Source: Chloracidobacterium sp. (GTDB taxonomy: Bacteria > Acidobacteriota > Blastocatellia > Pyrinomonadales > Pyrinomonadaceae). From it: a stretch of 64,000 bases of DNA. The position numbers were made by a program, and so were the translations under genes. This document shows positions 1 to 64,000 of this stretch, in pieces (positions within the stretch are counted from its first letter, which is position 1; each line of letters opens with the position of its first letter). The notes below the pieces were generated by a model. That model worked only from the letters and a program-made list of their open reading frames with translations, searched no databases and was not told the DNA's origin. The stretch spans positions 33,502-97,501 of the forward strand of contig JANMQG010000057.1 of assembly GCA_031370285.1 (NCBI GenBank). Reading direction: 5' to 3'.

Positions 1-219
1 TGTCCACTTGAGCTGCGGTGAGCCGCCACCGATCGACCGGTAACTCCTGATCGACGACGGCCCTTTGACCATTGCGATCATGAAAGCCAGGAGCTGCCGA
101 AACGGAGTCGGGACCCCCACCAGTACGGCGGGATTAGCAAATAACCGATACAGAAACGGCTTGACGTCCGACAGGGTCCAGGGTCCACCGAAGTTGAGTA
201 ATAGGATTCCTGTTTTCAT
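1..219 (-). CDS. hemH: ferrochelatase, N-terminal 73 codons (gene runs off window start)
   Basis: Own translation of minus strand from ATG at 219: MKTGILLLNFGGPWTLSDVKPFLYRLFANPAVL..., a typical ferrochelatase N-terminus. Not in ORF track because no stop lies in the window. Co-directional, downstream of hemN. Confidence 0.7.
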   Translation of the reverse strand, partial: MKTGILLLNFGGPWTLSDVKPFLYRLFANPAVLVGVPTPFRQLLAFMIAMVKGPSSIRSYRSIGGGSPQLKWT

Positions 220-240
220 CTTGTTTTGTCCAACCTTGTT

Positions 241-331
241 TGTCCGATAAACTTCAGTTTGTGGTTGACCCGAAATTCCCTTCTAGCAGCCTGGAAACCC
301 ACATGATTGACAAACTGAAGTTTGTCGGACA
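241..331. repeat. 22-bp-armed inverted repeat between hemN stop and hemH start
   Basis: tgtccgataaacttcagtttgt (241-262) pairs with acaaactgaagtttgtcggaca (310-331), 1 mismatch, 47-nt loop. Confidence 0.7.
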
Positions 332-334
332 TTC

Positions 335-1747
335 CTAGATGGTGCGACTAAACAATTGCGTCGCCGGCGCCTTGCGTGCAAGGCGCGCGTCAAAAGCCAT
401 GCAGATGTTACGCAAGAAAGCCCGCCCTTCGTCGGTGACCTCGCAGCGGTTGCGCGAAAGGCGCGCGAGCCCGTCGCGCCTGGGTTCGTCAAGTTTCTCC
501 GGCACTGCGTCGAGGTATGGAACGTAAAGCTCCGGACTGTCCCAACGTGTTTCAAACCGCGTCATCAGATTCAGAATGTGGCGACGCAGAATTTGGTCTT
601 CCTCGTCTAGTTGATGTCCGCGAAAGATCGGAATCTCGCCCTTCTCGATTCGCTCTTCATACGCCTCGATTGATTTTTCGTTTTGCACAAAGACGTCCCA
701 CGAATCACTGATCGAGGAAACGCCGAGGCCAATCAAAGGCGACACAAAGCGTGATGTATAGCCCATGAAATTTCGATGTAGGGTCCCATCCACCGAAGCC
801 TGCCAAAGCGAATCGGACTTCAGGGCAAAGTGATCCATGCCGATTTCGACATAGCCCGCCTGTTCCAGCATCGTCCGGCCAAGCTCGTACAGGCCGCGCT
901 TCTGCTCACCCGATGGCAGATCCGCTTCAGTGAAGTGACGTTGACCGGGCTTGACCCAGGGCACGTGCGCATAGCCATAAAAGGCGATACGCTCCGGCTT
1001 GAGCCTTAACACAGCCTCGATCGTTTGTTTGACGCCGGAGAGATTTTGGAAAGGCAGGCCGTAAATCAGATCGTAATTGATGCTCTGGAATCCGGCGGCG
1101 CGCGCTTGCTCGCTGACCGTCCGCACCTGTTCCTCAGATTGAACGCGATTTACCGCTAACTGCACTCGCGGGTCGAAATCCTGAATCCCAAGACTCAAAC
1201 GCTGGAAACCAAGTCGACCGAGCACTGCGAGTTGATCAGGCCGCGTCACCCTCGGGTCGGATTCAATTGAGAATTCTGCGTCGGGAGTCTGCCTGACGTG
1301 CTCCAGGATACCGCTTAGGAGTTCATCCAGTTCGCCGGCAGTGAGAAACGTCGGTGTCCCCCCACCGAGGTGCAATTCGCTCAGAGGAATGGGTCCGGAG
1401 TGCCCAAGTTTTTGTCGATATAACTCCCATTCCTTGAGCACTGTCTTGACGTAAGCTCCGCCGACAGTAGTGCTGCAGGTGATGCGCGAGTTGCAGCCGC
1501 AATAGGTGCACAGCGATTGGCAGAAGGGTACGTGCACGTAAATCGCCGCGCCGGTGCCGCCTAACTCGGCCAAGTGCAGACTCCGTCGCGTACTCTCAAG
1601 CCAGGCTGCCAGAGTCGGTTCGGCGTCCCAATATAGAATCGTAGGATAGCTTGTATAGCGCGGTCCGGGTACATCGTATTTTCTAAGTAGTTCCGACGCT
1701 GTTGCAATCACTGTCATGTCACCCTGAGACTGATTCGCTTCGGTCAT
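335..1747 (-). CDS. hemN: oxygen-independent coproporphyrinogen III oxidase (radical SAM)
   Basis: 470 aa. Radical-SAM CxxxCxxC seen as CQSLCTYCGC. N-terminal YDVPGPRYTSYPT and HLGGGTPTFL motifs typical of HemN. Confidence 0.9.
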   Translation of the reverse strand: MTEANQSQGDMTVIATASELLRKYDVPGPRYTSYPTILYWDAEPTLAAWLESTRRSLHLAELGGTGAAIYVHVPFCQSLCTYCGCNSRITCSTTVGGAYVKTVLKEWELYRQKLGHSGPIPLSELHLGGGTPTFLTAGELDELLSGILEHVRQTPDAEFSIESDPRVTRPDQLAVLGRLGFQRLSLGIQDFDPRVQLAVNRVQSEEQVRTVSEQARAAGFQSINYDLIYGLPFQNLSGVKQTIEAVLRLKPERIAFYGYAHVPWVKPGQRHFTEADLPSGEQKRGLYELGRTMLEQAGYVEIGMDHFALKSDSLWQASVDGTLHRNFMGYTSRFVSPLIGLGVSSISDSWDVFVQNEKSIEAYEERIEKGEIPIFRGHQLDEEDQILRRHILNLMTRFETRWDSPELYVPYLDAVPEKLDEPRRDGLARLSRNRCEVTDEGRAFLRNICMAFDARLARKAPATQLFSRTI

Positions 1748-2019
1748 TTTAAGTCTATCGAAAGTGGTCGGCTAAACATGCGCTCACTCGTGAGGGGCCC
1801 GAAGGAGCAACGTGTGTGCCGGGTAGCAAACTGAAGCATTATTGGGAAACCCAGGTTCGCAACCTGCGCAATATGACCGACACATTGCGCAGAATTTCGC
1901 AAGAGGAGGAGTCCGCCCATCCGACGCGCGGGTATTCTCCTGGAAGAATCACCGACAACTTGAAGATTGTCACTATTGACCGAACGGCCTTTGAGTTGCT
2001 CTGATGAGTGGCGTGAAAG

Positions 2020-2034
2020 TGAAAACCATTTTCA
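2020..2034. promoter_or_regulatory. AT-rich 6-3-6 palindrome upstream of feoA (candidate Fur-type operator)
   Basis: tgaaaa-cca-ttttca perfect inverted repeat about 60 bp upstream of the feoA ORF. Position and AT-richness only; not a close match to the E. coli Fur box. Confidence 0.25.
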
Positions 2035-2093
2035 TTTTGACATAAAGATCAGGGAAATCCTTCGGAACCTTTTTAGGGATTGATATTCAAAAT

Positions 2094-2375
2094 ATGGGAC
2101 GACTCACAGCAATCACAAAGCGAATAGGCAGGGCGGTGCGGGCATCGATGTCGCTTGCAACCCTGCCTCATGGTGCGGCGGCGCGCGTCGTTGGCGTAGA
2201 CGGTTCTGGAGCTGCGACCCTGCGGCTGATAGAGATGGGGATCGTGCCCGGAGCTGCTATACGCGTGGTCAAAGCGGCGCCTCTCGGAGATCCGATCCAG
2301 GTTTGCCTGAGGAATCATCATCTCGCCCTACGCCGCACCGACGCGGAAAGAATCTCCGTCGTCATAGACGGCTAG
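2094..2375 (+). CDS. feoA: ferrous iron transport protein A (FeoA)
   Basis: Small SH3-like FeoA pattern LATLPHGAAARVVGVDG...RLIEMGIVPGAAIRVV...GDPIQV. Alternative start ATG 2148 gives a more typical 75-aa product. Confidence 0.8.
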   Translation: MGRLTAITKRIGRAVRASMSLATLPHGAAARVVGVDGSGAATLRLIEMGIVPGAAIRVVKAAPLGDPIQVCLRNHHLALRRTDAERISVVIDG

Positions 2376-2401
2376 TGCTTCCCGAGAGTTTTCGGTTCTC
2401 T

Positions 2402-4504
2402 ATGAGTGCGATTTTGCAATCGGACCAAAATGCAGTGTCGGCCGTGCGCGGTTTGGCGCGGCCGCTGTCTGTTGCCATCGCGGGAAATCCAAATGCGGGT
2501 AAGACGAGCCTTTTCAATTCGCTCACGGGACTCCGGCAGAAAGTTGCAAATTACCCTGGCGTCACCGTCGAGAGCAAGACTGGATTGTGGGTCCTCGATC
2601 CACACCTGCCCGCCGCTCGCATAATCGATCTGCCTGGCTTGTATAGCCTTGATGCAACTTCTCTGGACGAGCAAATCGCGCGCGATGTCATGCTCGGGCG
2701 CGCGCCGGCAGTAGCCGATCCGGACGTTATCGTCGTCGTAGTGGACGCGACTAACCTGGTGCGCAATCTCTATCTCGTGACGCAACTCCTCGAGACAGGG
2801 CGGCGGCTCGTTGTGGCGCTGACCATGATCGATCTGGCTGAGCGCGCCAAACTCGAAATCGATACGGCCCGGTTGAGTGAAGCGCTCGGGGTCGCGGTTG
2901 TGCCGGTTGTGGCGAAACAGCGTCGGGGAATCGACCAGCTTGGGCAGGCTCTCCTGCAAGCAGTCGAAAAAAGTGCCCCGGGTCCGAGTTGGCATTTTTC
3001 GCCAGAGGTAGAAGCGCAGTTGGCGCTACTATCCGAGGACGAGCCCGCTCGGCGTTATTCGGTAATGCGTGAACTATTTTCTGACGCGCAACCGAAAAAC
3101 ATCGACCAGCGTACAGCACTCGAACAGTCACGCCAACAGCTTGAGCAGGCCGATCCAAATTGGCGGCAGCAACCGCTAATCGCGCGCTACGAGTGGATCG
3201 AAAGAGTCGTTAACCAATCCTTACATTTCGGCGGTGACGGTCGCCTTAGCAGCACCGAACGGATCGACGCCGTGATGACTCACAAGATCGCCGGCCCTTT
3301 GATTCTGCTCCTGGTAATGCTGCTGGTGTTTCAGTCAATCTTTTCGTGGGCAAACCTGCCCATGAACTTAATTGATCACGTTTTCAGCGCCCTGGGTGAC
3401 GGCGTCCGCGGCCAGCTGCCGGCCGGAATACTCACGGACCTGCTGGTCGATGGCGTGATCGCTGGAGTAGGCGGTGTACTGGTCTTCCTGCCGCAGATTC
3501 TATTGCTCTTCTTCTTCATCTCGATTCTTGAAGACAGCGGTTACATGGCGCGGGCGGCTTTTTTGATGGATCGATTAATGCGGATCGTCGGTTTGAACGG
3601 TAAGGCGTTCATGCCGCTGCTGAGCAGTTTTGCGTGCGCGGTTCCGGGGATCATGGCGACGCGAACGATCGAGAGCCCCAAAGACAGAATTGCGACGATC
3701 ATGATTGCGCCATTCATGAGCTGTTCGGCGCGCCTGCCGGTGTACACGTTGATGATCGCCGCCTGCTTTTCGGATCGAAAGATTCTCGGGGTCATCTCGG
3801 CTGGCGTGGTAATCATCCTGGCGATGTATCTGCTCGGCGTTTTGGTGGCCATCCTCGTTGCCTGGATCTTAAAAGCGACACTCTTGAATGCTCCAGCGCC
3901 GCCCTTTGTAATGGAGCTACCACCTTATCGCGTTCCTCAGTTTGCAAATGTTGCTCACGCGATGTTTGAGCGCGCTGGGTTGTTTGTGAAGCGCGCGGGC
4001 ACGGTGATTCTGGCGATTTCGATACTGCTATGGGCGCTGGTTGCGTTTCCGCGTCGTCCCGCCAGCACCCCCTCCGAGCAGGTGCAGCGCAGCTTCGCCG
4101 GTCAAGCGGGCCGCGCGATCGAGCCGGTAATTACCCCCCTTGGCTTTGACTGGAAGATCGGCGTGGGTCTGATTTCTTCTTTTGCGGCGCGCGAAACTAT
4201 CGTCTCAACGTTGAGCATTGTTTACAACATTGGGGATGATGCAAAGGGACAGTCCGGATCTCTCGTCGATGCACTGCGCAAGGCAAAGCGAGCTGACGGA
4301 TCTCCCGCCTGGACGCCACTTGTTGCGCTTTCGTTGATGGTATTTTTCGTGCTCGCGTGCCAGTGCATGTCTACACTGGCGGTAGTCAGGCGCGAGACCA
4401 ACTCGTGGCGCTGGCCGCTATTCATGATTGGCTACATGCTGGTGCTCGCTTATGTTGGCTCGCTGATAACTTATCAAGGCGGACGGCTGCTGGGCTTCAG
4501 TTAA
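2402..4504 (+). CDS. feoB: ferrous iron transporter FeoB (G-domain plus membrane permease)
   Basis: G1 motif AIAGNPNAGKTSLFNSLTG shortly after ATG 2402, then a long polytopic membrane domain. The ORF-track start at 2303 overlaps feoA, so 2402 is preferred. Confidence 0.92.
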   Translation: MSAILQSDQNAVSAVRGLARPLSVAIAGNPNAGKTSLFNSLTGLRQKVANYPGVTVESKTGLWVLDPHLPAARIIDLPGLYSLDATSLDEQIARDVMLGRAPAVADPDVIVVVVDATNLVRNLYLVTQLLETGRRLVVALTMIDLAERAKLEIDTARLSEALGVAVVPVVAKQRRGIDQLGQALLQAVEKSAPGPSWHFSPEVEAQLALLSEDEPARRYSVMRELFSDAQPKNIDQRTALEQSRQQLEQADPNWRQQPLIARYEWIERVVNQSLHFGGDGRLSSTERIDAVMTHKIAGPLILLLVMLLVFQSIFSWANLPMNLIDHVFSALGDGVRGQLPAGILTDLLVDGVIAGVGGVLVFLPQILLLFFFISILEDSGYMARAAFLMDRLMRIVGLNGKAFMPLLSSFACAVPGIMATRTIESPKDRIATIMIAPFMSCSARLPVYTLMIAACFSDRKILGVISAGVVIILAMYLLGVLVAILVAWILKATLLNAPAPPFVMELPPYRVPQFANVAHAMFERAGLFVKRAGTVILAISILLWALVAFPRRPASTPSEQVQRSFAGQAGRAIEPVITPLGFDWKIGVGLISSFAARETIVSTLSIVYNIGDDAKGQSGSLVDALRKAKRADGSPAWTPLVALSLMVFFVLACQCMSTLAVVRRETNSWRWPLFMIGYMLVLAYVGSLITYQGGRLLGFS

Positions 4505-4525
4505 CGTTTCGAACGGTTGGAAGCA

Positions 4526-4831
4526 ATGTACTGGCAATCAATCATAGTTGCACTCTTAGTGCTGGCTGCTTTTGTATACGTCGGGCGGCGTGGCTGGGTG
4601 CGGCTGCAGTCTTTGGTCAGGACGAAAGGACGACTGACTTCTTCATGCGCCAGCGCTTGCGGTGGGTGTGCCAACGGCAAAGAAATTCCGAACCGAACGG
4701 TTCATTACCAATCCTTGCGACTCACGAAGCCTTCCGCTGAGGCAGGCCTGCGATTCATTCGCTCGCAGCATGAGCCAAACTCAAAAGCGCCGCGACAAAC
4801 AACGCGTTCCAAACGCGCAGAAAATTCATGA
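4526..4831 (+). CDS. FeoB-associated Cys-rich membrane protein-like
   Basis: N-terminal TM helix YWQSIIVALLVLAAFVYVGRRGW followed by CASACGGCANG, directly after feoB. Longer than I expect for this family. Confidence 0.6.
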   Translation: MYWQSIIVALLVLAAFVYVGRRGWVRLQSLVRTKGRLTSSCASACGGCANGKEIPNRTVHYQSLRLTKPSAEAGLRFIRSQHEPNSKAPRQTTRSKRAENS

Positions 4832-4842
4832 TGAAAAGTTAG

Positions 4843-5112
4843 TCAGCCGGCTATCGAGGGATCCCAAACGCTCATACACTTCACTCGAACCGCTTCAGGA
4901 TAGCTCTGAATCCGGTTGATCACCTGACCGGAGATCTTATCGACCGTGGAGATCAGCAGGGCTTCAACCGCGGACCGTTGTTCAGTTGAGAGCGAAGCGA
5001 GCCTGCGGCGGTGACGGATTATTTCAGACCGCGCTATGTCATGTAGGTGAAGTCGAACCTCGCCAAATTCTCGCCCGCTCTCTGTCTCTTCCCCAAGGTC
5101 GTAAGCAAACAT
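4843..5112 (-). pseudogene. fragment resembling the C-terminal dimerisation domain of glutamyl-tRNA reductase (HemA)
   Basis: Last 89 codons of the 233-aa ORF read ...LSTEQRSAVEALLISTVDKISGQVINRIQSY, like the HemA C-terminal helix. No catalytic or NADPH domain upstream. Confidence 0.3.
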
Positions 5113-5448
5113 GAAGCAGCTCCTGATTTTGGATGCCCGGGCTGAAAACGCTTTTTCCCCAAGCCTGAACTCGCCGCGAGTTGTGCAAAGTTGATACCAA
5201 AGCATTTGCGCGGTGGATTCACAACACTCTACTGCCTGCGACGCAGATGATGGAGCTAATGAGGCCCAATTCACTGCGCGCTTTCTCGCAAGACTTTGCG
5301 GAAGTTTCCGCAAAAGTCTGAGGGGAGAAGCAGGGAAACGCGCTGGATTGCTCCTAAGCCTTCGCAATGCGATCCGGCATGCGTGTTGCTCCAGCAGCAA
5401 TCGGGAACCCAAAGCTCGAGCGAAGGGAGCAGCGGCTTGCTGCTCAGA

Positions 5449-5862
5449 ATGCAGAGCAGGGAGAAATGGAGGTTCGATACCGTGGCTAAAGATGATCGAG
5501 ACATTCTCGAACTGCTCAAGGAAGAACTGGCTTTCCTGGAGCAAGGTGGTTACGGACGCTCAGTCCGCACACCGTGGTTACCAAAGTCGGCCTTCCAGGA
5601 CTCCCTGACCTGCATTAACTATGGTTATCCCTATCGCGCGCATCCCTGCAGCGAGTGCCACCTGATTGATTTTGTTGACGAGAAGCATCACGGCGAACAG
5701 GTTCCCTGCCATTACATTCCCTTGAATGAGGCTGGCGAAACCATCGAAGACCTTGAAGCTCAGGACAATCAGGCAAAATTGGAACGCACTCTCAAGGAAT
5801 GGATGCGAGCCAAGATCGCGGAGATTGAGAAAGCGCGAGCGAAGGAGACGGTGAGTCTGTAA
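5449..5862 (+). CDS. hypothetical Cys/His-rich protein
   Basis: ORF from ATG 5449 (MQSREKWRFD...). CxxC-like HPCSECH...CH. C-terminal tail AEIEKARAKETVSL is re-used in the downstream duplication. Confidence 0.5.
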   Translation: MQSREKWRFDTVAKDDRDILELLKEELAFLEQGGYGRSVRTPWLPKSAFQDSLTCINYGYPYRAHPCSECHLIDFVDEKHHGEQVPCHYIPLNEAGETIEDLEAQDNQAKLERTLKEWMRAKIAEIEKARAKETVSL

Positions 5863-6577
5863 GCGAGAATTAGTGGAGGTGTAGCATGACGAAGGTCGTC
5901 GATGTAGTCGCTGCCCTCGCGGTGATGACGGGCCTGTTTTTCGGGGTTCGGTTTTTCAGTCGAGCCTATTTCCGCTACCGAGACTCTAGAATAATCATCT
6001 GCCCGGAAACCAACGAGCAGGCTCTGGTAGAGGTTGATGCTGTACATGCAGCGTTGACGTCGGCCTGGGGCCAACCGGATATTCGCTTACGCAACTGCTG
6101 GCGGTGGCCGCTGAACGAAAACTGCGGTCAGGAATGCCTGACGCAACTCGACGTGGCTTCGCCAGACCGTCTCGTTAGGGGAGTCCTGATGAGGTGGGCG
6201 GAGATTGAGGAAGCGCGAGCGAAGCAGACGGTGAGTCTGTAGGCGAGAATCAGAGGAGGTGTTGCATGACGAACGTCGTCTATGTGATCGCTGCTCTCGC
6301 GGTGATGACGGGCCTGTTTTTCGGGGTTCGTTATTTTATCCGTGCTTATTGCCGCTACCGAGACTCTAGAATAATCATCTGCCCGGACAGCAAGGAACAG
6401 GCGATGGTTGAGGTTGATGCCGTACACGCGGCATTGACTTCGGTTCTGGGCCAACCGGATATTCGCTTACGCAACTGCTGGCGGTGGCCGCTGAACGAAA
6501 ACTGCGGTCAGGAATGCCTGACGCAACTCGACGTGGCTTCACCAGAGTGCCTGGTTCGCGGAGTACTGATGAGGTGG
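5818..6577. repeat. diverged tandem duplication, 2 x 380 bp
   Basis: 5818-6197 aligns with 6198-6577, e.g. gcggagattgagaaagcgcgagcgaaggagacggtgagtctgtaagcgagaat versus gcggagattgaggaagcgcgagcgaagcagacggtgagtctgtaggcgagaat. Scattered substitutions throughout. Confidence 0.85.
5886..6242 (+). CDS. truncated/chimeric paralog of the 6266-6835 membrane-anchored Cys-rich protein
   Basis: 118 aa. First about 103 aa are near-identical to the N-terminus of the next gene. The last 14 aa (AEIEEARAKQTVSL) derive from the duplicated tail of the 5449-5862 gene. Confidence 0.55.
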   Translation: MTKVVDVVAALAVMTGLFFGVRFFSRAYFRYRDSRIIICPETNEQALVEVDAVHAALTSAWGQPDIRLRNCWRWPLNENCGQECLTQLDVASPDRLVRGVLMRWAEIEEARAKQTVSL

Positions 6578-6835
6578 TACGACCTCAAGCAGTGCGTCTA
6601 TTGCGGCAAGCCGTTCGAACAGATTCAGTGGGCGGATCACAAACCCGGTCTGCAGAGTCCGGACGGAAAGCTGGTTGAATGGAGCAAAGTTCCGATTGAG
6701 ACTATTCAGACGGTCATGACTACATATAGTCCGGTCTGCTGGGATTGCTATCTCGCCCAGTCGTTTCTTCGCGATAATCCAGACTTGGTCGTCTATCGCC
6801 CGTGGCGAGAGGGAATCCACCGAGCGGGCCCGTGA
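6266..6835 (+). CDS. membrane-anchored Cys-rich protein, unknown function
   Basis: 189 aa. N-terminal TM (VIAALAVMTGLFFGV) and multiple Cys pairs (NCWRWP..NCGQEC, CVYCG, CWDC). Confidence 0.6.
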   Translation: MTNVVYVIAALAVMTGLFFGVRYFIRAYCRYRDSRIIICPDSKEQAMVEVDAVHAALTSVLGQPDIRLRNCWRWPLNENCGQECLTQLDVASPECLVRGVLMRWYDLKQCVYCGKPFEQIQWADHKPGLQSPDGKLVEWSKVPIETIQTVMTTYSPVCWDCYLAQSFLRDNPDLVVYRPWREGIHRAGP

Positions 6836-6944
6836 TGGAGCGCGCAGCCACCGGTTTGCGCGCCCGGGCAAGGGGCCCGCGCGGCTTCGAATTATTTTCG
6901 ATCTTTTACAAAGGGTGCAATTTCTCAAAGAAAGGAGATGAATT

Positions 6945-7427
6945 ATGACACCCGATACTTTTCTAACCCCCACGAAGAACTTCAAGAACCTGATGGCGGA
7001 TCCGTTCCGGCTCTTAAATCGTCCGGCACGACTGTTCGAAGAACCATTCGCCATGTTTCGTCCCTTCCTGCCGACGGAAGAGAACTGGCAGATGACCGCC
7101 TGGACTCCGCTGTGTGACATCTACGAGACGGACAAAGAGTTGGTGCTCAAGCTCGAACTGCCCGAGATCAAGAAGGACGACGTGCACATCACTCTTGAGA
7201 ACAATGTGCTGACGCTGAAAGGCGAGCGCAGATTCGAGGAGAAGACGGAGCACGAAAACTATCATCGCGTGGAGCGTCGTTACGGTGAATTCCTGCGCAG
7301 CTTCACTCTCCCAACCTTCGTTGATGCGAGCAAGATCGATGCGGGATTCAAGGATGGCGTCCTAACGGTGACGATGCCAAAATTCGAGGAAGCAAGACCG
7401 AAACAGATAAGCGTCAAGGTCCATTAA
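6945..7427 (+). CDS. Hsp20/alpha-crystallin family small heat-shock protein
   Basis: Alpha-crystallin core DIYETDKELVLKLELPEIKKDDVHITLENNVLTLKGER...GVLTVTMPK. AGGAG RBS upstream of ATG 6945. Confidence 0.9.
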   Translation: MTPDTFLTPTKNFKNLMADPFRLLNRPARLFEEPFAMFRPFLPTEENWQMTAWTPLCDIYETDKELVLKLELPEIKKDDVHITLENNVLTLKGERRFEEKTEHENYHRVERRYGEFLRSFTLPTFVDASKIDAGFKDGVLTVTMPKFEEARPKQISVKVH

Positions 7428-7473
7428 TCCATTTGGGGGCTAACTCGCCTCTGCCGCGAGTTGTCTCCGCGCA

Positions 7474-7514
7474 GCCGCAGGCGATTTCTCAAGGAGTCGC
7501 CTGCGGCTTTTATT
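7474..7514 (+). terminator. Rho-independent terminator after Hsp20
   Basis: gccgcaggcga / 12-nt loop / tcgcctgcggc followed by ttttatt. Confidence 0.7.
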
Positions 7515-7703
7515 GTTGGCCGCCGCGCGTACTGACGTTGGCAACTGAAAATGCTCCGTCGCTACCAGACCGTGATTTAGGGTCTGATATTTGCAACCAA
7601 CACCAACGACTCGGGCCATTATGCGCACTACCGCTGGGCTGCGGACAAGTTTGGGGAACATTACACAAAACGATCGTCGACTTCTGGGTGAGATTACACA
7701 GCG

Positions 7704-10700
7704 ATGAGCAACAACTCCGTCACGATAGATGGTAACGAAGCGGCGGCGCATGTCGCCTACAAGACGAATGAGGTGATCGCGATCTATCCGATTACGCCGT
7801 CGTCGAACATGGGTGAATCCGCCGACGCCTGGGCGGCGAAGAATGAAAAGAACATCTGGGGCATGACGCCGATCGTGCGCGAGATGCAATCCGAAGGCGG
7901 CGCCGCAGGAACGGTCCATGGGGCGCTGCAGACAGGCGCGCTAACCACAACCTTCACCGCGAGCCAGGGATTGCTGCTGATGATCCCCAACATGTTCAAG
8001 ATTGCCGGCGAACAAACCAGCACTGTATTCCACATAGCCGCGCGTTCGGTAGCAACGCACGCGCTTTCGATCTTCGGTGATCACAGCGATGTGATGGCCA
8101 CGCGATCGACCGGCTGGGCTATGTTGTTTGCCAACTCGGTCCAGGAGGTCATGGATTTTGCGCTGATCGCTCAGGCGAGCACGCTGCGGTCACGTGTTCC
8201 CTTCCTGCATGTGTTCGACGGATTTCGCACGTCACACGAAGTAATGAAGATTGAAAAGCTCTCTGATGACGAAATCGGCGCCATGATTGACGACGAGCTC
8301 GTGCAAGCGCACCGCTTGCGCGCGCTCACGCCCGATCATCCAGTGATGCGCGGCACGGCACAAAATCCTGACGTTTTCTTTCAGTCACGCGAACGCGCCA
8401 ATTCTTTCTACCTCGAGACACCGGCAATTGTTGAGGGCGTCATGGACAAACTGGCTACGCTCACCGGCCGGCGGTATCGACTGTTTGATTATGTCGGCGC
8501 CCCTGACGCCGAGCGAGTGATAGTCATGATGGGTTCGGGCTGCGAAGCTGCTGAAGAAACTGTGACGGCGTTAAGTGCTCGTGGCGAAAAAGTCGGGCTC
8601 ATTAAGGTCAGATTGTTCCGGCCATTTTCGGTTGATCACCTGCTCGCCGCGTTGCCAGTCTCAGTTCGGGCAATCGCGGTATTGGATCGCACCAAGGAGC
8701 CGGGCAGCGCGGGCGAGCCGCTTTATCAGGACGTCGTCACGGCAATCAGCGAAGGCATGATGAATGGCAACACGCGCTGGGCAAAGATGCCGCGCATCAT
8801 CGGCGGTCGTTACGGATTGGGTTCGAAGGAATTCACGCCGGCGATGGTCAAGGCGGTCTTCGATGAGATGACAAAGCCCGCCTCGAAGAACCACTTCTGC
8901 GTTGGTATCAAGGACGACGTCACTTTCAGCAGCCTGGCGGTCGATTCTAAATTCACTGTCGAACCCGGCGGACAGGTGCGCGCGATGTTCTGGGGTCTGG
9001 GCGCTGATGGCACGGTTAGCGCAAACAAGAATTCAATCAAGATTATCGGCGAAGAGACTGCGAATTATGCACAGGGCTACTTTGTCTACGACTCAAAGAA
9101 ATCGGGCGCCATGACAGTCTCCCACCTGCGCTTTGGCCAGCAGCCGATCAAGAGCACCTACCTTATTCAGAGCGCAAACTTCATTGCCGTTCATGACTTT
9201 AACTTCCTGAATCGTTACCAAATTCTCGATCCTGCTGAAGAAGGTGCGACGTTGCTCTTGAACAGCCCCTACGACGCTCCGGAAGTTTGGGGGCATTTGG
9301 CACGCTCGGTCCAGGAAACGATTATCCGGAAGAGGATTAAGGTTTATTCAATCAATGCTTTCGCGGTCGCGAAAGAGAGACAGCTCGGCAATCGCATCAA
9401 CACGATCATGCAGACGTGCTTCTTTGCGATTAGTGGCGTATTGCCGCGCCAGGAGTCGATTGAGAAGATCAAGGAATCAATCAAGAAGACCTACGGCAAA
9501 CGCGGTGATGCGGTTGTGCTCCAAAATTTCGCGGCAGTAGACGCCGCGCTGGCTCATCTTCACGAAGTGAAGATACCTGAGCAGGCGAGCAGTGCTTTTG
9601 ATTTGCAATCCGCCGTCGCGCGGGAAGCCCCGCAATTTGTGCGAGAGGTGACGGCCGAAATGATGGCCGGACGGGGCGACCTGCTGCCGGTCAGCGCCTT
9701 CCCGGTCGATGGCACCTATCCCGTCGGCACAGCGCAGTGGGAGAAGCGCAACATCGCGCAGGAAGTCCCGGTGTGGGAACCGGATCTGTGCATCGAGTGT
9801 GGTAAATGCGTTTTAGTTTGTCCGCATGCGACGATTCGCGCCAAGGTTTGTCATGAGTCTGATCTCGAAAATGCACCGGTGGGTTTCAAACGCATGCCCG
9901 CGAAATGGCGCGAGCTACCCGATCAGCTCTACACAATTCAGGTGGCAGTTGAAGATTGCACCGGTTGCCGGCTTTGTGTTGAAGTCTGTCCAGCGAAAGA
10001 CAAGAGCAACGTTTCTCGCAAGGCCCTCAATATGCAACCGCAGCTGCCGCTGCGTGACAGCGAGCGGGTCAACTGGGATTACTTCCTCAAGCTTCCCGAA
10101 ATTCACAAGCACGGAACGTTAAATTTCAGTTCAGTAAAGAACGTTCAATTGCTGCAACCGCTGTTCGAGTTTTCTGGCGCTTGTTCCGGTTGCGGTGAGA
10201 CGCCGTACATCAAATTGTTGACACAACTCTTCGGCGACCGCGCAGTTATCGCCAATGCAACTGGCTGTTCAAGCATCTACGGCGGCAATCTACCGACCAC
10301 GCCCTATACGACTAACAGCGAAGGGCGCGGACCTGCCTGGAGCAATTCACTGTTCGAAGACAATGCTGAGTTTGGTCTCGGCATGCGGCTCGCGCTCGAT
10401 CACCAGGGTGCTTACGCCAGGCACCTGGTCGAGCGATTACGCAATAGCATCGGCGAAGACATAGCAGAGGGCCTGCTCAATACGGATCAGTCAGCAGAAA
10501 CAGGAATTGCTGCCGAACGTCAGTTGGTCGGTGAGCTGAAGGAAAAACTGAAAGATATCGAAGGCGTGGAGTCTCGTGACCTATTCAACGTCGCCGACTC
10601 GCTCGTGAGTAAGAGCGTTTGGATCGTTGGCGGAGACGGTTGGGCATATGACATCGGCTACGGTGGACTGGATCACGTGCTGGCGAGCGGGCAAGACGTC

Positions 10701-11258
10701 AATATTCTGGTGCTCGACACCGAGGTCTATTCAAACACTGGCGGCCAGGCGTCAAAGGCGACGCCGCTGGGCGCAGTGGCGAAGTTCGCAGCCGGCGGCA
10801 AGCCGACTGCAAAGAAGGACTTGGGAATCACCGCCATGCGCTACGGAGACGTATACGTTGCGCAAGTCGCCATGGGCGCAAACGACACCCACACAGTCAA
10901 AGCGTTTATCGAAGCCGAAGCGCATCACGGCCCATCACTGATCATTGCTTACAGCCAATGTATTGCGCACGGCATCGATATGGCGCTTGGCATGCGTCAA
11001 CAGAAGCTGGCAGTTGATTCCGGCCACTGGCCGCTCTTTCGTTACGATCCGAAGCTCGCAGCTGAGAACAAGAATCCTTTTCAGCTCGATTCACATGATC
11101 CGAAAATTCCTTTGCAAGACTATATCTACACCGAGGGTCGCTACCGCATGTTGAAACAGAGCGATCCCGAGGTAGCGAAGTTTCTCCTCGGCCAGGCGCA
11201 GAAGTCAGCGGATCGCCGGTGGCAACAATACAAGCAGATGGCGGAGAGGACGCGATGA
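7704..11258 (+). CDS. nifJ: pyruvate:ferredoxin (flavodoxin) oxidoreductase, single-polypeptide NifJ/YdbK type
   Basis: 1184 aa. N-terminus TIDGNEAAAHVAYKTNEVIAIYPITPSS, two ferredoxin-type CxxCxxCxxxCP motifs (CIECGKCVLVCP, CTGCRLCVEVCP), and a TPP-binding GGDGWAYDIG. Confidence 0.95.
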   Translation: MSNNSVTIDGNEAAAHVAYKTNEVIAIYPITPSSNMGESADAWAAKNEKNIWGMTPIVREMQSEGGAAGTVHGALQTGALTTTFTASQGLLLMIPNMFKIAGEQTSTVFHIAARSVATHALSIFGDHSDVMATRSTGWAMLFANSVQEVMDFALIAQASTLRSRVPFLHVFDGFRTSHEVMKIEKLSDDEIGAMIDDELVQAHRLRALTPDHPVMRGTAQNPDVFFQSRERANSFYLETPAIVEGVMDKLATLTGRRYRLFDYVGAPDAERVIVMMGSGCEAAEETVTALSARGEKVGLIKVRLFRPFSVDHLLAALPVSVRAIAVLDRTKEPGSAGEPLYQDVVTAISEGMMNGNTRWAKMPRIIGGRYGLGSKEFTPAMVKAVFDEMTKPASKNHFCVGIKDDVTFSSLAVDSKFTVEPGGQVRAMFWGLGADGTVSANKNSIKIIGEETANYAQGYFVYDSKKSGAMTVSHLRFGQQPIKSTYLIQSANFIAVHDFNFLNRYQILDPAEEGATLLLNSPYDAPEVWGHLARSVQETIIRKRIKVYSINAFAVAKERQLGNRINTIMQTCFFAISGVLPRQESIEKIKESIKKTYGKRGDAVVLQNFAAVDAALAHLHEVKIPEQASSAFDLQSAVAREAPQFVREVTAEMMAGRGDLLPVSAFPVDGTYPVGTAQWEKRNIAQEVPVWEPDLCIECGKCVLVCPHATIRAKVCHESDLENAPVGFKRMPAKWRELPDQLYTIQVAVEDCTGCRLCVEVCPAKDKSNVSRKALNMQPQLPLRDSERVNWDYFLKLPEIHKHGTLNFSSVKNVQLLQPLFEFSGACSGCGETPYIKLLTQLFGDRAVIANATGCSSIYGGNLPTTPYTTNSEGRGPAWSNSLFEDNAEFGLGMRLALDHQGAYARHLVERLRNSIGEDIAEGLLNTDQSAETGIAAERQLVGELKEKLKDIEGVESRDLFNVADSLVSKSVWIVGGDGWAYDIGYGGLDHVLASGQDVNILVLDTEVYSNTGGQASKATPLGAVAKFAAGGKPTAKKDLGITAMRYGDVYVAQVAMGANDTHTVKAFIEAEAHHGPSLIIAYSQCIAHGIDMALGMRQQKLAVDSGHWPLFRYDPKLAAENKNPFQLDSHDPKIPLQDYIYTEGRYRMLKQSDPEVAKFLLGQAQKSADRRWQQYKQMAERTR

Positions 11259-11389
11259 AAGTTTCGAGTTTCGAGTCTCAAGTTTCAAGTTTCAAGTTCG
11301 CCAATTCAAATGAGCCCCAACTGCGATGCTAAAAGAACGCTTAGCGTGAAATCCGGAACTTGAAACTTGAAACTTGAAACTCGAAACTT
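11259..11389. repeat. tandem-heptamer long-armed hairpin (GTTTCRA arms)
   Basis: Left arm aagtttcgagtttcgagtctcaagtttcaagtttcaagtt, right arm aacttgaaacttgaaacttgaaactcgaaactt, 58-nt loop, no T-tract. Confidence 0.85.
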
Positions 11390-11405
11390 AACCTGAGGTT
11401 CGACT

Positions 11406-12404
11406 ATGACCCTAACTACAAACTATCTCGGCCTGGTGCTGAAGAATCCCATCGTTGTCTCGTCGTGCCCTTTGTCACACACCGTCGATAGCATTCGCCG
11501 CCTCGAAGACGCCGGCGCCAGCGCGGTGGTGATGTATTCGCTGTTTGAGGAACAGATCACCTTCGACAGTCTATTGCTTGACCAATATCTCCGCAGCGGC
11601 ACGAACAGCTTCGCGGAATCACTCAGTTATTTTCCGGAGATGGACAACTACAACACGGGACCGGACGAATACATGAATTTGATCCGGCGCGCGAAAGAGG
11701 CCGTCGATATTCCGATCATCGGCAGCCTCAACGGCGTCTCCGCCGGAGGCTGGACCAATTACGCCGGGCTGATCGAAGCCGCCGGCGTGGACGCGCTGGA
11801 GCTTAACGTCTACTACGTTCCGACGAGCCTGGATCTGACCGGCCAGGAAGTTGAGAATATTTATCTGGACATGCTGCGCCAGGTGATGGCATCGGTGAAG
11901 ATTCCAATTGCGATGAAGCTAAGCCCGTTCTTCAGTTCTACCGCAAATATGGCGCAGCGGTTGGTCGGGGAAGGAGCTAGCGGACTTGTATTGTTCAATC
12001 GTTTCTATCAGCCGGACTTGAATTTGGAAACACTCGAAGTCGCGCCACGTTTGGTGCTCAGCAACTCGGACGAATTGCGTTTGCCACTGCGTTGGGTCGC
12101 GATTCTTTATGGACGCGTGCTTGCCGATTTGGCGATTACCAGCGGCGTGCACACTGCGGAAGATGTCTTGAAAGGGCTAATGGCGGGGGCCAAAGTAACG
12201 ATGATGGCTTCCGAGTTACTGCAGCGCGGCGTGCGCCGTATAAAAGAGACGGTGAATGAAATTGAGAGCTGGATGGACGAACACGAATACGAGTCCATAG
12301 CGCAGATGATCGGCAGCATGAGCCAAATACATTGCGCCGAGCCGGCCGCTTTTGAACGCGCTAACTACATGAAAACCCTCGATTCTTACCGGCCGATTAA
12401 CTAG
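11406..12404 (+). CDS. dihydroorotate dehydrogenase-like (class 1 DHOD/DHPD fold) protein
   Basis: 332 aa. TIM-barrel DHOD-like pattern [13 protein letters not shown]...ELNVYY...LVLFNRF. Commonly found beside PFOR. Confidence 0.8.
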
Positions 12405-12644
12405 GTTTGAAGTTCCCGCACATGAGTCGCCGTCATCAATGCATAGCACGTAGGGGCTAGTTGGGTGATCGTTGGTCATAACAGTCAATCAAGATAGTCT
12501 TTGATCTTTGGCCCGGCCTCAAATCGATTGCGTGAGACTGAGGTTCGGGTACGTTACAAGAGAAAAGTGAAGGTGTTTTAGACGCCAATCGTTTCCAATT
12601 GCATGTGCTTAAGCGTCTCCGCGGACACGCGCTTGGAAAGATGC

Positions 12645-12758
12645 GTCCATAGCCCCAGATGATCGGCTGCATGAGCCGGCAACATTGCGCTGAGCTAGCC
12701 GCATTTGAGCGCGCTAACTACATGAAAACCTTCGATTCTTACCGGCCCGATTAACTAG
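12645..12758 (+). pseudogene. duplicated 3'-end fragment of the DHOD-like gene
   Basis: 12645-12758 aligns with 12293-12404 (tccatag..gatgatcgg..gcgctaactacatgaaaacc..gattaactag) with roughly a dozen differences. No upstream ORF. Confidence 0.7.
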
Positions 12759-12830
12759 ATCGAATTGAAGCGAGCGAAGTCCTGGGCCATAACGACCTGG
12801 ACGAAACAGCCACCGTTGCCGGTGGCTCAT

Positions 12831-12880
12831 TGGTGGAGCAGACGAGGGTCGAACTCCTGGCCTCCGCATTGGAACGCGGC
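12831..12880 (-). repeat. partial copy of tRNA-Ala(CGC) 3' half (att-like remnant)
   Basis: tggtggagcagacgagggtcgaactcctggcctccgcattggaacgcggc matches 30114-30164 with 1 substitution and 1 indel, in the same orientation as the intact tRNA. Confidence 0.8.
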
Positions 12881-13190
12881 AAAGTAGGACGTACGGCAAG
12901 GGAGGCTTCCCGGTCACTTCAGCCTGCGGAATTCTGCGCATGAGTTCGGCATATTTCGCAGTGAATCACGGTTGATCGTCCGAGAACAAGCCTTCTAACG
13001 CTGGCACAAACGTTGCTGCCCACCTCCTGTAGGCCATCAGTGCTTACTGCCCGCAACGGCGCGCCTGCTGTCTCGTAACTACACCAGCGGGATCAGTCTG
13101 CAGGGAATGATCGCGAGCGCGGCTGGCCCTGAATTAGTAGGACGCCAGTAGCGTCCAATCGAGACGCAATTTCGAAGGGAGCAGTTCGAA

Positions 13191-14141
13191 GTGGAGAAAA
13201 TCAAAGCCATCGATTTCATGTATTACGTGGCCACGAGCGAGTTCATGGAGCAGTGGGACCGCGCCAAGGAAGGGGAGTTGGTCTGCCGGATGGAGAAGGC
13301 GATCGGCGGGTTGCCGCGATTTACTTCCATCGCAGAGATGCTGCGGCAGATGGACGACGCCGGAGTCGAAAAAGTCTTTATCACGCAGTGTAAGATGTGG
13401 TCTTACTGGCGCAAGTGGATGTACATGGACACCAAACTCGAAGACGTGCTCCAGTACACCGAAGCCCATCCCGATCGATTTGTCGGACTCGCCGGTTACA
13501 ACCCGTTTCGCATTAAAGAGAGCCTGACCGAAATCGAACTCGCCGTTACCAAACACGGCTTCAAAGGCGTCTATGTCCACATCTATGGATTCGACATTCC
13601 CTTGAACGACGCGAAGATGTATCCGCTGTTCGCCAAATGCGTCGAGCTCGATGTGCCGGTGTCAATGCAGGTAGGCCACGTGCTCGAGGCCAGTCCCAGC
13701 GATGGCGCGCGGCCGATGTTCCTGGATCGCATCGCCTGCGATTTTCCTGATTTGAAAATGATTGGCGCGCACACCGGCTGGCCCTGGGTCGATGAACTGC
13801 TCTCAGTTTGTTACAAGTGGGAGAACATCTGGTTTGGGGTCGATGCGTGGCTGCCAAAATACCTCTCACCGCAAATCATCCAGTTTATTAATAGCCGAAT
13901 GGGTCGCGATCGTTGTATCTGGGGAACGAATGGTCTGCCGTGGCAAGAGAGCCTCCAGCAGCTTTGCGATTTGGGACTGAAAGAAGAAGTGCAAAGAAAA
14001 CTTCTGCGCGAGAACGCGATCGAGTTATTCAAGTTGGAGCCAAAAGATCGGGCTGATGACATTTCGACCAGCCTCGAAGAGGCGGCATTTAGTAGCACCG
14101 TCCGTGAGGGCGGGGTTGCAGCCAGACGGGAAATGCTCTGA
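13191..14141 (+). CDS. amidohydrolase-2 family protein (ACMSD/LigW-like metal-dependent hydrolase or decarboxylase fold)
   Basis: 316 aa, GTG start. Overall pattern (KAIDF..., GFKGVYVH, MQVGH, IGAHTGWPW, WGTN) recalls the Amidohydrolase_2 family. Confidence 0.7.
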   Translation: MEKIKAIDFMYYVATSEFMEQWDRAKEGELVCRMEKAIGGLPRFTSIAEMLRQMDDAGVEKVFITQCKMWSYWRKWMYMDTKLEDVLQYTEAHPDRFVGLAGYNPFRIKESLTEIELAVTKHGFKGVYVHIYGFDIPLNDAKMYPLFAKCVELDVPVSMQVGHVLEASPSDGARPMFLDRIACDFPDLKMIGAHTGWPWVDELLSVCYKWENIWFGVDAWLPKYLSPQIIQFINSRMGRDRCIWGTNGLPWQESLQQLCDLGLKEEVQRKLLRENAIELFKLEPKDRADDISTSLEEAAFSSTVREGGVAARREML

Positions 14142-14171
14142 GGCTTCGAAGGGCCGGCACCGAACCAATAG

Positions 14172-14945
14172 ATGAGCCTTAATTTCAATGACGAGACAGT
14201 AATCGTAACCGGGGGTGCGCGGGGCATTGGCCGCGCCGTCGTCCAGGCTTTTGCCGCAGCGGGCGCTGATGTTGTCATCGGCGACCTGCGTCTGGAAGAT
14301 GCCAGCCAAACGGCGATGGAGATCAGCGAGAGCAGTGGCCAGCGAGTGGTCGCGGTTCAGACCGACGTGACCAAACGTGAAGATATCGACAGGCTGCGCG
14401 ACGAGACACTGCGCATCTTTGGCAAGATCGATGTGCTGGTCAATTGCGCCGGCTGGGATCGCTTGCTGCCGTTTCTCAAGACGACGTCGGAACTCTGGCA
14501 GAAGGTGCTGAACGTCAACTTCCTGAGCGTGGTCAATATGTGCCACGCAATTCTGCCGCACATGGTTGAGCGCAAGCAGGGTGCAATCGTCAACATCAGT
14601 TCAGACACGGGGCGAGTCGGGTCTTTTGGCGAAGCTCTTTATGCCAGCTCGAAGGCCGCCATCAATGCCTTTTCGAAAACCATCGCGCGCGAACATGCTC
14701 GCGACCATATCCGGGTGAACGTGGTTTCACCCGGGCTGTGCGAAACGCCTTTGATTGAAGAGATGCGACACGACGACGAATTCACGGCGAAGATTCTCGG
14801 CTCGATCGTTAACTTCATTCCGATGAAACGCCTGGGTGAGCCGGAGGAGATTGCGCCCCTGGTTGTGTTTCTGGCTTCTGATTCGGCCAGTTACATCACC
14901 GGCCAGGTCTTCAGTATTAACGGCGGGCTGAACATGGTTGGGTGA
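14172..14945 (+). CDS. short-chain dehydrogenase/reductase (FabG/BadH-like)
   Basis: TGGARGIG cofactor motif, NISS, catalytic YASSKAA. Confidence 0.9.
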   Translation: MSLNFNDETVIVTGGARGIGRAVVQAFAAAGADVVIGDLRLEDASQTAMEISESSGQRVVAVQTDVTKREDIDRLRDETLRIFGKIDVLVNCAGWDRLLPFLKTTSELWQKVLNVNFLSVVNMCHAILPHMVERKQGAIVNISSDTGRVGSFGEALYASSKAAINAFSKTIAREHARDHIRVNVVSPGLCETPLIEEMRHDDEFTAKILGSIVNFIPMKRLGEPEEIAPLVVFLASDSASYITGQVFSINGGLNMVG

Positions 14946-14957
14946 CAAACACTTCGA

Positions 14958-16124
14958 ATGACCGAACCAATCTTTCACGAATGGCAAAACAGATCGCTCG
15001 ACGATGCCATCTACGAATGCCGCGAGCTGTTTGAAGACACGACTTTTCCCACTGTGAAGCGTTGGCGCGAACGTGGCGGGAGAATAGTGGGCCATTTCCA
15101 GGTTAACTTTCCCGAAGAGATCGTTCATGCCGCTGGTCTCTTGCCGTTCAAAGTTCGTGGCGCGCCCATCGAAGCAGTCCAGGCAGACTCACGCTTTGGA
15201 TCGTACCTCTGCTCGATTCTCAAAACTTCGCTCGAACTTGCCCTCAGCAAAACCGTCGAGCTTGAGATGTTCGTTACGCATCCGATTTGCGACGCCGCGC
15301 GCAATCTTGGAGCGGTGTGGGGGCGCAATGTTTCCTATCCCTGTCAGATTCTGTATCTGCCGCAGAACCCGAACTCGCCGCATTCCGTGATCTATCTCCG
15401 CGGCGAATACGAGCGGTTGAAAAGATCCATCGAAGAGATCTCCGGCAAAACGATCACCGACGACGCGCTGCGGAATTCGGTCGCCGTCTTCAACCAGAAT
15501 CGCGCGCTGATGCGCGAGTTGTACGAGATCAAGAAGGATACCCCCTGGCTGGTTTCTGCCGATGAAGCGTACGTGCTGGTGGCGCTGGCGGGACTGATTC
15601 CACGCGACGAACATAACGAACTGCTGCGCACGCTGCTCCCGCAGATTCGCGCGCGTAGGTTGCGAACGCAAGATAAAGTCCGGGTTGTGTTCGAAGGCGG
15701 TTTCTGCGAGCAGCCGCCGCTCGACATGATTCGCGGCATCGCGCGTTCTTGTTACGTAGTCGATGACGATCTGCTGATTGGTCTGCGCTGGTTGCTTGAA
15801 GACGTTCCGCTTGACGGCGATCCGCTCTTCAATCTCGCCGAAGCTTATCTCGAAAAATCTTCATATAGCCCGGTCCAACACGATATGCGCAAGCCGAAAG
15901 AACAGATGCTGCTCGCCCGCATTCGCAACGCGCGGGCCGACGCCGCCATCATCACCGCCGCCAAGATGTGCGAGCCGGGCCTGGAAGAGCAGGTCGCGTA
16001 CACACGCGCGCTGGACGAAGCAGGCATCCCGTATTTCGTTTCGGAATTTGAAGAGAGCATGACCAGCTTTGACTCCATGGAAATTCAATTGGAGACGTTC
16101 GTCGAAAATATTTTGTTTAGCTGA
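14958..16124 (+). CDS. benzoyl-CoA reductase / 2-hydroxyacyl-CoA dehydratase family subunit (BcrC/BadD/HgdB-like)
   Basis: 388 aa. Family pattern [25 protein letters not shown], conserved Cys residues, C-terminal IPYFVSEFE. Confidence 0.8.
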
Positions 16125-16136
16125 TTGCCCAACGAC

Positions 16137-17420
16137 ATGACCCAGACACATGACCTCGTCGGCCGCGGCAACCGTGACGGCGCGGCCTTATTTCAAAGAT
16201 GGTTCACCGAGCTGAATGGTACTGCCGAAACAGGCGGTCAGGCCGCGTATGTTTTCGTCATGGGCAGCATGGCTGAACTGCTGCGCGTCTTTGATCTGCC
16301 AATCGTGATGCCGGAAATTAACTCGCTGCAAACGGCGGTGCGTCGCGTCGCGCACGAGTACCTGGATCAGGCGGAAGACTACGGCTATTCGCCGGACATT
16401 TGCGGTTATGTTAAGGCCGACGTCGCCGTGCAACTCAGACACGGCGAGCATCCGATGGGTCGCATTCCGCCGCCGTCGCTCGCAGTGCTGACGAACGCCT
16501 GCAACACCTACATCAAGTGGGCGGAAATCTGGGAGCGCATGTATCACATTCCGATCTTCACTCTCGACATTCCCGGGACCCGCGCGTGCGGCAAACAGAC
16601 CTGGCCCGGAGAACCTGATTTCGAGAACGACCGCCAGTACGTTCTGGCCCAGGTGAAAGAGTTGATTACGGTTTGCGAGAGTCTCACCGGAAAGCAGTTC
16701 GACATTGATCGCCTGCGCGAGAATTTGCAGCATGCGAACGTCATGAGTCGTGGCTGGCGCCGGGTGCTGGAACTGAACCAGAGTAAGCCGTCGGTCTTTA
16801 ACGCGCTCACCGACGGAACGATTTACCTCGGCGTGTCGAATGGTTTCCGCGGCACAGCCGAAGGCGCGAAGTATTTCGAAGATCTGGTCGAAGAGATGGA
16901 GTTCAAGGCCGCGCACGGTATCGGCACGATGACGGATGAGAAGTACCGGCTGGTGTTCGTCGGTGTTCCCTGCTATCCGATCTTTCGCCGCTTTAACGAG
17001 CTGTTCACCGAATGGGGTGGCACCTTCGTCCACTCGACTTATCTCTGGTTTGCCGCCGGTGGAGTGGCTCACGGGTACGAATACGATTTGAGCAAACCGC
17101 TTGAGAGTTTTGCCGAAGGAGTTCTGATCTACGTGCGCAACGCAATGGACAGCATGTTTTATCAGGACCAGGCGCTGGGCCACATGATCGATCCGTTTCA
17201 TGTCGACGGCGTCGTGTACCACCCGATTAAGAGTTGTCGCACGGTCTCGACCGGCCTGGCCGACAATCGTCGCGCGTTGATGGCGTCGCGTGACATTGCC
17301 AGCCTGTTCATCGAGTCGGACATGATGGATCGCCGTGTGGTGTCAGAGGCCCAGTTGAAGAACCGGGCCGACGCGTTTTTTGAAGGCCTGGCGTCGCGGC
17401 GACTGGCGGCCGCCCGTTGA
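16137..17420 (+). CDS. benzoyl-CoA reductase / 2-hydroxyacyl-CoA dehydratase family subunit (BcrB/BadE/HgdA-like)
   Basis: About 427 aa from ATG 16137 (the ORF opens at TTG 16125). YVFVMGSMAELLRVFDLPIVMPE and DICGYVK motifs typical of the family. Confidence 0.8.
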   Translation: MTQTHDLVGRGNRDGAALFQRWFTELNGTAETGGQAAYVFVMGSMAELLRVFDLPIVMPEINSLQTAVRRVAHEYLDQAEDYGYSPDICGYVKADVAVQLRHGEHPMGRIPPPSLAVLTNACNTYIKWAEIWERMYHIPIFTLDIPGTRACGKQTWPGEPDFENDRQYVLAQVKELITVCESLTGKQFDIDRLRENLQHANVMSRGWRRVLELNQSKPSVFNALTDGTIYLGVSNGFRGTAEGAKYFEDLVEEMEFKAAHGIGTMTDEKYRLVFVGVPCYPIFRRFNELFTEWGGTFVHSTYLWFAAGGVAHGYEYDLSKPLESFAEGVLIYVRNAMDSMFYQDQALGHMIDPFHVDGVVYHPIKSCRTVSTGLADNRRALMASRDIASLFIESDMMDRRVVSEAQLKNRADAFFEGLASRRLAAAR

Positions 17421-17435
17421 ATAGATGGAGTCTGT

Positions 17436-18302
17436 ATGGCATACGCAGCCGGCGTTGACGTCGGATCAACTCAAACCAAAGCAGTCATCATCGACGAAGC
17501 GGGCGAGATCGTTGGCCGCGCGCTGATCGACACGGGCGCCAATGTGATCGCCGCCGCCGAAAACGCTTTCGCCCAAGCCCTCGCCTCCGATTCTCTCGAC
17601 GAGCGCGAAGTCGAATACGTGATCGGCACCGGCTATGGCCGCTATCGCGTGACGTTCGGCAATGCGCAGGTAACCGAGATCAGTTGCCACGGGCGCGGCG
17701 CGGTGCACATGTTTCCGAACACCCGCACGGTGGTCGACATGGGCGGTCAGGACACGAAGGCAATCCGCGTTAACGCGACCGGCGAGATCGTCGACTTTTG
17801 CATGAATGACAAATGCGCTGCCGGCACCGGTAGGTTTCTGGGTGCGGCATCTACTGCGCTGGACATTCCGCTCGACGAGTTGGGCGAAGTTGCGCTGCGC
17901 GCCGAGCGAGCAGTGAAGATCAGCACGACGTGCACAGTCTTCGCAGAGTCTGAAGTTCTCTCCTGGCTGGGCAAAGGGAAGAAGATCGAAGACATCCTCG
18001 CCGGGGTACATCAATCGATCGCGGCGCGCTCGATAGGTTTGTTACGGCGCGTGGGCATCGATCCGGAAGTTACGTTTACCGGAGGCGTCGCAAAGAACAT
18101 CGGCATGATCGCGGCACTTAACAAGGGAATGAATCTGAAGGTGAACGTAAGCGCTGATTCGCATTTCATGGGCGCGCTCGGCGCGGCGCTGTTCGCGCTG
18201 GACCACATCCACGCGAGCCGGGTTCCCGCGGGGGTCCGTGAAGAGGGTAATGCGGGGAAAACGGGCGTCGTTGAGGGGCCGCTGGGAGAGATAACTCTAT
18301 GA
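17436..18302 (+). CDS. BadF/BadG/BcrA/BcrD-type ATPase subunit 1
   Basis: ASKHA-fold N-terminus [22 protein letters not shown], cluster-ligand region [12 protein letters not shown]. Confidence 0.85.
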
Positions 18303-19138
18303 CTTACACCGTCGGCATCGACGTCGGCTCGACCTATACCAAGGCGCTGATTCTTTCCGATGACTTTCGCATCGTCGGCAAGGCGCTGACCAACACCGGT
18401 TTTAAACTTGCCGCAGTCGCACGCAAACTTTTTGATCAGTCTCTTGCACAAGCCGGCCTGAAAGACGCCGATATTGCCTACGTCGTGGCGACCGGTTTTG
18501 GCCGCCACATGGTTCCGTTCAGCAACGTTGCGGTGACGGATCTAACGGCGAGCGCGCGGGGAACGGCGTTTCTTTTTCCCAAGACCCGCACGGTTCTGGA
18601 TGTCGGCGGGCAAACGATGAAGGCGAGCCGCCTCGACGAGACTGCCAAAGTGAGGTCGTTCCGGCTGAACGACAAGTGCGCCGCGGGCACGGGCGCATTC
18701 ATCGAGAAAACCGCGCGCTACATGGGTTACACGACCGAAGAGATTGGGCCGCTGGTCGCCACCTCGAAAGTGGCCGTGCCGATCTCCGGTGTCTGTGCTG
18801 TGTTTGCCGAGTCCGAAGTGATCAATCAACTATCGATGGGCGCACCCCCGGCGGACATCATGCATGGCGCCATCTCGTCGCTGGTTGATCGTTCGGTCCA
18901 ATTGATGAGGCGCGTGCAGATGGAACCCGAATACACACTGATCGGCGGCATCCTGCGCTTCGGCATGATGGCGCGCGTCGTGCGCGAGAAGTTGAACTCA
19001 GAAGTAAACGTTCCCGAGGGCGAGATGGTTCAATACACGACCGCCCTGGGAGCGGCGATTCTGGGCCACCAGCGATTGCGAAAGCTGAAAGAAAGCGGTG
19101 TTGAGGTTTCAAGCGTAACTGAAACGGTGGCGGCGTAA
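18299..19138 (+). CDS. BadF/BadG/BcrA/BcrD-type ATPase subunit 2
   Basis: [35 protein letters not shown]. Overlaps the previous gene by 4 nt (ATGA), suggesting translational coupling. Confidence 0.85.
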
Positions 19139-19156
19139 GCCGGCGACAAATGAAAA

Positions 19157-19178
19157 CGGCAGGGTGCGCGCCCTGCCG
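19157..19178 (+). terminator. GC-rich hairpin after the ATPase gene (weak terminator candidate)
   Basis: cggcaggg-tgcgcg-ccctgccg. The T-run (tttt) starts only 14 nt downstream. Confidence 0.4.
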
Positions 19179-19195
19179 GAAGTGCCTGATTTTAT

Positions 19196-19241
19196 TGGTG
19201 GAGCAGAGGAGGGTCGAACTCCTGGCCTCCGCATTGCGAAC
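19196..19241 (-). repeat. partial copy of tRNA-Ala(CGC) 3' half (att-like remnant)
   Basis: 46 nt tggtggagcagaggagggtcgaactcctggcctccgcattgcgaac identical to 30114-30159, same orientation. Confidence 0.85.
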
Positions 19242-19784
19242 TGGACTACCGGCAAAAACGTAAGTATTTGCCTTTTCGAAAGTTGCGGCCACCGAAGAAA
19301 TATCGAGGTTTTCCCCTCCTTTCCCATTTCTTACCATCGCGCAGCGGTCGCTTGCTGTTATTCTTGTCCACGTATTGGCCACGCGAGAATTGTCAATCAG
19401 GGCGTTTCTAGGAATCCAACTTGGCACCTCAAAACAAGAACCAGCAAATCAGTCAAACCCACAGCCTTCCTGGTCATTAAGAACCGGGCAGTATGTCCTT
19501 TTGTCTTTGAGAGGCCCGGCTTGCCGTTTCCCGATCGTTCCAATCTACCAACAAGTAGGCGAAACCCTGGTCCTACGCCCTCGAGAGTTGTGGTTTAATC
19601 GGCAAAGTGGCGAGCTATGAGAAATAAGATGATTACTCGTATTCGGCTTACGACGTTCACTCCTTCTTTGAGAATGCATGGTAGTATTTTTCCGAAGAAA
19701 CGAATTGTTCAATTATTACCCTAGTTGACCGCGATCAACCGATACGTAGGCCCTTGAGCTGAGGAGACACCTTCCGCTAAAACC

Positions 19785-22601
19785 ATGTCTACTCCTGTCG
19801 GCAAACGTCTTGGCCGTTATGAGATCCGCTCGCTGCTCGGAGTGGGCGGCATGGGTGAAGTCTATCTTGCTCAAGACAGTCAGCTGCGCCGACCGGTGGC
19901 GCTAAAACTTCTGCCGCCGAAATTCACAATCGACGAGGAGCGGCTGCGCCGTTTTAAGCAGGAAGCTCTTGCCGCATCTGCCCTGAACCATCCGAATATT
20001 CTCACGATCCACGAGATCGGCTCAGAAGGCGACACCGATTTTATCGTTACGGAATTTATCGACGGAATCTCGCTGCGCGAGCTCATGGCAAAACAGCCGA
20101 TGTCGATCGGACAGGTACTGGACATCTGTAGCCAAATCGCTTCCGCGCTGGCTGCAGCTCATGCGGCCGGCATCGTGCATCGCGATATTAAGCCAGAGAA
20201 TGTGATGGTCCGACGCGATGGCTATGTAAAGGTGCTCGACTTTGGTCTCGCGAAGCTTACTGAGCTTCCAGGACTGCATAGTGATTCCGAGGCGGCGACG
20301 GTACAAGTGGTGAAGACTGATCCTGGAAAGGTCATGGGCACAGCCAAGTACATGTCTCCCGAACAGGCGCGCGGGTTAGAAGTTAATGAGCAAACCGACA
20401 TCTGGAGTCTGGGAGTCTTACTTTATGAACTGGCCGCAGGGCGGGTTCCTTTTGAAGGACAGACCGGCAGTGACGTTTTGGCGTCGATATTGACCGCCGA
20501 ACCCGTACCTCTGCAACGACATTCGCCCGACATTCCAACCGAACTGCAACGGATCGTGCGTAAAGCATTGCGCAAGGATCGCGAGGAGCGATATCAGTTG
20601 GCCAAGGAGTTGGCCCTGGATCTAAAGAATCTGCGCCGGGAGTTGGAGCTTAACGTCGAAATCGAGATTTCTCAGCAACCTGCTGCGCCCCCTCAGCAAG
20701 CTTTGGGCATAGGCGCCAGCCGGGCGGGCACTAGAAGTTTCCATTCGACTTCGCACACTGCGGAGGTGAATGTCCGAAAGACCAACTCGACTGCCGAATA
20801 CCTCGTAGCGGAAATCAAATCTCATCCCAAAGCCCTCGTGTTTATCCTGGGAGTTATCGGTTTAGCAGCGCTGGCGATCGTGCTGACGGTGGCTTACCGG
20901 TGGACGGCAACACAGTCCTCGTCCAGCAACGTTTCCAGTTCTTTGCGAACCATGAAGATCGCCCGCCTCACAAGCTCCGGCACTGCGGATAAAGCGGCCA
21001 TCTCGCCTGATGGCAAATACCTGGTCCATGTTGCGAGCGAGAGCGGACAGCAGAGTTTGCGCGTGCGTCAGGTCAACACCAACAGTGATGTGCAGATCAT
21101 GCCGCCATCTGACGTGCAATTTGCCGGACTGACTTTTTCGCGGGATGGCGATTTCATCTACTACGTGGCCGCTGAGAAGAACAGCGCTACGTCGAACCTC
21201 TATCAAATCCCCGCATTGGGCGGAAACGAACGAAGACTGTTCTCAAATGTGGGAAGTGCTGTCACGTTCTCGCCCGACGGACAGCAGGTGGCATTCATTC
21301 GCAACTTTCCCGACGCCGGAGAAGATGCATTGATGATCGCGAGCGCCCAGGGTGGCGGCGAACGCAAACTCACTGTGCGCAAGTTGCCAAACTTCTTTCG
21401 CCATGTCGCCTGGTCGCCGGACGGAAAAACAATCGCCTGCAGCGCCGGGAGTTTTGTTCCCAGCTACACCACCTATGTTGTTGATGTAGCATTGGAAAGC
21501 GGCAAAGAGAAACAGATCGGAACTCAAAGCTGGATGTTTATGGGCCAGCTGGCCTGGATAGGTGATGGTAGTGCCCTAATTCTTGCCGCCTCGGAACAAG
21601 AGTCGGGTAGTTTTGATGCGCAACAGATCTGGTACGTCTCTTATCCTGAAGGTGGAGCGCGACGGGTTACGAACGACTTGAATGATTACACAGGAGTTAG
21701 TCTGACGTCCGACTCGAATCGTCTGGTGACCGTTCAGTCTGAAACGAGTGCGAATGTTTGGATCGTGCCGAATGGTGACGCGAATCGGGCAACCCGAACC
21801 ACCACCGGGACGGGCAAGATCGATGGGCGCGACGGCCTCGCCTCGACCCCTGAGGGAAAGATCGTCTACGCCTCGAAGGCCAGCGGCAATTTGGATCTTT
21901 GGATGATGAATGGCGACGGCACTAATCAAAGGCAGTTGACAGAAAACTCGCGTATCAACAGTCACCCTGCGGTATCGCCCGATGGTCGTTACATTGTCTT
22001 CGCTTCGGATCGCACCGGAGCGTCAAACATCTGGCGCACCGACATAGATGGCAGCAATGCCCGACAGTTAACCAGGGGCAGCGGCGAAGACAATCCGCAA
22101 TGTTCGCCGGACGGTAAATGGGTTGTTTACACCTTGCTGGGCGCAGGGAAGCCAACCCTCTGGCGCGTCTCAATTGATGGCGGAGCTGCTCAGGAACTCA
22201 CCGATAAGTATACCGCCGCTGCGGCTCTCTCGCCCGACGGTAAATCGCTGGCCTGCCTCTATCGCGAAGAACAACCCAATTCGCCGCTCAAACTGGCAAT
22301 CTTTCCTCTCGAAGGAGGAGAGCTAACGCGTGTCTTTGATGCGCCAATTCCCGCCGAGGAAGTATCGCTCGTGCCACCGCCCCGCTGGACAACGAATGGC
22401 CGAGCGCTGACCTACGTTGTGACAAGCGCAGGTGTTTCTAATATCTGGCTTCAGCCGATCGACGGCGGGGCGCCCAGACAGCTGACCATGTTCAGCGCCG
22501 ACCGCATCTTCTCATTTGAGTGGTCGCGCGATGGCAAGCAACTCTTAGTCGCCCGCGGCATGGTGGCGAGCGACGTCGTATTGATTAGTAATTTTCGTTG
22601 A
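19785..22601 (+). CDS. Ser/Thr protein kinase with TM segment and C-terminal TolB-like beta-propeller repeats
   Basis: Kinase motifs GVGGMGEVY, HRDIKPEN, DFGLA. TM ALVFILGVIGLAALAIVLTVAY. Repeated SPDGK/SPDGR propeller blades. Confidence 0.85.
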   Translation: MSTPVGKRLGRYEIRSLLGVGGMGEVYLAQDSQLRRPVALKLLPPKFTIDEERLRRFKQEALAASALNHPNILTIHEIGSEGDTDFIVTEFIDGISLRELMAKQPMSIGQVLDICSQIASALAAAHAAGIVHRDIKPENVMVRRDGYVKVLDFGLAKLTELPGLHSDSEAATVQVVKTDPGKVMGTAKYMSPEQARGLEVNEQTDIWSLGVLLYELAAGRVPFEGQTGSDVLASILTAEPVPLQRHSPDIPTELQRIVRKALRKDREERYQLAKELALDLKNLRRELELNVEIEISQQPAAPPQQALGIGASRAGTRSFHSTSHTAEVNVRKTNSTAEYLVAEIKSHPKALVFILGVIGLAALAIVLTVAYRWTATQSSSSNVSSSLRTMKIARLTSSGTADKAAISPDGKYLVHVASESGQQSLRVRQVNTNSDVQIMPPSDVQFAGLTFSRDGDFIYYVAAEKNSATSNLYQIPALGGNERRLFSNVGSAVTFSPDGQQVAFIRNFPDAGEDALMIASAQGGGERKLTVRKLPNFFRHVAWSPDGKTIACSAGSFVPSYTTYVVDVALESGKEKQIGTQSWMFMGQLAWIGDGSALILAASEQESGSFDAQQIWYVSYPEGGARRVTNDLNDYTGVSLTSDSNRLVTVQSETSANVWIVPNGDANRATRTTTGTGKIDGRDGLASTPEGKIVYASKASGNLDLWMMNGDGTNQRQLTENSRINSHPAVSPDGRYIVFASDRTGASNIWRTDIDGSNARQLTRGSGEDNPQCSPDGKWVVYTLLGAGKPTLWRVSIDGGAAQELTDKYTAAAALSPDGKSLACLYREEQPNSPLKLAIFPLEGGELTRVFDAPIPAEEVSLVPPPRWTTNGRALTYVVTSAGVSNIWLQPIDGGAPRQLTMFSADRIFSFEWSRDGKQLLVARGMVASDVVLISNFR

Positions 22602-22620
22602 GAGGTTAACGCCGGCTAGG

Positions 22621-23229
22621 CTACTGCTTGATCACTCTTAAATTCTTCAGTGCCGACCCTACTTCTTCGTTGTTCGGCCGCTGCTTGTAGTCGGTCTCGA
22701 CTTTGATCCAGGCGACTCGTCCGTCCTCATCGATAATGTAAACCGTGGCGTGCGGAATGCCCTCAAATTTCTGCCCATTGTAAGCCGAGTCGCGAACTCC
22801 ATATGCGTCGATCACCCGATGAGCGGGGTCGGACAAGATTGGAAAGTTGACTTCTCCTTTGCCGTCGGCGGCAATCTGCTCAGCAAACTGTCTGCTTTCG
22901 GCCGGACTGTCAACGCTGACTGCATAGAAGCGAACCTGCTCTTCTTGTTTTACCAATGAACGCAGCCCGGCCAACTGCCGAGCACAGTAGGGTCACCAGT
23001 TGCCTCGATAAAAGACAAGGACTGTGGGCATGCTGCCGCGCGCGGAGGAGAGTGTAACTTTTCGATTGTTTTGATCATCGAGTGTAAAGTCGGGAGCCAT
23101 CTCACCGACCGCGACCGGCGAATTACGAGGCTTCAAGTCGCCGTCGCTCGAGGAAGATGAGTTGAGCTTCGTAGTACACGCGATGCTTCCGATGATTAGG
23201 GTGATTGCTCCCGCAACTCTGAGATTCAT
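22621..23229 (-). CDS. lipoprotein-type peroxiredoxin-like (AhpC/TSA-redoxin) protein with in-frame TGA at 22993-22995; selenoprotein candidate or pseudogene
   Basis: ORFs 22993-23229 and 22621-22974 are in one frame. The junction reads VLVFYRGNW-TGA-PYCARQLAGL, so the stop replaces the first Cys of the WCPxC redox motif. Signal/lipobox LIIGSIAC. Confidence 0.6.
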
Positions 23230-23872
23230 AAGCCTGACATCCTAACGAGTATTCTATGATGTGTGCAGCCGGGTATTCCTTCTTCGTTCGCCGGTAACAG
23301 TATTACAAAATTGCAGTTCGGGCAAAGCAAACTCTATTTCTGGCGTTTGAACGCATGAATCTCTTGGCGGGGATCCAGCCGTATCTAACGTCGGTCAAAA
23401 GAGTGGCTTCGCTGTTAGCCCTCTTTGTTCCGCTTGCCATCTTCGGGATTCGATTTCTGACGGGGAAGTTCAAAGCAAGGCTCTGACACTGCGCATCATT
23501 AAGCTTCGCACTTCGAATACTCAGAATCAAAATGTGATGATTAGAGGTGTTATTCAGGCTAATATCTTGACTATGATATTTTGCCGTTCCTAACCAAGGA
23601 GACCGTCTCACGATATGAAAGTGGTCAGAGGCGCGCGCCGAGCAAAAGCGTCGCGCCCAAAATGGATGGGCCAAACCTGGAAACGTATCGTCCAATATTG
23701 ATCTTCATTCTGATCTCCTCATTCTAAAAAAGCGTACCGTCGAGGTGCGGAACGATGGATTTACTCCAGGTCTTGCCGCCATCTTTCGACCTGGCGATGT
23801 TCCAGCCAACGCGGTTTTCCAAGGGTTTTATACGCTTATATATGGAGCTTAACGCAACCGCCGTAGATTTAT

Positions 23873-23912
23873 CTGTAGCGACGTCACAACGGCGTCACAA
23901 GAAGATGAGCGC
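23873..23912. repeat. left copy of about 40-bp direct repeat containing CGTCACAA x2
   Basis: ctgtagcgacgtcacaacggcgtcacaagaagatgagcgc versus ctgcagccgcgtcacaacggcgtcacaagagaaaatgagagc at 30030-30072. Confidence 0.7.
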
Positions 23913-23953
23913 GCAGGCAGAGTTTGAATACCCAGCCATTGAGTAGGCAACTA

Positions 23954-26900
23954 CTAACCGTGGATGCGCAGACAGGCATAGTCAACAACGATAGCGCCGT
24001 AGGACAGTGAGAGACCCTCGACTTCCGGGCGAGCAAAGCGGTAAGTCTGCTCGTGAAAGAGAGGAAGCAGCAGTCTGTCCCGCGCGATGATTTCTTCGAC
24101 CTGTCGATAGATACCATGTCTAGCCGCCGGTGATGTTTCTAATCGTCCCCGTGCTATCAGACGGTCAACTTCGGCTGAGCCACACAGTTTTCCTAAATAT
24201 CCATTCTTGGTACTCAGGATGTTTGCGAAGGTGTCGGCATCAGGATAATCCGCGCCCCAGCGCCCCAGAACTATATCGACGGAACCCTGTAACAGCGCCT
24301 CCTGCAATTCATTCATCGTCTTGTTCACGGTGCGAAATTTTATCTGGTGATCGCTGACCGAGCGCGAGATCTCACGCGCGAGAGCTGAATATTCCCCAAA
24401 AAACACCGGGTTTACGGCAGCGGTCAATTCGACTTTCACGTCTGGCTGTTCGGACGCGGATGTAGATGGAACAGGCATTCTCGGCGTGTATGCAGAATCA
24501 TGACCAAGCAGTCCAGGCGGTATGAGTCCCTGGGCTGGGACCGCGAGTCGTCCCAGGGTCTGACGCACCACGCTCGCAACGTCGATCGACCGCGCCAGCG
24601 TCTGGCGCAGGCGTTTGTCCTTCAGTGGTCCGCGTTGACAGTTGAATGCCGCGTAGTAGGTTATGAGGTTCGGGATCTCGTGATAACCGGAGGCAAACTC
24701 AGGATCGCGCCGCAGCGCCTCTGCGTCCGCAGGCAACAGATCGGCCGCCAGCGAAAATCGACCGGCGCGGAACTGCGAGAGGATGTCCGCCGGGGCGACA
24801 CCGAAATTAAAATTGAGTCGTTCAATTCTCGGATAGCCACTGCGCCAGTAGTTTCGGTTTCGCTCGAGCTCAAGGCGCACGCCTGGCTCAAACTTTAAAA
24901 CGCGAAAAGGGCCGGTTCCCACGCTACCTTCTTGCCAGCTTGCCCCAAACTTGTCGCTGCCTTCAGGGACGATGGCCGCTGCGTGATAAGAAATGAGCGC
25001 CGGGAAGAATGAGACCGGCTCGTCGAGCTCGATCGTAAACTCATTGGCTGAGTGAATGCGAAAGCCGGCAAGGTCGGAAGCCTCACCGTTCAGGAGCGTC
25101 TTAGCGCCGCGAATGGGTGCATAGAAGAAGCGTCCAAGACTTTCCGGGTTCAGTAGCAGCCTTTCAAACGAGTAGCGAACATCGCGCGCGGTCAGTTTGC
25201 GTCCATCATGGAAGCGAACATCATCCCGGAGGCGGAAACGATATCTCCTACCTCCCTGTTCAGCCGTGAAATCTGTAGCCAGCCAGGGAACGATGCGAGC
25301 GCCACCGACATCGCGAGTCAGGGTTTCGAAAATGCTCGGCAGCACCTCTGAATCTTCTACGGTGCCCGCCAGTGAGGGATCGACGTGGTTGAGTGTGCCT
25401 GTTATCGGGACTTCAATCGTGCCACCGCCGGCCCGCAGGGTGTCGGTCGCTCTGGCCGCCGATTCTAACTTGCCTATCTCGGCATAGTTAACATATGGAG
25501 CGCTGCCATAAAGGTTAAGCCCGCGAACCTTTGAGTTGGCAAGGCGATAATCGACATCGTGAAACAGCGGTAACACAATTCCTGATTCCTGCAAAAAACT
25601 TTCGTACTTCCGATACAGTGATGCCCTGACACCGGGACGGCTTTCGGTACGCGCCTCTTCGAGTATCTGATCCCCTTCGGCCGAGGAGATGTAAGTGCGG
25701 TATAGACCCACACGTGAATGGAAGAGACCATAGGTAAAGTCGTCCGGGTCATCATAGTCAGCATTCCATCTGCCGATGAACACATCTATTCCCGCACTAC
25801 TCTGGAAAGATTCCAGGTAAGAGGCCATCGTGGGTGTCGCGACCTCAACTTTCACACCGAGCTCCGACCAGATTGAGAGCAGACTTGTCAGTAGCGATTC
25901 ATATCGATCCAGAAACAAAGGATGTACGGCCGCCCTGAGCTTGATTGGATCGGTGATGCCGGCTGAGCGCAGCATGGATGAGGTCTCGTCGCGAGTGAGT
26001 GTTTGGCGCCGCCTTCCCGGATCATACCCAAGCATCCCGGGTGGAATCAGGCAGACGGCAGGCTGCGCAAACCGCCCAAGTGTTTGCCAAACCAGATCGT
26101 GCGTGCGCACTACGCCGGAGAGTGCTCGACGAAGGTCGAGATTTTGGGCGACTGAACCACTCGTCGAATTGAATATCAGGAAGTAAGTGTTCTTGCGCGG
26201 AGACTCGACCAACCCGCCGCGAAAGCGTGGGTCGCGAAGAAACTCTTCAAGATCCTGAGGCGATAGATCGCGTGCGAGGTCAATCGAGCCTGACCGCAAC
26301 CCTGAAGCTATCTCAGCAGCGCTGAGCCCGGCCCGAAATTCAACCTCATCAAGATGCGCGGAAGAACCCTTCCAGTATTTTTCATTACGCTCGAGCACGA
26401 TGCGGTCGGGCCTATACGAGGCCATGCGAAACGGACCCGTGCCAATCGGAATCGAATCGGTCTTTCCCGCAGCAACGTCGCTTAGGGTGATGCCGGTCTT
26501 GTAATCTGTCAGTAGGGCAGGATAGATGGAAAGTGGGTCAGGCAACTGTATTTCCAATTTGTAATCTGCATGGACCACAATTCCAACAAGCTCCTCGTCA
26601 TTGCTCGCCGTCCTTGCGAATTCGGCCGCGCCACGGATCGCCGCGAGTCCCGGAGGTAGCTCACGAGCTACACGAATGCTCCGCTCGAAGGAACGTTTGA
26701 CAGCCTGAGCGGTCAGGGCCTGACCATTCTGGAAGCGGACGTTTTCTCGCAGTGTAAAGAAAACCGAAGTGCCGTCCTCGGACACTTCCCATTTCTCGCA
26801 GAGAGCCGGAACTAAATTGCCTTCGAGATCTGTCGCCAATAAAGTCTCAAAGACGTTTGCTAAAATCTCCTGCTCTTCCACCAGTTCCATATTGACGGGA

Positions 26901-29629
26901 TCAATGTCGCCGAGCGGGGTGGCCAAAGCCACGACCAGTCTGCCCCCCTTTGGTATCTCTTCCTGGAGTTCGGTTTCCTTTGCAGCCGGAGCCAGGGAAA
27001 CTGCCTCTTCGAGGTAATCGTTGGCTTTCTCATACTCTCCACGAAGGTTGGCGAGGGTGGCCGCCAAAGACAGCGCATGCCTCAGGCTATCGGTGTCTCC
27101 CACCGCGTGCGCAGCGTCAATAACCTGCTGCACCAGTCGCGTTGTCTCCTCGACCTTTCTGGCTTGCCAGGCAGTCTCCGCGGCGAGCAGGAGTGCTGCG
27201 ACTGCTCGCGGCTTTTGATTTTCACGTTCCAGGATCCGTCCCGCACTCTCTGCCTCTTTTAGTGCAGCATCGACGTCTCCCGCGATGCGGTGGGCCTGAG
27301 CCAGGAGCATTCGTGCTTCACCTTCGAGAGCCGGATCACCTTCCCATTCCTCATCAAGAAACTCGAGTACTGTCTTCGCGGCGCGAGCTGCTTCTTCGGG
27401 GCTGAAAGCATCAAGCGCTGCCTTAGCCATGCGCAACCCATACTCAACTGTCTTGTCGGGGACGTCACCCTGGGAGAAGTGGTGGACCAATTGTGGGTAG
27501 ACGCGCTCGAGTCTGCCGCCGTGACGCTTCTCAACTTCCTCAGCATATTTCCGGTGCAACGACCTTCGCTTGCGGCGGGCAATTGCACCGTAAAGCACGT
27601 CGCGAACGACGCCGCTCGAAAACACCAGGCGATCACCTCTCGACTCCCGTTCTTCCTCAAGGAGTCCCTCTTCTACCAGACGGTCAATCGCGTCCTCAAC
27701 ATCCTTTGCACCGGCCAGCGCTTCCAGGTCGCGAAAGTCAAAAGCCTTGCCGATAACTGAAGCAATCGACAGAATCTCACGCAGTTCTTCAGGTAGACGC
27801 TCGATACGTTTTTCGACCGCCTGTTGAATGGTGGCCGGCAAATCGCCGGTTGAGAGATCAGTGGCAGCACCGAGACTCCAGGCTCCTGTTTGATCCTTTG
27901 CGATGCCGCCTGAATCAAGCAGCGAGCGGACCAGTTCCTTAGTGAAGAATGGGTTGCCCTCAGTTCCTTCATAAAGTTTTTCGACGAGGCTGTCGGCTAG
28001 TTTAGGTCCGCCTATCAGTGTTTCGAGAAACAGGCGATGTTCCGCGGGTGAGAAAGGTCCCAGCGGGATTGCGGAAAAACGGCGGTCCCCGCGGAAACTT
28101 TCAAGCATTCGGAGCAGCGGATGGTTACGGCTGTCTACTTCACTTGACCGGTACGTCCCAACAATCAGCGTGGGAGTTGGTCCTAATCGACGAACGATGT
28201 ATTGCAATGCTTCAATGGATATCTCTGCCGCATGAAGATCTTCGAGGAAAAGAATCAGCGGCTTTCCCGCTGCCAGGCGTGTGAGCGTTCGCGCCAGTAG
28301 TTCAAAAACCTGGGTGCGGTTTTCGGGTCCCTGTGATCCGCCAAGCGATCCTCCAGACTGGGCCAACTTGGAGTCACCAGTCGCGGCGGCGCGAATCTCG
28401 CTGATCTCTGTAAGCATGGGAAACAACGACACGAGATCGGGGGCAACATCCGACAGCTCTAACATGTTGTCGGGAGAGCTGGCGCTATCCTTCAGCCGGA
28501 AGTATTCCTGAATTGCTTCACAGAACCCTTGATACGGGAAGGCGCCATCCTGCTCAATCGATCGGCCATGAAGGACGAGAAGCTTGCGGGCTTTGGCCAG
28601 GTTTTCTATCTCGTCGAGCAATCGTGTCTTACCGACGCCGGGCTCGCCTGACACCACGACAAATTGGCACTCACCGCTAATGGCGGCATTGAGTCGCTTC
28701 TGCAACTCAGCCTGCTCCTTCTCTCGGCCGATGAAGGGAGAGAGCGCCACACGCGGCATCATCAACGTCTTGGTCATTACCACTGATTTGCCGAGGTCGC
28801 TCTGGTGCAATCGGGTTTGACAGCGCCTTAAGGAATCAGCAACTTCACTTGCTCGCTGTGGTCGCTTTCCAGGCTCCTTGGCTATGCAGGCGAGTATGGC
28901 TTCCTCGAGGTCCTCATTAATCTCCGCACCCAATGAGCGCGGCGACTGGGGAATCTCATGAACTATTCGATAGAGTATCGATTGAAGTTCGCCCGAGAAT
29001 GGCGGTTCGCCAGTAAGACACTCGTAGAGAACAGTGCCGAGAGAATAAATGTCCGAGCGATGGTCCACTGCGTTAGCCGCCACTTGCTCCGGACTCATGT
29101 ATGAGAGAGTTCCTGCAATAGTGCCGGTCTTGGTAATGCGACTCTCTGTGGCGCCTCTGGCCAGACCAAAGTCCATGATCCGCACCCTGACACGAGCACC
29201 ATCCTCCCGCGTCGCCATGATGTTCTCCGGTTTTATGTCCCGGTGCGTTACGCCGCGTGAATGGCTGTATTCGAGTGCTTCGGAAACCTGGATGCCAATG
29301 TCGATAACTTCGCCCAGCGTCAGCGCGCCTTCGCGCTCGAACCAGCGCAGGTTCGTTCCCTGGAGAACGGGCATGACAAAAAAGAGCGATCCTTCGTGTT
29401 TGCCAAAGTCGAAGATTGGCACGATTGCTGGATGGTCCATCTGGGCCACCAGCTGCGCTTCGCGTTGGAAGCGTTGTTCCGTTTCGGGGTTCAGCAGTGT
29501 TGGAGGAATAAGCTTGACGGCTACTTCACGGTTCAATAGCGGGTCATGCGCGCGGTAGACCACGCCCATTCCGCCGCGGCCCAACTCCGACTTGATTTCG
29601 TATCGGTTAGAAAGCGTTTGACCAATCAT
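23954..29629 (-). CDS. multidomain Ser/Thr kinase - AAA/STAND ATPase - TPR-like region - two tandem family-5 solute-binding (peptide/nickel SBP) domains
   Basis: Start taken at ATG 29629 (GGAGGG RBS); the ORF opens at TTG 29656. Kinase GRGGMGVVY/HRDIKPEN/DFGLA. Walker A SGEPGVGKTRLLDE. Two SBP5-like modules each with DP...FETL...VRFxxG..LTA..V..SFER. No TM or signal peptide seen. Confidence 0.85.
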   Translation of the reverse strand: MIGQTLSNRYEIKSELGRGGMGVVYRAHDPLLNREVAVKLIPPTLLNPETEQRFQREAQLVAQMDHPAIVPIFDFGKHEGSLFFVMPVLQGTNLRWFEREGALTLGEVIDIGIQVSEALEYSHSRGVTHRDIKPENIMATREDGARVRVRIMDFGLARGATESRITKTGTIAGTLSYMSPEQVAANAVDHRSDIYSLGTVLYECLTGEPPFSGELQSILYRIVHEIPQSPRSLGAEINEDLEEAILACIAKEPGKRPQRASEVADSLRRCQTRLHQSDLGKSVVMTKTLMMPRVALSPFIGREKEQAELQKRLNAAISGECQFVVVSGEPGVGKTRLLDEIENLAKARKLLVLHGRSIEQDGAFPYQGFCEAIQEYFRLKDSASSPDNMLELSDVAPDLVSLFPMLTEISEIRAAATGDSKLAQSGGSLGGSQGPENRTQVFELLARTLTRLAAGKPLILFLEDLHAAEISIEALQYIVRRLGPTPTLIVGTYRSSEVDSRNHPLLRMLESFRGDRRFSAIPLGPFSPAEHRLFLETLIGGPKLADSLVEKLYEGTEGNPFFTKELVRSLLDSGGIAKDQTGAWSLGAATDLSTGDLPATIQQAVEKRIERLPEELREILSIASVIGKAFDFRDLEALAGAKDVEDAIDRLVEEGLLEEERESRGDRLVFSSGVVRDVLYGAIARRKRRSLHRKYAEEVEKRHGGRLERVYPQLVHHFSQGDVPDKTVEYGLRMAKAALDAFSPEEAARAAKTVLEFLDEEWEGDPALEGEARMLLAQAHRIAGDVDAALKEAESAGRILERENQKPRAVAALLLAAETAWQARKVEETTRLVQQVIDAAHAVGDTDSLRHALSLAATLANLRGEYEKANDYLEEAVSLAPAAKETELQEEIPKGGRLVVALATPLGDIDPVNMELVEEQEILANVFETLLATDLEGNLVPALCEKWEVSEDGTSVFFTLRENVRFQNGQALTAQAVKRSFERSIRVARELPPGLAAIRGAAEFARTASNDEELVGIVVHADYKLEIQLPDPLSIYPALLTDYKTGITLSDVAAGKTDSIPIGTGPFRMASYRPDRIVLERNEKYWKGSSAHLDEVEFRAGLSAAEIASGLRSGSIDLARDLSPQDLEEFLRDPRFRGGLVESPRKNTYFLIFNSTSGSVAQNLDLRRALSGVVRTHDLVWQTLGRFAQPAVCLIPPGMLGYDPGRRRQTLTRDETSSMLRSAGITDPIKLRAAVHPLFLDRYESLLTSLLSIWSELGVKVEVATPTMASYLESFQSSAGIDVFIGRWNADYDDPDDFTYGLFHSRVGLYRTYISSAEGDQILEEARTESRPGVRASLYRKYESFLQESGIVLPLFHDVDYRLANSKVRGLNLYGSAPYVNYAEIGKLESAARATDTLRAGGGTIEVPITGTLNHVDPSLAGTVEDSEVLPSIFETLTRDVGGARIVPWLATDFTAEQGGRRYRFRLRDDVRFHDGRKLTARDVRYSFERLLLNPESLGRFFYAPIRGAKTLLNGEASDLAGFRIHSANEFTIELDEPVSFFPALISYHAAAIVPEGSDKFGASWQEGSVGTGPFRVLKFEPGVRLELERNRNYWRSGYPRIERLNFNFGVAPADILSQFRAGRFSLAADLLPADAEALRRDPEFASGYHEIPNLITYYAAFNCQRGPLKDKRLRQTLARSIDVASVVRQTLGRLAVPAQGLIPPGLLGHDSAYTPRMPVPSTSASEQPDVKVELTAAVNPVFFGEYSALAREISRSVSDHQIKFRTVNKTMNELQEALLQGSVDIVLGRWGADYPDADTFANILSTKNGYLGKLCGSAEVDRLIARGRLETSPAARHGIYRQVEEIIARDRLLLPLFHEQTYRFARPEVEGLSLSYGAIVVDYACLRIHG

Positions 29630-30029
29630 CTTCCCTCCATGAAGAAACAAAGTCAAAAAGGTGTGAGAGGAACTCCTTCGTTAGGATGAGGAAAGAGAAC
29701 CCTTGTTGAGGGCGCTCTGTACTACTGAGCCAAGCGGTGACGGAAGTTGTAATGATAGGGCAGACCCTTACGGATTGTATAGAGGTGCGCACGAACGAGC
29801 GGGGACTAAGGTTGGCAAGTCAGGTGATGATGTTCGCGCGGCGCTTAAGACGAGGTAAGCGCTCAACCGTACTTCCCAATGCTGGTCAGGAGTCTCAAAT
29901 CCTAAGTCGAATCGCCCACGATTTGAATCTCTGACCTCCGCGTTGCACTTGGCCTCAATCACCTTTCGAACACTCTTAAGCCAAACAAAATCACATATTA
30001 TTCGAACGTCTGACTTCCGCGATCCGGCT

Positions 30030-30072
30030 CTGCAGCCGCGTCACAACGGCGTCACAAGAGAAAATGAGAGCT
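30030..30072. repeat. right copy of about 40-bp direct repeat containing CGTCACAA x2
   Basis: See 23873-23912. Lies 42 bp from the 3' end of tRNA-Ala. Confidence 0.7.
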
Positions 30073-30113
30073 AGACGAACTGCTGCTGGAAATCTTTGAA
30101 AATCGAAGGGTTT

Positions 30114-30189
30114 TGGTGGAGCAGAGGAGGGTCGAACTCCTGGCCTCCGCATTGCGAACGCGGCGCTCTGCCAACTGAGCTACTGCCCC
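30114..30189 (-). tRNA. tRNA-Ala (anticodon CGC), CCA encoded
   Basis: Reverse complement folds as a cloverleaf: GGGGCAG-TA-GCTC-AGTTGGCA-GAGC-G-CCGCG-TTCGCAA-TGCGG-AGGCC-AGGAG-TTCGACC-CTCCT-CTGCTCC-A-CCA. Carries the G3:U70 alanine identity pair. Confidence 0.93.
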
Positions 30190-30206
30190 ACGCCACGCTA
30201 GAATAC

Positions 30207-30235
30207 AGTTTCGAGTTTCGAGTTTCAAGTTTGAG
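30207..30235. repeat. orphan GTTTCRA heptamer array (single arm)
   Basis: agtttcgagtttcgagtttcaagtttgag beside the tRNA 5' end. No inverted partner found nearby. Confidence 0.5.
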
Positions 30236-30243
30236 ACCCGTCG

Positions 30244-30510
30244 CTACTGCGGAGTCAGGTCGAGTGCTTCGATCACTCTCGTGTACGGTATCTGAGCGGC
30301 ATCGTTTACCTCTTTCACTAACTCCGGATTGGCCGCTTCGAACAGACACATACAATGCGCCTCACCGGGCACGAAGGTGGTGCGGATGTAGCGCACGGCC
30401 TTACCCTCGGCAGTGAACTTGCCACTTGTTTCGATCGCTGCCTTCTGCGCAGCTGCCAGTTGCTCCATCTCAATACCGGGAAGATCACGTTCAACCATGT
30501 AGACGGGCAT
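30244..30510 (-). CDS. DUF4242-like small protein
   Basis: 88 aa. MPVYMVERDLPG...HCMCLFEAANPE pattern as I remember for DUF4242. Confidence 0.7.
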   Translation of the reverse strand: MPVYMVERDLPGIEMEQLAAAQKAAIETSGKFTAEGKAVRYIRTTFVPGEAHCMCLFEAANPELVKEVNDAAQIPYTRVIEALDLTPQ

Positions 30511-30659
30511 AAAAATCTCCTTGTTGAGTTAAAGAATCTGCAGAGCGGATCCACAAATTCAAATTACAGACAAAAACAGAAAACCTAAGTGCTGTGATGT
30601 CCAAGCGTCCTTCTGTTGCTTGACTGTCTGAGTCAGTGAAGTCTATGTAAGCTGCGACA

Positions 30660-31868
30660 TCAGATCAAGCTCTTAGCCGCCTGGTCCAGTGCTTCGTCGA
30701 GGTTTTCAACATTCTTTCCGCCGCCTTGCGCCAGGTCAGGCTTGCCGCCGCCGCGACCTTCGAGCAGCTCGCAGGCGTGGCGCATTAGAACATTCATGTC
30801 CCCCGGCGCATCCGCGGCTTTCGCGAAGACCAGACGCGCTGCTTCCTTATCGCGCGAGCCGAGTAGGGCAATCGTATTTGGATGGGCAATCAACGCCACC
30901 GCCAAACGCTTCAGCGACTCCGCATCGCGATTGTCAAAAACATGGTCAACGACGCGAACACCGAGCGCACTTGGCGAGGCAGCGGCCAGCAGTTCATCTG
31001 CTTCAACACGGGCGGCGATTTCTTCAAGACTGCGGACGCGCCGGTGCAGTTCTTTATTCTCTTCAACCATTCGCGCCGTCAGCTTTGCCGCATCGTCGCG
31101 GCTGGCGCTGAAGAGAGTTGCGACCGCGCGCGCAGTTTTGTTTGCGCGACGATAGTCGGCCAGCGCGCGGGTACCGGCGGCAAACTCAATCCGCGTTAGT
31201 CCTTTGGCGCGCTCCCAGGTCCGCACGGCAATCATTCCGACTTCGCCGGTGCGGTAGGCGTGGGTACCGCCGCAAGGAGTCAGATCGAAGCCTTCGATTT
31301 CAATCAGCCGTAATTCGCCAGCGCGCGAAGGATCCTTTCGCAAGGGAAGCTGCGCCGCTTCATCTGCCGTGGCGCGCTTGATGTTTACCTGGCGATCTTC
31401 CCAGATGACATTGTTTGCCAACTCCACGGCCCGTTGGATTAGTTCATTCGTGGGGTTGGTTAGTTCAACATCGATCTCGCACACTTCGTGCAGCACCCGA
31501 AAGCCGCGCGTCGGCGCGTTGAAGAGAGTTACGAAAGCCTGCGAAAGGATGTGTTGGCCGGTGTGTTGCTGAATATGATCGAGACGCCGGGACCAATCGA
31601 TTCTTCCTTTGACGGTTGCGCCTACCTCCGGCGCGCGGCCCTGAACGACGTGCAGTACTCCGTTGTCCTCGTCGTCGATACACTCGAGCACTCGTTCGCC
31701 GTTTAGCGTTCCCGTGTCGCTCGGCTGCCCGCCACCGGTTGGATAAAACGCGGTGCGATCGAGCGTGACAGCGCTCCAACCACTGACGCGGTCAGTCTTG
31801 TCGGTGACGAGCGCTTCAAACTCGATAAGATGAGAGTCAGAATAGTAGAGACGTTCGGTTGGAGGCAT
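30660..31868 (-). CDS. alaX: alanyl-tRNA editing protein, AlaX-L type (AlaRS editing domain plus DHHA1-like C-terminus)
   Basis: Start at ATG 31868 (MPPTERLYYSD). Zinc/editing motifs HTGQHILSQA and CGGTH. C-terminal GGGKPDLAQGGG typical of the AlaRS C-terminal/DHHA1 region. Confidence 0.85.
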   Translation of the reverse strand: MPPTERLYYSDSHLIEFEALVTDKTDRVSGWSAVTLDRTAFYPTGGGQPSDTGTLNGERVLECIDDEDNGVLHVVQGRAPEVGATVKGRIDWSRRLDHIQQHTGQHILSQAFVTLFNAPTRGFRVLHEVCEIDVELTNPTNELIQRAVELANNVIWEDRQVNIKRATADEAAQLPLRKDPSRAGELRLIEIEGFDLTPCGGTHAYRTGEVGMIAVRTWERAKGLTRIEFAAGTRALADYRRANKTARAVATLFSASRDDAAKLTARMVEENKELHRRVRSLEEIAARVEADELLAAASPSALGVRVVDHVFDNRDAESLKRLAVALIAHPNTIALLGSRDKEAARLVFAKAADAPGDMNVLMRHACELLEGRGGGKPDLAQGGGKNVENLDEALDQAAKSLI

Positions 31869-31941
31869 GGTTGAATTGATTAATAGTGCAACTCGTAGAA
31901 CCTTGCAAGTGAACAAGTCGATCTGAGTTGTCTCAGGATCG

Positions 31942-32007
31942 GGAAGGGTGGTTTACCCACGCAGTTGATTCCGGAAAAGCCAAGACCGGGGGTAAACCCA
32001 CCCTTCC
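31942..32007. repeat. 17-18-bp inverted repeat in divergent alaX / M61-peptidase intergenic region
   Basis: ggaagggtggtttaccc ... gggtaaacccacccttcc, one extra base, about 31-nt loop. Confidence 0.5.
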
Positions 32008-32165
32008 TTGACCTCAAGACTGCCTGCCTTGAGAGAGATCACTTGCTTGAATGCTCCCATTACTAAGACCGCAGATACTTTGACAGGCTTTCCTGAAAAC
32101 CAACATAATCCGCCGTGCTTCCAAACATCTGCGCCTTTGGCCGCTTCTAGCAGAAACCAGATCTT

Positions 32166-34091
32166 ATGAGCCGCATTTTCCGAACACTTCTCGTATGCCG
32201 CCTCGCGCTGCTTCTATCATTGCTCGCTTCCATGAGCGCGATCGCAGCCGCTCAGCAGGACCAGCAGCTGCGCTCGATAACTTACCGGCTTGGGATGTCG
32301 CGGCCGGTTTCTCACCTGTTCGAAGTGACCATTGAGGTCGAGCTGGAGAAAGGTGCGGCGGCGAAAACAATCGACTTCCAGATGCCCAAGTGGTCGCCGG
32401 GCCGTTATGCCGTTTTCGACTTCGCCAAGAACGTGCAGGAGTTTAGCCCTGCTCATTTCGATTGCAAGCGCCACGGAGAGACAGGTTCTGCTATTGACTG
32501 CGCCGTTACTCCATTGCCTGTCACCCGCGTTGACGATCAAACCTGGCGCGTGGCAACGATGAATACGCACAGCTTGACAATTCGCTACAAAGTCTTCGGC
32601 AACGACCTCTCGGGCACTTTCTCTCAACTTGATTCTCGTCACGCAAACTTCAATGGCGGCTCCCTCTTTATGTACGTCGTCAACCACAAGCCTGATCCGG
32701 TGAAGCTGATAATCGATCCGCCCGCAGGCTGGCGGATCGTCAACGGTCGCACTGAGCAAAGCAATCAGCCCGAATGGCAGTTTCCTAATTACGACGTCAT
32801 GATCGATACGCCAACTGAAATCGCGCCAGACTGGACTGACGACCAGTTTCAGGTCGATGGCAAACGCTATCACGTCGTCATTCATTCGTTTGGCGATGAA
32901 GGTGGAAAGCGCGATGACCTGGTTCGTGACATCGAGAAGATTGTGCGTGCGGAGACCGCAATGTGGGGCCCGCCGGAGTTTGACTCTTACACGTTCCTGA
33001 TCCACTTCGCTGCCGACGACCACTCCGGCGACGGCATGGAACATCTCACCTCGACGCAAATCATCGAACCGGGCGCGCTCGGGGAAGATGGTGTTTACGG
33101 CGACACTCTCGATACGGTGGCTCACGAGTTTTTCCACGTCTGGAATGTGAAACGACTCCGTCCGTTGGAACTCGGGCCCTGGGACTTCACGCGTCCTTTA
33201 AGTACGCGTGGTCTGTGGATCGCGGAGGGAATAACCAACTACTACGGCCATCTAATGAGACGGCGGGCCCAGTTGTGGGACGACACCGCGTTGTTCCGTC
33301 GTGAAAGCCAAACCATTACTGGTATCGAAAACGCTCCCGGTAGCCATTTGATGAGCGCGGAAGACTCTTCGCTTTCCGCACCTTTCCTTGATGATGCGCC
33401 GCATGCGCAACAAACGAATCTGGAGAACGCTTCTGTCAGCTATTATCCGAAAGGCGAGTTGATCGGCTTGGTTCTCGATCTAATGATCCGCGGGAAAACC
33501 AACGGCAAAGCTTCGCTTGATGACGTCATGCGCCGCATGTATGAAGAGTTTTATCTCCAGAGTCCGAACGCGAGTTACTACCTGCGCGGGCGCGGCTACA
33601 CGACCGAAGACTTCGAGCGCGTCGCTTCTGAAGTTGCAGGGTTTGACCTGCAAAGTTTTTTCCGCCTGCACGTTCGCGGCGTGGCAGTGCTCCCGTATGA
33701 CGAGGCGTTCGCTTTCCTTGGACTATCCGTAATTCGCGAACAGGCCCGCCAGCCTTTTGATGCGGGTATTGGAATCGACTGGCAAGAGAAGGGGGCTCTT
33801 ACAATCGGAGTGGTGCAGTCGCACTCGCCTGCGGAGGATGCCGGCTTGCAGGAGGGCGACGAAATCGTTTCGCTCGGCAAGAAAAATATCTCGCGTGAAA
33901 CCTTTCTGGTGTCGCTCGCACGTTACAAGCAAGGCGATCGCGTCCCGGTTACCGTTAAGCGCGACCGACGAACGATTCAGACTACGCTCGTGCTCGGTGC
34001 TCCGGAACGGTTCGAGTATCGAATCGAGGAAAGAAAAGACGCAACGCCGCAACAGAAAGCCCTGCGCGCTGCCTGGTTGAAGGGCTCGTGA
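32166..34091 (+). CDS. M61 family (glycyl aminopeptidase-like) metallopeptidase with C-terminal PDZ domain, secreted
   Basis: Signal peptide LLLSLLASMSAIAAAQQ. Zinc motif HEFFHVWN. PDZ-like GIDW..GALTIGVVQSHSPAEDAGLQEGDEIVSLG. Confidence 0.85.
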   Translation: MSRIFRTLLVCRLALLLSLLASMSAIAAAQQDQQLRSITYRLGMSRPVSHLFEVTIEVELEKGAAAKTIDFQMPKWSPGRYAVFDFAKNVQEFSPAHFDCKRHGETGSAIDCAVTPLPVTRVDDQTWRVATMNTHSLTIRYKVFGNDLSGTFSQLDSRHANFNGGSLFMYVVNHKPDPVKLIIDPPAGWRIVNGRTEQSNQPEWQFPNYDVMIDTPTEIAPDWTDDQFQVDGKRYHVVIHSFGDEGGKRDDLVRDIEKIVRAETAMWGPPEFDSYTFLIHFAADDHSGDGMEHLTSTQIIEPGALGEDGVYGDTLDTVAHEFFHVWNVKRLRPLELGPWDFTRPLSTRGLWIAEGITNYYGHLMRRRAQLWDDTALFRRESQTITGIENAPGSHLMSAEDSSLSAPFLDDAPHAQQTNLENASVSYYPKGELIGLVLDLMIRGKTNGKASLDDVMRRMYEEFYLQSPNASYYLRGRGYTTEDFERVASEVAGFDLQSFFRLHVRGVAVLPYDEAFAFLGLSVIREQARQPFDAGIGIDWQEKGALTIGVVQSHSPAEDAGLQEGDEIVSLGKKNISRETFLVSLARYKQGDRVPVTVKRDRRTIQTTLVLGAPERFEYRIEERKDATPQQKALRAAWLKGS

Positions 34092-34163
34092 GGTTTCGCA
34101 GACAGCAAACTCATAAGAGGAAAGACTATCAGCTCCACACCACCCATCGCTGCCACGCCGCAA

Positions 34164-35195
34164 TTGAGGTTGCTCGGTGTCAGATACTTCCTGCTCCTGT
34201 GGCTGTTGTTCTTTGCAATCTGCTTTGGCCTTGGTTACCCGACGCTCCAACGCTATGACCCACGAAGGACAGAAGGGATGAGCGACACGCCGAAGTATTA
34301 CGCCATCACAACCGGCGCAGATACTTCTGGATTTAAGGAAATGTTCCGCGGTCGCCTCCTGGTTCCTTACGTTGCCCGGCCCTTCTACTGGTTTGCCCAG
34401 AAATACCTGCAAAGTTGGAACGCCGGCTTCTTCGGTCTGCTGATGGCCAATGCGCTTTTCTGTGCCACGACCGCGTGCCTTATCGTGACCATTGGTAACA
34501 GGGTGCTCAACGATCTTGGTGCAGCTTTGTTTGGAGCAGCGCTCTACTTGCTCAGCTTTACCGTTCCCAACCTGCAACTTGCGGGGTTGATCGATAGCGG
34601 CGAAGCCTGTTTCCTCGCCGCCGTAACCTGGAGTCTACTCACCGGCAAGTGGTATTTGCTGCCACTCTGGGGATTGTTCGGGGCGCTGGCCAAGGAGACG
34701 TTTGTTCCGTTCTCCTGTGTCTTTGCGTTGACTTGGTGGCTAGCGGAGCGGCGCCAAGTCGGAACCGATGCGTCGAGATTAAGATGGATTGTCGCGCTGG
34801 GAGTTGTGGGATTGGCGACGGTGATGGCCGTTCACTCCAGGGTGTCCGGGCAATTCAAATGGCCGTGGGATATTGCGGGACAGGCAAGAGCGCCGGTTAA
34901 CTTCTTCGTCGCGTTGTGGCACTGTCTTACCGAACGGAGTTTTTGGTACGTGTTTGGCTGGCTGATACCCTTGGGAGTTTGGCGGCTAAAGTTTTTTCCT
35001 GGGCCATGGCTTGCGGCAGCGATTGCCACATCGATATTTGCAGTTATGTTGGGAGCGTATAGTAATGCGGGCGGAACCGTGGGCCGCGCTACTTTCAACA
35101 TCATCGGTCCGCTGCTGAGTCTCTCAGTTGCGTTATTGATTGCCAGACCGCAGGCAAACGTACCGAAGAAGTTTCTCGCGGATGAACGCGGCTAG
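34164..35195 (+). CDS. polytopic integral membrane protein, unknown function
   Basis: 343 aa, TTG start, at least 8 hydrophobic segments. No motif recognised. Confidence 0.55.
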   Translation: MRLLGVRYFLLLWLLFFAICFGLGYPTLQRYDPRRTEGMSDTPKYYAITTGADTSGFKEMFRGRLLVPYVARPFYWFAQKYLQSWNAGFFGLLMANALFCATTACLIVTIGNRVLNDLGAALFGAALYLLSFTVPNLQLAGLIDSGEACFLAAVTWSLLTGKWYLLPLWGLFGALAKETFVPFSCVFALTWWLAERRQVGTDASRLRWIVALGVVGLATVMAVHSRVSGQFKWPWDIAGQARAPVNFFVALWHCLTERSFWYVFGWLIPLGVWRLKFFPGPWLAAAIATSIFAVMLGAYSNAGGTVGRATFNIIGPLLSLSVALLIARPQANVPKKFLADERG

Positions 35196-35219
35196 CGGCG
35201 ACCCATTTCAAATTTTGCA

Positions 35220-35969
35220 ATGCAAGCTGAAGGCACTCAGAGGCAACATTACAACCGCATTGCGGCCGACTATGAAGCCCAATACGGCGACCCCGATGGT
35301 CTGACTTACCGCGAGGAGTTTCTGTACGAACCACTGCTCGCCGGGTTGGACCTCGAAGGGCGGCGAGTGCTCGAAGCATTAAGCGGTAGCGGGCATGCGA
35401 CCGGATATCTTCTCAACCACAAGAAGGCCCTGGTTACCGGTTTGGATATTTCTGAAGAAGCGATCGCCAGCTTCAAAGAGCGCTGGCCGACGTGTGCAGC
35501 CATCTGTGCTCCAATTACTGAGTCTGGCCTGGCTGCCGAATCCTTCGACTGCATTGTGGCAGTCATGGGCCTGCATCATCTACATCCGCATCTCCCCGAA
35601 GCGTTGCGCGAGATTCATCGCCTCTTGCGGAAGGGAGGAACCTTCTGCTTTACCGAACCGCACAAGGAATCGGCCTTCAGCCAGCTACGAACATTCTGGT
35701 ACCGGCACGATTCGCTTTTCGCTGACAACGAAGCAGCTCTGGATATTGAAGCGTTGAAGCGTGAATGTCAGGATCTGTTTGAGTTTAGAACGGAAAAACA
35801 CGTCGGCAGCGTGGCCTATCTGCTGGTCTTAAACTCGATGATCTTTCGCGTGCCTTTGTGGCTAAAGCGAATCTACTCACCCGCCGTGATGCGTCTGGAA
35901 AAGATGCTCGCCGGTTTCCACTCGCGCACTTTCTCGTTGGGAGTCATCTGCCAGTGGGAAAAGAAATGA
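35220..35969 (+). CDS. class I SAM-dependent methyltransferase
   Basis: Motif I VLEALSGSGHATGYL, then LDISEEAI and a post-I acidic region. Confidence 0.8.
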   Translation: MQAEGTQRQHYNRIAADYEAQYGDPDGLTYREEFLYEPLLAGLDLEGRRVLEALSGSGHATGYLLNHKKALVTGLDISEEAIASFKERWPTCAAICAPITESGLAAESFDCIVAVMGLHHLHPHLPEALREIHRLLRKGGTFCFTEPHKESAFSQLRTFWYRHDSLFADNEAALDIEALKRECQDLFEFRTEKHVGSVAYLLVLNSMIFRVPLWLKRIYSPAVMRLEKMLAGFHSRTFSLGVICQWEKK

Positions 35970-35971
35970 AA

Positions 35972-36036
35972 CCCCAATAAGCCAGCCTGAAGGGCTGCAA
36001 GATAGTGGCCGGTGGTCGAAGCGGAGCGCAGACCAC
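35972..36036 (-). repeat. REP-like element (inverted orientation relative to copy at 40007-40063)
   Basis: Reverse complement gtggtctgcgctccgcttcgaccaccggccactatcttgcagcccttcaggctggc shares a 34-nt core (3 mismatches) with 40007-40040. Tail CTATC..CAGGCTGG resembles the RAYT-flanking repeats at 58.7/59.3 kb. Confidence 0.55.
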
Positions 36037-36328
36037 ATAATCCTCGTTCGACAAATTGTCGAACGCCGTACGGAAAGCTGGCCGATTGACGAAGCTGTTT
36101 ACAAACGCTTCCTTGTTCGCTTGCAGTGTCGCCTCCCAACCGGGATTACCGACTACGACGCCCAGTCCCACGGCGCGCGTGTCAGGCATGAACGCGGCGA
36201 AGTTTGGAGAGTTTGAACCATTGTGCCACACATTTGCGAGTATTGACTTCGCCCCGCGTTTGGCATACAAGGGCCTTACTAGCAGTCGTCGTAACCTTCT
36301 CAATTGCGTACTTAACAGGAAGGTTCTT

Positions 36329-39300
36329 ATGACCCATTCCCAACGTAATTCAACTTTGCTCGCGCCACACACGTTATTCCGAAGCATCCTCATCGCGTTG
36401 CTGTTATCAAGCCTGACAACCAAAGCGGAACCGAGGTGCGATGCTCGCTCCCTCAAGCACGTCACGCAAAGCGAACAGGACGTAACCTTGTTACAGGAAG
36501 GCAAGCCAATCGAGCGCGAGCTAAAAGGGGCGCAGGCACACTCCTACCGGCTGATGCTCCCCTCAGATCTATATCTTTCCGCTGTGGTCGATCAGCGTGG
36601 CATTGATGTAGTCGTCACATTGTTTGCGCCCGACGGACAAAAACTTGCTGAAGTCGACAGCCCCAACGGCGCCAAAGGGCCTGAACCACTCGCGCTCATT
36701 ACCGCGACTGCGGGCAGTTTTAGGCTTGAAGTTCGGTCGCTTGAAAAGGACGCAAAGCCAGGACGCTACCAAGTAGAGATCGTTGAACTGCGTCCTGCAA
36801 CAGCACAAGACCGCAGTCGCATTGCGGCGCAGAAGATCTACGCGGAGGCGGAGCAATTGCGCACCCGGCAAACAAGTGCTTCGTTGCACCAGGCGATCAA
36901 GAAATATGAGGAAGGTCTGCTGCTCTTCCGCGCGGCTGCGGATCGCAGTGGCGAGGGGGACACGCTAATCGGGATCGGCGTTGCCTATAAAGACCTTGGC
37001 GAACGACAGAAGGCGTTGGAATACTATGCTCAGACGCTCGCCATTCGACAGGCCGCCGCTGACCATCGCGGCGAGGCGGAAGCGCTGAATAATATCGCCG
37101 AAGTGTATGACGCGATGGGCGAGAAAAAGAAGGCGCTTGAGAATTTCGAACTCGCATTGCAACTCTGGCGAGCCGCCGCCGATCGCTCGGGCGAGTCCTC
37201 AACACTGAGCAACATGGCAGCGCTCTATTCTTCCATTGGCCAGCCACGGAAGGCTCTCGATCTTTTCAATGAGGCACTGCCGCTACGCAGAGCCAGCGGC
37301 GACCGACCGGGCGAAGCGGCAACGCTCAATGACATCGGCGTCACTTACTTTGCATTAGCTGAACTGCAAAAGGCGCTGAGCTATTTCAATCAGGCGCTAA
37401 GCATCGTCAAAGCCATCGGTGATCGGCGCGGGGCTGCGTACACGATGACCAGTATGGGCCTCCTCTACGATGCCCTGGACGAAAAGCAGAAAGCACTCGA
37501 TTACTATGAGCAATCCTTAGCTCTTTTGAAAGCTCTTGATGATCGGTATGGGACGGCGGCCGCGCTCAACAACGAGGCGCTTCTCTATCTTTCGTTGCAC
37601 GAGAATCAGAAGGCGCTCGATTATTACAATCAATCGCTCTCGCTGGTAGTTGCGTTGGGTGATCGCTATGGTCAAGCCACTGTGTTGAATGGTCTGGGCA
37701 AGGTTTACCTCCTAATGGGCGAACCGCAGAAGGCGCTGGATTCGTTCAATCAATCGCTGCCCATGCGACGAGCCATCAGTGACCGCTCCGGCGAAGCCTA
37801 CACACTTCACAACATTGGCGGAGTCTACGAGCACCTGGGCGAAAAGCAGAAAGCGCTCGATCACTACAATCAGGCCCTCGCGCTGTGGAGCGTCGTCGGC
37901 GACCGGCGAGGAGAGGCTAGCACGCTTATCAGTACCGGAAGAGTTTACGAAGCTCTGGGCGACGGGCCGAAGGCCCTCGACTTTCTGAATCGGGGATTGG
38001 CGCTTCACCGAACCGTTAGTAACCGCAGCGGCCAGGCTCAGTCGCTTTACGAGCTAGCTCGCCTCGAGCGGGATCGCGGCAATTTGATCGAAGCCCGCTC
38101 GAGGATCGAAGCGGCCCTTGGGATCATCGAATCGCTCCGAACGAAAATCGCCAGCGAACAACTGCGCTCCTCATACTTTTCTTCGGTGCAGGAATACTAC
38201 GAGCTGTACATCGATGTGCTGATGCGCTTACACAAATTGCACCCGTCGGAAGGAAACGACGCCTCTGCTCTGCGAGGCAGTGAGCGCGCGCGGGGGCGCG
38301 GTTTGATTGATTTATTGATCGAATCGCACGCTGATATTCGGCAAGGGGTCGATCCGCAGTTGCTTGAACGCGAGCACGATTTGCAACAACTCCTGAATGC
38401 GAAGGCTGAGCGTCAGTTGCGCCTACTGAGTGGCAAGCATAGTGAAGAAAGCGCGCAGGCAGTGGCCAGGGAGCTGGAAGCCCTGACCACTGAGTATCAG
38501 GAAATCGAGGCCCAGATAAGATCGAAGAGTCCCCGTTATGCGGCGCTGACTCAACCACAGCCGCTTGCGCTGCGTGATATACAAGCGGAGCTACTCGATC
38601 AAGACACGCTGCTATTGGAATACTCGCTCGGCGAGCAGCAAAGTTATCTTTGGGCCGTGACGCAAACAGGAATTGCCAGTTATGGACTACCATCGCGAAC
38701 CGTCATCGATGAGCTGGCGAAGAATTTTTACAATTTGCTGACTGCACCGAGCCATCCCGCCGAGCCTGGAAAGAAGAGAGGACTCGGTGTGGAGACAAGC
38801 AGAGGTTCGTATGGCGACGTAGCGAATCGCCTGAGTCAGATGGTTCTTGGTCCGGTCGCCGCGCAATTGGGTAAAAAGCGTCTGGTCATCGTAGCGGAGG
38901 GCGCCCTGCAGTACGTGCCGTTCGGAGCATTGTTCTCGCCCACGATGACCAATAGACGCAAGACGAAAACTCCGCTGATTGTTGACCACGAAATCATCAG
39001 CTTGCCGTCGGCTACGACCCTCGCGGTATTGCGACGCGAGCTACCGGAACGCCGAACTGCGGTCAAATATGTTGCGGTTTTGGCGGATCCGGTCTTCGAT
39101 GTGCGTGATGAACGAATTAAGAAAGCACCGAGAGATGCGGCCGGCACTGCAAATGAGCAGGAGACTAGCGCTGAGAACCGGGGGTTGGGTCTGGCCCTGG
39201 AGAAATCAGCACAGGATACGGGGCTGAGTACGAGGTCTCTTAGCATACCTCGATTGCCCGGTACCAGGCGTGAAGCTGAGGCAATTCTGGCGCTTGTTCC

Positions 39301-39823
39301 TGCCAATGAGAGCAAGCAAGCATTGGATTTCGACGCGAGCCGTGCAACCGCCTTCAGCCCTGAGCTTAGTCAGTATCGATATGTGCACTTTGCCACGCAT
39401 GGCTTGCTTAATAGTGTTCATCCCGATCTATCTGGGATCGTGTTGTCAATGATAGACAAGAATGGCGCACCAGAAGATGGCTTCCTCCGCGGACATGAGA
39501 TCTTTAATTTACGCCTATCAGCGGAGCTTGTTGTCTTGAGTGCCTGTCAAACTGGCCTTGGGAAAGAAGTGCGCGGAGAGGGATTGGTAGGATTGACTCG
39601 CGCCTTCATGTACGCAGGAGCGCCGCGCGTAGTCGTAAGTTTGTGGAGCGTCAGCGATCTCGCAACCGCCGAGTTGATGGAGCGCTTTTATAAAGGGATG
39701 CTCGTTGACAGATTACGTCCGGCAGCAGCCTTACGCGCCGCGCAAGTTGCCATGTGGAAACAGCAACGTTGGTCTTCGCCGTTCTATTGGGCGGCGTTTA
39801 CGCTCGAGGGTGAGTGGCGCTGA
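36329..39823 (+). CDS. secreted TPR-repeat / CHAT-domain (caspase-like) protein
   Basis: Start at ATG 36329 gives a signal peptide ([17 protein letters not shown]). More than 15 TPR units with recurring GD(R)xGEAxTLNNIG. The CHAT His/Cys dyad context is HFATHG ... [10 protein letters not shown]. Confidence 0.85.
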
Positions 39824-39871
39824 ATAGGCGTTGGTCTGGGAGAACGGCTGTGGGGCATTGCCGTGCGGTAA

Positions 39872-40003
39872 GGCTTTGCCTTACGCGCGTTCACCGTAAG
39901 TCCTTCGGCGACTAATTCAGTGCGAAAATACATTGCAGACCAGCAAAGGCACCATGCAAAGAAGTCGTTTGTTGATGAGTTGAAGGAATTGTTAGAGAAG
40001 GCA
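39872..40003 (+). pseudogene. degraded C-terminal remnant of an IS200/RAYT-type Y1 transposase
   Basis: Reads GFALRAFTVSPSATNSVRKYIADQQRHHAKKSFVDELKELLEKAG. Compare RFAWQARYGAFTVSESQVDNVRLYIRNQEKHHQEFSFAEEFKALL in the intact copy at 58767-59207. No N-terminal HUH part, and an in-frame stop lies upstream. Confidence 0.65.
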
Positions 40004-40006
40004 GGG

Positions 40007-40063
40007 GTGGTCTACGCTCCGCTTCGACCACCGGCTACTTTCTATTCAACCCAGCGGGTTGAA
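40007..40063 (+). repeat. REP-like element abutting the transposase remnant
   Basis: gtggtctacgctccgcttcgaccaccggctactttctattcaacccagcgggttgaa. Terminal hairpin ttcaaccc-agc-gggttgaa. Confidence 0.55.
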
Positions 40064-40072
40064 TACGCAGCT

Positions 40073-41545
<1,473 letters not shown>

Positions 41546-41591
41546 TTATTAACTCCTTGAAGATTTGCTATGAGATGAAAAGTCGATGATA

Positions 41592-41624
41592 GAAACAAAA
41601 CTGCCCGCCAATCGGAGCGGGCAG
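41592..41624 (-). terminator. Rho-independent terminator/attenuator between the RodZ-like gene and guaB
   Basis: Minus strand reads ctgcccgc-tccgattg-gcgggcag followed by ttttgtttc. Confidence 0.65.
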
Positions 41625-41728
41625 TCTTGAAGTAGTTTCTGTTGCTGACGAGGTTGTGGCGAGACTCCTGACAAGCGCGCGCACGCCTGTGTATTGAGCC
41701 CTCGGGCACAAACTCTGTCGACCAACAC

Positions 41729-42229
41729 TTATTGCAGGAACTGTTCGTAATCAGTTTTCCGAATATCCAAACCACCAGCGATACTTGCGGTAAGCGGCGC
41801 TTCATGATGTAACTCCGCGGACCGGCGCTGTACCCAGTGGAGCACGCTTAGCGCCACCGCAGTTAATATTGCCAGGATCACAATTGCCAGCACGACAGTC
41901 AAAAGCGGCGAGCGAGTGGCGGGTGCATCGGTATAAACCTTCGAGTGATAAGGGGTGCTTGCTACTTCTTCGCCTGTGCCTCCAGCTTCACGCATATAGC
42001 GCGTATAGCCTTCAATCGCCTCTTTCTCGTCGTAACCAACGTAACGAGCATAAGCTTTGACGAAGCTGCGATTGAAAATCCCGCCCGGCAAGCGTTTGTA
42101 ATCATTCGTTTCTATCGCTTCAAGGTAGTGCATCGAGATTCGCGTCTGATCGGAAATCTCGCGTAGCGGAATGCCGCGTCCCTCGCGTGCGAGTCGCAAC
42201 TGTTCACCGATAGTCGCTTCCATCACCAT
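41729..42229 (-). CDS. RodZ-like helix-turn-helix membrane protein
   Basis: HTH IGEQLRLAREGRGIPLREISDQTRISMHYLEAIE..FNRSFVKAYARYVG, one TM (LLTVVLAIVILAILTAVAL). Start uncertain (42229 or 42223 versus ORF start 42301). Confidence 0.7.
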   Translation of the reverse strand: MVMEATIGEQLRLAREGRGIPLREISDQTRISMHYLEAIETNDYKRLPGGIFNRSFVKAYARYVGYDEKEAIEGYTRYMREAGGTGEEVASTPYHSKVYTDAPATRSPLLTVVLAIVILAILTAVALSVLHWVQRRSAELHHEAPLTASIAGGLDIRKTDYEQFLQ

Positions 42230-42511
42230 TCGCTTCAGCCTTTTGCCTATCGCTTCGGTGGAGGTGGGCCTCGTTGGATACCAGTTGAAAGTAGACTGCA
42301 ACTTAGATTGCTGGAATCGGAGGCGGTCTAGCCCGCGCTGCTAAATCCCCTAATTGTTTGGCTGAATATATCTTGCGTTGCTAAACGCTGTCAACTTTTG
42401 CGTCAGAAAGAGAAGCGTCTCTTGATTCTTCGTGCGCGCGGTGATAGGTTTGCGCCTGCGATCGAACGTCGACTTTAATTTCTACAACAATAAAAAGTGA
42501 GGTTACATGAG

Positions 42512-42910
42512 ATGCCTTTAGAAGCACTCGGAATGGTGGAGACCAAGGGCTTTGTCGGAGCTGTCGAAGCCGCGGACGCGATGGTCAAAGCTGCGAATGT
42601 TCAGCTCATTGGAAAAGAGTATATCGGAGCCGGTTACGTGACGATCTTTGTTCGCGGAGACGTGGGCGCGGTTAAGGCAGCCACCGACGCCGGAGCAGCG
42701 GCAGCGCGAAGAGTCGGCGAACTGATTAGTGTTCACGTGATTCCTCGCCCACATGCTGAAGTCGAGCGCGTCTTACCGGCCGACGGGCGCACCGGTTTGA
42801 GCCCGGATGAGCGCTCGCTTGGAGGTGGCACTCGAGGCCAGTTGGGAGAAGGCGATCAGGGGCGCTCGCTTCACGGCGCGCGAGAAGGAAGCAAGGAAAA
42901 AGCCAGGTAA
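42512..42910 (+). CDS. BMC-H (hexamer) shell protein with about 45-aa Gly/Arg/Glu-rich C-terminal tail
   Basis: [58 protein letters not shown], the canonical PduA/EutM/CcmK-type BMC domain. Confidence 0.9.
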
Positions 42911-42913
42911 ACC

Positions 42914-42988
42914 GATTTTAGATTTCAGATTTCGGATTTTGGATTGGTGCCTTCCAAATCGCCAATCAAAAATCAGAAATCAAAAATC
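42914..42988. repeat. tandem-heptamer hairpin (GATTTYR arms)
   Basis: gattttagatttcagatttcggattttggattgg / short loop / ccaaatcgccaatcaaaaatcagaaatcaaaaatc. Confidence 0.8.
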
Positions 42989-43005
42989 GTGTTGGGGGGT
43001 TCGTC

Positions 43006-44886
43006 ATGTCCGCAGACAAGGACCTGATCTCGGTACAGCAGGCGCGGGACCTGGTAGAAGCCGCTTATAAGGCGCAGGCTGAGATCGTCAAATTTGACCA
43101 GGCAAAGATCGATCGAATTTGCGAGGCCATGTCCCGGGCCGCTCTGCGCGAAGCCGCCCGCCTCGGCGCATTGGCCGTGGAGGAAACCGGCTTCGGTATC
43201 CCGGACGATAAGCGAGAGAAGAACCGTTTTGCCGCTGAAGATGTTTGGAACTACTTTCGCGGGTTGCGCACTGTCGGCGTCGTTTCAGAATCAAGAGATG
43301 TTGTAGAGATAGCGAGCCCGCGCGGCGTTGTTGCCGGCATCATCCCTTCCACCAATCCGACCTCCACGGCGATCTTTAAAGTTTTGATCGCGGTCAAATC
43401 CAGAAACGCTATTGTGCTTTCCCCTCATCCGTCCGCGGCTCGTTGTATCAACGAAACGGTGCAGGTGATGCGCGAAGCGGCCATCAAAGAAGGTCTGCCG
43501 GCGGACGCGGTTGCCTGCATGACGACCGCCACCATCGAAGGCACTGAAGCTTTGATGAAACACAAGCAGACGGCTGTCATCCTGGCTACCGGCGGCATTG
43601 GGCTGGTGCGCGCAGCTTATTCATCGGGCAAACCCGCGTTTGGAGTCGGCCCCGGTAACGTTCCTGTTTTTATCGAGAGAACTGCGGATGTTACCAAAGC
43701 GGTTCAGGATATTTTGACTGGAACGACTTTCGACAACGGAACCATTTGCGCTTCTGAGCAAGCTGTAGTTTGTGATGCTCCTATTGAAAAAGCTGTAAGG
43801 GAACAATTCAAAGCGCAGGGCGGGCACTTTCTTTCCGCTGCGGAAGCTGACCAACTGGGCAAAGTGGTGGCAACTCCACAACGTTCTCTAAACCCCGGGA
43901 TCGTAGGAAAGTCGGTCGAGGTGATTGCCAAGCTGGCCGGGTTGAACGTCCCTCCAGGCACGCGCTGCCTGATGGTGGATGTTGGCGGTGTCGGACGTGA
44001 GTTTCCGCTGTCTATGGAAAAGCTCTCACCCATCCTCGCGTTCTATGTGACGGACGGCTTATCGCGTGGCGCGGAGCGTTGCTATGAAATCCTGCGCTAC
44101 GGCGGCATGGGCCACACCGCGGGAGTTCACACTCGTTCGCGCGAGGCCGCGGTCCGCTTCGGCGGGGAGATGCCGGCGTCGCGCATTACGGTGAATACAC
44201 CTACAACTCACGGGGCGATTGGTTTCTCGACGGCGCTTCCGCCATCGATGACCCTGGGCTGCGGTTCGTGGGGCGGCAATGTAACTTCGGATAATGTGTC
44301 GCCACTCCACTTGCTGGATATCAAGCGAGTAGCTTTTGAAACAAGAGCAGTGAAAAGTAAACGGCCGGCAGTTGCAGCTTCTACGGTAGCCACTCCTGCG
44401 CCAGCGGCCGCGTATGCCGGAACGACTGCGAGCTCGGCGCCAGCTCAACCTCAGGCGGTAGTTGGTTCTGGTGCGGGCAAGATCAACCGCGAAGACATCG
44501 CCGCGATAGTCGACCGGTTTCTGGCGGGGCGCCAACCGGAGCAGCCGTCGAGTGAAGCAAGGGAGACGCGACAGCAACCGTCGCGCGCAGCAAGCGAGCC
44601 CGAAGCCGAAGCTGGCAGCATGTATGCCGGACCAGGCCAGAACCGAACTGATAATGTCCGCCAGCCGGCAAATGCCGGCCGATCATCTTCGGCATCTTCG
44701 GCTGGCTCCAGTTCAAGCAGCGCTTTGACCGCGAACAATGGCGCGAAGACGGTTGACTTCGTTAGTGAAGACGACGTCAAACGCGCGATTCAAAAAGGTG
44801 AGAAGATCTATATCAACGCGAAAACCATTATCACTCCGGCAGCCCGTGACATCGGCGAACCGGGCGAAGTGTTTGCTAAAGGCTAA
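43006..44886 (+). CDS. CoA-acylating aldehyde dehydrogenase (PduP/EutE-like) with 180-aa C-terminal extension
   Basis: Core about aa 1-446 with catalytic Cys in [11 protein letters not shown] (codon 43747-43749). Then an Ala/Ser/Pro-rich linker, amphipathic [16 protein letters not shown], a second Ser-rich linker, and the terminal module [33 protein letters not shown]. Confidence 0.9.
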
Positions 44887-44978
44887 AGTTTCAAGTTCCA
44901 AGTTCCAGGTTTCAAGTTAGGCGCTCAGGGCCAGACTGGAAACCTGGAACTTGGAACTTGAAACTTGGAACTTGAAAC
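44886..44978. repeat. tandem-heptamer hairpin (GTTYCAA/GTTCCAR arms)
   Basis: aagtttcaagttccaagttccaggtttcaagtt / loop / ctggaaacctggaacttggaacttgaaacttggaacttgaaac. The right arm ends 1 nt before ATG 44980. Confidence 0.85.
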
Positions 44979-44979
44979 C

Positions 44980-45309
44980 ATGTTCTTAGGCAAAGTCGTC
45001 GGCACAGTTTGGTCTACCAAGAAGACTCCCGATCTTGAAGGCATCCGCTTTCTGGTCGTGCACCCCTATGATCTGGAAAAAGATCCAACCCGGAACATCG
45101 TCATTGTTGCCGATCGGCTGGGCGCCGGAAGTGGCGAGATGGTGATTTGTGCCTTTGGCAAAGCAGCGCGCACGGCAATGGGCAATCAGGACATGGCAAT
45201 CGAAGCCGCAGTCGTTGGGATAGTCGATCGGGTGGACATCACCGACACGGCTTCAGAAGAGATGCGCGAGGCGGCGCGTCAACTCGCGCGCGATAATGGA
45301 AGACAGTGA
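44980..45309 (+). CDS. BMC-P (pentamer/vertex) shell protein, EutN/CcmL family
   Basis: MFLGKVVGTVWSTKK...LVV...VADRLGAGSGEMVICAFGKAAR...EAAVVGIVDRVD. Confidence 0.9.
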   Translation: MFLGKVVGTVWSTKKTPDLEGIRFLVVHPYDLEKDPTRNIVIVADRLGAGSGEMVICAFGKAARTAMGNQDMAIEAAVVGIVDRVDITDTASEEMREAARQLARDNGRQ

Positions 45310-45413
45310 GGAGTGAAAAGTGAAGAGTGAAAAGGCGTTGAATTGTGCTGAGGTTTGATTCACGCGCTAGCCAACATTCCAGAACTCATCACTTTTCACT
45401 TTTTACCTTTCAC
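45306..45413. repeat. tandem-heptamer hairpin (GTGAARA arms)
   Basis: gtgaggagtgaaaagtgaagagtgaaaag / 50-nt loop / ctcatcacttttcactttttacctttcac. Confidence 0.85.
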
Positions 45414-45421
45414 TGGTTTTT

Positions 45422-45901
45422 ATGGCTAACGAAGATTTGATTTACCGGCTCACGAAGGCCGTCTACGGCCGCCTGGGTCCGGCAGCGGACGAGCAAACCG
45501 TCGAGCAACTCGTCACAGAAGTGTTCCGCGAGATCGAGCCCTTTCTGCACGCGAACGGATCGTCATACTCCTCTTTACAATCTCTTCCCGCGAGCGGCAC
45601 CGCTGCTTCGCAATCGCCGGAAGGTTCTGCTGACCGAATGATCATTTCGGTGTTTGGCGTAGACCATCCCGGCATTGTCGCCGGAGTCGCCCAGATACTG
45701 GCCGGTGCCGGCTGCAGCATTGTGGATATCAACCAGACGGTAGTGCAGGGCAAGTTTGCCATGGTCATCATCGCCAACAGCGCGCACGCGCGGGAGAGCG
45801 CAGCCGAATTGAAAGAGCGACTGCGGAGCGAAGGGGAAAAACTTGGCGTCCGTATCTACGCGCAGCGTGAAGATCTCTTTAACGCCATGCACCGGATTTG
45901 A
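45422..45901 (+). CDS. ACT-domain protein of the UPF0237 type with 71-aa N-terminal extension
   Basis: C-terminal 88 aa: MIISVFGVDHPGIVAGVAQILAGAGCSIVDINQTVVQGKFAMVII...GVRIYAQREDLFNAMHRI, as in UPF0237 partners of UPF0210. The N-terminus has helices LIYRLTKAVYGRL and VEQLVTEVFREIEPFL followed by a Ser/Pro/Ala linker. Confidence 0.8.
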   Translation: MANEDLIYRLTKAVYGRLGPAADEQTVEQLVTEVFREIEPFLHANGSSYSSLQSLPASGTAASQSPEGSADRMIISVFGVDHPGIVAGVAQILAGAGCSIVDINQTVVQGKFAMVIIANSAHARESAAELKERLRSEGEKLGVRIYAQREDLFNAMHRI

Positions 45902-45903
45902 AT

Positions 45904-46018
45904 GTCGAATTTCGGATTGCGGAATTCGAATTGAAGAACCGAGACTTTCAAACTTCAAATTAAAAGCACAGCTGACAATGGACAAAACCCGCAATCCGAA
46001 ATTCGCAATCCGAAATTC
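45904..46018. repeat. long-armed hairpin (GAATTTCGGATTGCG arms)
   Basis: gtcgaatttcggattgcggaattcgaattg / 56-nt loop / cgcaatccgaaattcgcaatccgaaattc. Confidence 0.85.
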
Positions 46019-46023
46019 CCACT

Positions 46024-46560
46024 ATGCCTGAACCAGAAATTGCTCGACGCTGTCCCACCTGCGGCGCATCAATTCGCGAGGTAGCCCTCTTCTGTCCGCA
46101 ATGTGGCAACGCGCAGCCACACCGGCAAGCGCGCGCCGCAGCCGCACTCCCAGAAACGACTTCTAAAAGTACAGCCCCCCTGGAAGACTCAGAGGCCGAG
46201 GCGCCGCAGAAGTCTATGTCCGACACAATCGCGATTGAGAGACCTGAAGATGCGCCCAAAGTTCCGGCTAACGCGCGATCTATGTCTGACACTATCGCGA
46301 TTGAGAGACCTGAAGAAACGCCCAAAATCTCGGCTAGTCCAAACGTACGTGGAGCGGTGGGCGCAAAGCTGCAGCGTGCCACCACGCTCGTGCGTGATGT
46401 CGAAGGCGACGTGATTTATCGAGTGCAGAAAGTGCGTGAGATCTCCAGTGTAGTTTTGGATGAAGCGGGAAACGATCCCGGGCTGCGTTTTTTGCTGGTC
46501 GCCGGAATCCTCTTTGTTCTGTTTCTCGTCATTGTGTTGTTGAATAGATTGATTACGTAG
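46024..46560 (+). CDS. zinc-ribbon protein with C-terminal TM anchor and internal 22-aa tandem repeat
   Basis: CPTCGASIREVALFCPQCG. SMSDTIAIERPE(D/E) twice (DNA repeat 46213-46250 / 46279-46316, period 66). C-terminal LRFLLVAGILFVLFLVIVLL. Confidence 0.65.
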   Translation: MPEPEIARRCPTCGASIREVALFCPQCGNAQPHRQARAAAALPETTSKSTAPLEDSEAEAPQKSMSDTIAIERPEDAPKVPANARSMSDTIAIERPEETPKISASPNVRGAVGAKLQRATTLVRDVEGDVIYRVQKVREISSVVLDEAGNDPGLRFLLVAGILFVLFLVIVLLNRLIT

Positions 46561-46654
46561 AGTTTTTAGTTTTGAGTTTTGAGTTTAAGGAAGAGCCACA
46601 CCAGCGAAAGCCGCGTATCTCAAAACTAAAAACTCAAAACTCAAAACTTAGAAC
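46561..46654. repeat. tandem-heptamer hairpin (GTTTTGA arms)
   Basis: agtttttagttttgagttttgagtttaag / 29-nt loop / ctcaaaactaaaaactcaaaactcaaaacttagaac. Confidence 0.85.
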
Positions 46655-46663
46655 TAGAAAACC

Positions 46664-48025
46664 ATGGAATATTCGCAAGCAGAAATCCTTCAAACCGTCG
46701 CGATGACGGAAATGGAACACCTGGACGTTCGCACCGTAACGCTGGGTCTGAGTCTGCGCGACTGCGCCAGCGAAACAATCACGCGCACCGCCGAACGCGC
46801 GGTGGAAAAAATTCACCGGTTCGCCGATGTTTTGGTTCAGACTGTCGACGCGATAGGCGACGAATTTGGGATACGCATCGCCCACAAGAGAATCGCGATA
46901 ACGCCGGTGTCGATGATTACGGAAAGCGCCTCCGGCGATCCGGTCAACCTGGCACGTGCGATTGACGAGGTCGCAGCCGCAGTCGGCGTGGATTTTATTG
47001 GTGGCTATTCCGCGCTGGTTCACAAGGGAGCCACCGATTCCGAGCGCGAGTTTATGAACTCCATTCCCGAAGCGCTCTCCGTCACCAAGAGGTTGTGTTC
47101 ATCTGTGAACGTTGCGACCACGCGCGCCGGCATAAACATGGACGCGGTGCGGCAGGTGGGAATCATCATCAAGGAAGCCGCCGAGCGCACCAGCAACGAA
47201 GGCGGCATCGCCTGCGCAAAGTTTGTCTGTTTTGCGAATTCAGTTGAAGACAATCCCTTCATGGCCGGAGCTTTTCACGGGCTCGGCGAACCCGAGGCCG
47301 TGATCAATGTCGGCGTGTCCGGCCCCGGCGTTGTTAACTATGCCATCAGGCATGCCGCGCCAGATCTGCCGCTGCAGGAGTTAGCCGAAATCATTAAGAA
47401 GCTTTCGTTCAAACTTTCGCGCGCCGGCGAACTGGTGGGCAGGGAAGCCGCGCGCCGTCTGGGAATTCCTTTCGGCATTATTGATTTGTCACTCGCGCCG
47501 ACACCTGTGCCAGGTGATTCAGTGGCAAACATAATCGAGGCGATGGGTTTTGAAAGAGCGGGAACTCATGGCACCACTGCCGCGCTCGCCTTGCTTACCG
47601 ATGCAGTCAAAAAGGGCGGGGCGATGGCGAGCGGATCTGTCGGCGGTATGAGCGGCGCGTTCATTCCCGTTTCCGAGGACGCGGGCATGATCGAGGCCGT
47701 CCGCCTCGGCGCGCTTTCGCTCGATAAACTCGAAGCCTGGACCAGCGTCTGTTCTGTCGGTATTGATATGGTGGCCGTGCCCGGCTCAACTTCGGCCGAG
47801 ACTATCTCCGCAATCATTGCCGACGAGATGGCTATCGGTGTGATGAATAACAAGACCACGGCCGTCAGGATCATCCCGGCGCCCGGCCGGGTGGTAGGTG
47901 AGATGGTTGAGTTTGGCGGCCTGCTTGGCAGCGCGCCGATAATGGCAGTAAACGCGTTTTCGTCGGCCGGCTTCATCCATCGTGGCGGCCGCATTCCGGC
48001 GCCGATCCATTCGCTGCGGAACTAA
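46664..48025 (+). CDS. UPF0210 / DUF711 family protein
   Basis: 453 aa. N-terminus [27 protein letters not shown] and the length match my memory of the UPF0210 family, which is normally paired with a UPF0237 ACT protein. Confidence 0.8.
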
Positions 48026-48037
48026 AGCCGGGTAACA

Positions 48038-48171
48038 GAGCCCTCCATAACTGTCGGGCTACTGCCCCGGCGGAGATTGCGCGTGAATTCTCAAGTCTCG
48101 GCTGCTCGCGTCACTCAAAAATGGGCTTGCGGCGTAGCACGGGGCAGTAGCCCGACAGTTATGGAGGGCTC
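48038..48171. repeat. perfect 32-bp inverted repeat, 134-bp MITE/REPIN-like unit
   Basis: gagccctccataactgtcgggctactgccccg (48038-48069) and its exact reverse complement (48140-48171), 70-nt loop. Confidence 0.85.
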
Positions 48172-48273
48172 CGCTAACCCAACACTCAATCCTGGAGATG
48201 CCAATCTTTTCGTGCGGGACGCCCACGGTCTGGCAGATATGAAGATGGTCCTTATTAATTTGAATCAATAGGC

Positions 48274-48744
48274 ATGAGCTGTACGCCCAACACTCTTCGT
48301 CAAATCGCGCGCCGAAAATTCCACCGCTTCATCTTTTGCGCGGCCGGCATTTACAACATCGTCTGGGGTCTCTACTCAGTTTGGGACCCGCAGTGGTTGT
48401 TCCGATACTCTGGTCTGCCGCTACAAAACCATCCACAGATCTTCGCTTGCCTCGGTATGGTGGTGGGATTGTATGGGATTATTTATTTCGAGGTCGCGCG
48501 CGTTCCCGAGCGCGGCTGGTTGCTGGCCGCCGTCGGGCTGACAGGGAAAGTGCTTGGCCCCATCGGCCTCTTCCGCTTGATCTGGAGCAGTACGTGGCCG
48601 CGGGCGACGATGGTGTTGTCGCTCACAAACGATCTGATCTGGTGGGTCCCATTCGCCCTATATCTCTACGATGCCTGGCCGGCGTTTCGACAAGATGTAT
48701 TCCAAACGGTGAGCAACAAAGACTCTGGACAAATTGCAGGCTAA
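48274..48744 (+). CDS. hypothetical 4-TM membrane protein
   Basis: 156 aa with four hydrophobic segments. No SD seen, no motif recognised. Confidence 0.5.
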
Positions 48745-48794
48745 GGCTTAAGTTCTACCTATTCAACGGCAGCATAAGGAGCGGCGAAGAAAAA

Positions 48795-49118
48795 ATGGCA
48801 GAAGCACTCGGCATGGTTGAATGCATGGGACTGGTCGCGATGATCGAAGCGGCTGACGCAATGGTCAAAGCTGCTAACGTACGCCTCGTCGGCTGGGAAA
48901 AGATCGACGCCGGTTTAGTCACGGCGATAGTGAGGGGCGACGTCGCTGCGGTGCGTGCGGCCGTCGATGCCGGAGCTGCCGCCGGCAGCAAAGTCGGCAA
49001 GGTTGTTGCTACCCACGTAATTCCGCAACCGCATGGCGATGTCGATCTGGGGTTGCCGGTCCTGCAAACAGGTGAAACAACCAAGAAGAAGATTAGCGGT
49101 TCAGTTCGCGCGAAATGA
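48795..49118 (+). CDS. BMC-H (hexamer) shell protein, second paralog
   Basis: From ATG 48795 (AAGGAG upstream): [58 protein letters not shown]. Confidence 0.9.
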
Positions 49119-49301
49119 ATCCACAGATTTCGCAGATTACACCGATTCCGTAAAGACAAAAAAAATCGAACGCGAGTGAGAGGACGTTTCCAACAGTCTG
49201 CTTGCTTCTCTATCCCGAAACCAGAGAAAGGGTGTGATCATAAACCAGCCTTTCTGTTCAGGCTTATTCATATCTGTGTAATCTGCGAAATCTATGGATT
49301 C
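49117..49301. repeat. 26-bp inverted repeat with about 133-nt loop after BMC-H2
   Basis: gaatccacagatttcgcagattacac (49117-49142) versus gtgtaatctgcgaaatctatggattc (49276-49301), 1 mismatch. Confidence 0.75.
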
Positions 49302-49330
49302 GGTCCTAAGCTGCTGATTCCTGACCTCAA

Positions 49331-49972
49331 ATGAGTTTGACTCTCTATCTTCTTCGTCACGGACAAACCGCACTCAGTCGCGACGACGTCTTCTGTGGGT
49401 CCGGCCTTGATCCCGAGTTGACGCCGGAGGGCTTGCAGATGGCCAGGGCTTTCGCAGCGGCCTACAGCGCGAAACCCTGGCGTGCAATTTATTCCAGCAG
49501 TCTGCGACGAGGTATCGACACCGCTCAGCCGCTCTGCGATGAGCTGAAAATCTCAATTCAGGTACGCGCGGATCTAAATGAGATCGGCTATGGCAAATGG
49601 GAAGGACAAAACAGAGAGAACGTCGCCCGCGAATATCACGACGACTACGTGAGTTGGCTCGCCGATCCGGCCTGGCATGCGCCGACTGGCGGCGAGCTGG
49701 CGATCACGGTAGCCACGCGCAGCTTGCGGGTGATTGATGAAATCAAGCAGCAGTTTGCGGAGGGAAATGTCCTGATCGTTTCTCACAAGGCGACCATAAG
49801 AATAATTCTTTGCAGCCTGCTGGGGATCGATGTGGGCCGCTTTCGTTACCGGCTCGGCTGCCCGGTAGGTTCGGTTAGCGTGATTGAGTTTTCCCTCGAA
49901 GGTCCGCTGTTGCATTCATTGGCTGATCGTTTACACTTGAGTGAATCGTTGCGAGCCTTGCCTGGTACGTGA
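49331..49972 (+). CDS. histidine phosphatase family protein (phosphoglycerate mutase / CobC-like)
   Basis: LYLLRHGQT catalytic RHG motif, and a later SHKATIR. Confidence 0.85.
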   Translation: MSLTLYLLRHGQTALSRDDVFCGSGLDPELTPEGLQMARAFAAAYSAKPWRAIYSSSLRRGIDTAQPLCDELKISIQVRADLNEIGYGKWEGQNRENVAREYHDDYVSWLADPAWHAPTGGELAITVATRSLRVIDEIKQQFAEGNVLIVSHKATIRIILCSLLGIDVGRFRYRLGCPVGSVSVIEFSLEGPLLHSLADRLHLSESLRALPGT

Positions 49973-50018
49973 CACATGACGACAAACAAATCACGCTCGA
50001 TGGCTGACTAAAACACCT

Positions 50019-50825
50019 ATGCGACACTCACTCCCCCGGCTGATATTCACACTGCCTCTGCTGCTTCTTGTTCTAGCTGCAACTGCCGTCGCTCAACAAC
50101 CCTTCGTCACGGACGACGCAGACACCACGCCGAAAGGCCGTTTCCATTTCGAGTTCAGTAATGAGTTTGATCTGCTGCAGCGCTCGGCCTTTCCCAGTCT
50201 TAAGCAGAACACGGCTGACTTCGAACTCGACTACGGACTTTTTGACGGAGTGGAGATTGGTATTGCGGCGCCACTGCTAACAATCTTCAACGCCGCGGGC
50301 ACAATTCCCAAGACGACTTCCGGAATCGGGGACACCAACATTGCGCTGAAATACAACTTCCTGACAGAGCATGAGGATTCGCGCCTGCCGGCAATGGCAA
50401 TTGCCTTCAACCTGGAGTTACCAACGGGCGACCCAAGCCGACAGCTCGGTTCAGGTTTAGCGGATTTCTACATGAACGGCATTCTGCAGAAGTCTCTGAC
50501 CAGTAAAACGAAGTTGCGACTTAACGGCGGCATTCTGTTTTCCGGCAACGAGACGACGGGTGTGGTTGGAATCAAATCCCGCGGCACTGTGTTCACAGGA
50601 GGCGGGTCGCTCGTTAAGCAGTTTTCTCCAAAACTCCAACTTGGCATTGAACTCACCGGCGCGGTCGAGAAGAATTTCCAGCTTGGTAAGGGACAACTAC
50701 AAACTCTGTTCGGCGGCAACTACCAATTCAAGAATAATATGTCATTCGACTTCGGAATAATTGGAGGGAAATACGCAGCCAGCCCGCGAGCGGGTGTACA
50801 GCTTGGCCTGTCAGTAGACTTTTGA
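50019..50825 (+). CDS. outer-membrane beta-barrel transporter (MetA-pathway-of-phenol-degradation-like family)
   Basis: Signal peptide, QQPFVTDDADT start of the mature protein, alternating beta-strand pattern, C-terminal LGLSVDF. Confidence 0.7.
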   Translation: MRHSLPRLIFTLPLLLLVLAATAVAQQPFVTDDADTTPKGRFHFEFSNEFDLLQRSAFPSLKQNTADFELDYGLFDGVEIGIAAPLLTIFNAAGTIPKTTSGIGDTNIALKYNFLTEHEDSRLPAMAIAFNLELPTGDPSRQLGSGLADFYMNGILQKSLTSKTKLRLNGGILFSGNETTGVVGIKSRGTVFTGGGSLVKQFSPKLQLGIELTGAVEKNFQLGKGQLQTLFGGNYQFKNNMSFDFGIIGGKYAASPRAGVQLGLSVDF

Positions 50826-50939
50826 GCGGCGGCGTTCAAAGGCCTCACGCCCGATGTTGATCAATACCGAATCAGGTCAGTATGAGGCTGATCACACACC
50901 GGATTAGCATTCGCTTTCGACAAAATCCGTTGCCGCTGC

Positions 50940-51119
50940 TCAAAAGGGCGAATTGTAGCTGATGACATGCTTGGCGAATACTCCGTACACGTGACCACAC
51001 GCGCAGCAATAAGCGACATTGAATCGCTCATCCCCAGCCTCGGATTTTTCCACGCTATCTTGGGATACGATCTTATCTATCCCTTCCGCGCCGCATTTAG
51101 GACACTTCGGCTCTGCCAT
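50940..51119 (-). CDS. small zinc-ribbon protein (59 aa), absent from ORF track
   Basis: Own translation: MAEPKCPKCGAEGIDKIVSQDSVEKSEAGDERFNVAYCCACGHVYGVFAKHVISYNSPF. Strong RBS GAGGAGGAG 7 nt upstream of ATG 51119. Confidence 0.55.
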   Translation of the reverse strand: MAEPKCPKCGAEGIDKIVSQDSVEKSEAGDERFNVAYCCACGHVYGVFAKHVISYNSPF

Positions 51120-51261
51120 CTAAACTCCTCCTCGGTAAATGAAGTCCTGCTGATGTTACCATTGCGTGCCGACGTAAGAGTTTTATCGCGTCGAGCGCCG
51201 CAAAGCGAGCTATCATAACCCCCCTGGACAATCAGACAGTAAGTATCTGGAGGGCTGAACG

Positions 51262-51738
51262 ATGCCAAAGAAGAAAAGAAACGGACTCGGTCAATTGCTG
51301 GAGCGCTTCTCGCGCAAGGTGACGGAGGCCACCGGAACCTCAAGCGCCTTCATCATCGCTTTGCTGATAATTGTCATCTGGATAATTACCGGCCCATTGT
51401 TTCACTTTTCCGATACCTGGCAGTTGGTAATCAACACCGGGACAACCATCGTTACGTTCCTGATGGTCTTCCTGATTCAGCGCAGCCAAAACAAGGATGC
51501 GCTGGCGATTCACCTGAAGCTGAACGAAATTGTGGCGGCGTTGGAAGGCGCCAGCAATCGGTTGATTGACGTGGAAGACTTGACTGAAGCAGAAATCAAA
51601 ACGCTTCACGTTCACTATCAGAAACTTGTGGCCATGGCGAAAAAGGATATAAAGCTGACGCAAAGTCATTCAATCGAAGAAGCTGAGGCTCGTCACGAAG
51701 TGAAACACAAGAAGCACCGCCACTCGGCAAAGTCGTGA
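51262..51738 (+). CDS. low-affinity iron permease family protein
   Basis: FSRKVTEATGTSSAFIIALLIIVIWIITGPLFHFSDTWQLVINTGTTIVTFLMVFLIQRSQNKD pattern. Confidence 0.8.
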   Translation: MPKKKRNGLGQLLERFSRKVTEATGTSSAFIIALLIIVIWIITGPLFHFSDTWQLVINTGTTIVTFLMVFLIQRSQNKDALAIHLKLNEIVAALEGASNRLIDVEDLTEAEIKTLHVHYQKLVAMAKKDIKLTQSHSIEEAEARHEVKHKKHRHSAKS

Positions 51739-51752
51739 TTAGAAAGCTTCGT

Positions 51753-53135
51753 TCAGAGTAACCAAACTGAACAAGTGAGGAAACAAATGACCGCACCGAT
51801 AACGTTGGGTTTCTCGTCTGCATGAGGCAATTTGGGAGCTTTCGGGTCTTGGGGAATGAACCGAACTCGGCGGATGCGGCGGCCTTCCAGACGTTCGACT
51901 ATGAAATTACCGCCATTGTAGTTGATGAAGTCTCCTTCGTTTAGAAGTCGGCCGGCCTGGGCCATCAGAAAGCCTGCAATCGTATTGAATCCCTCATGCT
52001 CTGGCAATTGCAGCTGAAGAATGCGATTCGCATCGCGTACAACCAACCTCCCGCTGAGCACGTAAGAATCGCCATCCTTCACGATCTGCTCCCTTACCTC
52101 TTCGTCAAACTCATCATCAATTTCTCCAACAATCTCTTCCAGTAAATCTTCCAGCGTAATAATTCCTTCAAGGCCACCATGTTCATCGACGACGCACGCC
52201 AGATGAGTCCTGGTTGTCTGCATCTGCTTCAGCACCGATACTAAACGCGCACCGTCAGGTATGAACACTACCGGATGCATTATTGCTCGCAGCGCAAATG
52301 GCAGGTTGGAATTCTCGAGGAATGGCTCTATGTCTCTACGAAAAACGATGCCGATCACATCGTCGAGCCGTTCCTGGTAGACAGGCATGCGGGAGTATCC
52401 CGTTGTACGAAAGACGTTTTTGGTCTCCTCTAGAGTTGCCGATAGCGGCAGAGCTGAGACCGCGGTCCTCGGTATCATCGCTTCGCGTACTTCAGTCTCC
52501 CTGAAATCAAATACGCGGTTAATTAATTTTTGCTGATCGGCTCCAAGATGTCCGCCTTCGCGCGAGGCGTTGATGAGTTGGCGGATTTCTTCTTCACTGT
52601 AAATCGAAGCGTGCTCGCCCGAAGGATGTAGTCCAAACAAGCTCACGGTGCGGGTACCGGCCCAGTCGAGCAGGCGTATCGGCCAACGAAAGAGTTTGTA
52701 AAAGAGATGAAGGGGACGGGCCACTGCCAGCGCTATTTTTTCCGTGCGCTCCAGCGCGAGGGTTTTTGGAGCCAGTTCGCCCAAGACGATATGCAGAAAG
52801 GTGATCAGCGTAAAGGCGAGGGCGAAAGCGATCGTATCGAGTACGGCATCAGAAACCCGACCCTTGAGGGGAGCTTCGAGCAAGTGTGCGAAGACAGGCT
52901 CGCCAATCCAGCCGAGAGCGAGAGAAGCCATCGTGATGCCGAGCTGCGTGGCTGAAATATAAGCGTTCAGGCTATCGATTAACTCGAGCAGGAGCTTTGC
53001 GCGGAGATTGCCATCCTGGGCCAGCGCCGCGACTCGCGAGCGGCGAACACCGACCAGTGCGAATTCGGCGGCAACGAAAAAGCCGTTCGTCAGGACCAGC
53101 AGAATAACCAGGAGAAGATATGAAACCGAAACCAC
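51753..53135 (-). CDS. CNNM/hemolysin-family transporter (DUF21 - CBS pair - CorC_HlyC)
   Basis: LTNGFFVAAEFALV N-terminal DUF21, CBS pair, C-terminal ...FIVERLEGRRIRRVRF. Confidence 0.9.
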   Translation of the reverse strand: MVSVSYLLLVILLVLTNGFFVAAEFALVGVRRSRVAALAQDGNLRAKLLLELIDSLNAYISATQLGITMASLALGWIGEPVFAHLLEAPLKGRVSDAVLDTIAFALAFTLITFLHIVLGELAPKTLALERTEKIALAVARPLHLFYKLFRWPIRLLDWAGTRTVSLFGLHPSGEHASIYSEEEIRQLINASREGGHLGADQQKLINRVFDFRETEVREAMIPRTAVSALPLSATLEETKNVFRTTGYSRMPVYQERLDDVIGIVFRRDIEPFLENSNLPFALRAIMHPVVFIPDGARLVSVLKQMQTTRTHLACVVDEHGGLEGIITLEDLLEEIVGEIDDEFDEEVREQIVKDGDSYVLSGRLVVRDANRILQLQLPEHEGFNTIAGFLMAQAGRLLNEGDFINYNGGNFIVERLEGRRIRRVRFIPQDPKAPKLPHADEKPNVIGAVICFLTCSVWLL

Positions 53136-53291
53136 TGCACTAGTATGCTAGGTTTTTGTCAGGCGCGCGTCAAACTAACCTCAAGATCTACCAACAACGC
53201 CAGTGGGTGCGCACAGACGTTCATTGAACAGACCCCCAAGGAACCAGGAAGCCAGCGAGCCGAACTGCGGTGCTTGTTTGGAGGGGCTGAC

Positions 53292-54137
53292 TCAGGAGCT
53301 GGAACTAAGCGCCTTCTCGAGTTTCTCAAAACGCGCCATCATGTTTTCATAAATGCGGTCGGTCTTTTCGTGCAGGTGGGCGACCTCAAGTTCCGCCTTT
53401 ATGTTTACCTCGTATTCAATGTCGGCTCGCACCTTGTCTTTTTCCGCCTGGCGGTTCTGACTGATCAGGACGAAGCACGCGAGAAAAATCGCTTCCAGCG
53501 AAACGATCATAGTTAGAAGACCGAAGGGGAAGGGATCGAAAGCATGGTCGCGCAGAATAAAGGTATTGAGTGAGACCCAGATGATAAACCAGAATGTATG
53601 CGAAAAGAGAAAAGGCATGCTGCCGCTAAACCAAGCGAGCCAGTCGGCAATCCGTTGGAGGAAGGTGGAGTGGACTTCCATTTCCTCGTTGAGATTTCGC
53701 GAGACGCGGGTGCGCAGCAGTTCATCAGCTTTGCGCGTCAGGCCACTCAAGGCGGCCAGCATGTGAAGCGCCGCTTCGGGTTTGCGCTGAAAGAGCAACA
53801 CCAGATCGTCGCGATCAAGGACCAGGACTTCGCAATCCGTTAGCGCCATTGCCGTAGCGGTGCGCGGACCCGTGTCGAGCATCGCCAATTCGCCAAACAT
53901 ATCGCCCTGTTCCGCTGTCGTGAGAACGATCTTCTGACCCGCCGTGTCTTTGATAAAGAGTTCGATTTCTCCCACTCGGACGATGAATAGCGAGTCGCCG
54001 GGGTCACCCGCGTGGAAAAGCGTGTGGCCTTCCGGGACTGTCAATTCATCGACGACCGCGGCAAGGGCGATTCGATCATCTTCATTAAGGAGTTCGAACA
54101 TCGTGATGTTCGCAAGAAAACTGGGGTCACAGGGCAT
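53292..54137 (-). CDS. cyclic-nucleotide-binding domain fused to DUF1003 membrane domain
   Basis: cNMP fold (FGELAMLD..PRTATAMA) followed by FDPFPFGLLTMIVSLEAIFLACFVLISQNRQ. Confidence 0.85.
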   Translation of the reverse strand: MPCDPSFLANITMFELLNEDDRIALAAVVDELTVPEGHTLFHAGDPGDSLFIVRVGEIELFIKDTAGQKIVLTTAEQGDMFGELAMLDTGPRTATAMALTDCEVLVLDRDDLVLLFQRKPEAALHMLAALSGLTRKADELLRTRVSRNLNEEMEVHSTFLQRIADWLAWFSGSMPFLFSHTFWFIIWVSLNTFILRDHAFDPFPFGLLTMIVSLEAIFLACFVLISQNRQAEKDKVRADIEYEVNIKAELEVAHLHEKTDRIYENMMARFEKLEKALSSSS

Positions 54138-54360
54138 TGGCGGTTCCTCTCTGACAAGCGGGCTGCGCTAGAAGAGCCCGACATTATAGTCCAAGTTGTC
54201 TTAATAGTGAGTTGGTCAAGCGAGCCTCAGACGCTTTCGGCTTTGATTCGTCACACGTTGCGAGAGGCAGCAGCTAAGGGTTAATCAAAGTGCCTCGTCT
54301 AAATATCGTTGGTGGGCAAAGAGGTTTGCAGGAAACTTGTATAATATTTGTTAGGCCCAC

Positions 54361-54726
54361 TTGACAATTAACCAAACATCTACCGAGTTTCTCTTCTCGT
54401 ATGGGACGCTGCAGCTCGAGGCAGTGCAGATAGCCACGTTTGGTCGGCTATTAGCCGGTACAAGCGATTCCTTAGCCGGGTTCGAACAGGTGATGTTAAA
54501 GATCGAAGACCAAGCGGTAGTTGCAGTTAGCGGAAAGGCGCACCATACGATCGCCAGGTTCACCGGGCGCGCCTCCGATGTAGTATTCGGAACAGTGTTT
54601 CGCGTCACAGCAGATGACATTCAGAATGCCGACAGGTACGAAGTCGACGCGTGCAAACGAGTAGCGGTGACCCTCCGATCAGGAGCACGCGCATGGGTGT
54701 ACGTTGACGCACAATATATCCCGTAA
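54361..54726 (+). CDS. gamma-glutamylcyclotransferase-like (AIG2/GGACT) protein
   Basis: LFSYGTLQ N-terminal motif, about 120 aa, TTG start. Confidence 0.65.
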   Translation: MTINQTSTEFLFSYGTLQLEAVQIATFGRLLAGTSDSLAGFEQVMLKIEDQAVVAVSGKAHHTIARFTGRASDVVFGTVFRVTADDIQNADRYEVDACKRVAVTLRSGARAWVYVDAQYIP

Positions 54727-54858
54727 TTCATGGCGCGCCGTGGTCGAGATTTCGGATCCAACTTAAGACACTCCCGGTAGCTGAGCGGTGCGGGCTGAAG
54801 GCTGTGAGCATAAAGCGTCACCGCCTAAGAATCCGTGCTGCCGATCCGCTCTGCTTAC

Positions 54859-56178
54859 TTAAGGCGTTGTTTTGTTCGTGACCCCGGCGGGTTTGGTTGG
54901 AGTGCGCGTCGGAAGCTTCACCGCCGGCGGTTCGCCCTTTGGGGCAACGCGTCCGTTGCGAGTCAGGGCAATGTGTTTGTCGCGGCTGGAGCCGTCATCC
55001 ACCACCACCTTAATCGAGCGAAAAGAGCCATCGCGCAATTTGTTGGTTGGATTGTAGGCCAGGACATACTGCGTGCGCAGGTCGCGCACAATCTCGTTGG
55101 CGATTTGCGGCAACTCGGATAGTGCTTCCGGAAAGAAGGCCCGTCCACCAGTTTCAGTGGCGAGTTTGTTAATCAGAGTAACCGCCTTATCACGCGGGCT
55201 CTTCCGAATGAGGCCACCTTCTTTGTCGAGTTCCCTGACAAATCCGATTACGTAAATCTGCACGTCTTCTTCGCGCAGTCGCGCAAATAGCTTCTCCTGA
55301 GAGTAAAAGCTGGATCGGTCTTCGCCGTCGGTAATTACAATCAAGGCGCGCCGCCGGCGATCGTTGTCATCTCCCTTTTTGTACGCAGCAACATGCTCAG
55401 CGGTAAGGTAGACAGCGTCGATTATCGCCGTCTGGCCTCCCTCAACGTAAAGTTCGTCAAGCCCGTCCATTAGCAAGTCTTTGCTGGCAGTGAAGTCCTG
55501 GACAGTTACTATCTTGTCGCTGCTGATAAAACGGACCAGGAAAGTTTCGTCGCCCGGCTTGTTGCTGTTGATGATGGTCTTGCCGGCGTCAATTACGCCC
55601 TGCAACTGTGAACGCAGCGAGCCGGAAGTATCAATCGCCAGCCCATAACTGATCGGCACTTCTTCACGCGAGAACGACTCAATGGGTTGGGCGACGCCAT
55701 CCTCGAAAACGTGAAAATCGGCTTGGCGCACATTGTCGATGGGCCGATTATTGCGGTCAATCACGCGAACATTCAGCGTAACCAATTCCGTGTTTACCTT
55801 GATGATCTCGTCCTCACCAAATTCTTCCGGCGGCGTGGGCGTTGGCTTGGGCTTAAGCACCGGAAGCGGTGGAGGCTCGCCGAGCTGAGGAGTTATGCGG
55901 TCAATCGGAGTTGGCGCGGCGGTCGGGCTGGGCGTAGGTCGGGACGTTGGAGTTGGGGTCGCCGCTGATGTCACCGGCCGGCTGACGGACTGAGTTGCAC
56001 GCGGCACGGGAGTAGGAGTTGGGGTTGCTTTGGGAGCTGTGACGGCGTTGCGAGGTCGCGAATTCTGGGTCCTGGCAGCGAAGACCAGGCCGGAACAAAT
56101 TATAGAGATCACCCCGAGGACCAGCGCCAGCGTCAATGCGAATCTTCGTCTCTTTATTCCGCTCATCCAGTTTCCCAT
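54859..56178 (-). CDS. VWA-domain protein, VWFA-related acidobacterial type
   Basis: N-terminal TM, Pro/Thr-rich linker, VWA MIDAS DTSGSL. C-terminal ...YVLAYNPTN...FRSIKV pattern, TIGR03436-like from memory. Confidence 0.8.
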   Translation of the reverse strand: MGNWMSGIKRRRFALTLALVLGVISIICSGLVFAARTQNSRPRNAVTAPKATPTPTPVPRATQSVSRPVTSAATPTPTSRPTPSPTAAPTPIDRITPQLGEPPPLPVLKPKPTPTPPEEFGEDEIIKVNTELVTLNVRVIDRNNRPIDNVRQADFHVFEDGVAQPIESFSREEVPISYGLAIDTSGSLRSQLQGVIDAGKTIINSNKPGDETFLVRFISSDKIVTVQDFTASKDLLMDGLDELYVEGGQTAIIDAVYLTAEHVAAYKKGDDNDRRRRALIVITDGEDRSSFYSQEKLFARLREEDVQIYVIGFVRELDKEGGLIRKSPRDKAVTLINKLATETGGRAFFPEALSELPQIANEIVRDLRTQYVLAYNPTNKLRDGSFRSIKVVVDDGSSRDKHIALTRNGRVAPKGEPPAVKLPTRTPTKPAGVTNKTTP

Positions 56179-56467
56179 CCATTCCCCCAGCAGTCTCCCA
56201 TTAGTTCCTTAGTAAGGTTCATCTTTTGAGAGTTCTAACTCAATCAATAGCAGCCAATGCTCACAGAAAGTCCGATCTATATTAGTTTAACCTCTCACGG
56301 GGCCGCTTGCGAAACAGCCTCGGTTCCTGGTAAGGCAAACCAATAGTTTGGCCGCGCAGGCTAACAGCTTGCGCTACCTGGCGACGTTATTGAAAGATGT
56401 TCGGGAGAGTTAATGCGTTGCCGTATGGCGACCTTGAAATCAACCGGGTGAATTCAACCAGCTCGCT

Positions 56468-57544
56468 TCAGCGCGAGCTGGGGACAGCGTAGTAGCCTTC
56501 TTTGGAGCGAACGAACAAGCGCGGCAAACCGCGTGGCGGAGTGACCTTCACTTTGATCTTGTGCCAGCGGCCGTCGTTGGTGAAATTCACGGGCTTGTAA
56601 CCAATCGAATATTGATGACGAAGCTCGAGCGCAATCTGCTCGAAAATGTCGTCCATCTCGGGGTTGCTTCTGGGGAAGAACGCTTTGCCGCCCGAGACGC
56701 TGGCGAGTTCATCCAGAATGCCCTGGCCTTCCATGCCCAACCCGCTGCCGGCGTCGCTGCCGCTAAGAATGCCGATGCCGTAGAGCGTTACATCCGACTC
56801 TTTCAGCAGCCGGCGCAGCTCGTTAAAGGTGTAGCGAGAATTATTGTCCTGACCGTCGCTGATCAACAGCAATGCGCGTTTGGGATGAGTGCCGCGCTGG
56901 ACCTTCTCTACGCCGAGATAGCAGGCGTCGTACAGCGCAGTATTGTTTCTGGTTTGTACAAACGTGAGCTTGTCGAGGACTTGATTCCCATCGCGAGTTT
57001 TGTCGAGCAGCAATTGCGCTCTGGAATTGAAGGCGATCAGAAAATACTCATCCATGTTATGGCTGGTCTGGATAAACTTGGACAGCGCGTCGCGCGCGCG
57101 CTTGACCTTGTCACCACTCATCGATCCCGAGACGTCAAAGATTACGCCAACTGAAACGGGCGAATCGTCGTCGCTAAAGTAAGTTATCTCCTGGGGCTTC
57201 TTCTCATCGAGCACCGTAAAAGCGGCCTTGCCCAATCCTGAAACATAGCGCCCATAGGTGTCAGTTACCGTAACGGTAAAGGTAATCAGGTCGGTGTTCG
57301 TGATGACCGGACCCTGGCCGAGGTCGTTTGGCGACTTCTGTTGGCCGGGAGCCGAGGCCTCGGCATTGGGAGGCGTTGGCTGGGCGGCTGGTTCGCTAGT
57401 GTGCTCGCTGGGCGACGATGCGTTGGTAGATTTTTGCGGGCTCTTGTCCTGCGTTCGCGCAACTGGAGAATTGGAAATGAGAAAGAGGATAACCAGACAG
57501 GAGATTATGGCGATGGTAAAAGCGCGTCCAGGAGGTAAGTGCAT
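56468..57544 (-). CDS. VWA-domain protein, VWFA-related acidobacterial type (paralog)
   Basis: Start at ATG 57544. TM, low-complexity linker, DVSGSM MIDAS, ...YSIGYKPVN...WHKIKV. Confidence 0.8.
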   Translation of the reverse strand: MHLPPGRAFTIAIISCLVILFLISNSPVARTQDKSPQKSTNASSPSEHTSEPAAQPTPPNAEASAPGQQKSPNDLGQGPVITNTDLITFTVTVTDTYGRYVSGLGKAAFTVLDEKKPQEITYFSDDDSPVSVGVIFDVSGSMSGDKVKRARDALSKFIQTSHNMDEYFLIAFNSRAQLLLDKTRDGNQVLDKLTFVQTRNNTALYDACYLGVEKVQRGTHPKRALLLISDGQDNNSRYTFNELRRLLKESDVTLYGIGILSGSDAGSGLGMEGQGILDELASVSGGKAFFPRSNPEMDDIFEQIALELRHQYSIGYKPVNFTNDGRWHKIKVKVTPPRGLPRLFVRSKEGYYAVPSSR

Positions 57545-57905
57545 GTGACCCTCGCGTTCCTCGCAGGCGTTACTGAATAGAGCCGGCTGATGGTTGGAGA
57601 CCAGAGATAGGGCTGCAACCACAGATGCCGGATGCAGAAGCCGTGATGTCCGAAGACCTGAAATTTTCTTAGATCTAACTGGGAATCGCTGACGTGGGGA
57701 AACGGCCGCGCGCTACTTCCAATCCAGTCTGTGATAGCTGCGATTCATTGTAAGACGGATAGCGGACGGGGTAAAGCGAAAAGGACAGAAGGCAGTGGGC
57801 AGAAAGCAGAAAGCAGAAGACAAGGGGCAGCGAACCGAAAATCTGGCCCCAGTAATGTGCCAGTCAAACTACTGTACGGGACTGCATATGTCGTAAACTT
57901 GTGGC

Positions 57906-58493
57906 ATGACAAGCCGTCCGCGCGGATACTGGTCACTCGGTTTCCGGAATCGTTTTCGTCACTGGCGCTTTTGGGGCTGGGCGCTAGTGACCGCACCGCT
58001 ATGGCTCATTGGCGCGTTTATTCTGGTGCGGGATGGACTGCTCGCGCCGGAATACAGAAATGCATACATTCTCCAATTCCTTCCCTCTTTCCGTTGGTAT
58101 TGGCATTGGTATGCTATCGGACTGCTTATCTATTGTTTCGGTCTACTGCTTTTTGTCGCGCCAGTGGCAAACCAATTCAAGCTAGCGGCAGAGCGAGAAC
58201 GCTCCGACAAGAAACTACGTTGCTATCAAAGGCTTCGACAGTCTCAATTTCACCCACCGCCGCCTCATCGTGAAGTCATAGCTGAGTCCAATATAGAACC
58301 GATCGCGATGGAGACAATCCACGCTTTCAGGAACGAGCGCGGCTTCATAATTGAAACCAATGAAACTGAAGCGACATTGAGAGCCTTAGTGATTCCATTT
58401 AAGAACAATCGCAATCATCGCTCTTTGGCGACAAATAGACATGCTCAACGAGTTAGACAAGAAAGACTCTTAGGCGGCTTTCTTTTTCGTTAG
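57906..58493 (+). CDS. hypothetical membrane protein
   Basis: 195-aa ORF with 2-3 hydrophobic segments. Overlaps an alternative-frame ORF (57731-58273). No motif. Confidence 0.35.
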   Translation: MTSRPRGYWSLGFRNRFRHWRFWGWALVTAPLWLIGAFILVRDGLLAPEYRNAYILQFLPSFRWYWHWYAIGLLIYCFGLLLFVAPVANQFKLAAERERSDKKLRCYQRLRQSQFHPPPPHREVIAESNIEPIAMETIHAFRNERGFIIETNETEATLRALVIPFKNNRNHRSLATNRHAQRVRQERLLGGFLFR

Positions 58494-58528
58494 TTGCTTT
58501 GTATTCAAAGCGAGAAACAGATTGAAAG

Positions 58529-58766
58529 CCTCCAACGAGGCTGCGGAGCAGCCGGAAGAGTATTAGCCCCTGGCGAGGCTTTGCGAGCCTGGGGAAACAT
58601 CGCATGAAATCAACCGAGCCTGCGAAGCTGGCGACAGAATCTCGCCACTAGACCATTTCTGTCGCCAGCTTCGCAGGCTCATGGTTTTAGTTGGTCAACT
58701 TTCCCCAGGCTCGCAAAGCCTCGCCAGGGGCTAATACTCTATCGCCTGCTACGCAGGCTGGTTGAG
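58529..58766. repeat. about 240-bp nested palindrome of REP-like units (REPIN-like doublet)
   Basis: Perfect 41-bp arms agagtattagcccctggcgaggctttgcgagcctggggaaa (58557-58597) / reverse complement (58700-58740). Inner arms gagcctgcgaagctggcgacag / ctgtcgccagcttcgcaggctc. Confidence 0.85.
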
Positions 58767-59326
58767 TTATCCCCACAAGTGCGCTTCATCAAAGTCGATG
58801 TGGTGGGCCCTTAGTAACGCTTTGAACTCTTCTGCGAAAGAGAACTCTTGGTGATGCTTTTCCTGGTTGCGAATGTACAGTCTCACATTGTCGACTTGAG
58901 ATTCACTGACAGTGAACGCACCATAACGCGCCTGCCAGGCAAAGCGGCCTTTGGTTTGCCGTTTGGCCCAACCCGAAGAGTTCGCTTTCAACTTGCTCAA
59001 GAAGTCTGACACGGAGATGGTTGGACGTAGCTTAACCAGCAGATGGACATGATCTGACACTCCGTTGATCTCAATTGGAATGCATCCTAAACCGCGCACG
59101 ATACCTCCGAGATATTCGTGCAATCTAGGCTTCAACGTGTTCGTAATTAGTGGAGCGCGCTCCTTTGTCGCGTACACAACGTGACAGAGGAGATTGGTAT
59201 ATGACATATCTTTACCTCTTTCGCCTGCTAGCAGGCTCATTCCTTTTGGTTGGTTAGTTTCCCCAGGCTCGCAGAGCCTCGCCAGGGGCTAGGATTCTAT
59301 CGCCTGCATCACAGGCTGGTTGAGTG
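58662..59326 (-). mobile_element. IS200/IS605-family or RAYT-type element: Y1 transposase gene flanked by about 105-bp direct repeats
   Basis: 58662-58768 and 59221-59326 align (tcgcc.gct..gcaggctcat..tttccccaggctcgca.agcctcgccaggggcta..a.tctatcgcctgc..c.caggctggttgagt). About 665 bp total, IS200-like size. Confidence 0.7.
58767..59207 (-). CDS. tnpA: IS200-like / REP-associated tyrosine (Y1, HUH) transposase
   Basis: 146 aa from ATG 59207 (GAGG RBS). HUH motif DHVHLLV, catalytic Tyr region VRLYIRNQEKHH. Confidence 0.9.
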   Translation of the reverse strand: MSYTNLLCHVVYATKERAPLITNTLKPRLHEYLGGIVRGLGCIPIEINGVSDHVHLLVKLRPTISVSDFLSKLKANSSGWAKRQTKGRFAWQARYGAFTVSESQVDNVRLYIRNQEKHHQEFSFAEEFKALLRAHHIDFDEAHLWG

Positions 59327-59549
59327 TGAAGCTGTAGTGAGGATGTTCCAACAGTTGCCGAAGAATTTGCATCGAGCAGGAAGTAGTGCAATCCCTGACC
59401 ATTTCCTTGATCCCCTAAGCTAGTCACTGCTGTGGGAACTTTCCAGTCGCGTCATCGTGTACTAGGAGCTGCGTAGTGGGCAGCAAACGGTTGTCGCGAG
59501 CGCGCATGCTATACTTTCGCGCTACTCTAACCGTAGGAAGCATGAAGTA

Positions 59550-60791
59550 ATGGCTGAGTTCATTTGCCGACTAGGGACGCCCGCGGGCGAGGTTGTAACG
59601 CGCACAATCGAAGCGCCGGGTGTCAACGAAGCGCGCGCGCGCTTGGAGCGTGAAGGCTTCCGCGTTTTCAATGTCACGCCCCCGAAAACAAGTGGAGTGA
59701 CCGCGCTAACGCGATTTGGCGGACGCGGCGGTCAACCAAAAGTAAAGGCAGGGGACTTCCTGCTTTTCAACCAACAACTAGCGGCATTGGTGCGCGCTGG
59801 TATACCCATTCTGCAAGCCATCTCGATGTTACGTAAGCGCGCCGCCTCCGCACGTTTGCGCGCAGTGCTCGGGGACGTTGAAGATCAGATTCGCGGAGGC
59901 GCGGCGCTTTCCCAGGCTTTTGCGTCGCAGGGAAATATCTTCCCAAGAATCTACACGGCTTCGATTCTGGCTGGCGAACGTTCAGGTGCGTTGGATGAGG
60001 TGCTGCTTCGTTACGTCACCTACATGCGACGCAATGTAGCGTTGCGCCGCAAGATTCGCGGCGCCCTCGCTTATCCGCTCTTCCTGCTCTTCGCCTCGGG
60101 CTGCATGGTGACTTTTCTGACAGTGTATGTGGTGCCGAGGATGTCGGATCTGTTTTCAGGATTTGGCACTGAACTCCCAACCGTTACACAAATCGTACTG
60201 GGTCTTTCTAAATGGCTGTCGACTAACGTGCTCTGGTTTGGCCCGCTGTTTATTGGCGGCGCCATCGCTCTGTTTCTCTGGTCACGAACCGAGTCTGGTC
60301 GACTGAAAGTGGATGCAATGCTGTTGAAGATTCCACTCGCCGGTAATCTTGTTATTCAGCTTTCAATCGCACAAGCCACACGCTCGCTGGCAACGTTATT
60401 GGCTGGTGGCATTACGCTGGTTGAGTCGTGGGAGATAGCCGGGGAATCAATTACAAACCGTGAGTTGCGGCGGCGCAGCTCGGCGATTCTGCCGATGATT
60501 CGCGAGGGCCGTACATTTACTGAGAGTCTGGAAGCGGCCAACTGGGTGCCGCTGCTTGCGGTTGACATGGTGGGTATCGGCGAGCGGTCCGGCAGTTTGC
60601 GTGAGATGCTTGACGAGGTGGCAGTCTTCTATGATGCCGAATCGGAGGTTCGGCTTGAGCAGTTGACGACCACGCTGGAGCCTGCGATTCTGGTGGTCAT
60701 GGGTGGAATCGTCGTCACTATTCTCCTGGCCATCTATCTTCCTATCATTCAATCAATTTCCGGCGGCACGGGAGTTACCGGCCGTCACTAA
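59550..60791 (+). CDS. type II secretion / type IV pilus platform protein (GspF/PilC family)
   Basis: 413 aa. Two T2SSF repeats and three TM segments. LLFNQQLAALVRAGIPILQA typical. Confidence 0.9.
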   Translation: MAEFICRLGTPAGEVVTRTIEAPGVNEARARLEREGFRVFNVTPPKTSGVTALTRFGGRGGQPKVKAGDFLLFNQQLAALVRAGIPILQAISMLRKRAASARLRAVLGDVEDQIRGGAALSQAFASQGNIFPRIYTASILAGERSGALDEVLLRYVTYMRRNVALRRKIRGALAYPLFLLFASGCMVTFLTVYVVPRMSDLFSGFGTELPTVTQIVLGLSKWLSTNVLWFGPLFIGGAIALFLWSRTESGRLKVDAMLLKIPLAGNLVIQLSIAQATRSLATLLAGGITLVESWEIAGESITNRELRRRSSAILPMIREGRTFTESLEAANWVPLLAVDMVGIGERSGSLREMLDEVAVFYDAESEVRLEQLTTTLEPAILVVMGGIVVTILLAIYLPIIQSISGGTGVTGRH

Positions 60792-60851
60792 GGCAAAGCC
60801 GAGGAGGTCCGCAAGACGCTGGTTGATCACCGGCGACGGCAGCAAAACTGA

Positions 60852-62570
60852 ATGAAAGAGTTACCGCAAAATCTCGGAGCAACACCGCCCTCGCAACCAA
60901 CATTGAGTTCGCCGCTGGCAGTAGAAAGCCTGGCGCCTGGTGGAGACAACCATGATCCGCCTGAGGTGCGCACGGCGAAGGAACTTGCCCGTCGCTATCG
61001 GTTGACCTTCGTTGAACTACTTCCTACCGATCAGGAGTCCCCCATCAATTACGCTCTCTTCAATGAGATTCCGGTCGATCTGATGGTGCGTCACCAGTTT
61101 CTTCCGTTAGGGCGTGATGAAAAGGGACTGCACCTCGGGATGGCTGATCCAACCGACCTGGAACGGCTGGATGAACTCGCGAACGCACTGAAAGCGCGGA
61201 TTGTTCCTTACGTCGCCACGGCCGGAGCCATCGAGGTCATCTTGCGGCGCGGCGATGCCACGCAACGCGTTTTGCAGGAAGCAGCGTCGGGCTTTCGCAT
61301 TTCTTTGGTCAGGGAAACTGAAAGTGGTGAAGAGGTACTCGATCTCGATCGCCTGGCCACCGATTCCGAGATGTCCCCGATTATTAAGCTGGTGGACACG
61401 ATCATCTATAACGCGATGGAGTCGCGTGCCTCCGACATTCACATTGAAACGCGAGACACAGAGGTGCAGGTCAAGTATCGAATTGACGGAGCCCTTTACG
61501 CCAAAGTTGATCCGATTGACCTTGCTTTCCACCAAACGTTGATCTCGCGCATCAAGGTCATGTCCGAGTTGGATATTGCCGAGCGTCGCGTGCCGCAGGA
61601 CGGTCGCTTCCGAGTTCGCTACAAAGGCCGCAACGTTGATTTTCGCGTTTCGATCATGCCCACGATTCACGGCGAAGACGCGGTCATTCGTATTCTCGAC
61701 AAGGAGCAGATCAACGAAGAGTTTAAGAATTTGAATCTTGACGTGGTGGGCTTTGCCGAAGACGACCTGAGAAAGTTTCGCCACTATATTGCCGAGCCTT
61801 ACGGCATGGTGCTGGTGACTGGTCCCACCGGTTCCGGCAAGACCACCACGCTTTACGCCGCGCTCAACGAAATCAGAAACGAAGAAGACAAGATCGTCAC
61901 CATCGAGGATCCGGTGGAGTATCAGTTGCACGGTATTACCCAGATTCCGGTTAACGAGAAGAAAGGGCTGACATTCGACCGCGGCCTGCGTTCGATTCTG
62001 CGCCACGACCCCGACAAGATCATGATCGGGGAAATCCGTGACACCGAAACCGCGCAGATTGCCATCCAGTCTGCGTTGACAGGCCATCTTGTTTTCACCA
62101 CCGTACACGCAAACAACGTCATCGACGTCATCGGGCGTTTTCTCAACATGGGCGTTGAGCCTTACAACTTTGTTTCGTGCTTGAACTGCGTATTAGCCCA
62201 GCGGTTGATTCGCATGCTTTGTCCTTATTGCAAGCGTCAATATCGCGCGAAAGAGCAGGAGTTGATTGAATCAGGACTAAGACCGGAAGAGCACCTTGAG
62301 ACGCCTTTCTATATCAACGTCGGCTGCGATGCCTGCAACCACACCGGCTATCGTGGCCGCACGGCGATTCATGAACTGCTCGATCTTTCCGACAATATTC
62401 GCGAAATGATCGTCGAGCGCCGGCCAGGCTCGGAGGTTCGCAGAGCGGCCGAGGCCGAAGGGCTGACAAGTTTGCGTGAATCTGCGCTCCGGAAAGTGTT
62501 CGCGGGGGTCTCAACGCTGCACGAGATTAACCGGGTGACGTTTGTCGAGGAAGTGGGCGCCCGTCGCTAA
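60852..62570 (+). CDS. type II secretion / type IV pilus assembly ATPase (GspE/PilB family)
   Basis: N-terminal T2SSE_N-like domain, Walker A GPTGSGKTT, Asp box, tetracysteine CPYC...CDAC. Confidence 0.92.
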   Translation: MKELPQNLGATPPSQPTLSSPLAVESLAPGGDNHDPPEVRTAKELARRYRLTFVELLPTDQESPINYALFNEIPVDLMVRHQFLPLGRDEKGLHLGMADPTDLERLDELANALKARIVPYVATAGAIEVILRRGDATQRVLQEAASGFRISLVRETESGEEVLDLDRLATDSEMSPIIKLVDTIIYNAMESRASDIHIETRDTEVQVKYRIDGALYAKVDPIDLAFHQTLISRIKVMSELDIAERRVPQDGRFRVRYKGRNVDFRVSIMPTIHGEDAVIRILDKEQINEEFKNLNLDVVGFAEDDLRKFRHYIAEPYGMVLVTGPTGSGKTTTLYAALNEIRNEEDKIVTIEDPVEYQLHGITQIPVNEKKGLTFDRGLRSILRHDPDKIMIGEIRDTETAQIAIQSALTGHLVFTTVHANNVIDVIGRFLNMGVEPYNFVSCLNCVLAQRLIRMLCPYCKRQYRAKEQELIESGLRPEEHLETPFYINVGCDACNHTGYRGRTAIHELLDLSDNIREMIVERRPGSEVRRAAEAEGLTSLRESALRKVFAGVSTLHEINRVTFVEEVGARR

Positions 62571-62791
62571 GGTCGAAGGTAAGGCGCGATTGTTAGGTTG
62601 CGAGTTCCTTGAGCCGTTGCCGCGAAAACTAACAGGTGCGCGTCGCAAGATTTGCTGCCGTTTTAAGGAACTGTTATTTTTGGCTTGCGTGTAAGAAAAT
62701 GAGGCGGGGGGTTGCATCTTAGCCTCCTGAACGGCATTATTAAACCAAGTTTATTGGCTGCTTCGGCCAGCGACCTTCACCGGAGACTATT

Positions 62792-64000
62792 ATGAGAATA
62801 AAAATAGAGACGCGCGTTTTTGTTTCCCTATTGCTTACCTTCTGTCTGCTGGTTTTGCCGGCGACTGCTTTCGCCAAGAAAGGTGACAAGCATTTCAAAG
62901 AGGGAATGCGCAACGAGGCGGCCCAGCAATGGGAGAAAGCTGCCCAGGAGTTTACCATGGCGGTTGCTGCCGATCCTTCAAATCTGGAGTATCAGCTCCA
63001 TTTTCGTCGGGCGAGCTTCAACGCTTCGCAGTCGTATATGCAGCAGGGTCGCGCTCTGGCGGAACAGAGGGATTTCGTTGGAGCCTATAACGCTTTTCGC
63101 CAGGCTTACGGGTACGATCCCGTAAACGAGTTGGCAGTTTCTGAGATGGAGCACATGTTACGTCTCCAGGGCGTGAAAGAAGGGACCAACACAGGGAATG
63201 AAAAGAGCACTGATCCGGGATCAGCCGGCTCGACGAGCGCGCAGGAGGCTGCTTTAGAGCCGCCGCGACTTGAGATGCGCGTAATAAGTTACAGTGGAGA
63301 TTTGAAGGCTTTCATTCGCAGCCTCGCCGAGCAGCTCAACTTGAATGTTATTTTCGACCGGCAGTCGTTTGTCCAACCGCGCACCATCGATATCAATTTG
63401 CGCGAAGTCACTACCTCGCAAGCGCTCGACTACATTTTTCTCCAGGAGAGCTTATTTTTTCAAAAGCTCAGCCGGCGAACAATTCTGGTCGCGGAACAAA
63501 CGCGCCGGCCGCAATACCAACAACTGGTTTTGCGCACGTTCTTCCTGGCAAACAGTGATCCTGAAAAAGCTAAGACACTCGTCGCACAGGCGATACCTCC
63601 CTCAGTTGGCCGGCCGCAGACCATCGTCGTTGCCGACAAAGACACTAACAGCTTGACGATTCGCGACACCGCCGAAAACGTGCGCTTGATTGGGGAGCTG
63701 ATTCAAAGCATCGACAAGGATCGCGCCGAAGTCGTGATGGACGTGAACATCTACGAAGTGTCCAAAAACGATCTGCTGCAATTTGGTAGTCAGTTGGGAA
63801 CGGAGACGACGCTTCTTAATCTTGGCGGTATACAGAGGGGCCTCTCGGTTCTTCAGGGCGGGGCAGGCACCGTCGGTCTGCCTGTCGCCCTTGGTTCGGC
63901 GCTGATTTTGCCGTCTTCGACCCTGACGGCGCTTCAGAGTAGAAATCGTACGAAACTTATTGCTTCGACCCAGGTACATGCATTCAATGGCGAGGAGTCA
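62792..64000 (+). CDS. secretin (GspD/PilQ family) with N-terminal TPR-like region, partial (runs off window end)
   Basis: Own translation from ATG 62792: signal peptide MRIKIETRVFVSLLLTFCLLVLPATAFA, secretin N-domains (ISYSGDLKAFIRSLAEQLNLNVIFD, TNSLTIRDTAENVRLIGELIQSIDK), then the start of the secretin core. Open to base 64000. Confidence 0.8.
   Translation, partial: MRIKIETRVFVSLLLTFCLLVLPATAFAKKGDKHFKEGMRNEAAQQWEKAAQEFTMAVAADPSNLEYQLHFRRASFNASQSYMQQGRALAEQRDFVGAYNAFRQAYGYDPVNELAVSEMEHMLRLQGVKEGTNTGNEKSTDPGSAGSTSAQEAALEPPRLEMRVISYSGDLKAFIRSLAEQLNLNVIFDRQSFVQPRTIDINLREVTTSQALDYIFLQESLFFQKLSRRTILVAEQTRRPQYQQLVLRTFFLANSDPEKAKTLVAQAIPPSVGRPQTIVVADKDTNSLTIRDTAENVRLIGELIQSIDKDRAEVVMDVNIYEVSKNDLLQFGSQLGTETTLLNLGGIQRGLSVLQGGAGTVGLPVALGSALILPSSTLTALQSRNRTKLIASTQVHAFNGEES

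Follow-up and report, generated by a model that had tools for sequence, protein, structure and literature searches.

The 17.3 kb downstream of tRNA-Ala(CGC) in the 64-kb window (the whole stretch of DNA analysed here, from a Pyrinomonadaceae acidobacterium of soil or sediment) are probably an accretion array of decayed integrative elements. Judging from its repeats and their flanks, the array would comprise at least three att-bounded segments, here called A1, A2 and B in order outward from the tRNA, and would record at least four integration events. The initial annotation had proposed two islands acquired by successive integrations at the tRNA 3' half and since fixed or decayed. Its core idea agrees with the synteny break at the tRNA, with the integrases found there in relatives and with the integrase stubs described below, and the decayed, integrase-less state of the elements is borne out by profile searches and by the same stubs. 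The segment count had to be revised to at least three: the interval 19.24-30.11 kb, taken as one island, is a composite with an internal att arm (23796-23906).

ARAGORN calls a single tRNA in the 64-kb window, an intact tRNA-Ala(CGC) with encoded CCA (30114-30189, minus strand). Its 3' 46 nt (30114-30159), TGGTGGAGCAGAGGAGGGTCGAACTCCTGGCCTCCGCATTGCGAAC, form the att core shared with a displaced copy. This 46-mer occurs exactly twice in the window and on the same strand, the second occurrence being copy 1 (19196-19241, minus strand; tRNA positions 31-76, 46/46), against a chance expectation of 0 matches (100 shuffles). Copy 2 (12831-12880, minus strand) covers tRNA positions 26-76 in degenerate form (48/50 plus 1 gap), with one substitution in the T-stem and a deletion of G35, the middle base of the anticodon; no older att core survives. 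Relative to the tRNA, both copies are in direct orientation and on the 3' side, and the ARAGORN call and the exact 46-mer search reproduce what had been annotated from the letters, namely an exact 46-nt copy, a 50-nt copy with 1 substitution and 1 indel, and their common side and orientation. A low-stringency search of the whole 64 kb returned no tRNA-derived piece beyond the tRNA and these two copies; likewise, further degenerate tRNA pieces and arm motifs are absent both to the left of copy 2 and from the rest of the window. In the window the fragments begin with tRNA positions 31 and 26; in four relatives (L046, L029, L063 and L098) they begin with positions 26-32. They are of the anticodon-arm-to-CCA type, with the copy 2 indel inside the anticodon; anticodon-centred att sites of this type are known from Islander (PMC4383910). 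We also considered that copy 1 and the adjoining X element (see below) form a tmRNA-like or tRNA-like structured RNA, and rejected it: ARAGORN is blank there, and the identical stretch takes in the anticodon arm.

On its outer side, each partial copy is flanked by an integrase 3'-end stub, and the two flanks match different integrase subtypes. Outside copy 1, the beta stub (19141-19195, minus strand) contains a terminator-like hairpin (19157-19178) with a T-run; plus-strand positions 19146-19178 encode TNENGRVRALP, which resembles the final 11 residues of subtype-1 integrases (9/11 residues by tblastn). The tRNA half together with these 55 nt has about 90% DNA identity to the integrase-proximal junction of L003, L013, L015, L048, L062 and other relatives. 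The beta stub is the top terminator-like site of the region (fold -19.1 kcal/mol), and its hairpin would terminate the tRNA. Outside copy 2, the gamma stub (12789-12830, minus strand) has the hairpin GAGCCACCGGCAACGGTGGCTG at 12807-12828, which is identical at 21/22 positions to the L078, L069 and L060 type (fold of the stub -17.3 kcal/mol, z = -2.3). Here plus-strand positions 12789-12827 encode TTWTKQPPLPVA, resembling the C-terminus of the L078-type integrase (9/13 residues by tblastn), and the position of this stub outside copy 2 implies a fourth, older integration event. The protein matches by themselves are non-significant (E = 0.7-3), so the case for the stubs rests on DNA-level flank identity.

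For open reading frames, the earlier statement that no integrase is visible holds. Pfam searches of all major ORFs detected no integrase, excisionase or transposase in either of the segments as first drawn, PF00589 matched no major ORF of the window, and a profile of the relatives' integrases matched none of the six-frame ORFs of the whole window. What that statement had missed are the remnants of 11-13 integrase codons behind both copies; tblastn and profile searches of the window for remnants of integrase, TrwC, T4CP and other ICE genes returned only these two C-terminal stubs.

Further att structure follows the tRNA and lies on the inner side of the copies. Segment A1 has its putative proximal (P'-type) arm in the alpha flank (30032-30113, minus strand), where the direct-repeat motif GTGACGCCGTTGTGACG occupies 30039-30055 and both hairpin and integrase are lacking. 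Alpha-type flanks follow the tRNA or a partial copy in several relatives (L009, L025, L026, L034, L046, L028, L022, L037, L029 and L098), and the same motif is found within the 3' end of subtype-4 integrase genes (L051, L064 and L059). It recurs at 23882-23898 in the Y element (23796-23906, minus strand), the putative distal (P-type) arm of A1. L046 and L029 have a sequence 77-80% identical to Y directly 5' of their partial tRNA copies. Past the Y arm of the window the corresponding tRNA copy is missing, the break falling in a GGCTG|CAAC block at about 23796. Because the Y element behind the same giant kinase in L097 is still adjoined by a truncated tRNA fragment, the Y arm at 23.8 kb marks a third segment boundary with a deleted tRNA copy. 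The X element (19242-19390, minus strand), the putative distal (P-type) arm of segment A2, contains a GTGGCCGCAAC block at 19282-19292 and, at 19365-19382, the motif GTGGCCAATACGTGGACA. In L023 and L063, the sequence 5' of the partial tRNA copies has about 83% identity to X; the element is also present in L098, and its motif lies within the 3' end of subtype-2/3 integrase genes (L031, L045, L071 and L078). Proximal and distal arm motifs pair by type in four independent cases (alpha with Y in the window and in L046, epsilon with X in L023, and delta with X in L063), and they match a motif inside the 3' end of the cognate integrase subtype.

The segments keep different parts of this anatomy. A1 has retained both arms, with its distal core deleted; A2 has its distal arm and core only, its proximal end being lost; B has both cores (copy 2 degenerate) and no recognisable distal arm beside copy 2, a subtype-1 (beta) distal arm being absent from every fetched locus. 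The composite A1+A2 has exact 46-nt cores at both ends, but its arms are of different types.

Comparison with relatives places the array at a sharp boundary. The gene order M61-AlaX-tRNA-Ala(CGC) is kept in about 80 related species, and the window is syntenic with about 80 relatives over 30.1-48 kb, where an AlaX-like alanyl-tRNA editing protein gene (30660-31916, minus strand; Pfam) is the first gene of the conserved side; synteny stops exactly at the tRNA. All 80 related loci have AlaX with the tRNA behind it; the tRNA adjoins AlaX in most of them and is full-length in 55, and 28/80 contigs break there. Downstream content differs in every relative, 79% of the ORFs being singletons. None of the window's genes from 1 to 30.1 kb lies less than 10 kb from the tRNA in any relative, so that even the far flank is unanchored.

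At least 15 relatives carry a Phage_integrase family gene directly past the tRNA. This gene ends 11-18 nt past the tRNA, its last codons overlap a hairpin that could act as terminator of the tRNA, and behind this integrase-end hairpin lies a direct-repeat (arm-type) motif specific to the type. In L003, L013, L015 and L031 the integrase is followed by a TrwC relaxase and then by a TrwB/T4CP coupling protein. [quoted passage not shown] The relatives also form a decay series, from intact integrase through frameshifted and truncated genes and a 36-aa remnant beside a displaced copy to a bare stub.

A search for empty sites in relatives, suggested at the outset, gave one clean occupied/empty pair, and this pair consists of two relatives: L046 has the arrangement of L026 with a 7.3-kb integrase-less alpha..Y insertion added between its tRNA and the displaced copy. 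For the window's own segments, no empty-site or single-segment form occurs in the relatives' loci or in public-run contigs. In the closer relatives (AlaX 86-92%) contigs stop at the tRNA or hold unrelated insertions, with no empty site, and an exact-sequence look-up of the AlaX protein returned no record.

Segment A1 encloses a gene for a 1900-aa Ser/Thr kinase with AAA_16 (STAND-like) and two SBP_bac_5 domains (23954-29656, minus strand; Pfam). Segment A2 has an STK-PD40 kinase (19785-22601, plus strand; Pfam) and an AhpC/TSA-type redoxin (22621-23229, minus strand; Pfam and translation). The redoxin had been described as a Prx-like gene. A single ORF, interrupted by an in-frame UGA at 22993-22995 (UxxC), it is probably an intact selenoprotein gene, and its reading as a Prx fragment that would show decay was rejected. 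Segment B contains a six-gene BCR-like operon (13191-19138, plus strand; Pfam and NCBIfam) consisting of amidohydrolase_2, BadH-like SDR, BcrC-like, BcrB-like and two BcrA/D-like genes. Genes left of copy 2 are ordinary, with DHODH-like and PFOR genes past the gamma stub.

Giant kinase orthologues with 67-90% identity were found at 80 metagenome loci, mostly away from any tRNA, and their homology stops at the gene edges; in many genomes they occur in kinase clusters with STK-PD40 paralogues, like those of A1 and A2. The BCR-like operon is intact and has other neighbours in five other genomes (L081, L084, L085, L087 and L088), with no tRNA pieces around it there, and the stretch homologous to the window runs from about 12925 to about 19138; the scars bracket the operon at distances of about 45 nt and 3 nt. 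The operon and the giant kinase are family-typical genes that occupy other chromosomal sites in relatives. Divergence of the cargo equals that of the core (top identity 95% for BcrAD versus 92% for AlaX), and GC and tetranucleotide profiles are near flat, segment B alone being mildly deviant (z = +2.3). The cargo (BCR-like operon, giant kinase, STK-PD40 kinase and redoxin) is compositionally non-foreign. The comparison of segments with flanks that had been proposed as a check on acquisition therefore gave almost no signal and neither supports nor refutes it. Given the flat composition, family-typical cargo, core-like divergence and other sites in relatives, "foreign islands" is a weaker description than DNA captured or left behind in an att-bounded array.

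The same observations bear on a reading in which the att scars are real and the genes between them are native, having been placed there by later deletions, rearrangements or homologous replacement. We regard this as unlikely. It would fit the family-typical nature of the operon and the giant kinase, their core-like divergence and composition and their many other contexts, the tight position of the operon against the scars with no distal arm, and the clustering of giant kinases with STK-PD40 paralogues in many genomes. The missing compositional signal would equally be expected from ICE transfer within the family, however, and DNA flanked by direct repeats of a tRNA 3' half has to enter with or after an integration. 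In addition, A1 keeps both matched arms around its kinase, and L097 and L098 have the alpha-kinase-Y unit at their tRNA-Ala arrays too. For segment B, we infer that the operon arrived inside an element, and put it no more strongly because of the absent distal arm and the tight bracketing by scars.

The arms raise a further possibility, namely that the alpha..Y and epsilon/delta..X units still work as cassettes: lacking an integrase but equipped with functional att arms, they would be moved in trans by cognate integrases from ICEs elsewhere in the genome or the community, and the array would still be undergoing shuffling. We consider this doubtful, and give equally little credence to its general form, a Pyrinomonadaceae family of integrase-less cassettes with type-matched att arms and a tRNA-Ala 3'-half core that ICE integrases move in trans. 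In its favour, the arm motif is the best-conserved block of integrase-less flanks in 12 and 11 independent loci (0.96 versus 0.69 overall for GTGACGCCGTTGTGACG in the alpha flank; 0.92 versus 0.61), and the four units with type-matched proximal and distal arms differ in their cargo. L046 differs from L026 by an integrase-less unit as a discrete insertion, the kinase unit has another place in the array of L098 than in that of the window, and copy 1 has so far kept full 46/46 identity with the tRNA. Against this, conservation of the motif may equally stem from recent common descent of the flanks or from another DNA-binding function, the window is without an integrase, A1 has lost its core copy and A2 its proximal end, and B is armless in the window. 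Public-run contigs, which alone have no power on this point, hold no circle junction or excised form. Two joints (12827>30113 and 12827>19195) were rejected as excision evidence: they have about 22 nt on one side and match the L069-type flank of other organisms, in which the tRNA is followed by the gamma hairpin. If the cassettes were mobile, the tRNA-Ala(CGC) locus would be an integron-like cassette array through which ordinary operons of the family (BCR-like reductase, giant kinases, defence genes) change genome and chromosomal position. We consider the segments most likely to be immobile CIME-like relics now, because the window has no integrase and the arms are mismatched or missing.

An assembly mis-join across the exact 46-nt repeat, with segment A perhaps a separate circle or located elsewhere, is very improbable. 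The public-run evidence consists of about 1-kb Logan contigs, which break in the repeat; every independent short contig from runs X1 and X2 ends within the exact 46-mer, and the segment order across copy 1 and the tRNA is therefore without independent confirmation. On the other hand, an independent contig spanning 12000-15114 confirms the copy 2 junction with one difference, depth is even over the segments in the runs that contain the genome, and the same architecture of arm, partial tRNA and stub or other flank is found in the long-contig relatives L023, L046, L063 and L098. That the partial copies arose as tRNA pseudogenes by tandem gene duplication, or belong to a dispersed repeat that has nothing to do with site-specific integration, would suit their shared orientation and the absence of an integrase ORF from the window, but is effectively refuted by the flank, arm and relatives' integrase evidence: the 64 kb hold three copies only, all downstream of one tRNA, the outer flanks differ and each matches the 3' end of another integrase subtype, conserved arms lie on the inner side of the copies, the fragments begin at the anticodon arm as an anticodon-centred att predicts, and relatives carry integrases at the same place.

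Together, the evidence supports the partial tRNA copies as attachment-site scars of successive tyrosine-integrase insertions at the tRNA 3' half. In the accretion history that we propose, each new element would integrate in the intact tRNA and rebuild the tRNA 3' half from its own attP, pushing the older 3' half and all DNA behind it outward. Deletions would then strip the integrase and transfer genes and leave three kinds of remnant: tRNA halves that were displaced, of which copy 1 is exact and copy 2 is older and degenerate; integrase-end/terminator stubs of 40-55 nt behind the tRNA halves, probably retained because they terminated the tRNA while it was still used; and arms, both distal (X and Y) and proximal (alpha). 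Cargo worth keeping would remain between these remnants. Outward from the tRNA, the proposed order is A1 (alpha arm, giant kinase and Y arm, with the core deleted), A2 (redoxin, STK-PD40 kinase and X arm), copy 1, the beta stub, B (BCR-like operon), copy 2, the gamma stub, and the DHODH-like and PFOR genes.

Pyrinomonadaceae (Acidobacteriota) are an abundant, poorly studied group of soils and sediments. The present locus is apparently the first record of a family-wide integration hotspot in this group and of its integrase/ICE family, and it displays all stages from an intact element to a bare scar. It explains the assembly breaks at tRNA-Ala(CGC) and why the region would escape island finders that rely on an integrase, and provides an att anatomy made of a 46-51-nt core, a hairpin that serves both as tRNA terminator and as integrase C-terminus, and type-specific arm motifs. 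The mechanism itself is textbook, a well-known route to variable DNA in bacterial genomes, of which this is a clear but ordinary case.

Several known systems share parts of this organisation. The elements of L003, L013, L015 and L031 carry integrase, TrwC and T4CP in this order and resemble MOBF-type ICE/IME (TrwC plus a VirD4/TrwB-type coupling protein), a combination of integrase and relaxase that is found in relatives and not in the window, where 11-13 integrase codons are all that is left of such genes. The tycheposon islands of Prochlorococcus (10.1101/2020.12.28.424599) are likewise hypervariable and tRNA-adjacent and built by successive integrations, with older elements pushed outward and scattered partial tRNAs and fragmented integrases as remnants; tycheposons, however, are defined by their own recombinase and replication modules, whereas the relatives' elements here look conjugative or mobilizable (TrwC, T4CP). 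With the tDNA islands of Islander (PMC4383910) the locus shares a regenerated intact tDNA, a displaced direct-orientation fragment of the same tRNA on the 3' side at the island end, fragments that run from the anticodon arm to the CCA, and tandem arrays at one tDNA; the sublocations of att within tDNAs (anticodon-centred or T-loop) go back to Williams 2002 (PMC100330), in the summary given in 10.1101/2020.11.02.365908. Islander demands a tyrosine integrase inside each island and, as only stubs of 11-13 codons remain here, its algorithm would filter the segments out. The published sequence of ICE/IME integration, decay to CIME and accretion (PMC5704250) is the same three-step history. As outlined there for ICESt1/ICESt3 of Streptococcus thermophilus, citing Pavlovic 2004 and Bellanger 2011, elements integrate at the 3' end of a target gene and decay, losing integration and transfer genes but keeping their att sites, and further integration at these sites produces tandem arrays. 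The window resembles such CIME arrays in its segments split by att cores and devoid of integrase, TrwC and T4CP genes, in the stubs of 11-13 codons behind both copies that point to derivation by decay, and in the relatives that hold the decay series and intact ICE/IME. It differs from ICESt1/ICESt3 in its host phylum, Acidobacteriota, and in an unrelated integrase family, and its segments are more decayed than the textbook CIME.

ARAGORN calls one tRNA in the window, a tRNA-Ala(CGC) with encoded CCA on the minus strand (30114-30189). An exact repeat of its 3'-terminal 46 nt lies at 19196-19241, also on the minus strand (copy 1), and tRNA positions 26-76 recur at 12831-12880 with one T-stem substitution and the middle anticodon base deleted (copy 2). 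ARAGORN and a repeat search confirmed the placement given in the initial annotation, which had proposed two tandem, integrase-less islands: both partial copies are direct repeats on the 3' side of the tRNA. With up to three mismatches the 46-mer matches only the tRNA and copy 1 in the window, and shuffles predict none. A low-stringency search revealed no further tRNA-derived pieces in the 64 kb. Between copies 2 and 1 lies a six-gene co-directional operon (segment B) encoding an amidohydrolase_2, a BadH-like SDR, BcrC-like and BcrB-like HGD-D subunits and two BcrA/D-like ATPases. The copy 1-to-tRNA interval contains an STK-PD40 kinase and an AhpC/TSA redoxin (segment A2) and a 1900-aa STK-AAA_16-2xSBP_bac_5 kinase (segment A1). 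In this giant kinase (23954-29656, minus strand), the Ser/Thr kinase domain is joined to an AAA_16/STAND-like NTPase domain and to two SBP_bac_5 domains of the periplasmic solute-binding type. DHODH-like, PFOR, Hsp20, FeoB and radical-SAM genes are found left of copy 2, and genes for an AlaX-like editing protein and an M61 peptidase right of the tRNA. No integrase, excisionase, transposase or conjugation genes were detectable between the copies and the tRNA or elsewhere in the window; the initial annotation had remarked on the lack of integrase, excisionase and transposase ORFs in the two segments.

Relatives were scanned using one genome per species, which returned 80 loci, all from Acidobacteriota, Blastocatellia or Pyrinomonadaceae MAGs (AlaX 67-87% identical). 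Nearly all of them keep the order M61-AlaX-tRNA-Ala(CGC), and window positions 30.1-48 kb are syntenic with these loci; none of the genes of window 1-30.1 kb occurs in any of the 80 within 10 kb on the downstream side of the tRNA. There the content is hypervariable, with 151 singletons among 191 ORFs, and 28 of the 80 contigs end within the tRNA, just past it or in the AlaX-tRNA spacer. The stop of synteny and the hypervariable content define the tRNA as a sharp family-wide boundary between core and flexible genome. In the window (30114-31916) and most of loci L001-L080, the tRNA lies directly downstream of the AlaX-like gene (full-length tRNA in 55/80); tRNA and trans-editing factor, for one and the same amino acid, form a conserved pair. 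Two closer relatives carry a CHASE2/hypothetical/CHAT-TPR module of about 7-8 kb between AlaX and tRNA (L092 3377-11436, L093 1401-8614), on the otherwise invariant 5' side.

In relatives, an opposite-strand ORF of 365-398 aa starting 11-18 nt past the tRNA belongs to the Phage_integrase family (E = 1e-27 to 1e-30); the profile matches at least 15 loci, each time directly after the tRNA. These integrases form two clades, subtype 1 and subtypes 2-5, with 38-40% identity. In four loci (L003, L013, L015, L031) the integrase is followed by a TrwC relaxase and a TrwB-type coupling protein, and these elements are ICEs or IMEs. A decay series runs from intact through frameshifted (L064) and truncated genes (L052, L070) to a remnant of 36 aa, which in L063 lies next to a displaced partial tRNA, and to bare stubs following an intact tRNA (L041, L038). 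The L063 tRNA-to-partial-copy unit (11286-18680) carries defence-like cargo, namely an IS3-family transposase, a GmrSD_N (DUF262) protein and an nSTAND1-LRR NTPase; an IS end breaks its arm motif at a position identical to that in another locus, L053.

The sequence that follows the tRNA is built of modules: some 20 nt lead to a type-specific GC hairpin with T-run and then to a type-specific direct-repeat motif. In integrase-bearing loci, hairpin and motif fall within the last ~20 integrase codons, on the opposite strand. The 55 nt past copy 1 (19141-19195) are ~90% identical to the subtype-1 junction, hold the region's best terminator-like site and encode TNENGRVRALP, matching 9/11 of the integrase's last residues. 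The 40 nt past copy 2 contain a subtype-3-like hairpin (21/22) and encode TTWTKQPPLPVA (9/13 residues). The DNA flank identities are significant; the protein matches on their own are not. Such stubs may have been retained because the hairpin served as tRNA terminator while each copy was still a working tRNA 3' end.

Conserved arms lie inward of the partial copies. The X arm (19242-19390) carries GTGGCCAATACGTGGACA, the motif also found within subtype-2/3 integrase ends, and is ~83% identical to sequence 5' of partial copies in L023 and L063. The Y arm (23796-23906), with GTGACGCCGTTGTGACG, shares 77-80% identity with sequence 5' of partial copies in L046 and L029. Since its motif recurs 57 nt past the window's intact tRNA (30039-30055), as well as within subtype-4 integrase ends, matched arms, alpha (proximal) and Y (distal), lie on either side of the giant kinase. 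The arms match by type in four units that are independent of one another (A1 of the window, L046, L023 and L063). The window departs from L046 and L029 within the GGCTG|CAAC block of Y, the expected start of a partial tRNA; a kinase-Y unit of identical type (L097) still has a truncated tRNA piece after Y, and in L098 an X arm and partial tRNA precede an alpha-kinase unit. Together these place a third att boundary at ~23.8 kb, whose core was deleted, the deletion also taking the next unit's proximal end. Two islands is therefore an undercount, and the window is best read as the record of at least four integration events, with at least three segments surviving.

Homology between alpha and Y exceeds the repeat motif (~35 nt, 30020-30056 versus 23860-23899), as does that between X and the epsilon-type proximal flank of relatives (~60 nt), both in the same orientation; each unit is thus flanked by direct repeats of arm block plus tRNA core. 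At L073 1744-2000, where ARAGORN calls one tRNA only, an intact tRNA is followed by hairpin, X motif, remaining X arm and a fragment like a different tRNA's 3' half (GGTTCGATC T-loop), which looks like an att-like unit without cargo.

Two relatives, L046 and L026, are colinear save for a 7.3-kb integrase-less alpha-to-Y unit in L046, which separates the tRNA from a displaced partial tRNA and its flank; units of this type are thus discrete insertions. The empty-site comparison proposed initially gave this one occupied/empty pair, between relatives; for the window's own segments, none was found in GTDB species, closer metagenome relatives (AlaX 86-92%) or contigs from runs that contain the genome. 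Downstream of att, the ECF-sigma region of this pair (L026 12052-14029, L046 19372-21310) is 85.5% identical and the upstream core only 70-80%, suggesting that this flank has itself been exchanged. The units could alternatively be satellites that are still trans-mobilizable, as the strong conservation of the motif in integrase-less flanks would favor; however, excision or empty-site junctions were not seen in contigs of runs in which the genome is present.

A second alternative takes the scars as real and the genes between them as native. The six-gene operon is intact in many family members (80-95% protein identity), where its neighbours differ from genome to genome and tRNA pieces are absent; its homology to the window stops at ~12925 and ~19138. 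The giant kinase has counterparts of 67-90% identity in 80 soil metagenome loci (L094-L173), mostly away from tRNAs and often within kinase clusters with STK-PD40 paralogues. Top identities in one database are comparable for cargo (95%) and core (92%). Comparison of segments with flanks, another check proposed initially, showed mild deviation in segment B and otherwise flat tetranucleotide composition. Wide conservation, core-like identity and flat composition mark operon and giant kinase as family-typical genes, and any transfer is within the family, or old. It is from topology only that we infer arrival of the operon as element cargo. Mis-assembly across the 46-mer is unlikely. That the partial copies are tRNA pseudogenes or a dispersed repeat is effectively refuted.

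All operon products score under the NCBIfam equivalog cut-offs, so that the label BCR-like is fair. The region at 7704-19138 comprises a four-subunit BcrCBAD-like ATP-dependent reductase/dehydratase operon (all subunits below benzoyl-CoA reductase cut-offs) with the BadH-like SDR and amidohydrolase, adjoining PFOR and the DHODH-like protein; the six-gene unit changes location as one block among relatives. Pyrinomonadaceae are mostly described as aerobic. The redoxin (22621-23229, minus strand), the Prx-like gene of the initial annotation, is not a fragment; it consists of one ORF of 202 codons that contains a lone in-frame TGA. This UGA (22993-22995) lies in FYRGNW-U-PYC, with UxxC at the catalytic Cys, and a 7-bp hairpin begins 12 nt past it; read through, the ORF matches the full Pfam profile (E = 6e-32) behind a lipoprotein-like N-terminus. 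Judged from its sequence, the protein is probably a selenoprotein.

The best reading of the locus is accretion: an element would integrate at the tRNA and decay to an integrase-less CIME-like remnant, and the next would integrate at the regenerated tRNA, displacing older units outward. In line with this model, copy 1, which is exact, is the younger of the two copies and the degenerate copy 2 the older. Our literature search found no account of the tRNA-Ala(CGC) locus or element family in Pyrinomonadaceae. The integration-decay-accretion sequence is a published model (PMC5704250), the principle and the anticodon-centred att type have been described (PMC4383910), and analogous arrays are known (10.1101/2020.12.28.424599).

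Follow-up and report, generated by a model that had tools for sequence, protein, structure and literature searches.

The minus strand of the window, the 64-kb stretch of DNA analysed here, carries two short open reading frames that belong to one and the same frame. According to the ORF listing, the upstream one encodes 78 aa at 22993..23229 (-) and starts with ATG, and the downstream one encodes 117 aa at 22621..22974 (-) from a nominal TTG start. Translation of 22621-23229 (-) as a single unit gives 202 sense codons and a terminal TAG. Its sole internal stop is a TGA at 22993-22995, codon 79, found in the context ...TVLVFYRGNW-TGA-PYCARQLAGLRSLV... (upstream residues MPTVLVFYRGNW). An earlier note on this DNA had placed the two ORFs in one frame, had predicted a 202-aa redoxin-fold protein upon read-through and had seen no further disruption; the minus-strand translation confirms each of these points. 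The TTG "start" of the 117-aa ORF is Leu86 of the continuous frame and sits within the loop of a small RNA hairpin described below. With Cys substituted for the stop, the 22621-23229 protein matches PF00578 (AhpC/TSA) at 110.6 bits (cutoff 26, E = 6e-32) over residues 41-174, a domain that spans the TGA. Neither half of the split gene amounts to a complete fold, and the C-terminal half alone has neither the redox motif nor the signal peptide. The single frame, the PF00578 domain and low dN/dS on both sides of the TGA delineate a predicted complete selenoprotein coding sequence at 22621..23229 (-): the segment is one gene, cut in two by annotation.

The N-terminus of the protein (MNLRVAGAITLIIGSIAC, encoded by 23176..23229, -) has the sequence pattern of a signal peptide ending in a lipobox-like I-A-C18. 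The motif G-S-I-A-C18 follows a hydrophobic stretch, and its position -3 (Ser) is atypical when compared with the lipobox [LVI][ASTVI][GAS]C. A lipobox-like Cys after a hydrophobic segment recurs in at least 60 orthologs, and one subclade (the clade B orthologs) has a signal peptide without it. This pattern suggests that the enzyme is exported and, in its own clade, lipid-anchored. The gene itself is apparently monocistronic. It is arranged tail-to-tail, across a 19-nt gap, with the gene for a 938-aa Ser/Thr kinase that has a beta-propeller and is syntenic in 60 loci; conservation of the upstream neighbour is absent. A scan of the gene flanks for promoters and terminators found none.

Related proteins were sought in a database of 5.8 billion proteins. 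All matches above ~64% identity were C-terminal fragments of 111-117 aa, the product expected of gene callers that stop at the TGA, and full-length homologs (~198 aa) were at most ~63% identical. Most of the latter carry W-C-P-[FY]-C, with a Cys aligned to TGA79. When the DNA of species-representative MAG genomes was read, TGA was found at exactly codon 79 in 20 of 21 readable orthologs, at identities down to 51%; the remaining species-level ortholog (L019) has TGT instead. MAGs of Pyrinomonadaceae, Blastocatellia and other Acidobacteriota account for these 20 TGA orthologs, apart from one on a contig that had been binned as Burkholderiales. Reading continues uninterrupted before and after the TGA in 19 of them; the exception, L022, has an additional stop close to the 3′ end. 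Scanning metagenomes contributed 80 more loci. Over MAG and metagenome loci combined, TGA is present in 104 related copies versus TGT in 2, and the Sec form is far commoner than the Cys form among close relatives. The motif varies among copies as W-U-P-[YF]-C, W-U-T-Y-C and W-U-P-H-C, and a distant alphaproteobacterial clade (L024-L028, ~31% identity) also has W-TGA-P-Y-C. A rough neighbor-joining tree, built without support values, divides the Sec forms between two large clades, of 68 and 27 unique sequences, and three isolated lineages, interleaved with Cys forms, and implies about 5 Sec/Cys switches. Both comparisons that the earlier note had proposed as checks, with other TGA-containing orthologs and with Cys-containing ones, were thereby answered in the affirmative. 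UGA codon 79 (22993..22995, -), kept as TGA in the 104 copies and aligned to Cys in homologs, is predicted to specify Sec at the first position of U-P-Y-C.

Selection on the two parts of the gene was estimated by the Nei-Gojobori method. Values of dN/dS are 0.10-0.13 upstream of the TGA and 0.12-0.18 downstream, and fall to 0-0.09 for codons +1 to +6 (PYCARQ), which lie between the TGA and the TTG. Constraint on PYCARQ counts against two separate genes, since these six codons would then be non-coding. On these estimates, purifying selection acts on both sides of TGA79 and also on the six codons directly after it. A pseudogene was ruled out, as the TGA is kept in 104 copies and dN/dS is low on both sides. 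Among normal stops in the window TGA is also the commonest, closing 17 of 29 long ORFs. The code is therefore standard, and genetic code 4, with UGA as a sense codon, was ruled out; under code 11 there are unbroken ORFs as long as 1900, 1255 and 1184 aa. Trp occupies the position of codon 79 in six public proteins. For one of these (P0001), the underlying DNA (L045) has TGA where the public protein shows W, which identifies the W as an artefact of translation under code 4.

Shortly after the UGA, at 22965..22983 (-), lies a predicted bacterial SECIS hairpin, GCUCGGC-AGUUG-GCCGGGC, designated as such by bSECIS criteria, synonymous constraint and covariation. It consists of 7 bp including one G.U pair and a 5-nt loop, AGUUG, with G at position 2 and then U, and its minimum free energy (MFE) is -11.8 kcal/mol. 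From the UGA it is 9 nt to the stem and 16 nt to the loop. A hairpin 9 nt after the UGA had been claimed before and is present there, but the proposed 6 bp and 7-nt loop describe the same element minus its closing C-G pair and are better replaced by 7 bp and a 5-nt loop. The remark that the hairpin could not be extended stands, as the consensus fold across orthologs keeps just a 5-7 bp stem. In the published model of bacterial SECIS elements, the loop measures 3-9 nt and has a G in its first two positions, usually followed by G or U, the stem has 4-16 bp, the MFE is at or below -7.5 kcal/mol and the loop starts 16-37 nt after the UGA (PMC13188914 Fig. 2). On all four published criteria the 22965-22983 hairpin falls within range (5-nt loop AGUUG, 7 bp, 16 nt, -11.8 kcal/mol), its UGA-to-loop spacing being at the lower limit. 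The energy limit of -7.5 kcal/mol is reached by 97% of 94 TGA orthologs; the two Cys-type loci give -2.8 and -1.3 kcal/mol and have no real hairpin. The folding energy of the single sequence is unexceptional relative to shuffles (z = -0.29 and -0.59), so single-sequence thermodynamics is not used as evidence and the support for the hairpin is comparative. Taken together, TGA retention, selection, synonymous constraint and covariation go well past what chance would give.

Synonymous positions provide the first part of that support. Codons +4 to +8 (Ala-Arg-Gln-Leu-Ala) are near-frozen, with GCT in 18/18, CGG in 17/19, CAG in 20/20 and GCC in 20/20 sequences, and codon identity at flanking fourfold sites is mostly 0.25-0.5. 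Synonymous identity over codons +4 to +8 reaches 0.86-0.89 against a gene mean of 0.44-0.59, ranking first among 156 five-codon windows (z about 3). It is 0.89 overall and, for between-clade pairs, 0.86 against a mean of 0.44.

Covariation provides the second part. With the first 20 genome-derived orthologs it did not attain significance, and RNAalifold reported zero compensatory pairs; significance came with the addition of the metagenome sample, which brought the set to 94 TGA sequences, 68 of them distinct. In this set the 7-bp stem is paired in 93% of cells, as against 13-42% in registers with the 3′ arm shifted by 1-3 columns, and double-sided changes occur in 4 of the 7 stem pairs. The compensatory changes are U-A to C-G (14), U-A to G-C (1), G-C to A-U (5), C-G to U-A (2) and, in a further pair, G-C to A-U (1). 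These 23 double-change cells compare with 6.0 +/- 1.9 in shuffles, none of 500 of which attained the observed count. Some compensations couple an amino-acid change in one arm with a synonymous change in the other (Arg CGG to Gln CAG together with Ala GCC to GCT), and such nonsynonymous/synonymous pairs are not a product of coding constraint alone. The element also tolerates variation. Its second pair (17-33) is open in 25 of the 68 distinct sequences, leaving a constant core of 5 bp and the outer pair, and a few orthologs have an internal mismatch in the stem. The loop reads A-G-U-U-R across orthologs and A-G-G-U-K in one subclade.

Searches with Rfam models detected no SECIS family, either over the whole window at the gathering threshold or over 22800-23100 at a permissive one, and returned only a chance snoRNA match of 14 bits; this null carries little weight, since Rfam models give poor coverage of bacterial SECIS elements. 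The distant L024-L028 clade has a different, consensus-type stem-loop of its own, longer than that of the window (-19.2 kcal/mol, z = -3.1), with a UGGAU loop starting 19 nt after the UGA. By the comparative record, the 22965-22983 hairpin functions as an RNA element, has the geometry of the SECIS consensus and is confined to UGA forms.

The nearest solved relatives of the protein by sequence are Bcp/PrxQ-type peroxiredoxins (2ywn, 2cx3), AhpE and ResA-type oxidoreductases. Its architecture was modeled through the AlphaFold structure of P0003, a Cys-type homolog of 58% identity, which has a pLDDT of 87 overall and above 92 throughout the domain. Confidence is low for residues 1-31, as expected of a signal peptide and linker. 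C79-x-x-C82 of this model is located at the N-terminus of helix 80-91, and the best match in the PDB is Mycobacterium tuberculosis AhpE (TM 0.90 on the target, rmsd 1.8 Å). When the protein is aligned with 2ywn and 2cx3, residue 79 (Sec) falls opposite the Thr of the peroxiredoxin (Prx) motif PxxxTxxC, and Cys82 (TGT, 22984..22986, -), the UxxC partner of Sec79, falls opposite the peroxidatic Cys (CP). In the same alignments with Bcp/PrxQ proteins, the Pro of the Prx motif becomes Arg75 and the conserved Prx Arg becomes Ala160. C82 is invariant in 29 Cys-type homologs. Further downstream, G157 and P159 are invariant and I158 nearly so among homologs, adjoining Ala160; from this alignment, Pro159 of G-I-P (22753..22755, -) is probably the cis-Pro of the thioredoxin fold. 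As judged from these correspondences, a Prx scaffold bears an active site in the style of thioredoxin and ResA, a dithiol centre whose N-terminal nucleophile is Sec. The earlier description of a Prx-like protein is accordingly retained for the fold (PF00578, AhpE-like model) and given up for catalysis, where the alignment points instead to a UxxC thiol:disulfide oxidoreductase.

None of the curated NCBIfam models, those for selenoproteins included, reaches its cutoff with the 202-residue protein. The scores are 67 bits for BCP (NF006960; cutoff 140), 48.4 bits for ResA (NF002854; cutoff 170), 41.3 bits for PrxU (NF040737; cutoff 270) and 36.7 bits for SelL-related proteins (NF040769; cutoff 120). 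Assignments to the SelL-related redox proteins and to the ResA/TlpA-type family were rejected on these scores, the latter retaining a functional analogy only. A TxxU-type Sec-peroxiredoxin was ruled out as well, given that the Pro/Thr/Arg of the Prx set are Arg75/Sec79/Ala160 here and that NF040737 is below cutoff.

Prx-like thiol:disulfide oxidoreductase selenoproteins have been described by Zhang et al. 2006 (PMC1794560) and by Zhang & Gladyshev 2008 (PMC2398784), and a Trx-fold protein with UxxC at its nucleophilic Cys bears the standard signature of selenoproteins (PMC1794560, PMC2398784). The class "Prx-like 1" (pfam00578, UxxC), of which WP_010940744.1 is an example type member, is listed as "predicted with high confidence" (PMC13188914). 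By domain and motif the 202-residue protein belongs to this known class, which is loosely defined, such that the present clade may be a separate subfamily. Shared features are PF00578, UxxC at the Trx-fold redox position, many CxxC homologs and a SECIS hairpin directly after the UGA. Described members of Prx-like 1 are mainly deltaproteobacterial or marine, whereas the present clade is acidobacterial (Pyrinomonadaceae/Blastocatellia, soil metagenomes), has a Sec form that far outnumbers the Cys form and a predicted signal peptide with a lipobox-like Cys, and exists in public records only as fragments. The gene is thus an unannotated yet abundant acidobacterial member of a known selenoprotein class.

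Other systems resemble the protein in part. PrxU of Eubacterium acidaminophilum (NF040737; PxxxTxxU) is likewise a selenoprotein with the AhpC/TSA fold. There, Sec replaces the peroxidatic Cys (TxxU), while in the present protein Sec occupies the Thr position and Cys stays at CP. M. tuberculosis AhpE (1xvw, 4x1u), a 1-Cys peroxiredoxin, is the closest solved fold (29% identity). It has a PxxxTxxC peroxidatic site, no CxxC or UxxC, and is cytoplasmic, in contrast to the UxxC and predicted export seen here. The best functional analogy is with ResA/TlpA/CcmG and the pneumococcal surface lipoproteins Etrx1/2 (PDB 2yp6, 4hqz), which are exported or lipid-anchored, bear a W-C-x-x-C type motif at a helix N-terminus and show detectable similarity in sequence and structure. 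These proteins use Cys on a smaller TlpA-type Trx fold, whereas the present one uses Sec and is structurally nearer to Prx (AhpE/PrxQ). At the RNA level, the hairpin shares with the bSECISearch consensus and the minimal Escherichia coli fdhF SECIS a stem-loop just after the UGA and a small apical loop with an early G followed by U or G. It differs from them in being very short (5-7 bp), in having no conserved lower stem or bulge and in its minimum spacing.

The machinery for Sec insertion was searched for with NCBIfam on ten size-matched ORFs of the window, by tblastn queries of the window and all loci with the SelA, SelB and SelD proteins of E. coli, and with ARAGORN for tRNA-Sec on the window and 55 loci. 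No selA, selB, selD or tRNA-Sec was found within the 64-kb window or ~480 kb of related loci. Genes of the sel system need not be linked to selenoprotein genes. The TGA-interrupted ORF pairs of the window include no plausible second selenoprotein candidate. For the phylum, a 2006 survey counted 3 selenoprotein families and 4 selenoproteins in Acidobacteria (PMC1794560), Occallatibacter riparius has 3 selenoprotein genes (PMC12013277), and an acidobacterial UxxU hydrogenase has been described (PMC13582414). The literature searched yielded nothing specific on Sec use in Blastocatellia or Pyrinomonadaceae, and its support is at the phylum level only.

Three other explanations of the conserved UGA have to be weighed, of which the strongest also assumes site-specific recoding, to a residue other than Sec. 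A SelB-like factor could deliver Cys on a tRNA(Sec)-like tRNA(Cys), an acidobacterial allo-tRNA could act as an opal suppressor, or Trp could enter by hairpin-stimulated near-cognate read-through. Mukai et al. consider that SelC*-type tRNA(Cys) may be an opal suppressor and that acidobacterial allo-tRNAs may be nonsense suppressors (PMC5389517). Sequence data cannot tell which residue enters at UGA79, and the negative result for Sec machinery in the window and its related loci also leans this way. Reports of SelC*, however, concern anaerobic Firmicutes, Thermodesulfobacteria, Nitrospirae and Proteobacteria, and Acidobacteria are not among them (PMC5389517). The hairpin geometry and its G[G/U] loop fit the SelB-type bSECIS consensus, and UxxC at the nucleophilic Trx-fold Cys is the signature of selenoproteins. 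A costly UGA with its hairpin in more than 100 lineages is hard to explain for Cys insertion, with TGT one mutation off, and the redox centre would be lost with Trp or Ser at position 79. For these reasons, recoding to anything but Sec is improbable. A little less probable again is the specific proposal that the conserved UGA and mini-hairpin are decoded by a non-canonical system, the candidates being an allo-tRNA of Acidobacteria and a SelB-like factor paired with a tRNA(Sec)-like tRNA(Cys). If true, a widespread soil gene family would be a natural case of SECIS-style recoding to a non-Sec residue.

That the TGA is a genuine stop, leaving either a pseudogene or a locus with two products, an exported peptide of 78 aa and a protein of 117 aa begun at the internal TTG, is how gene callers treat codon 79, hence the 111-117 aa fragments in public databases, and UGA is the usual stop in the host genome. 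This explanation is nevertheless very improbable: 104 copies share the TGA codon, nearly all of them with an uninterrupted frame before and after it, dN/dS is ~0.1 on both sides and 0-0.09 in the six codons from TGA to TTG, and PF00578 runs across the TGA with neither half a complete fold. The C-terminal product would be devoid of redox motif and signal peptide, and its TTG start lies inside a conserved hairpin loop. The chance is negligible that the TGA is an error of sequencing or assembly, or that the genome reads UGA as sense (code 4 or 25). The six database proteins with W at the site, and the fact that some public pipelines translate it as Trp, speak for a sense codon, yet the DNA of L045 is TGA, which makes its W a translation artefact. 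Additionally, 17 of the 29 long ORFs end in TGA and those of 1900, 1255 and 1184 aa are intact under code 11; an error is contradicted by the same TGA in more than 100 independent assemblies.

The reading favored here is that UGA79 of a 202-residue exported redox protein almost certainly encodes selenocysteine. A Sec-containing Prx-like protein rather than a pseudogene, as first proposed from the sequence, is borne out by TGA orthologs, the Cys alignment, purifying selection, bSECIS criteria, covariation and the hairpin-less Cys forms. The locus is thus very likely one gene, whose product is a thiol:disulfide oxidoreductase of Prx fold that is exported, is probably lipid-anchored and has Sec as its active-site nucleophile, and on comparative grounds there is little doubt that UGA79 is recoded to Sec. 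This confidence stays short of certainty because Sec use is documented only for the phylum, with no Sec machinery in the 64-kb window, and the identity of the residue is deduced; Sec as the inserted residue and SelB as its reader are the most plausible assignments. In the corresponding mechanism, the ribosome would arrive at UGA79, SelB would presumably read the codon, and Sec would be inserted in place of termination, giving W-U-P-Y-C. After export, Sec79 and Cys82 would lie where the first long helix of the thioredoxin-like core begins. There the pair may cycle between the selenol/thiol and selenenylsulfide states. Extracytoplasmic substrates, either disulfides or oxidised Cys, would be reduced or isomerised in the process.

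The main value of the finding is an annotation correction for this gene and for more than 100 orthologs in soil Acidobacteria, in which gene callers routinely split such UxxC selenoprotein genes. Public records hold these orthologs as 111-117 aa "redoxin domain" fragments or with Trp mistranslated at the active site, and the selenoproteome of a dominant soil lineage is consequently undercounted. The hairpin represents a clean natural example of a near-minimal bacterial SECIS, being very short, well sampled and covarying, and could help train selenoprotein predictors and seed a curated family model. Pyrinomonadaceae are generally regarded as aerobic soil bacteria. Selenoproteins are rarely kept by aerobes, according to reviews (PMC13188914). 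Features that make the family somewhat unusual are the large excess of Sec over Cys forms among close relatives, the predicted export of the protein and hosts that are regarded as aerobes.

The predicted selenoprotein gene (window 22621-23229, minus strand), which encodes a redoxin of the AhpC/TSA fold, lies tail-to-tail with a gene for a 938-aa Ser/Thr protein kinase bearing a C-terminal TolB-like beta-propeller (window 19785-22601, plus strand), with a spacing of 19 nt. This pair is syntenic in 60 related loci, reaching down to ~60% identity, and the arrangement could reflect a functional link or merely conserved gene order. On the other side, the 724 bp upstream of the selenoprotein gene (window 23230-23953) hold short ORFs only, and a consensus scan of this interval found neither a sigma-70-like promoter nor an intrinsic terminator. 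Beyond it is a 1900-aa ORF (window 23954-29656, minus strand) whose translation begins with a Ser/Thr kinase region and continues into a very long C-terminal extension. Judged by eye, this extension resembles an ATPase/repeat region together with two peptide-binding-protein-like modules. The adjacency of this ORF to the redoxin gene is not conserved among relatives.

In public databases, the position of the predicted selenocysteine is occupied by Trp in six full-length proteins of the family (P0001, P0002, P0017, P0027, P0057 and P0077). The DNA encoding P0001 carries TGA at the Trp-annotated site (positions 461-463 of locus L045), and its contig was therefore translated with genetic code 4. 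Such records are a systematic mis-annotation of the family, in addition to the truncated fragments of 111-117 aa.

Genes of the TGA type (U denoting TGA read as predicted selenocysteine) also occur as paralogs within single genomes. The metagenome-assembled genome JALZJF01 (“MOJ bin33”) contains two, at loci L004 and L022, whose products share 84% and 57% identity, respectively, with the protein of the window; the second has an additional stop or frameshift close to its 3′ end. Two paralogs lie in tandem on a single metagenome contig, L084, with TGA codons at positions 41-43 and 701-703. One reads W-U-P-H-C and the other W-U-P-Y-S, in which Ser replaces the resolving Cys. The latter, together with the W-U-P-Y-F motif of locus L069, may represent single-selenol variants or sequence errors.

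A TGA-type ortholog with 51% identity and the acidobacterial-type hairpin, the predicted SECIS of the window gene (window 22965-22983, minus strand), is found on contig JBKJMN010000379.1 of a Burkholderiales genome bin (L020), a placement due either to horizontal transfer or to a binning error. The same redoxin also forms a distant clade, at ~31% identity, in Alphaproteobacteria/Acetobacteraceae bins, where the W-TGA-P-Y-C motif falls at position ~3200 in each of four loci (L024, L025, L026 and L028). The stem-loop 3′ of the UGA in this clade (-19.2 kcal/mol, z = -3.1), with its loop UGGAU 19 nt past the UGA, is different from and longer than the acidobacterial-type hairpin, and is apparently an independent, predicted SECIS solution.

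The lineage of the source organism is usually regarded as aerobic. Within the window, however, a gene on the minus strand (window 335-1747) encodes an oxygen-independent coproporphyrinogen III oxidase, HemN (416 bits). Together with a plus-strand gene (window 43006-44886) whose product resembles an acetylating acetaldehyde dehydrogenase, it hints at low-oxygen metabolism in this organism, which bears on the reason for retaining a selenocysteine enzyme.

Follow-up and report, generated by a model that had tools for sequence, protein, structure and literature searches.

A horizontally transferred gene of Acidobacteriota joins a Ser/Thr kinase, a STAND ATPase and two family-5 solute-binding domains in one protein

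The window, a stretch of 64,000 nucleotides from Chloracidobacterium sp., contains a single intact open reading frame (23954..29629, minus strand) coding for a protein of 1891 amino acids. This protein begins with a PknB-like Ser/Thr kinase, continues with a STAND ATPase of the MalT/PH0952 type and some six TPR hairpins, and ends in two complete SBP5 domains. Its gene belongs to the accessory genome: it has been transferred horizontally and is found at tRNA genes, in small inserts without an integrase. We read its product as a portable, self-contained, ligand-gated intracellular receptor kinase, perhaps a sentinel of danger, competition or stress, and give this reading a probability of roughly 0.55. 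The mobility of the gene is the new result; the architecture itself is not unique to this genome.

Reading frame and domain architecture

The reading frame starts with an ATG that follows a GGAGG motif at a distance of 6 nt and ends with the stop codon at 23954-23956; a longer frame starting with TTG is unnecessary. The gene is supported by its translation, by Pfam and NCBIfam matches and by orthologues. Pfam identified Pkinase, AAA_16, weak TPR_MalT/TPR_12 matches and SBP_bac_5 twice. This is the order of kinase, Walker A NTPase, TPR-like region and two tandem SBP5 modules which a sequence-only reading had proposed, and the motifs quoted there were found as well: GEPGVGKT at residues 328-335, and the FETL, VRFxxG and SFER patterns in module 1 and in module 2.

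The N-terminal Hanks-type Ser/Thr kinase domain (residues 10-258; 28856..29602, minus strand) matched the Pkinase profile with E 6e-51 and 173.7 bits against a curated cut-off of 31.7, and its closest solved structures are those of PknB (E 1.6e-55). The catalytic residues K39 (in VAVK), D131 (HRD) and D153 (DFG) are unchanged in 65-67 of the 67 homologues compared, as are the activation-loop residues T166, T168, T170 and T174. With its catalytic residues all present, this PknB-like domain is predicted to be an active kinase.

The kinase is followed by a STAND NOD (27530..28738, minus strand) made up of a nucleotide-binding domain (NBD, residues 298-490) and of helical and winged-helix domains and an arm (residues 491-700). 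The P-loop NBD was assigned to AAA_16 (E 4e-21, 76.6 bits, cut-off 32.6). K334 of the Walker A motif is conserved in 67/67 homologues, and E463 of the Walker B residues E463/D464 in 63/67. For the NOD and the TPR region together an AF2 model with a pLDDT of 82.3 was obtained. The best Foldseek match of the NOD was the TPR-STAND protein PH0952 (6mfv, E 4e-14) and the second best Avs3; the matches include 8dgc, MalT (8bob, with a target TM-score of 0.58 for 8bob_C) and Avs5. In the model an arm and a repeat sensor come after the NBD-HD-WHD core, as in the MalT/PH0952 branch of STAND proteins.

Between the NOD and module 1 lies the TPR region with about six helical hairpins (residues 701-885; 26975..27529, minus strand). 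Its Pfam matches to TPR_MalT/TPR_12 at residues 744-881 are weak and below the cut-off; helices 401-594 of the AF2 model, which form the TPR part, reach a pLDDT of >90. The TIGR03903 profile (kinase/cyclase fusion) was matched with E 1e-86, aligning only to residues 297-888, and the score of 291.7 bits lies far below the equivalog cut-off of 705.75 bits. Consequently, the protein is not a member of the TIGR03903 TOMM kinase/cyclase fusions.

The C-terminal half is formed by SBP5 module 1 (residues 886-1389; 25463..26974, minus strand) and SBP5 module 2 (residues 1402-1891; 23957..25426, minus strand), which share about 33% identity. SBP_bac_5 was matched in two stretches with E 7e-122 and 407.5 bits, upholding the SBP5 assignment of both modules. 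By NCBIfam and PDB comparison, module 1 is NikA/Opp5A- and DppA-like; the best PDB matches of module 2 were 8upi, MppA and OppA. AlphaFold modelled both modules as complete bilobed folds of cluster-C binding proteins (mean pLDDT 84.7), in agreement with the earlier view that both domains are complete. The Foldseek target TM-scores to solved binding proteins range from 0.7 to 0.9, with 0.91 to 5u4o, 0.88 to YliB and 0.81 to liganded MppA and DppA; sequence similarity is remote, the fold matches listed being 17-23% identical. The inter-domain geometry of the models is uncertain (pTM 0.50-0.55).

W1288 and D1291 of module 1 (in RWNADYDDPD) and W1791 and D1794 of module 2 (in RWGADYPDAD) are invariant, the Asp of the W-x-x-D-Y motif being present in 67/67 homologues. 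Both D1291 and D1794 align with this motif of MppA. By analogy with OppA, DppA and MppA, this Asp is the putative anchor of the ligand's alpha-amino group. In distant family members, as read from their sequences, the anchor Asp is substituted in one SBP5 module; these proteins may bind other ligands, or one of their modules may have a structural role. Because the best fold and sequence matches are of the MppA, OppA, DppA and NikA type and the anchor Asp is conserved, a peptide suggests itself as ligand class, but only as a lead.

Cellular location

Hydropathy and inspection of the N-terminus revealed no lipobox, signal peptide or transmembrane segment in the 1891-aa protein. The highest mean of the Kyte-Doolittle values over 19 residues was 1.21, in line with the earlier claim that signal peptide and membrane segment are missing; nor was a cryptic membrane segment seen that would put the SBP5 modules outside the cell. 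As the kinase is N-terminal and no part of the chain spans the membrane, both modules must, judging from the sequence, be cytoplasmic.

This bears on the name 'ABC transporter substrate-binding protein' that family members carry in the source databases. Taken literally, the name and the strong SBP_bac_5 score would speak for an exported or transporter-associated binding protein. This is already contradicted by the missing signal peptide, lipobox and membrane segment and by the ATP-dependent kinase at the N-terminus. Moreover, permease and ATPase genes are absent beside the gene in the window, none is recurrent across 78 loci, and all NCBIfam equivalog scores for solute-binding proteins are far below their cut-offs. 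We give a transport function practically no credence; the label is a misannotation.

The gene resides in inserts at tRNA genes

The sequence-only reading had remarked on an island next to a tRNA, and this proved correct. A tRNA-Ala(CGC) gene (30114..30189, minus strand; ARAGORN, Rfam and synteny) points with its 3' end towards the giant gene and is the integration target. A repeat search detected a 47/47-nt direct copy of this 3' end at 19195..19241 (minus strand), which forms the far boundary of the insert. The insert thus delimited (19242-30113) comprises 10.9 kb and contains as co-cargo a gene for a 938-aa Ser/Thr kinase with a PD40 beta-propeller (19785..22601, plus strand; Pfam). A further copy of this 3' end, older and 89% identical (12830..12876, minus strand), likewise found by repeat search, bounds a second insert (12877-19194) carrying a Bcr/Hgd-like cluster. 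Inserts have accreted here in tandem, and the three copies of the tRNA-Ala 3'-end sequence present in the genome are all situated at this locus. In Logan contigs of four metagenomes, compared with positions 12000-31900, the only candidate joints of an empty site or an excision were 12827>30113 and 12827>19195; they have 22-nt sides, lie within the repeated tRNA fragment, contain extra letters and carry no information on either event.

The comparison with related genomes agrees with these boundaries. Two genomes of the same genus, G075 and G116, do not have the gene, and the synteny of 30660-45315 with G075 ends at the tRNA. With G024, also of the same genus, homology stops at 29744, at the borders of the gene. 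The approximately 170 bp upstream of the ATG (29630..29800, minus strand), presumed to hold the promoter and the 5' UTR, are common to the tRNA-linked loci and are the sole noncoding DNA that travels with the gene.

A pair of 31-nt repeats, also detected by repeat search, brackets the giant gene only. Copy 1 (23872..23902, plus strand; 21 nt exact, CGTCACAACGGCGTCACAAGA) is located 52 nt past the stop codon, copy 2 (30029..30059, plus strand) 55 nt from the tRNA 3' end. They were considered as possible recombination sites; orthologous loci, however, do not show them again, and the genome has a third copy at an unrelated place.

Altogether, five genomes show this arrangement, with a tRNA gene (Ala-CGC, Ala-GGC or Cys) on one side of the gene and a copy of the 3' end of that tRNA on the other. 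The repeats reach from the anticodon loop to the 3' end of the tRNA and match at 47/47 nt in the window, 44/44 in G024 (locus L047), 44/44 at locus L059, 47/47 at locus L077 and 22/23 in G106 (locus L050). Thus four of the five copies are perfect, with a length of 44-47 nt. In three of the five genomes the gene is the only long gene between the repeats, and the single-gene inserts found elsewhere measure 6.2-6.9 kb with essentially one gene each. An integrase is not encoded inside these inserts, nor was a PF00589 match found on the contig of the window; integrase-like reading frames or remnants are close to the gene only in the loci L069, L074 and L070. Tyrosine recombinases next to tRNA genes are present in the same genomes, for example at a tRNA-Ser gene (genome G000, C164). 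No neighbour gene is conserved across the 78 loci. The gene product is 89% identical to a homologue from another genus (g6), above any of 85 reciprocal best hits sampled from the genomes (median 65.5%, maximum 84.4%). An early doubt about the island, raised by the flat G+C content of about 0.55 and housekeeping-like neighbours, was overturned by the tRNA repeats, the break of synteny and this outlying identity.

Integrase-less att-flanked elements at tRNA genes are known as cis-mobilisable elements and as tandem island arrays. The inserts described here resemble them in the direct repeats of the tRNA 3' end, in the tandem accretion and in the integrase remnants at a few related loci, but differ in their small size, in carrying about one gene and in using at least three tRNA targets for the same cargo.

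Distribution and variants of the family

More than 120 clusters of full-length orthologues with 72-98% identity to the 1891-aa protein were found. By sequence comparison the kinase-STAND-TPR-SBP5 architecture is that of a large family so far only met in Acidobacteriota; a literature search found no published description of it. The earlier question whether the architecture is common and already characterised is therefore answered in the affirmative for its first part only, within this phylum. The occurrence is nevertheless patchy: of the 121 species sampled from its family (Pyrinomonadaceae) only 3 have the gene, and its share in the phylum sample is about 6%.

We considered the alternative that the protein has an everyday regulatory role like PknK or MalT. 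It would sense a nutrient inside the cell or a metabolite of cell-wall turnover, such as imported oligopeptides or murein tripeptide, and adjust growth or metabolism, and its presence in an insert would be incidental. Its nearest relatives are signalling STANDs (TIGR03903 fusions, PH0952, MalT), and purifying selection is strong on every domain. PknK is a regulator of growth (PMC4381067). By candidate counts, dozens of sensor kinases are present per Acidobacteria genome, and cytoplasmic SBP5 sensors serve chemotaxis and transcription in the same lineages, soluble MCP-SBP5 chemoreceptors occurring in the same bacterial family. A core regulator would, however, be expected to be broadly distributed and syntenic, whereas this gene is found in few species of its family and each time in a different context. 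Furthermore, its similarity between genera exceeds that of every sampled orthologue, and it moves without a candidate regulon, transporter or substrate gene. For these reasons we consider a purely physiological regulator rather doubtful.

Relatives of the protein vary in composition: some have a single binding module or a second kinase, others an additional SIR2 domain of the defence type or a DNA-binding output; in the last type, Trans_reg_C-AAA_16-SBP5, the same NOD-SBP5 chassis is combined with a DNA-binding domain. The SIR2_2 domain assigned by Pfam matches Lamassu LmuA (4e-22) and ThsA in PADLOC, and one of the SIR2-bearing relatives has a degenerate kinase. A sequence comparison of the SIR2 domain with the PDB gave nothing significant; Pfam and PADLOC support the assignment instead. 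Variants of about 2150 aa (family f36) were tried as SIR2 carriers and rejected, their extra part being a second kinase domain. Paralogues of about 1170-1250 aa from the own family align to residues 3-884 at 32-35% identity.

The variable N-terminal module leads to the second alternative, an anti-phage receptor in the strict sense of Avs and NLR-like proteins, as the sequence-only reading had also suggested. The SBP5 pair would then detect a phage protein or phage-induced molecule, and the kinase, or the SIR2 NADase in relatives, would be an effector of abortive infection. Such a role would be in keeping with the layout of effector, NOD and sensor within one gene, with the horizontal transfer in tRNA-flanked inserts and the patchy presence, with the tandem paralogues of the gene in Thermoanaerobaculia and its 5'-truncated remnant in one genome, and with Avs3 as second-best fold match of the NOD. 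The kinase also resembles the defence kinases PD-T4-6, MADS6 and PglW, though any Hanks kinase would. On the other hand, residues 285-890 gave only matches at the P-loop level in PADLOC (E of at least 1e-4) and the whole protein only generic matches to kinase domains, and the protein belongs to no catalogued Avs family. The recurrent neighbours in the 78 loci are ordinary genes without defence genes among them. The sensor modules are slightly less conserved than kinase and NOD (0.79-0.82 against 0.88-0.90) and hence not hypervariable, their fold is that of a small-ligand binder rather than of the TPR-type protein-recognition domain of Avs proteins, and the same chassis exists with a DNA-binding output. 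Finally, with the whole protein as query, phage and plasmid collections contained only separate kinase or SBP matches and not the full architecture. A strict anti-phage receptor thus appears unlikely to us: the island and the SIR2 relatives point to it; the NOD, the recurrent neighbours and the conserved sensors do not.

Proposed mode of action

The mechanism that we propose for a ligand-gated receptor kinase follows that of the STAND proteins MalT and PH0952 (PMC4381067, PMC6468293). In the resting state the NOD would hold ADP and be locked by the arm/TPR region and the SBP modules. A small cytosolic ligand, probably peptide-like and with a free amino group, would shut one or both flytraps, and this closure would release the lock and permit exchange of ADP for ATP and oligomerisation. 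The oligomers would bring the kinase domains close to each other for trans-phosphorylation of the activation loops (T166-T174), and the activated kinase would then phosphorylate host proteins. The path from the closure of the SBP modules to the NOD is a guess.

The earlier proposal of a ligand-gated, peptide-sensing switch stands in so far as a cytoplasmic STAND kinase with SBP5 sensors is best supported, namely by the intact domains, the conserved key residues and the other outputs on the NOD-SBP5 chassis; its peptide part has the status given above. Precedents for a cytoplasmic SBP5 sensor are SgrR and DsvR, the soluble MCP-SBP5 chemoreceptors and the Trans_reg_C-AAA_16-SBP5 relative. Because the gene moves alone, with its short upstream region and no partner genes, the output must act on targets that are present in any recipient. 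We are therefore inclined to see the protein as a portable sentinel that a small molecule sets off, and less as the regulator of a regulon of its own. The sentinel role is the least certain step of our explanation, and mobility alone does not prove it.

The SBP5 modules could also be domains that recruit substrates or serve as scaffold, by holding peptide or protein termini for the kinase or by mediating assembly. Binding of peptide backbones by OppA-type proteins depends little on the sequence, a tandem pair would suit bivalent capture, and the TIGR03903 relatives are part of peptide-modification (TOMM) systems. Against this, genes for peptide precursors or their modification are not found nearby, and the SBP5 module is kept in relatives with outputs other than a kinase. 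Moreover, the position C-terminal to NOD and arm is that of the sensor in STAND proteins (PMC4381067). We regard such a recruiting function as very improbable.

Comparison with known systems

In its first 890 or so residues the protein agrees with PknK of Mycobacterium tuberculosis and the other kinase-AAA_16-TPR STAND kinases, TIGR03903 included, in the succession of Hanks kinase, AAA_16 NOD and MalT-like TPR. Unlike these, the 1891-aa protein adds about 1000 residues in the form of two complete SBP5 domains in sensor position, and its gene is mobile and patchy. MalT of E. coli and PH0952 of P. horikoshii (PDB 6MFV) are inducer-gated STAND ATPases, and their NBD-HD-WHD-arm-TPR fold provided the best structural matches. 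By analogy the logic, an ADP-locked monomer that is opened by an inducer and then multimerises, is presumed to be the same. The output, however, is a kinase instead of the DNA-binding domain of MalT, and the presumed inducer site is the flytrap following the TPR region and not the superhelical sensor itself.

A family-5 periplasmic-type domain is likewise reused as sensor inside the cell in the transcription factors SgrR and DsvR (HTH and SBP_bac_5). These lack NOD and kinase, have a single SBP module and act through another output, and the SgrR model is a weak partial match (E 1.5e-12). Compared with the cluster-C binding proteins OppA, DppA, MppA and NikA, each module is a full-length member of the fold and keeps the W-x-x-D-Y-x-D-P-D motif, but lacks an export signal and a partner transporter and is one of a tandem pair attached to a signalling protein. 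Avs and other bacterial NLR-like STANDs (Avs3, the SIR2-STAND Avs5) have the same succession of N-terminal effector, central NOD and C-terminal sensor in one chain and are also mobile and patchy; the NOD of the 1891-aa protein has no match to the catalogued defence NODs of PADLOC.

As a bolder and tentative extension, which we hold to be improbable as a whole, the flytrap pairs could be the sensors of an unrecognised class of bacterial NLR-like danger receptors. A cytosolic molecule of the peptide type would cause the STAND part to oligomerise and set off a kinase or, in relatives, a SIR2 NADase response, and the receptor would spread through soil Acidobacteriota as a single gene on integrase-less inserts of 6-7 kb mobilised in trans into several tRNA genes. 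Candidate triggers would be murein tripeptide or other muropeptides released by an attack on the cell wall, an imported peptide signal or an antibiotic.

Significance

The sensors of STAND and NLR proteins are usually described as repeat-type domains such as TPR, WD40 or LRR. Complete transporter-type binding proteins in this position would widen the known modes of sensing the cytosol, and since SBP domains on their own can readily be expressed and screened for ligands, they offer a tractable experimental handle. If the ligand were a muropeptide, the protein would be a bacterial counterpart, as a functional parallel, of sensing by NOD1 and NOD2 of animals. The single-gene inserts raise the questions of how so minimal an element is mobilised and why this gene is the cargo again and again, as one would expect if it were a portable defence or stress module. 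Acidobacteriota are a dominant and poorly understood phylum of soil bacteria, and in this phylum the family is large and has systematically been misannotated as a transporter component.

Domain architecture and predicted structure of the giant protein

The region from 23954 to 29629 (reverse strand) is one uninterrupted open reading frame of 1891 aa. The ATG at 29629, which has a GGAGG six bases before it, is the biologically sensible start, and the orthologues (1880–1891 aa) start at the same position, confirming the gene as delimited in the sequence-only reading. The domain order proposed there (kinase, NTPase, TPR-like region, two SBP5 domains) was recovered by both Pfam and NCBIfam. Pfam assigned Pkinase to aa 10–258 (E 6e-51), AAA_16 to aa 298–490 (E 4e-21), a sub-threshold TPR_MalT/TPR_12 to aa 744–881 and SBP_bac_5 to two C-terminal stretches (combined E 7e-122). 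According to NCBIfam the N-terminus is PknB-like, and aa 297–888 are similar to the nucleotide-switch core (NOD) and TPR part of the TIGR03903 kinase/cyclase fusions, a family to which the giant protein does not belong. The two C-terminal modules share about 33% identity and are similar to NikA/Opp5A- and OppA/DppA/SapA-type binding proteins. Both score far below the NCBIfam equivalog cut-offs, and the protein belongs to none of the transporter-SBP equivalogs.

An AlphaFold model of aa 886–1891 (49-sequence alignment, mean pLDDT 84.7) consists of two complete bilobed SBP folds separated by a disordered 12-residue linker; together with the double Pfam match it bears out the claim that both SBP5 domains are complete. 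In a Foldseek search with this model, both modules together, the neighbours were solved cluster-C SBPs, with target TM-scores of 0.91 for a Bacillus SBP5, 0.88 for YliB/GsiB and 0.81 for liganded MppA and DppA; OppA, NikA and murein tripeptide-bound DppE were also matched. The model of aa 285–890 (pLDDT 82.3) comprises the NBD, helical and winged-helix domains and then about six TPR hairpins, and its best structural matches are the TPR-STAND protein PH0952 (6mfv), Avs3 and MalT. Neither a signal peptide nor a membrane helix was found in the giant protein, as had been read from the sequence (maximal 19-residue hydropathy mean 1.21), and since both are absent the entire chain, binding domains included, is cytoplasmic.

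In an alignment with 66 full-length homologues from other species (35–97% identical) hardly any functional residue varies. The HRD Asp D131, the DFG Asp D153 and the Walker A Lys K334 occur in all 67 sequences, the catalytic Lys K39 in 65 (the other two have gaps) and the Walker B E463 in 63, with Asp in the remaining four. The four activation-loop threonines of the kinase are invariant or replaced solely by Ser, and the Trp and Asp (D1291, D1794) of a W-x-x-D-Y-x-D-P-D motif are conserved in both SBP modules. By the features tested, the protein is a Hanks kinase, a STAND protein of the MalT branch and a member of the SBP5 fold family.

Proposed switch and ligand

Domains and residues are consistent with the established STAND scheme, in which an inducer binds the C-terminal sensor of an ADP-locked monomer and nucleotide exchange and multimerisation activate the N-terminal output (PMC4381067, PMC6468293). 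The giant protein at rest would likewise be a monomer locked with ADP, and the short TPR arm and the two flytrap domains would occupy the sensor position. Binding of an inducer there would lead to nucleotide exchange, multimerisation and kinase output. With a PknB-like kinase as the output, and with its activation-loop threonines conserved, proximity-driven trans-autophosphorylation would be the natural activation step.

Two leads suggest a peptide-like ligand with a free amino group. One is the ligands of the closest solved relatives (peptides, murein tripeptide, glutathione or metal chelates), the other the conserved Asp of the W-x-x-D-Y motif. This Asp aligns to MppA, and we take it to be the residue that anchors the ligand alpha-amino group in OppA/DppA/MppA. 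In the distant relatives inspected the Asp is at times lost from one module, so that different clades may have different ligands, or one of the modules may now be structural. Given intact domains and the STAND scheme, the ligand-gated signalling switch proposed earlier has somewhat better than even odds; its peptide specificity stands as a lead drawn from the relatives and the Asp.

The gene lies in a tRNA-flanked insert

The 5' end of the giant gene faces tRNA-Ala(CGC) (30114–30189) across a gap of 484 bp. A perfect 47-nt copy of the tRNA 3' end is found at 19195–19241 and an 89% copy at 12830–12876, with none elsewhere in the genome. To the right of the tRNA, 30660–45315 is syntenic with a same-genus genome without the giant gene, and synteny ends at the tRNA. 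The perfect copy and this break verified the suspected island location. The region represents two successive integrations at tRNA-Ala(CGC), 19242–30113 with the giant gene and 12877–19194. No integrase was found anywhere on the contig.

Some further features were noted. The three 3'-end copies (12830–12876, 19195–19241, 30113–30159) have the same orientation, and the older, integrase-less tandem insert 12877–19194 holds a BcrAD/HgdB-like reductase or dehydratase cluster. Co-cargo of the giant gene's insert are a kinase-PD40/Tricorn-like beta-propeller gene (19785–22601) and, downstream of the giant gene, an AhpC/Redoxin-like ORF (22621–23229) with only the C-terminal part of the domain (profile positions 56–123). 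Kinase-PD40/Tricorn-like genes also flank the giant gene at 8 of the 78 loci compared and occur in triplicate in one relative (L001:15650–24321); as each genome has dozens of kinase genes, the association is probably chance. Just past the giant-gene stop, an element of about 95 nt (~23810–23905) is shared with an unrelated contig (C163:~2240–2345). Its 21-nt core, CGTCACAACGGCGTCACAAGA, has an 8-mer repeated at 11-nt spacing and recurs within 30029–30059, 55 nt from the tRNA; in each of the three copies an ATG that opens an ORF comes no more than about 10 nt after the core (11 and 13 codons for the two copies in the window). Elsewhere in the same genome, 29–45-nt 3'-end copies exist for tRNAs Leu-TAA (three copies), Met, Glu-CTC, Ser-TGA, Val and Pro (contigs C102, C118, C149, C164/C208, C85 and C191), and tyrosine recombinase genes or fragments adjoin tRNA-Ser (C164) and tRNA-Met (C118). 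Integration at tRNAs is common in this genome.

The giant gene has moved between genera

In a second genome of the genus, G024, DNA homology (84.5%) spans exactly the giant gene and 115 bp upstream. There the gene lies 195 bp from tRNA-Ala(GGC), a perfect 44-nt copy of the tRNA 3' end follows 400 bp past the stop, and the 6.25-kb insert has no other ORF of at least 100 aa. Comparable repeats were found at tRNA-Cys in L059 (44/44, insert 6.2 kb), at tRNA-Ala-GGC in L077 (47/47, 6.9 kb) and at tRNA-Cys in L050 of G106 (22/23). Other orthologues adjoin tRNA-Glu, -Ser, -Gly or -Lys with no detectable repeat, and integrase-like ORFs or remnants lie near the gene at three loci only, one remnant adjoining tRNA-Cys. 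In the more distant Thermoanaerobaculia clade no gene-adjoining tRNA was seen; at L113 a tRNA-Ser without repeat lies about 0.6 kb downstream.

Among the 78 loci compared, each neighbouring gene family occurs in at most 8. The recurrent neighbours are ordinary (kinase-PD40, DUF4440, oxidoreductase, ABC ATPase, permease, SpoIIE), no defence gene recurs, and the upstream DNA conserved along with the gene amounts to just some 170 bp before the ATG. Of the family sample of 121 species, 3 carry the gene; within its own genus, two of the four species sampled lack it, as does a third one covered by the phylum scan. Its identity to the orthologue of another genus (g6) is 89%, whereas 85 reciprocal best hits between the two genomes have a median of 65.5% and reach 84.4% at most; against the same-genus genome its identity is within the top 5%. 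In one MAG (L080:3319–5946) aa 1026–1890 alone are left (86% identical), abutting an unrelated gene, either as a 5'-truncated remnant or as an assembly chimera. Taken together, the tRNA inserts, the lack of constant neighbours, the patchiness, the identity outlier and the apparent remnant show that the giant gene is an accessory gene recently moved between genera.

Distribution and variants of the family

This architecture is no rarity. More than 120 full-length orthologue clusters (72–98% identity) were retrieved by a word-based search; where an organism label is given, it is Pyrinomonadaceae, Blastocatellia, Acidobacteriota or plain 'bacterium'. Most go under the name 'ABC transporter substrate-binding protein', a label that is wrong for the giant protein. 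An exhaustive profile-free search with aa 701–1891 added more than 60 representatives at 50% identity clustering (1,820–1,950 aa, 34–57% identity). Scanning one genome per species gave 291 encoding stretches; the best 80 carry Acidobacteriota-lineage or bare 'bacterium' labels except three labelled Nitrospiraceae or Clostridia, which look mis-binned. About 6% of 401 evenly sampled species of the phylum, from at least 12 families, carry the architecture, at times in two copies. Of the refuting case named in the sequence-only reading, a common and already characterised architecture, one half applies: the architecture is common in Acidobacteriota, and our literature searches found no paper describing kinase-STAND-SBP5 proteins.

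Variants have one SBP5 module (P0209), a tandem pair of Pkinase domains in front of AAA_16-TPR-2xSBP5 (family f36, 2150–2220 aa; L141:1557–8009, L142:229–6891, L143:181–6651), an added N-terminal SIR2_2 (the more distant P0152 and P0248, the kinase of the latter being degenerate) or a Trans_reg_C DNA-binding output on the AAA_16-SBP5 chassis (P0236). The SIR2_2 domains match Lamassu LmuA and ThsA models; GAGxS, TTNYD and HxHG-like motifs are present in them. Pairs of head-to-tail paralogues of the kinase-STAND-2xSBP5 gene occur in Thermoanaerobaculia and related genomes (L093:5913–11585 and 13871–19537; L097:236–5902 and 5913–11579; L117:272–5905 and 5916–11489; G494:C2:86555–95800).

Soluble MCP-signalling proteins with C-terminal SBP5 are widespread in the window's family. 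Many ORFs of about 1030–1130 aa are of this kind; those at L019:1906–4971 (G096) and L020:4311–7445 (G001) have MCPsignal, then SBP_bac_5, and no N-terminal TM, and they share about 32% identity with the second SBP5 module of the giant protein. They are a second kind of cytoplasmic SBP5 sensor.

Sentinel or ordinary signalling

We considered two roles. A portable sentinel or conflict function is favoured by single-gene mobility with no regulon co-transferred, patchy presence, tandem duplication, occasional decay, and variation in the N-terminal effector region, with a defence-type SIR2 among the variants. Ordinary signalling, on the other hand, is favoured by a NOD of the MalT/PH0952 type that matches no defence-system model, the lack of recurrent defence genes nearby and sensors just mildly less conserved than the core; moreover, a DNA-binding output is also coupled to the NOD-SBP5 chassis, and chemotaxis receptors use SBP5 on its own. 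As rival readings, a strict Avs-like receptor recognising phage proteins and a core nutrient regulator are both rather unlikely. The giant protein belongs to none of the catalogued Avs families. Our preferred reading, with a probability of roughly 55%, is a small-molecule-gated, mobile receptor kinase.

The giant protein resembles both PknK/MalT-type STAND switches and SgrR-type cytoplasmic SBP5 sensors, SgrR/DsvR being the published precedent for such sensing, and combines the two. New are the double-kinase and SIR2 variants, the soluble MCP-SBP5 receptors, and the finding that integrase-less tRNA inserts have the giant gene as almost their only cargo, with the evidence for its transfer quantified.

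Follow-up and report, generated by a model that had tools for sequence, protein, structure and literature searches.

The window analysed here is a 64-kb stretch from a member of the Pyrinomonadaceae (Acidobacteriota, Blastocatellia), and its plus strand carries a microcompartment (BMC) gene cluster at positions 42512-49118, in the order BMC-H, aldehyde dehydrogenase (AldDH), BMC-P, UPF0237/ACT, zinc-ribbon tail-anchored protein, UPF0210/DUF711, multi-transmembrane (multi-TM) protein and BMC-H. The features of the cluster and its divergent neighbour are as follows.

41729..42301, minus strand: HTH_25/XRE-type protein, RodZ-like (PF13413, E 3e-21; TM helix at residues 136-154)
42512..42910, plus strand: BMC-H1 hexamer shell protein (132 aa; PF00936, E 4.6e-29)
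43006-44886, plus strand: CoA-acylating AldDH, whole gene (626 aa; PF00171)
43006..44346, plus strand: AldDH catalytic core, residues 1-447 (PF00171, TIGR02518)
44479..44535, plus strand: AldDH encapsulation peptide (EP), residues 492-510, with Pro/Ala/Ser-rich linkers on either side
44752..44886, plus strand: AldDH C-terminal domain of 44 aa, residues 583-626 and stop (defined by conservation)
44980..45309, plus strand: BMC-P pentamer (vertex) protein (109 aa; PF03319, E 1.3e-27)
45422-45901, plus strand: ACT protein, whole gene (ACT_6; PRK00194 (UPF0237) at 92.7 bits, cutoff 74)
45425..45559, plus strand: ACT N-terminal helical hairpin, residues 2-46 (AlphaFold2 pLDDT 94-97)
45560..45634, plus strand: ACT disordered tether, residues 47-71 (Ser/Ala/Pro/Gln-rich; pLDDT <50 at 47-58 and 60-64)
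45635..45901, plus strand: UPF0237-type ACT domain, residues 72-159 and stop (PRK00194; 1ZPV)
46024..46560, plus strand: zinc-ribbon tail-anchored membrane protein (178 aa; PF13240, E 2.6e-7)
46664..48025, plus strand: UPF0210/DUF711 protein (453 aa; PF05167, E 5.9e-177)
48274..48744, plus strand: small multi-TM protein (156 aa; 3-4 hydrophobic segments)
48795..49118, plus strand: BMC-H2 hexamer shell protein (107 aa; PF00936, E 7.8e-29)

All the genes that the sequence-only reading had listed (shell, AldDH, ACT, zinc-ribbon, DUF711 and multi-TM) are present, essentially where it had placed them. BMC-H1, for which a GTG at 42497 is an alternative start, has the canonical interface motifs KAAN and PRPH and a disordered, Gly/Arg/Glu-rich C-terminal tail of about 42 aa, and in the related loci compared it likewise opens the operon. 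BMC-H2, with KAAN and the variant PQPH, is the end of the conserved cluster and lies 3' of DUF711, at a variable distance, in most Pyrinomonadaceae loci. When the other ~40 ORFs of at least 80 aa in the window were scanned with Pfam, no second EutN or further BMC gene, tandem-BMC protein, class II aldolase, 2-Hacid_dh, dehydratase, EAL, GRE, RuBisCO, PduL/Pta or Fe-ADH was found, which agrees with the absences reported from the letters alone. The HTH_25/XRE-type gene, divergent from the operon and encoding a protein with a single C-terminal TM helix, lies 5' of BMC-H1 in virtually every Pyrinomonadaceae locus for which the flank is long enough; its product is possibly a regulator, or merely a conserved flank along with IMPDH (40073-41539). 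The zinc-ribbon protein has one C-terminal TM helix (residues 156-174) and two SMSDTIAIERPE repeats, at residues 64 and 86. The multi-TM protein matched no Pfam or NCBIfam family, has homologues only in L002, L007 and L009, and is probably peripheral to the cluster. The closest relatives are all Pyrinomonadaceae/Blastocatellia, and the multi-TM gene and a downstream His_Phos_1 gene are conserved in these closest relatives only; this narrow conservation, the BMC-H1 tail, the AldDH tail and the 71-residue ACT extension had been missed earlier.

The AldDH is best matched among NCBIfam models by TIGR02518 (EutH_ACDH, acetylating acetaldehyde dehydrogenase; 586 bits, residues 4-461), and it scores 538 bits against the N-terminal half of AdhE. 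The codon at 43747-43749, proposed earlier to encode the catalytic Cys, is indeed TGC and gives Cys248 in the motif NGTICASEQ. Beyond the core lies a C-terminal tail of ~180 aa with the encapsulation peptide, which is strongly conserved in 33 orthologues while the adjoining linkers vary freely, and with the terminal domain, which is nearly invariant in 33 loci, distant Blastocatellia included. This 44-aa domain has no match in Pfam or PDB and a weak one to TIGR02536 eut_hyp (E 0.002).

DUF711 is matched by PRK05313 (690 bits, cutoff 440) and by PDB 2HA9 over residues 7-453 (E 1.7e-154). Its fold class is a PFL/RNR-like ten-stranded barrel from which the glycyl-radical motif is absent (PMC4390871). 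Among 128 sequences, conservation reaches 97% or more at 124 of the 453 positions, including Cys34, Cys145 and Cys363, and Cys184 is 95% conserved. The protein encoded here has no terminal extension or BMC-specific sequence feature, and DUF711 of these loci forms no BMC-specific clade. Its identity is 57-59% with the FCB-linked copies and 57-65% with the non-linked ones.

Hexamers and pentamers are in principle sufficient for a closed shell, as in synthetic minimal shells. Along the lines of the sequence-only reading, the cluster could be taken as an uncatalogued, self-contained metabolosome: two BMC-H and one BMC-P would form its minimal shell, the core would be incomplete, and ACT/DUF711 would be the signature enzyme that makes the aldehyde for AldDH. 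The 64-kb window has no other signature enzyme, DUF711 belongs to the fold superfamily of the glycyl-radical enzymes that are the signature enzymes of GRM organelles, and the ACI main locus discussed below is one that we infer to lie elsewhere in the same genome. However, the AldDH tail, gene content and taxon all correspond to a catalogued locus. The ACI satellite described by Sutter et al. (2021, PMC8217296) encodes an AldDh whose EP lies close to the C-terminus, with a ~50-aa domain of unknown function after it (Supplementary Data 2), the same arrangement of core, encapsulation peptide and terminal domain as found here, and has an extra BMC-H adjoining AldDh and occasionally a fourth BMC-P, which our BMC-P probably represents. 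The separate ACI main locus contains a pfam00596 class II aldolase bearing an EP, a hydroxyacid dehydrogenase, a BMC-P triplet and BMC-H (PMC8217296), and the aldolase is likely the aldehyde generator. Furthermore, DUF711 lacks the glycyl-radical motif, no activase gene is present in the locus, in some related loci AldDH and shell genes accompany hairpin-ACT but DUF711 is missing, and DUF711 hardly differs from the copies of non-BMC organisms, which speaks against a BMC-specific role in forming aldehyde. We therefore consider the self-contained organelle very unlikely. The cluster is best explained as the catalogued AldDH satellite operon of an ACI-type organelle, and its minimal-shell appearance without a signature enzyme is probably explained by this satellite status, which the AldDH architecture marks. 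The earlier suspicion that acidobacterial BMC loci are catalogued as function-unknown was correct, and ACI/FRAG BMCs are listed there as having no identifiable enzymes (PMC8217296).

The apparently new element of the cluster is the tethered hairpin on the ACT protein. The ACT domain matches PDB 1ZPV in sequence (E 3.6e-10) and fold (TM 0.86), but canonical UPF0237 proteins have no N-terminal extension, whereas the protein here has one of 71 residues. In the AlphaFold2 model, helices at 2-18 and 24-46 are followed by disorder at 47-68 and then the ACT fold, and helix 2 of the hairpin is amphipathic (hydrophobic moment 0.66). The hairpin is kept in representatives down to 28% identity, and the tether varies in length and sequence across 30 representatives. 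With an HMM built from Acidobacteriota only, 39 of 44 FCB-group N-termini scored above the 99th percentile of shuffles; by this comparison the hairpin is homologous between Acidobacteriota and the FCB-group phyla. It was detected on no other ORF in 170 loci and the window, and it is missing from PDB 1ZPV and from all ~79 non-BMC-linked homologues. Hairpin-ACT taxa comprise Ignavibacteria, Chloroherpetonaceae, Calditrichota, KSB1, Rhodothermales and Acidobacteriota, and the hairpin is confined to loci, or to lineages, that have shell genes of the ACI/FRAG type. This restriction to organelle-bearing lineages is compatible with targeting, and we regard the hairpin as a candidate shell-docking or encapsulation module.

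Synteny across genomes points the same way. In the refutation test that the sequence-only reading had named, the ACT/DUF711-shell synteny held in 39/39 acidobacterial genomes (species-level genomes recovered), all with shell genes at the hairpin-ACT locus, as well as in Caldithrix abyssi and metagenome contigs, so that the pair is not separated from shell genes in relatives; this part of the original interpretation stands, while the self-contained organelle with the pair as signature enzyme is unsupported or probably wrong. The usual acidobacterial order is BMC-H, AldDH, BMC-P, ACT, zinc-ribbon, DUF711 and BMC-H, with BMC-P directly 5' of hairpin-ACT. In Caldithrix abyssi, EutN_CcmL, hairpin-ACT and DUF711 follow one another with gaps of 3-20 nt, 10 metagenome contigs likewise have BMC-P, hairpin-ACT and DUF711 in this order, and in a Chloroherpetonaceae genome hairpin-ACT adjoins an AldDH that carries an EP-like helix at its C-terminus. 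Shell linkage was found for 49/81 hairpin loci and 0/79 hairpin-less loci (Fisher p about 1e-19 with kinship ignored, the counts being inflated by common ancestry of the loci). The hairpin-less set, in which ACT adjoins DUF711 with no shell gene, takes in Firmicutes, Dehalococcoidales and the acidobacterium Holophaga foetida (L064).

The link could nevertheless be coincidental, with a housekeeping ACT/DUF711 pair that is a mere neighbour like IMPDH and a hairpin used for oligomerisation or regulation outside the organelle. Besides the non-independence of the counts, this is favoured by the wide occurrence of the pair without BMC genes, by ~30 FCB-group hairpin-ACT/DUF711 loci for which the available DNA shows no shell gene, and by the hairpin itself, in which no resemblance to the AldDH encapsulation peptide of the same operon was detected. 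Classical EPs are single helices of 15-20 residues, whereas the hairpin has two helices whose hydrophobic faces could bury mutually, and the AlphaFold2 model resembles a self-packing helical pair. On the other hand, the BMC-P, hairpin-ACT, DUF711 order is shared by two unrelated phyla, BMC-P being 59% identical between this cluster and Caldithrix abyssi, and the hairpin does not simply track phylum, because Holophaga foetida lacks it. Moreover, most hairpin taxa, KSB1 not clearly among them, are groups with catalogued FRAG and ACI BMCs, types in which the genes are by definition dispersed. Coincidence thus appears decidedly unlikely, and we consider the link of ACT-DUF711 to microcompartments to be real.

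The organelle link may, however, belong to the ACT protein alone, because DUF711 is missing from the vicinity of several of the BMC-linked genes for hairpin-ACT (L042, L044, L045, L088 and L098-L101). Hairpin-ACT follows BMC-H and AldDH in L042 and L044, follows BMC-P in L045, and in L088 is 5' of thioesterase, DHquinase and an EP-like AldDH. Hairpin-ACT would then be an organelle component, for example a metabolite-sensing regulator or scaffold derived from UPF0237, and DUF711 would be unencapsulated and kept by inherited operon structure. Consistent with this, only the ACT domain of the pair is catalogued for ACI/MIC3 and FRAG4, with an ACT HMM named for ACI/MIC3 ('acimic3') (PMC8217296), DUF711 has neither an extension nor a BMC-specific clade, and in Acidobacteriota only (L007-L040, L043) the zinc-ribbon gene parts ACT from DUF711. 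However, this gene is absent from FCB-group loci, where ACT abuts DUF711 with gaps of only 3-30 nt, and 33/36 evaluable acidobacterial loci keep DUF711 among the shell genes, after BMC-P and before BMC-H2. In addition, hairpin-ACT is apparently the sole partner of DUF711, because no hairpin locus has a second, short ACT gene beside it. An organelle role for ACT alone is therefore possible but unlikely.

Starting from the observed gene identities, conserved synteny and AldDH tail architecture, we favour an ACI satellite operon in which the hairpin docks ACT to the shell and DUF711 is piggy-back cargo (probability about 0.55). The operon would supply two hexamers, one extra pentamer and one CoA-acylating AldDH to an organelle that is not self-contained, and the AldDH would be targeted via its encapsulation peptide, held between two flexible linkers near the C-terminus. 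Within this operon, the ACT member of the ancient UPF0237(ACT)-UPF0210(DUF711) pair would have gained a 46-residue hairpin on a ~25-residue disordered tether. The hairpin is most likely what attaches the ACT protein to the shell, with the co-encoded pentamer clade as its plausible partner, and ACT, in complex with its presumed enzymatic partner, would carry the unmodified DUF711 enzyme along to a lumenal location. Speculatively, and with little likelihood, DUF711 could use the acyl-CoA product of AldDH as its substrate, for instance to recycle CoA, given that ACI and FRAG loci have no PduL-type phosphotransacylase. DUF711 is unnamed in the text and HMM table of the 2021 BMC catalogue (PMC8217296), and its link with ACT to microcompartments is apparently undescribed. 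Through the tethered hairpin, DUF711, a family of unknown function, is tied to microcompartments.

Eight genes on the + strand between 42.5 and 49.1 kb, separated by 50-250 nt, make up the bacterial microcompartment (BMC) locus, in which BMC-H and BMC-P denote hexamer and pentamer shell proteins:

42512-42910, + strand: BMC-H1 (PF00936)
43006-44886, + strand: aldehyde dehydrogenase (AldDH), 626 aa, residues 4-461 matching TIGR02518 (acetylating acetaldehyde dehydrogenase, 586 bits) and the N-terminal half of AdhE
44980-45309, + strand: BMC-P (PF03319)
45422-45901, + strand: ACT protein, 159 aa (NCBIfam PRK00194/UPF0237, 92.7 bits against a cutoff of 74)
46024-46560, + strand: zinc-ribbon protein with a single C-terminal TM helix
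46664-48025, + strand: DUF711/UPF0210 protein (PF05167, E 5.9e-177; PRK05313, 690 bits against a cutoff of 440)
48274-48744, + strand: 156-aa protein with several hydrophobic segments and no family match
48795-49118, + strand: BMC-H2 (PF00936)

The BMC-H, AldDH, BMC-P and ACT genes stand in direct succession, and ACT precedes DUF711 with only the zinc-ribbon gene in between. The sequence-only reading had listed these genes and placed the catalytic Cys codon of AldDH at 43747-43749; family searches confirmed each family assignment, and the codon is TGC (Cys248, in NGTICASEQ). Its observation that the window holds no known signature enzyme, phosphotransacylase (PTAC), alcohol dehydrogenase or BMC-T agrees with our Pfam scans, which covered the other ~40 ORFs of at least 80 aa and gave no further shell gene, no aldolase, hydroxyacid dehydrogenase, dehydratase or ammonia-lyase, and no glycyl-radical enzyme, RuBisCO, PTAC or iron alcohol dehydrogenase. 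With PF06130, PF01515, PF00465 and any signature enzyme absent from the window, AldDH is the only part of the canonical metabolosome core present. A promoter and terminator scan of the + strand yielded no signal beyond shuffle expectation and did not help with the operon limits, and an exact-sequence look-up of the window DUF711 returned a 3-kb Logan contig as its sole match.

The AldDH has an elaborate tail. Its core stops near residue 447 and is followed by a linker rich in Pro, Ala and Ser, a strongly conserved amphipathic segment (residues 492-510) that represents a textbook case of the classical encapsulation peptide (EP), a variable low-complexity linker containing a small EAGSMY motif, and an almost invariant 44-residue terminal domain (residues 583-626), and this layout is identical in 33 orthologues. 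Pfam and PDB searches with the terminal domain gave nothing usable, a weak TIGR02536 match (E 0.002) being the only one, and an HMM of the EP matched no other ORF in the window and 170 fetched loci.

This combination corresponds to an entry in the BMC survey of Sutter, Melnicki, Schulz, Woyke & Kerfeld (2021, Nat Commun 12:3809; PMC8217296), hereafter the catalogue. Its ACI type was defined from 125 loci, found in Acidobacteria only and mainly in subdivisions 4 and 6. The ACI main locus comprises a pfam00596 aldolase with a C-terminal EP, a pfam00389/02826 hydroxyacid dehydrogenase, a BMC-P triplet and a BMC-H, and the AldDh (pfam00171) lies in a satellite; its EP sits not far from the C-terminus, and behind the EP comes an uncharacterised domain of ~50 aa (Supplementary Data 2); a fourth BMC-P occasionally occurs with AldDh, an additional BMC-H may accompany it, and the HMM table assigns an ACT model (HMM01842act_1_acimic3) to ACI/MIC3 (PMC8217296). 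Our locus fits the satellite in three respects. First, the host is an acidobacterium, and the closest 39 genome loci, with ACT proteins up to 90% identical, all belong to Acidobacteriota. Second, the AldDH carries the EP at 492-510 and the terminal domain at 583-626. Third, an extra BMC-P, BMC-H and the ACT protein stand beside it. Because taxon, AldDH architecture and gene content all match, our reading is that the locus represents a satellite operon of the ACI type. The aldolase, the hydroxyacid dehydrogenase and the BMC-P triplet of the ACI main locus are absent from the 64-kb window, and the lack of a canonical core is in line with the catalogue, which gives ACI no obvious signature enzyme, no PTAC and no recognised function (PMC8217296). 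A missing signature enzyme and a small set of shell genes are what satellite status leads one to expect, and the minimal, signature-less appearance is thus probably an effect of looking at a satellite, with a main locus presumed elsewhere in this genome. The sequence-only reading had proposed an uncharacterised BMC with ACT and DUF711 and had pointed to acidobacterial loci catalogued as function-unknown. The latter point was correct, ACI being such a type (PMC8217296); as for the proposal, the association of the pair with shell genes is recurrent, but the type had already been catalogued and the apparent incompleteness probably has the explanation just given. In their accessible portions, the catalogue text and HMM table make no mention of DUF711 or PF05167, and they are equally silent on a zinc-ribbon protein and on an N-terminal hairpin of ACT (PMC8217296).

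How far the operon is conserved was seen in a genome scan with the ACT query (one genome per GTDB species), in which six-frame ORFs within +/-10 kb of each match were searched with the window proteins; loci fetched around ACT matches in this and the metagenome scan bear L-numbers. In 39 acidobacterial loci (Pyrinomonadaceae, Pyrinomonadales, Blastocatellia) the ACT match extends over residues 1-159 at 42-90% identity. The co-occurrence with shell genes on which the sequence-only reading relied holds in these relatives: shell genes are present in 39/39, and DUF711 in 33 of the 36 with sufficient downstream DNA. The usual order is IMPDH(-), HTH_25(-), then on the + strand BMC-H1, AldDH, BMC-P, ACT, Zn-ribbon, DUF711 and BMC-H2, so that the satellite is a fixed seven-gene operon, kept in about 35 Pyrinomonadaceae species; it also occurs on two long contigs (from precomputed Pfam labels), and the Pyrinomonadaceae chromosome OY970389.1 carries the satellite at about 491-511 kb. 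The multi-TM protein at 48274-48744 and a His_Phos_1 gene are found in the closest relatives only. Remoter Blastocatellia and other Acidobacteriota have partial versions, namely BMC-H, AldDH and ACT without DUF711 (L042, L044), BMC-P, ACT, Zn-ribbon and DUF711 without AldDH (L043), and BMC-P with ACT only (L045). At L044:8593-9969 (Blastocatellia MAG JBDIBI010000001.1), the gene that separates the EP-bearing AldDH from the extended ACT protein codes for 458 aa without a Pfam match; its product has no similarity to DUF711, which excludes a divergent copy, and may be another lineage-specific BMC component.

UPF0237 and UPF0210 genes adjoin almost universally, whereas here the pair is split by the zinc-ribbon gene; this insertion is seen in Acidobacteriota only (L007-L040, L043), and in FCB-group phyla ACT abuts DUF711. 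The zinc-ribbon protein (46024-46560) contains tandem SMSDTIAIERPE repeats, and as a tail-anchored protein it places a membrane anchor within a microcompartment operon, for which we see no obvious explanation. The operon and its surroundings bear traces of mobile elements: XisH/XisI genes separate BMC-P from ACT (L043:7989-9040), an IS200-like Y1 transposase lies between DUF711 and the TM protein on a JGI contig, and the window has an intact Y1_Tnp gene at 58767-59240. The start of a 127-aa ORF at 39920-40303 may be a remnant of a transposase C-terminus.

The ACT protein differs from its canonical relatives. UPF0237 proteins are normally ~90 aa long, whereas the protein here has 159 aa and stands among shell genes. 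Its score lies over the NCBIfam equivalog cutoff and its ACT fold resembles that of 1ZPV, so its membership of UPF0237 is secure; residues 70-159 alone align to the 91-aa S. pneumoniae structure 1ZPV, and Foldseek matched 1ZPV to the ACT part only (TM 0.86). AlphaFold2, run on a 30-sequence alignment, predicted helices at residues 2-18 and 24-46 (pLDDT 94-97), a disordered tether at 47-68 (pLDDT below 50) and then the ACT fold, with a mean pLDDT of 87. The second helix has the highest hydrophobic moment within the protein (0.66), and the hydrophobic faces of the two helices may pack on each other. We refer to proteins with this 46-residue extension as hairpin-ACT. A search of 1.84 billion cluster representatives recovered full-length relatives down to 28% identity, which share the pattern of helix, conserved Leu-Gly turn, helix, variable linker and ACT domain, and soil metagenomes gave 4929 matches, the best 120 of these 4929 being full length at 82-92% identity. 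Pfam and PDB searches with the hairpin gave nothing usable, and among the proteins of 170 loci and the window its HMM matched ACT only.

Classical EPs (PduP, PduD, EutC, EutE) are amphipathic helices at a protein terminus, joined to the cargo by a flexible linker of low conservation and limited to organelle-associated homologues. The ACT extension may be a targeting element of a related kind, being terminal, amphipathic and attached by a predicted disordered tether, and in our scans it is restricted to ACI- and FRAG-type lineages. It differs in being a 46-residue two-helix hairpin, whereas a classical EP is a single helix of 15-20 residues. Similarity to the AldDH EP of the same operon was considered and rejected: with the EP HMM, the scores of 30 ACT N-termini did not exceed those of shuffled sequences, and the two elements are therefore unrelated in sequence.

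A profile built from divergent hairpin-ACT members retrieved proteins whose source labels are Chloroherpetonaceae, Calditrichota (including Caldithrix abyssi), Ignavibacteria and KSB1. In Caldithrix abyssi, a 97-aa EutN_CcmL protein, hairpin-ACT and DUF711 are encoded in that order, spaced by about 20 and 3 nt, the same order recurs on a second Calditrichota-like contig (source label Caldisericaceae), and the window BMC-P is 59% identical to that of Caldithrix. A Chloroherpetonaceae locus (L088:10001-13494, JANRJQ010000010.1) encodes hairpin-ACT, a 4HBT thioesterase, a type II dehydroquinase, a 552-aa AldDH and a 155-aa protein, with no DUF711; its AldDH is 49% identical to ours and ends in an EP-like helix, SDAEINDLINQFKKK. 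Since the thioesterase directly follows hairpin-ACT, a CoA-releasing enzyme takes the usual place of DUF711 there. In KSB1 and Ignavibacteria, no shell gene lies closer than 10 kb to the hairpin-ACT and DUF711 genes. In the Ignavibacteria-type loci (L172:8299-10004 and about 12 metagenome loci, e.g. L116:2317-3156), the genes directly upstream, which overlap the hairpin-ACT start, code for a pair of ~280-aa paralogues whose TPR-like and TM signals are weak, and LemA and TPM_phosphatase genes lie downstream of DUF711.

The extension and the shell genes go together in both scans. The metagenome scan gave 41 hairpin-type loci, 10 of them with BMC-P directly upstream, and 39 loci whose ACT has no extension, none of which (0/39) has shell genes; in the genome scan, ACT adjoins DUF711 without a shell gene at the 39-40 extension-less loci, which include Firmicutes, Dehalococcoidales and the acidobacterium Holophaga foetida. 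When the scans are pooled, shell genes are in view at 49/81 hairpin loci versus 0/79 hairpin-less loci, a contrast whose Fisher p of about 1e-19 is overstated because the loci are phylogenetically related. With an HMM made from acidobacterial hairpins only, 39/44 FCB-group N-termini scored higher than 99% of shuffled controls and 15/44 exceeded the shuffle maximum; the extension is therefore homologous across phyla. At several loci hairpin-ACT is linked to shell genes with no DUF711 nearby, and this points to the ACT protein as the organelle-specific element.

In both scans hairpin-ACT is confined to ACI- and FRAG-type lineages, and the taxa that bear it are mostly those in which the catalogue places these types (Ignavibacteria, Chlorobi, Rhodothermaeota, Calditrichaeota). 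FRAG types are described from Ignavibacteria, Chlorobi, Rhodothermaeota, Calditrichaeota (FRAG2/3) and Marinimicrobia (FRAG4), with no identifiable enzymes and negative EP-HMM searches, and FRAG4 has an ACT protein with a BMC-specific N-terminal part next to a blue-clade BMC-P (PMC8217296). FRAG-type taxa carry hairpin-ACT and DUF711 here, often directly behind BMC-P, FRAG4 being compared through its catalogue description alone; neither the link to DUF711 nor the homology with the acidobacterial ACT N-terminus is stated in the FRAG entries (PMC8217296). BMC-H1 has a disordered, Gly/Arg/Glu-rich C-terminal tail of ~42 residues (residues 91-132; 42785-42910), and BMC-H proteins with ~50-aa C-terminal extensions were noted in FRAG3 and FRAG8 (PMC8217296), which is another likeness of ACI satellites to FRAG types.

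DUF711, in contrast to ACT, shows no mark of the organelle. The S. pneumoniae proteins SP0238/SP0239 (1ZPV, 2HA9) form a UPF0237/UPF0210 pair of which ACT residues 72-159 and the whole of DUF711 are clear members; DUF711 is collinear with 2HA9 (7-453 against 6-446, E 1.7e-154) and has no terminal extension. A BMC-specific clade is ruled out, as identity is 57-59% to FCB-linked copies against 57-65% to unlinked ones, the Holophaga copy reaching 63.6%. When the window protein was aligned with 127 homologues (from Acidobacteriota, the FCB group, Firmicutes and Chloroflexi), conservation reached 97% or more at 124 of its 453 positions, and the window DUF711 keeps all 124, including Cys34, Cys145 and Cys363 (Cys184 is 95% conserved). 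Judged by these sequences, its activity, whatever its nature, is the same here as elsewhere, and the exceptional conservation of Cys positions and of Gly/Ser/Thr/Asp-rich motifs such as DxSLAPTPxxGDS suggests a metal- or phosphate-dependent active site. When the neighbours of 104 non-acidobacterial ACT-DUF711 loci were clustered, no recurrent partner other than ACT emerged, the neighbour sets being lineage-specific (TPR-like proteins, LemA, TPM_phosphatase). The searchable literature gave no function for UPF0210 or UPF0237 and no microcompartment link for DUF711, UPF0210, UPF0237 or ACT domains.

One known type deserves comparison, the glycyl-radical-enzyme microcompartment (GRM), since Lundin et al. 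(2015, PMC4390871) assign DUF711/SP0239 to the ECOD superfamily of ten-stranded barrels that also holds RNRs and glycyl-radical enzymes. However, DUF711 has ~450 aa and the radical glycine is not found in its family (PMC4390871); no radical-SAM activase is encoded among the locus genes, the only radical-SAM gene of the window lying 40 kb off at 335-1747. With no radical glycine reported for the family and no activase in the locus, it does not qualify as a GRM.

Other regions of the window also contain unusual genes. Between 7704 and 19138 on the + strand lies a run of anaerobic-type metabolism genes in this soil acidobacterium:

7704-11258, + strand: pyruvate:ferredoxin oxidoreductase, 1184 aa
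within 7704-19138, + strand: DHO_dh-like protein and SDR
13191-14141, + strand: Amidohydro_2 protein
14958-17420, + strand: two HGD-D subunits (2-hydroxyacyl-CoA dehydratase / benzoyl-CoA reductase family)
17436-19138, + strand: two BcrAD_BadFG ATPases

A pfam04909 amidohydrolase is the enzyme given for MIC3 loci (PMC8217296); the pfam04909-type gene of the window is 30 kb distant from the shell genes. A 1900-aa protein (23954-29656, - strand) combines an N-terminal Ser/Thr protein kinase, an AAA_16 ATPase and two SBP_bac_5 domains in an unusual sensor-kinase architecture, and a second kinase (19785-22601) is fused to a PD40 beta-propeller. Directly upstream of the IMPDH/HTH_25 flank, a 1255-aa TPR and CHAT-domain (caspase-like) protein is encoded at 36056-39823 (+ strand), and the related 1.2-Mb contig ERZ25039462:contig_10705 lacks it there, having a different 1627-aa gene at that position.

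A further-reaching reading is that Acidobacteriota (ACI) and FCB phyla (FRAG) have an ancient module in common, made up of BMC-P, hairpin-ACT and DUF711, in which DUF711 would be an overlooked, conserved enzyme cargo of BMC types catalogued without identifiable enzymes, recruited through a new two-helix targeting domain on ACT, possibly at a dedicated vertex pentamer and possibly for CoA recycling in PTAC-less metabolosomes; this reading is tentative, and we put its probability at about 0.3. In the proposed pathway, an aldehyde would come from the aldolase that the literature gives for the ACI main locus, presumed to exist in this genome too, and AldDH, which bears the EP and whose chemistry is predicted from its family, would turn it into acyl-CoA within the shell. 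The hairpin would then dock ACT at the shell and bring DUF711 along. Such co-recruitment is plausible because ACT is the sole neighbouring partner of DUF711 and their genes stand side by side in almost all cases. DUF711 would finally work on a product of the pathway, with the ACT domain as its allosteric regulator. That this work is CoA recycling is suggested by the lack of PduL in ACI and FRAG loci and by the thioesterase that follows hairpin-ACT beside AldDH in Chloroherpetonaceae, and we consider this last step, with its ACT control, a long shot.

The tie of hairpin-UPF0237 and DUF711 to one pentamer clade and to ACI and FRAG lineages across phyla appears not to have been described so far. 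Should the link be no more than synteny, the locus is another example of a BMC type already catalogued as function-unknown. Soil Acidobacteriota and many candidate phyla are rich in ACI and FRAG microcompartments, which the catalogue lists as function-unknown (PMC8217296); UPF0210/DUF711 and UPF0237 are a very widespread and highly conserved pair with a solved structure. The hairpin beside a conserved pentamer clade joins the two in a concrete hypothesis, that ACT-DUF711 is recruited to shells through the hairpin, and the hairpin itself might serve BMC engineering as a novel kind of targeting module.
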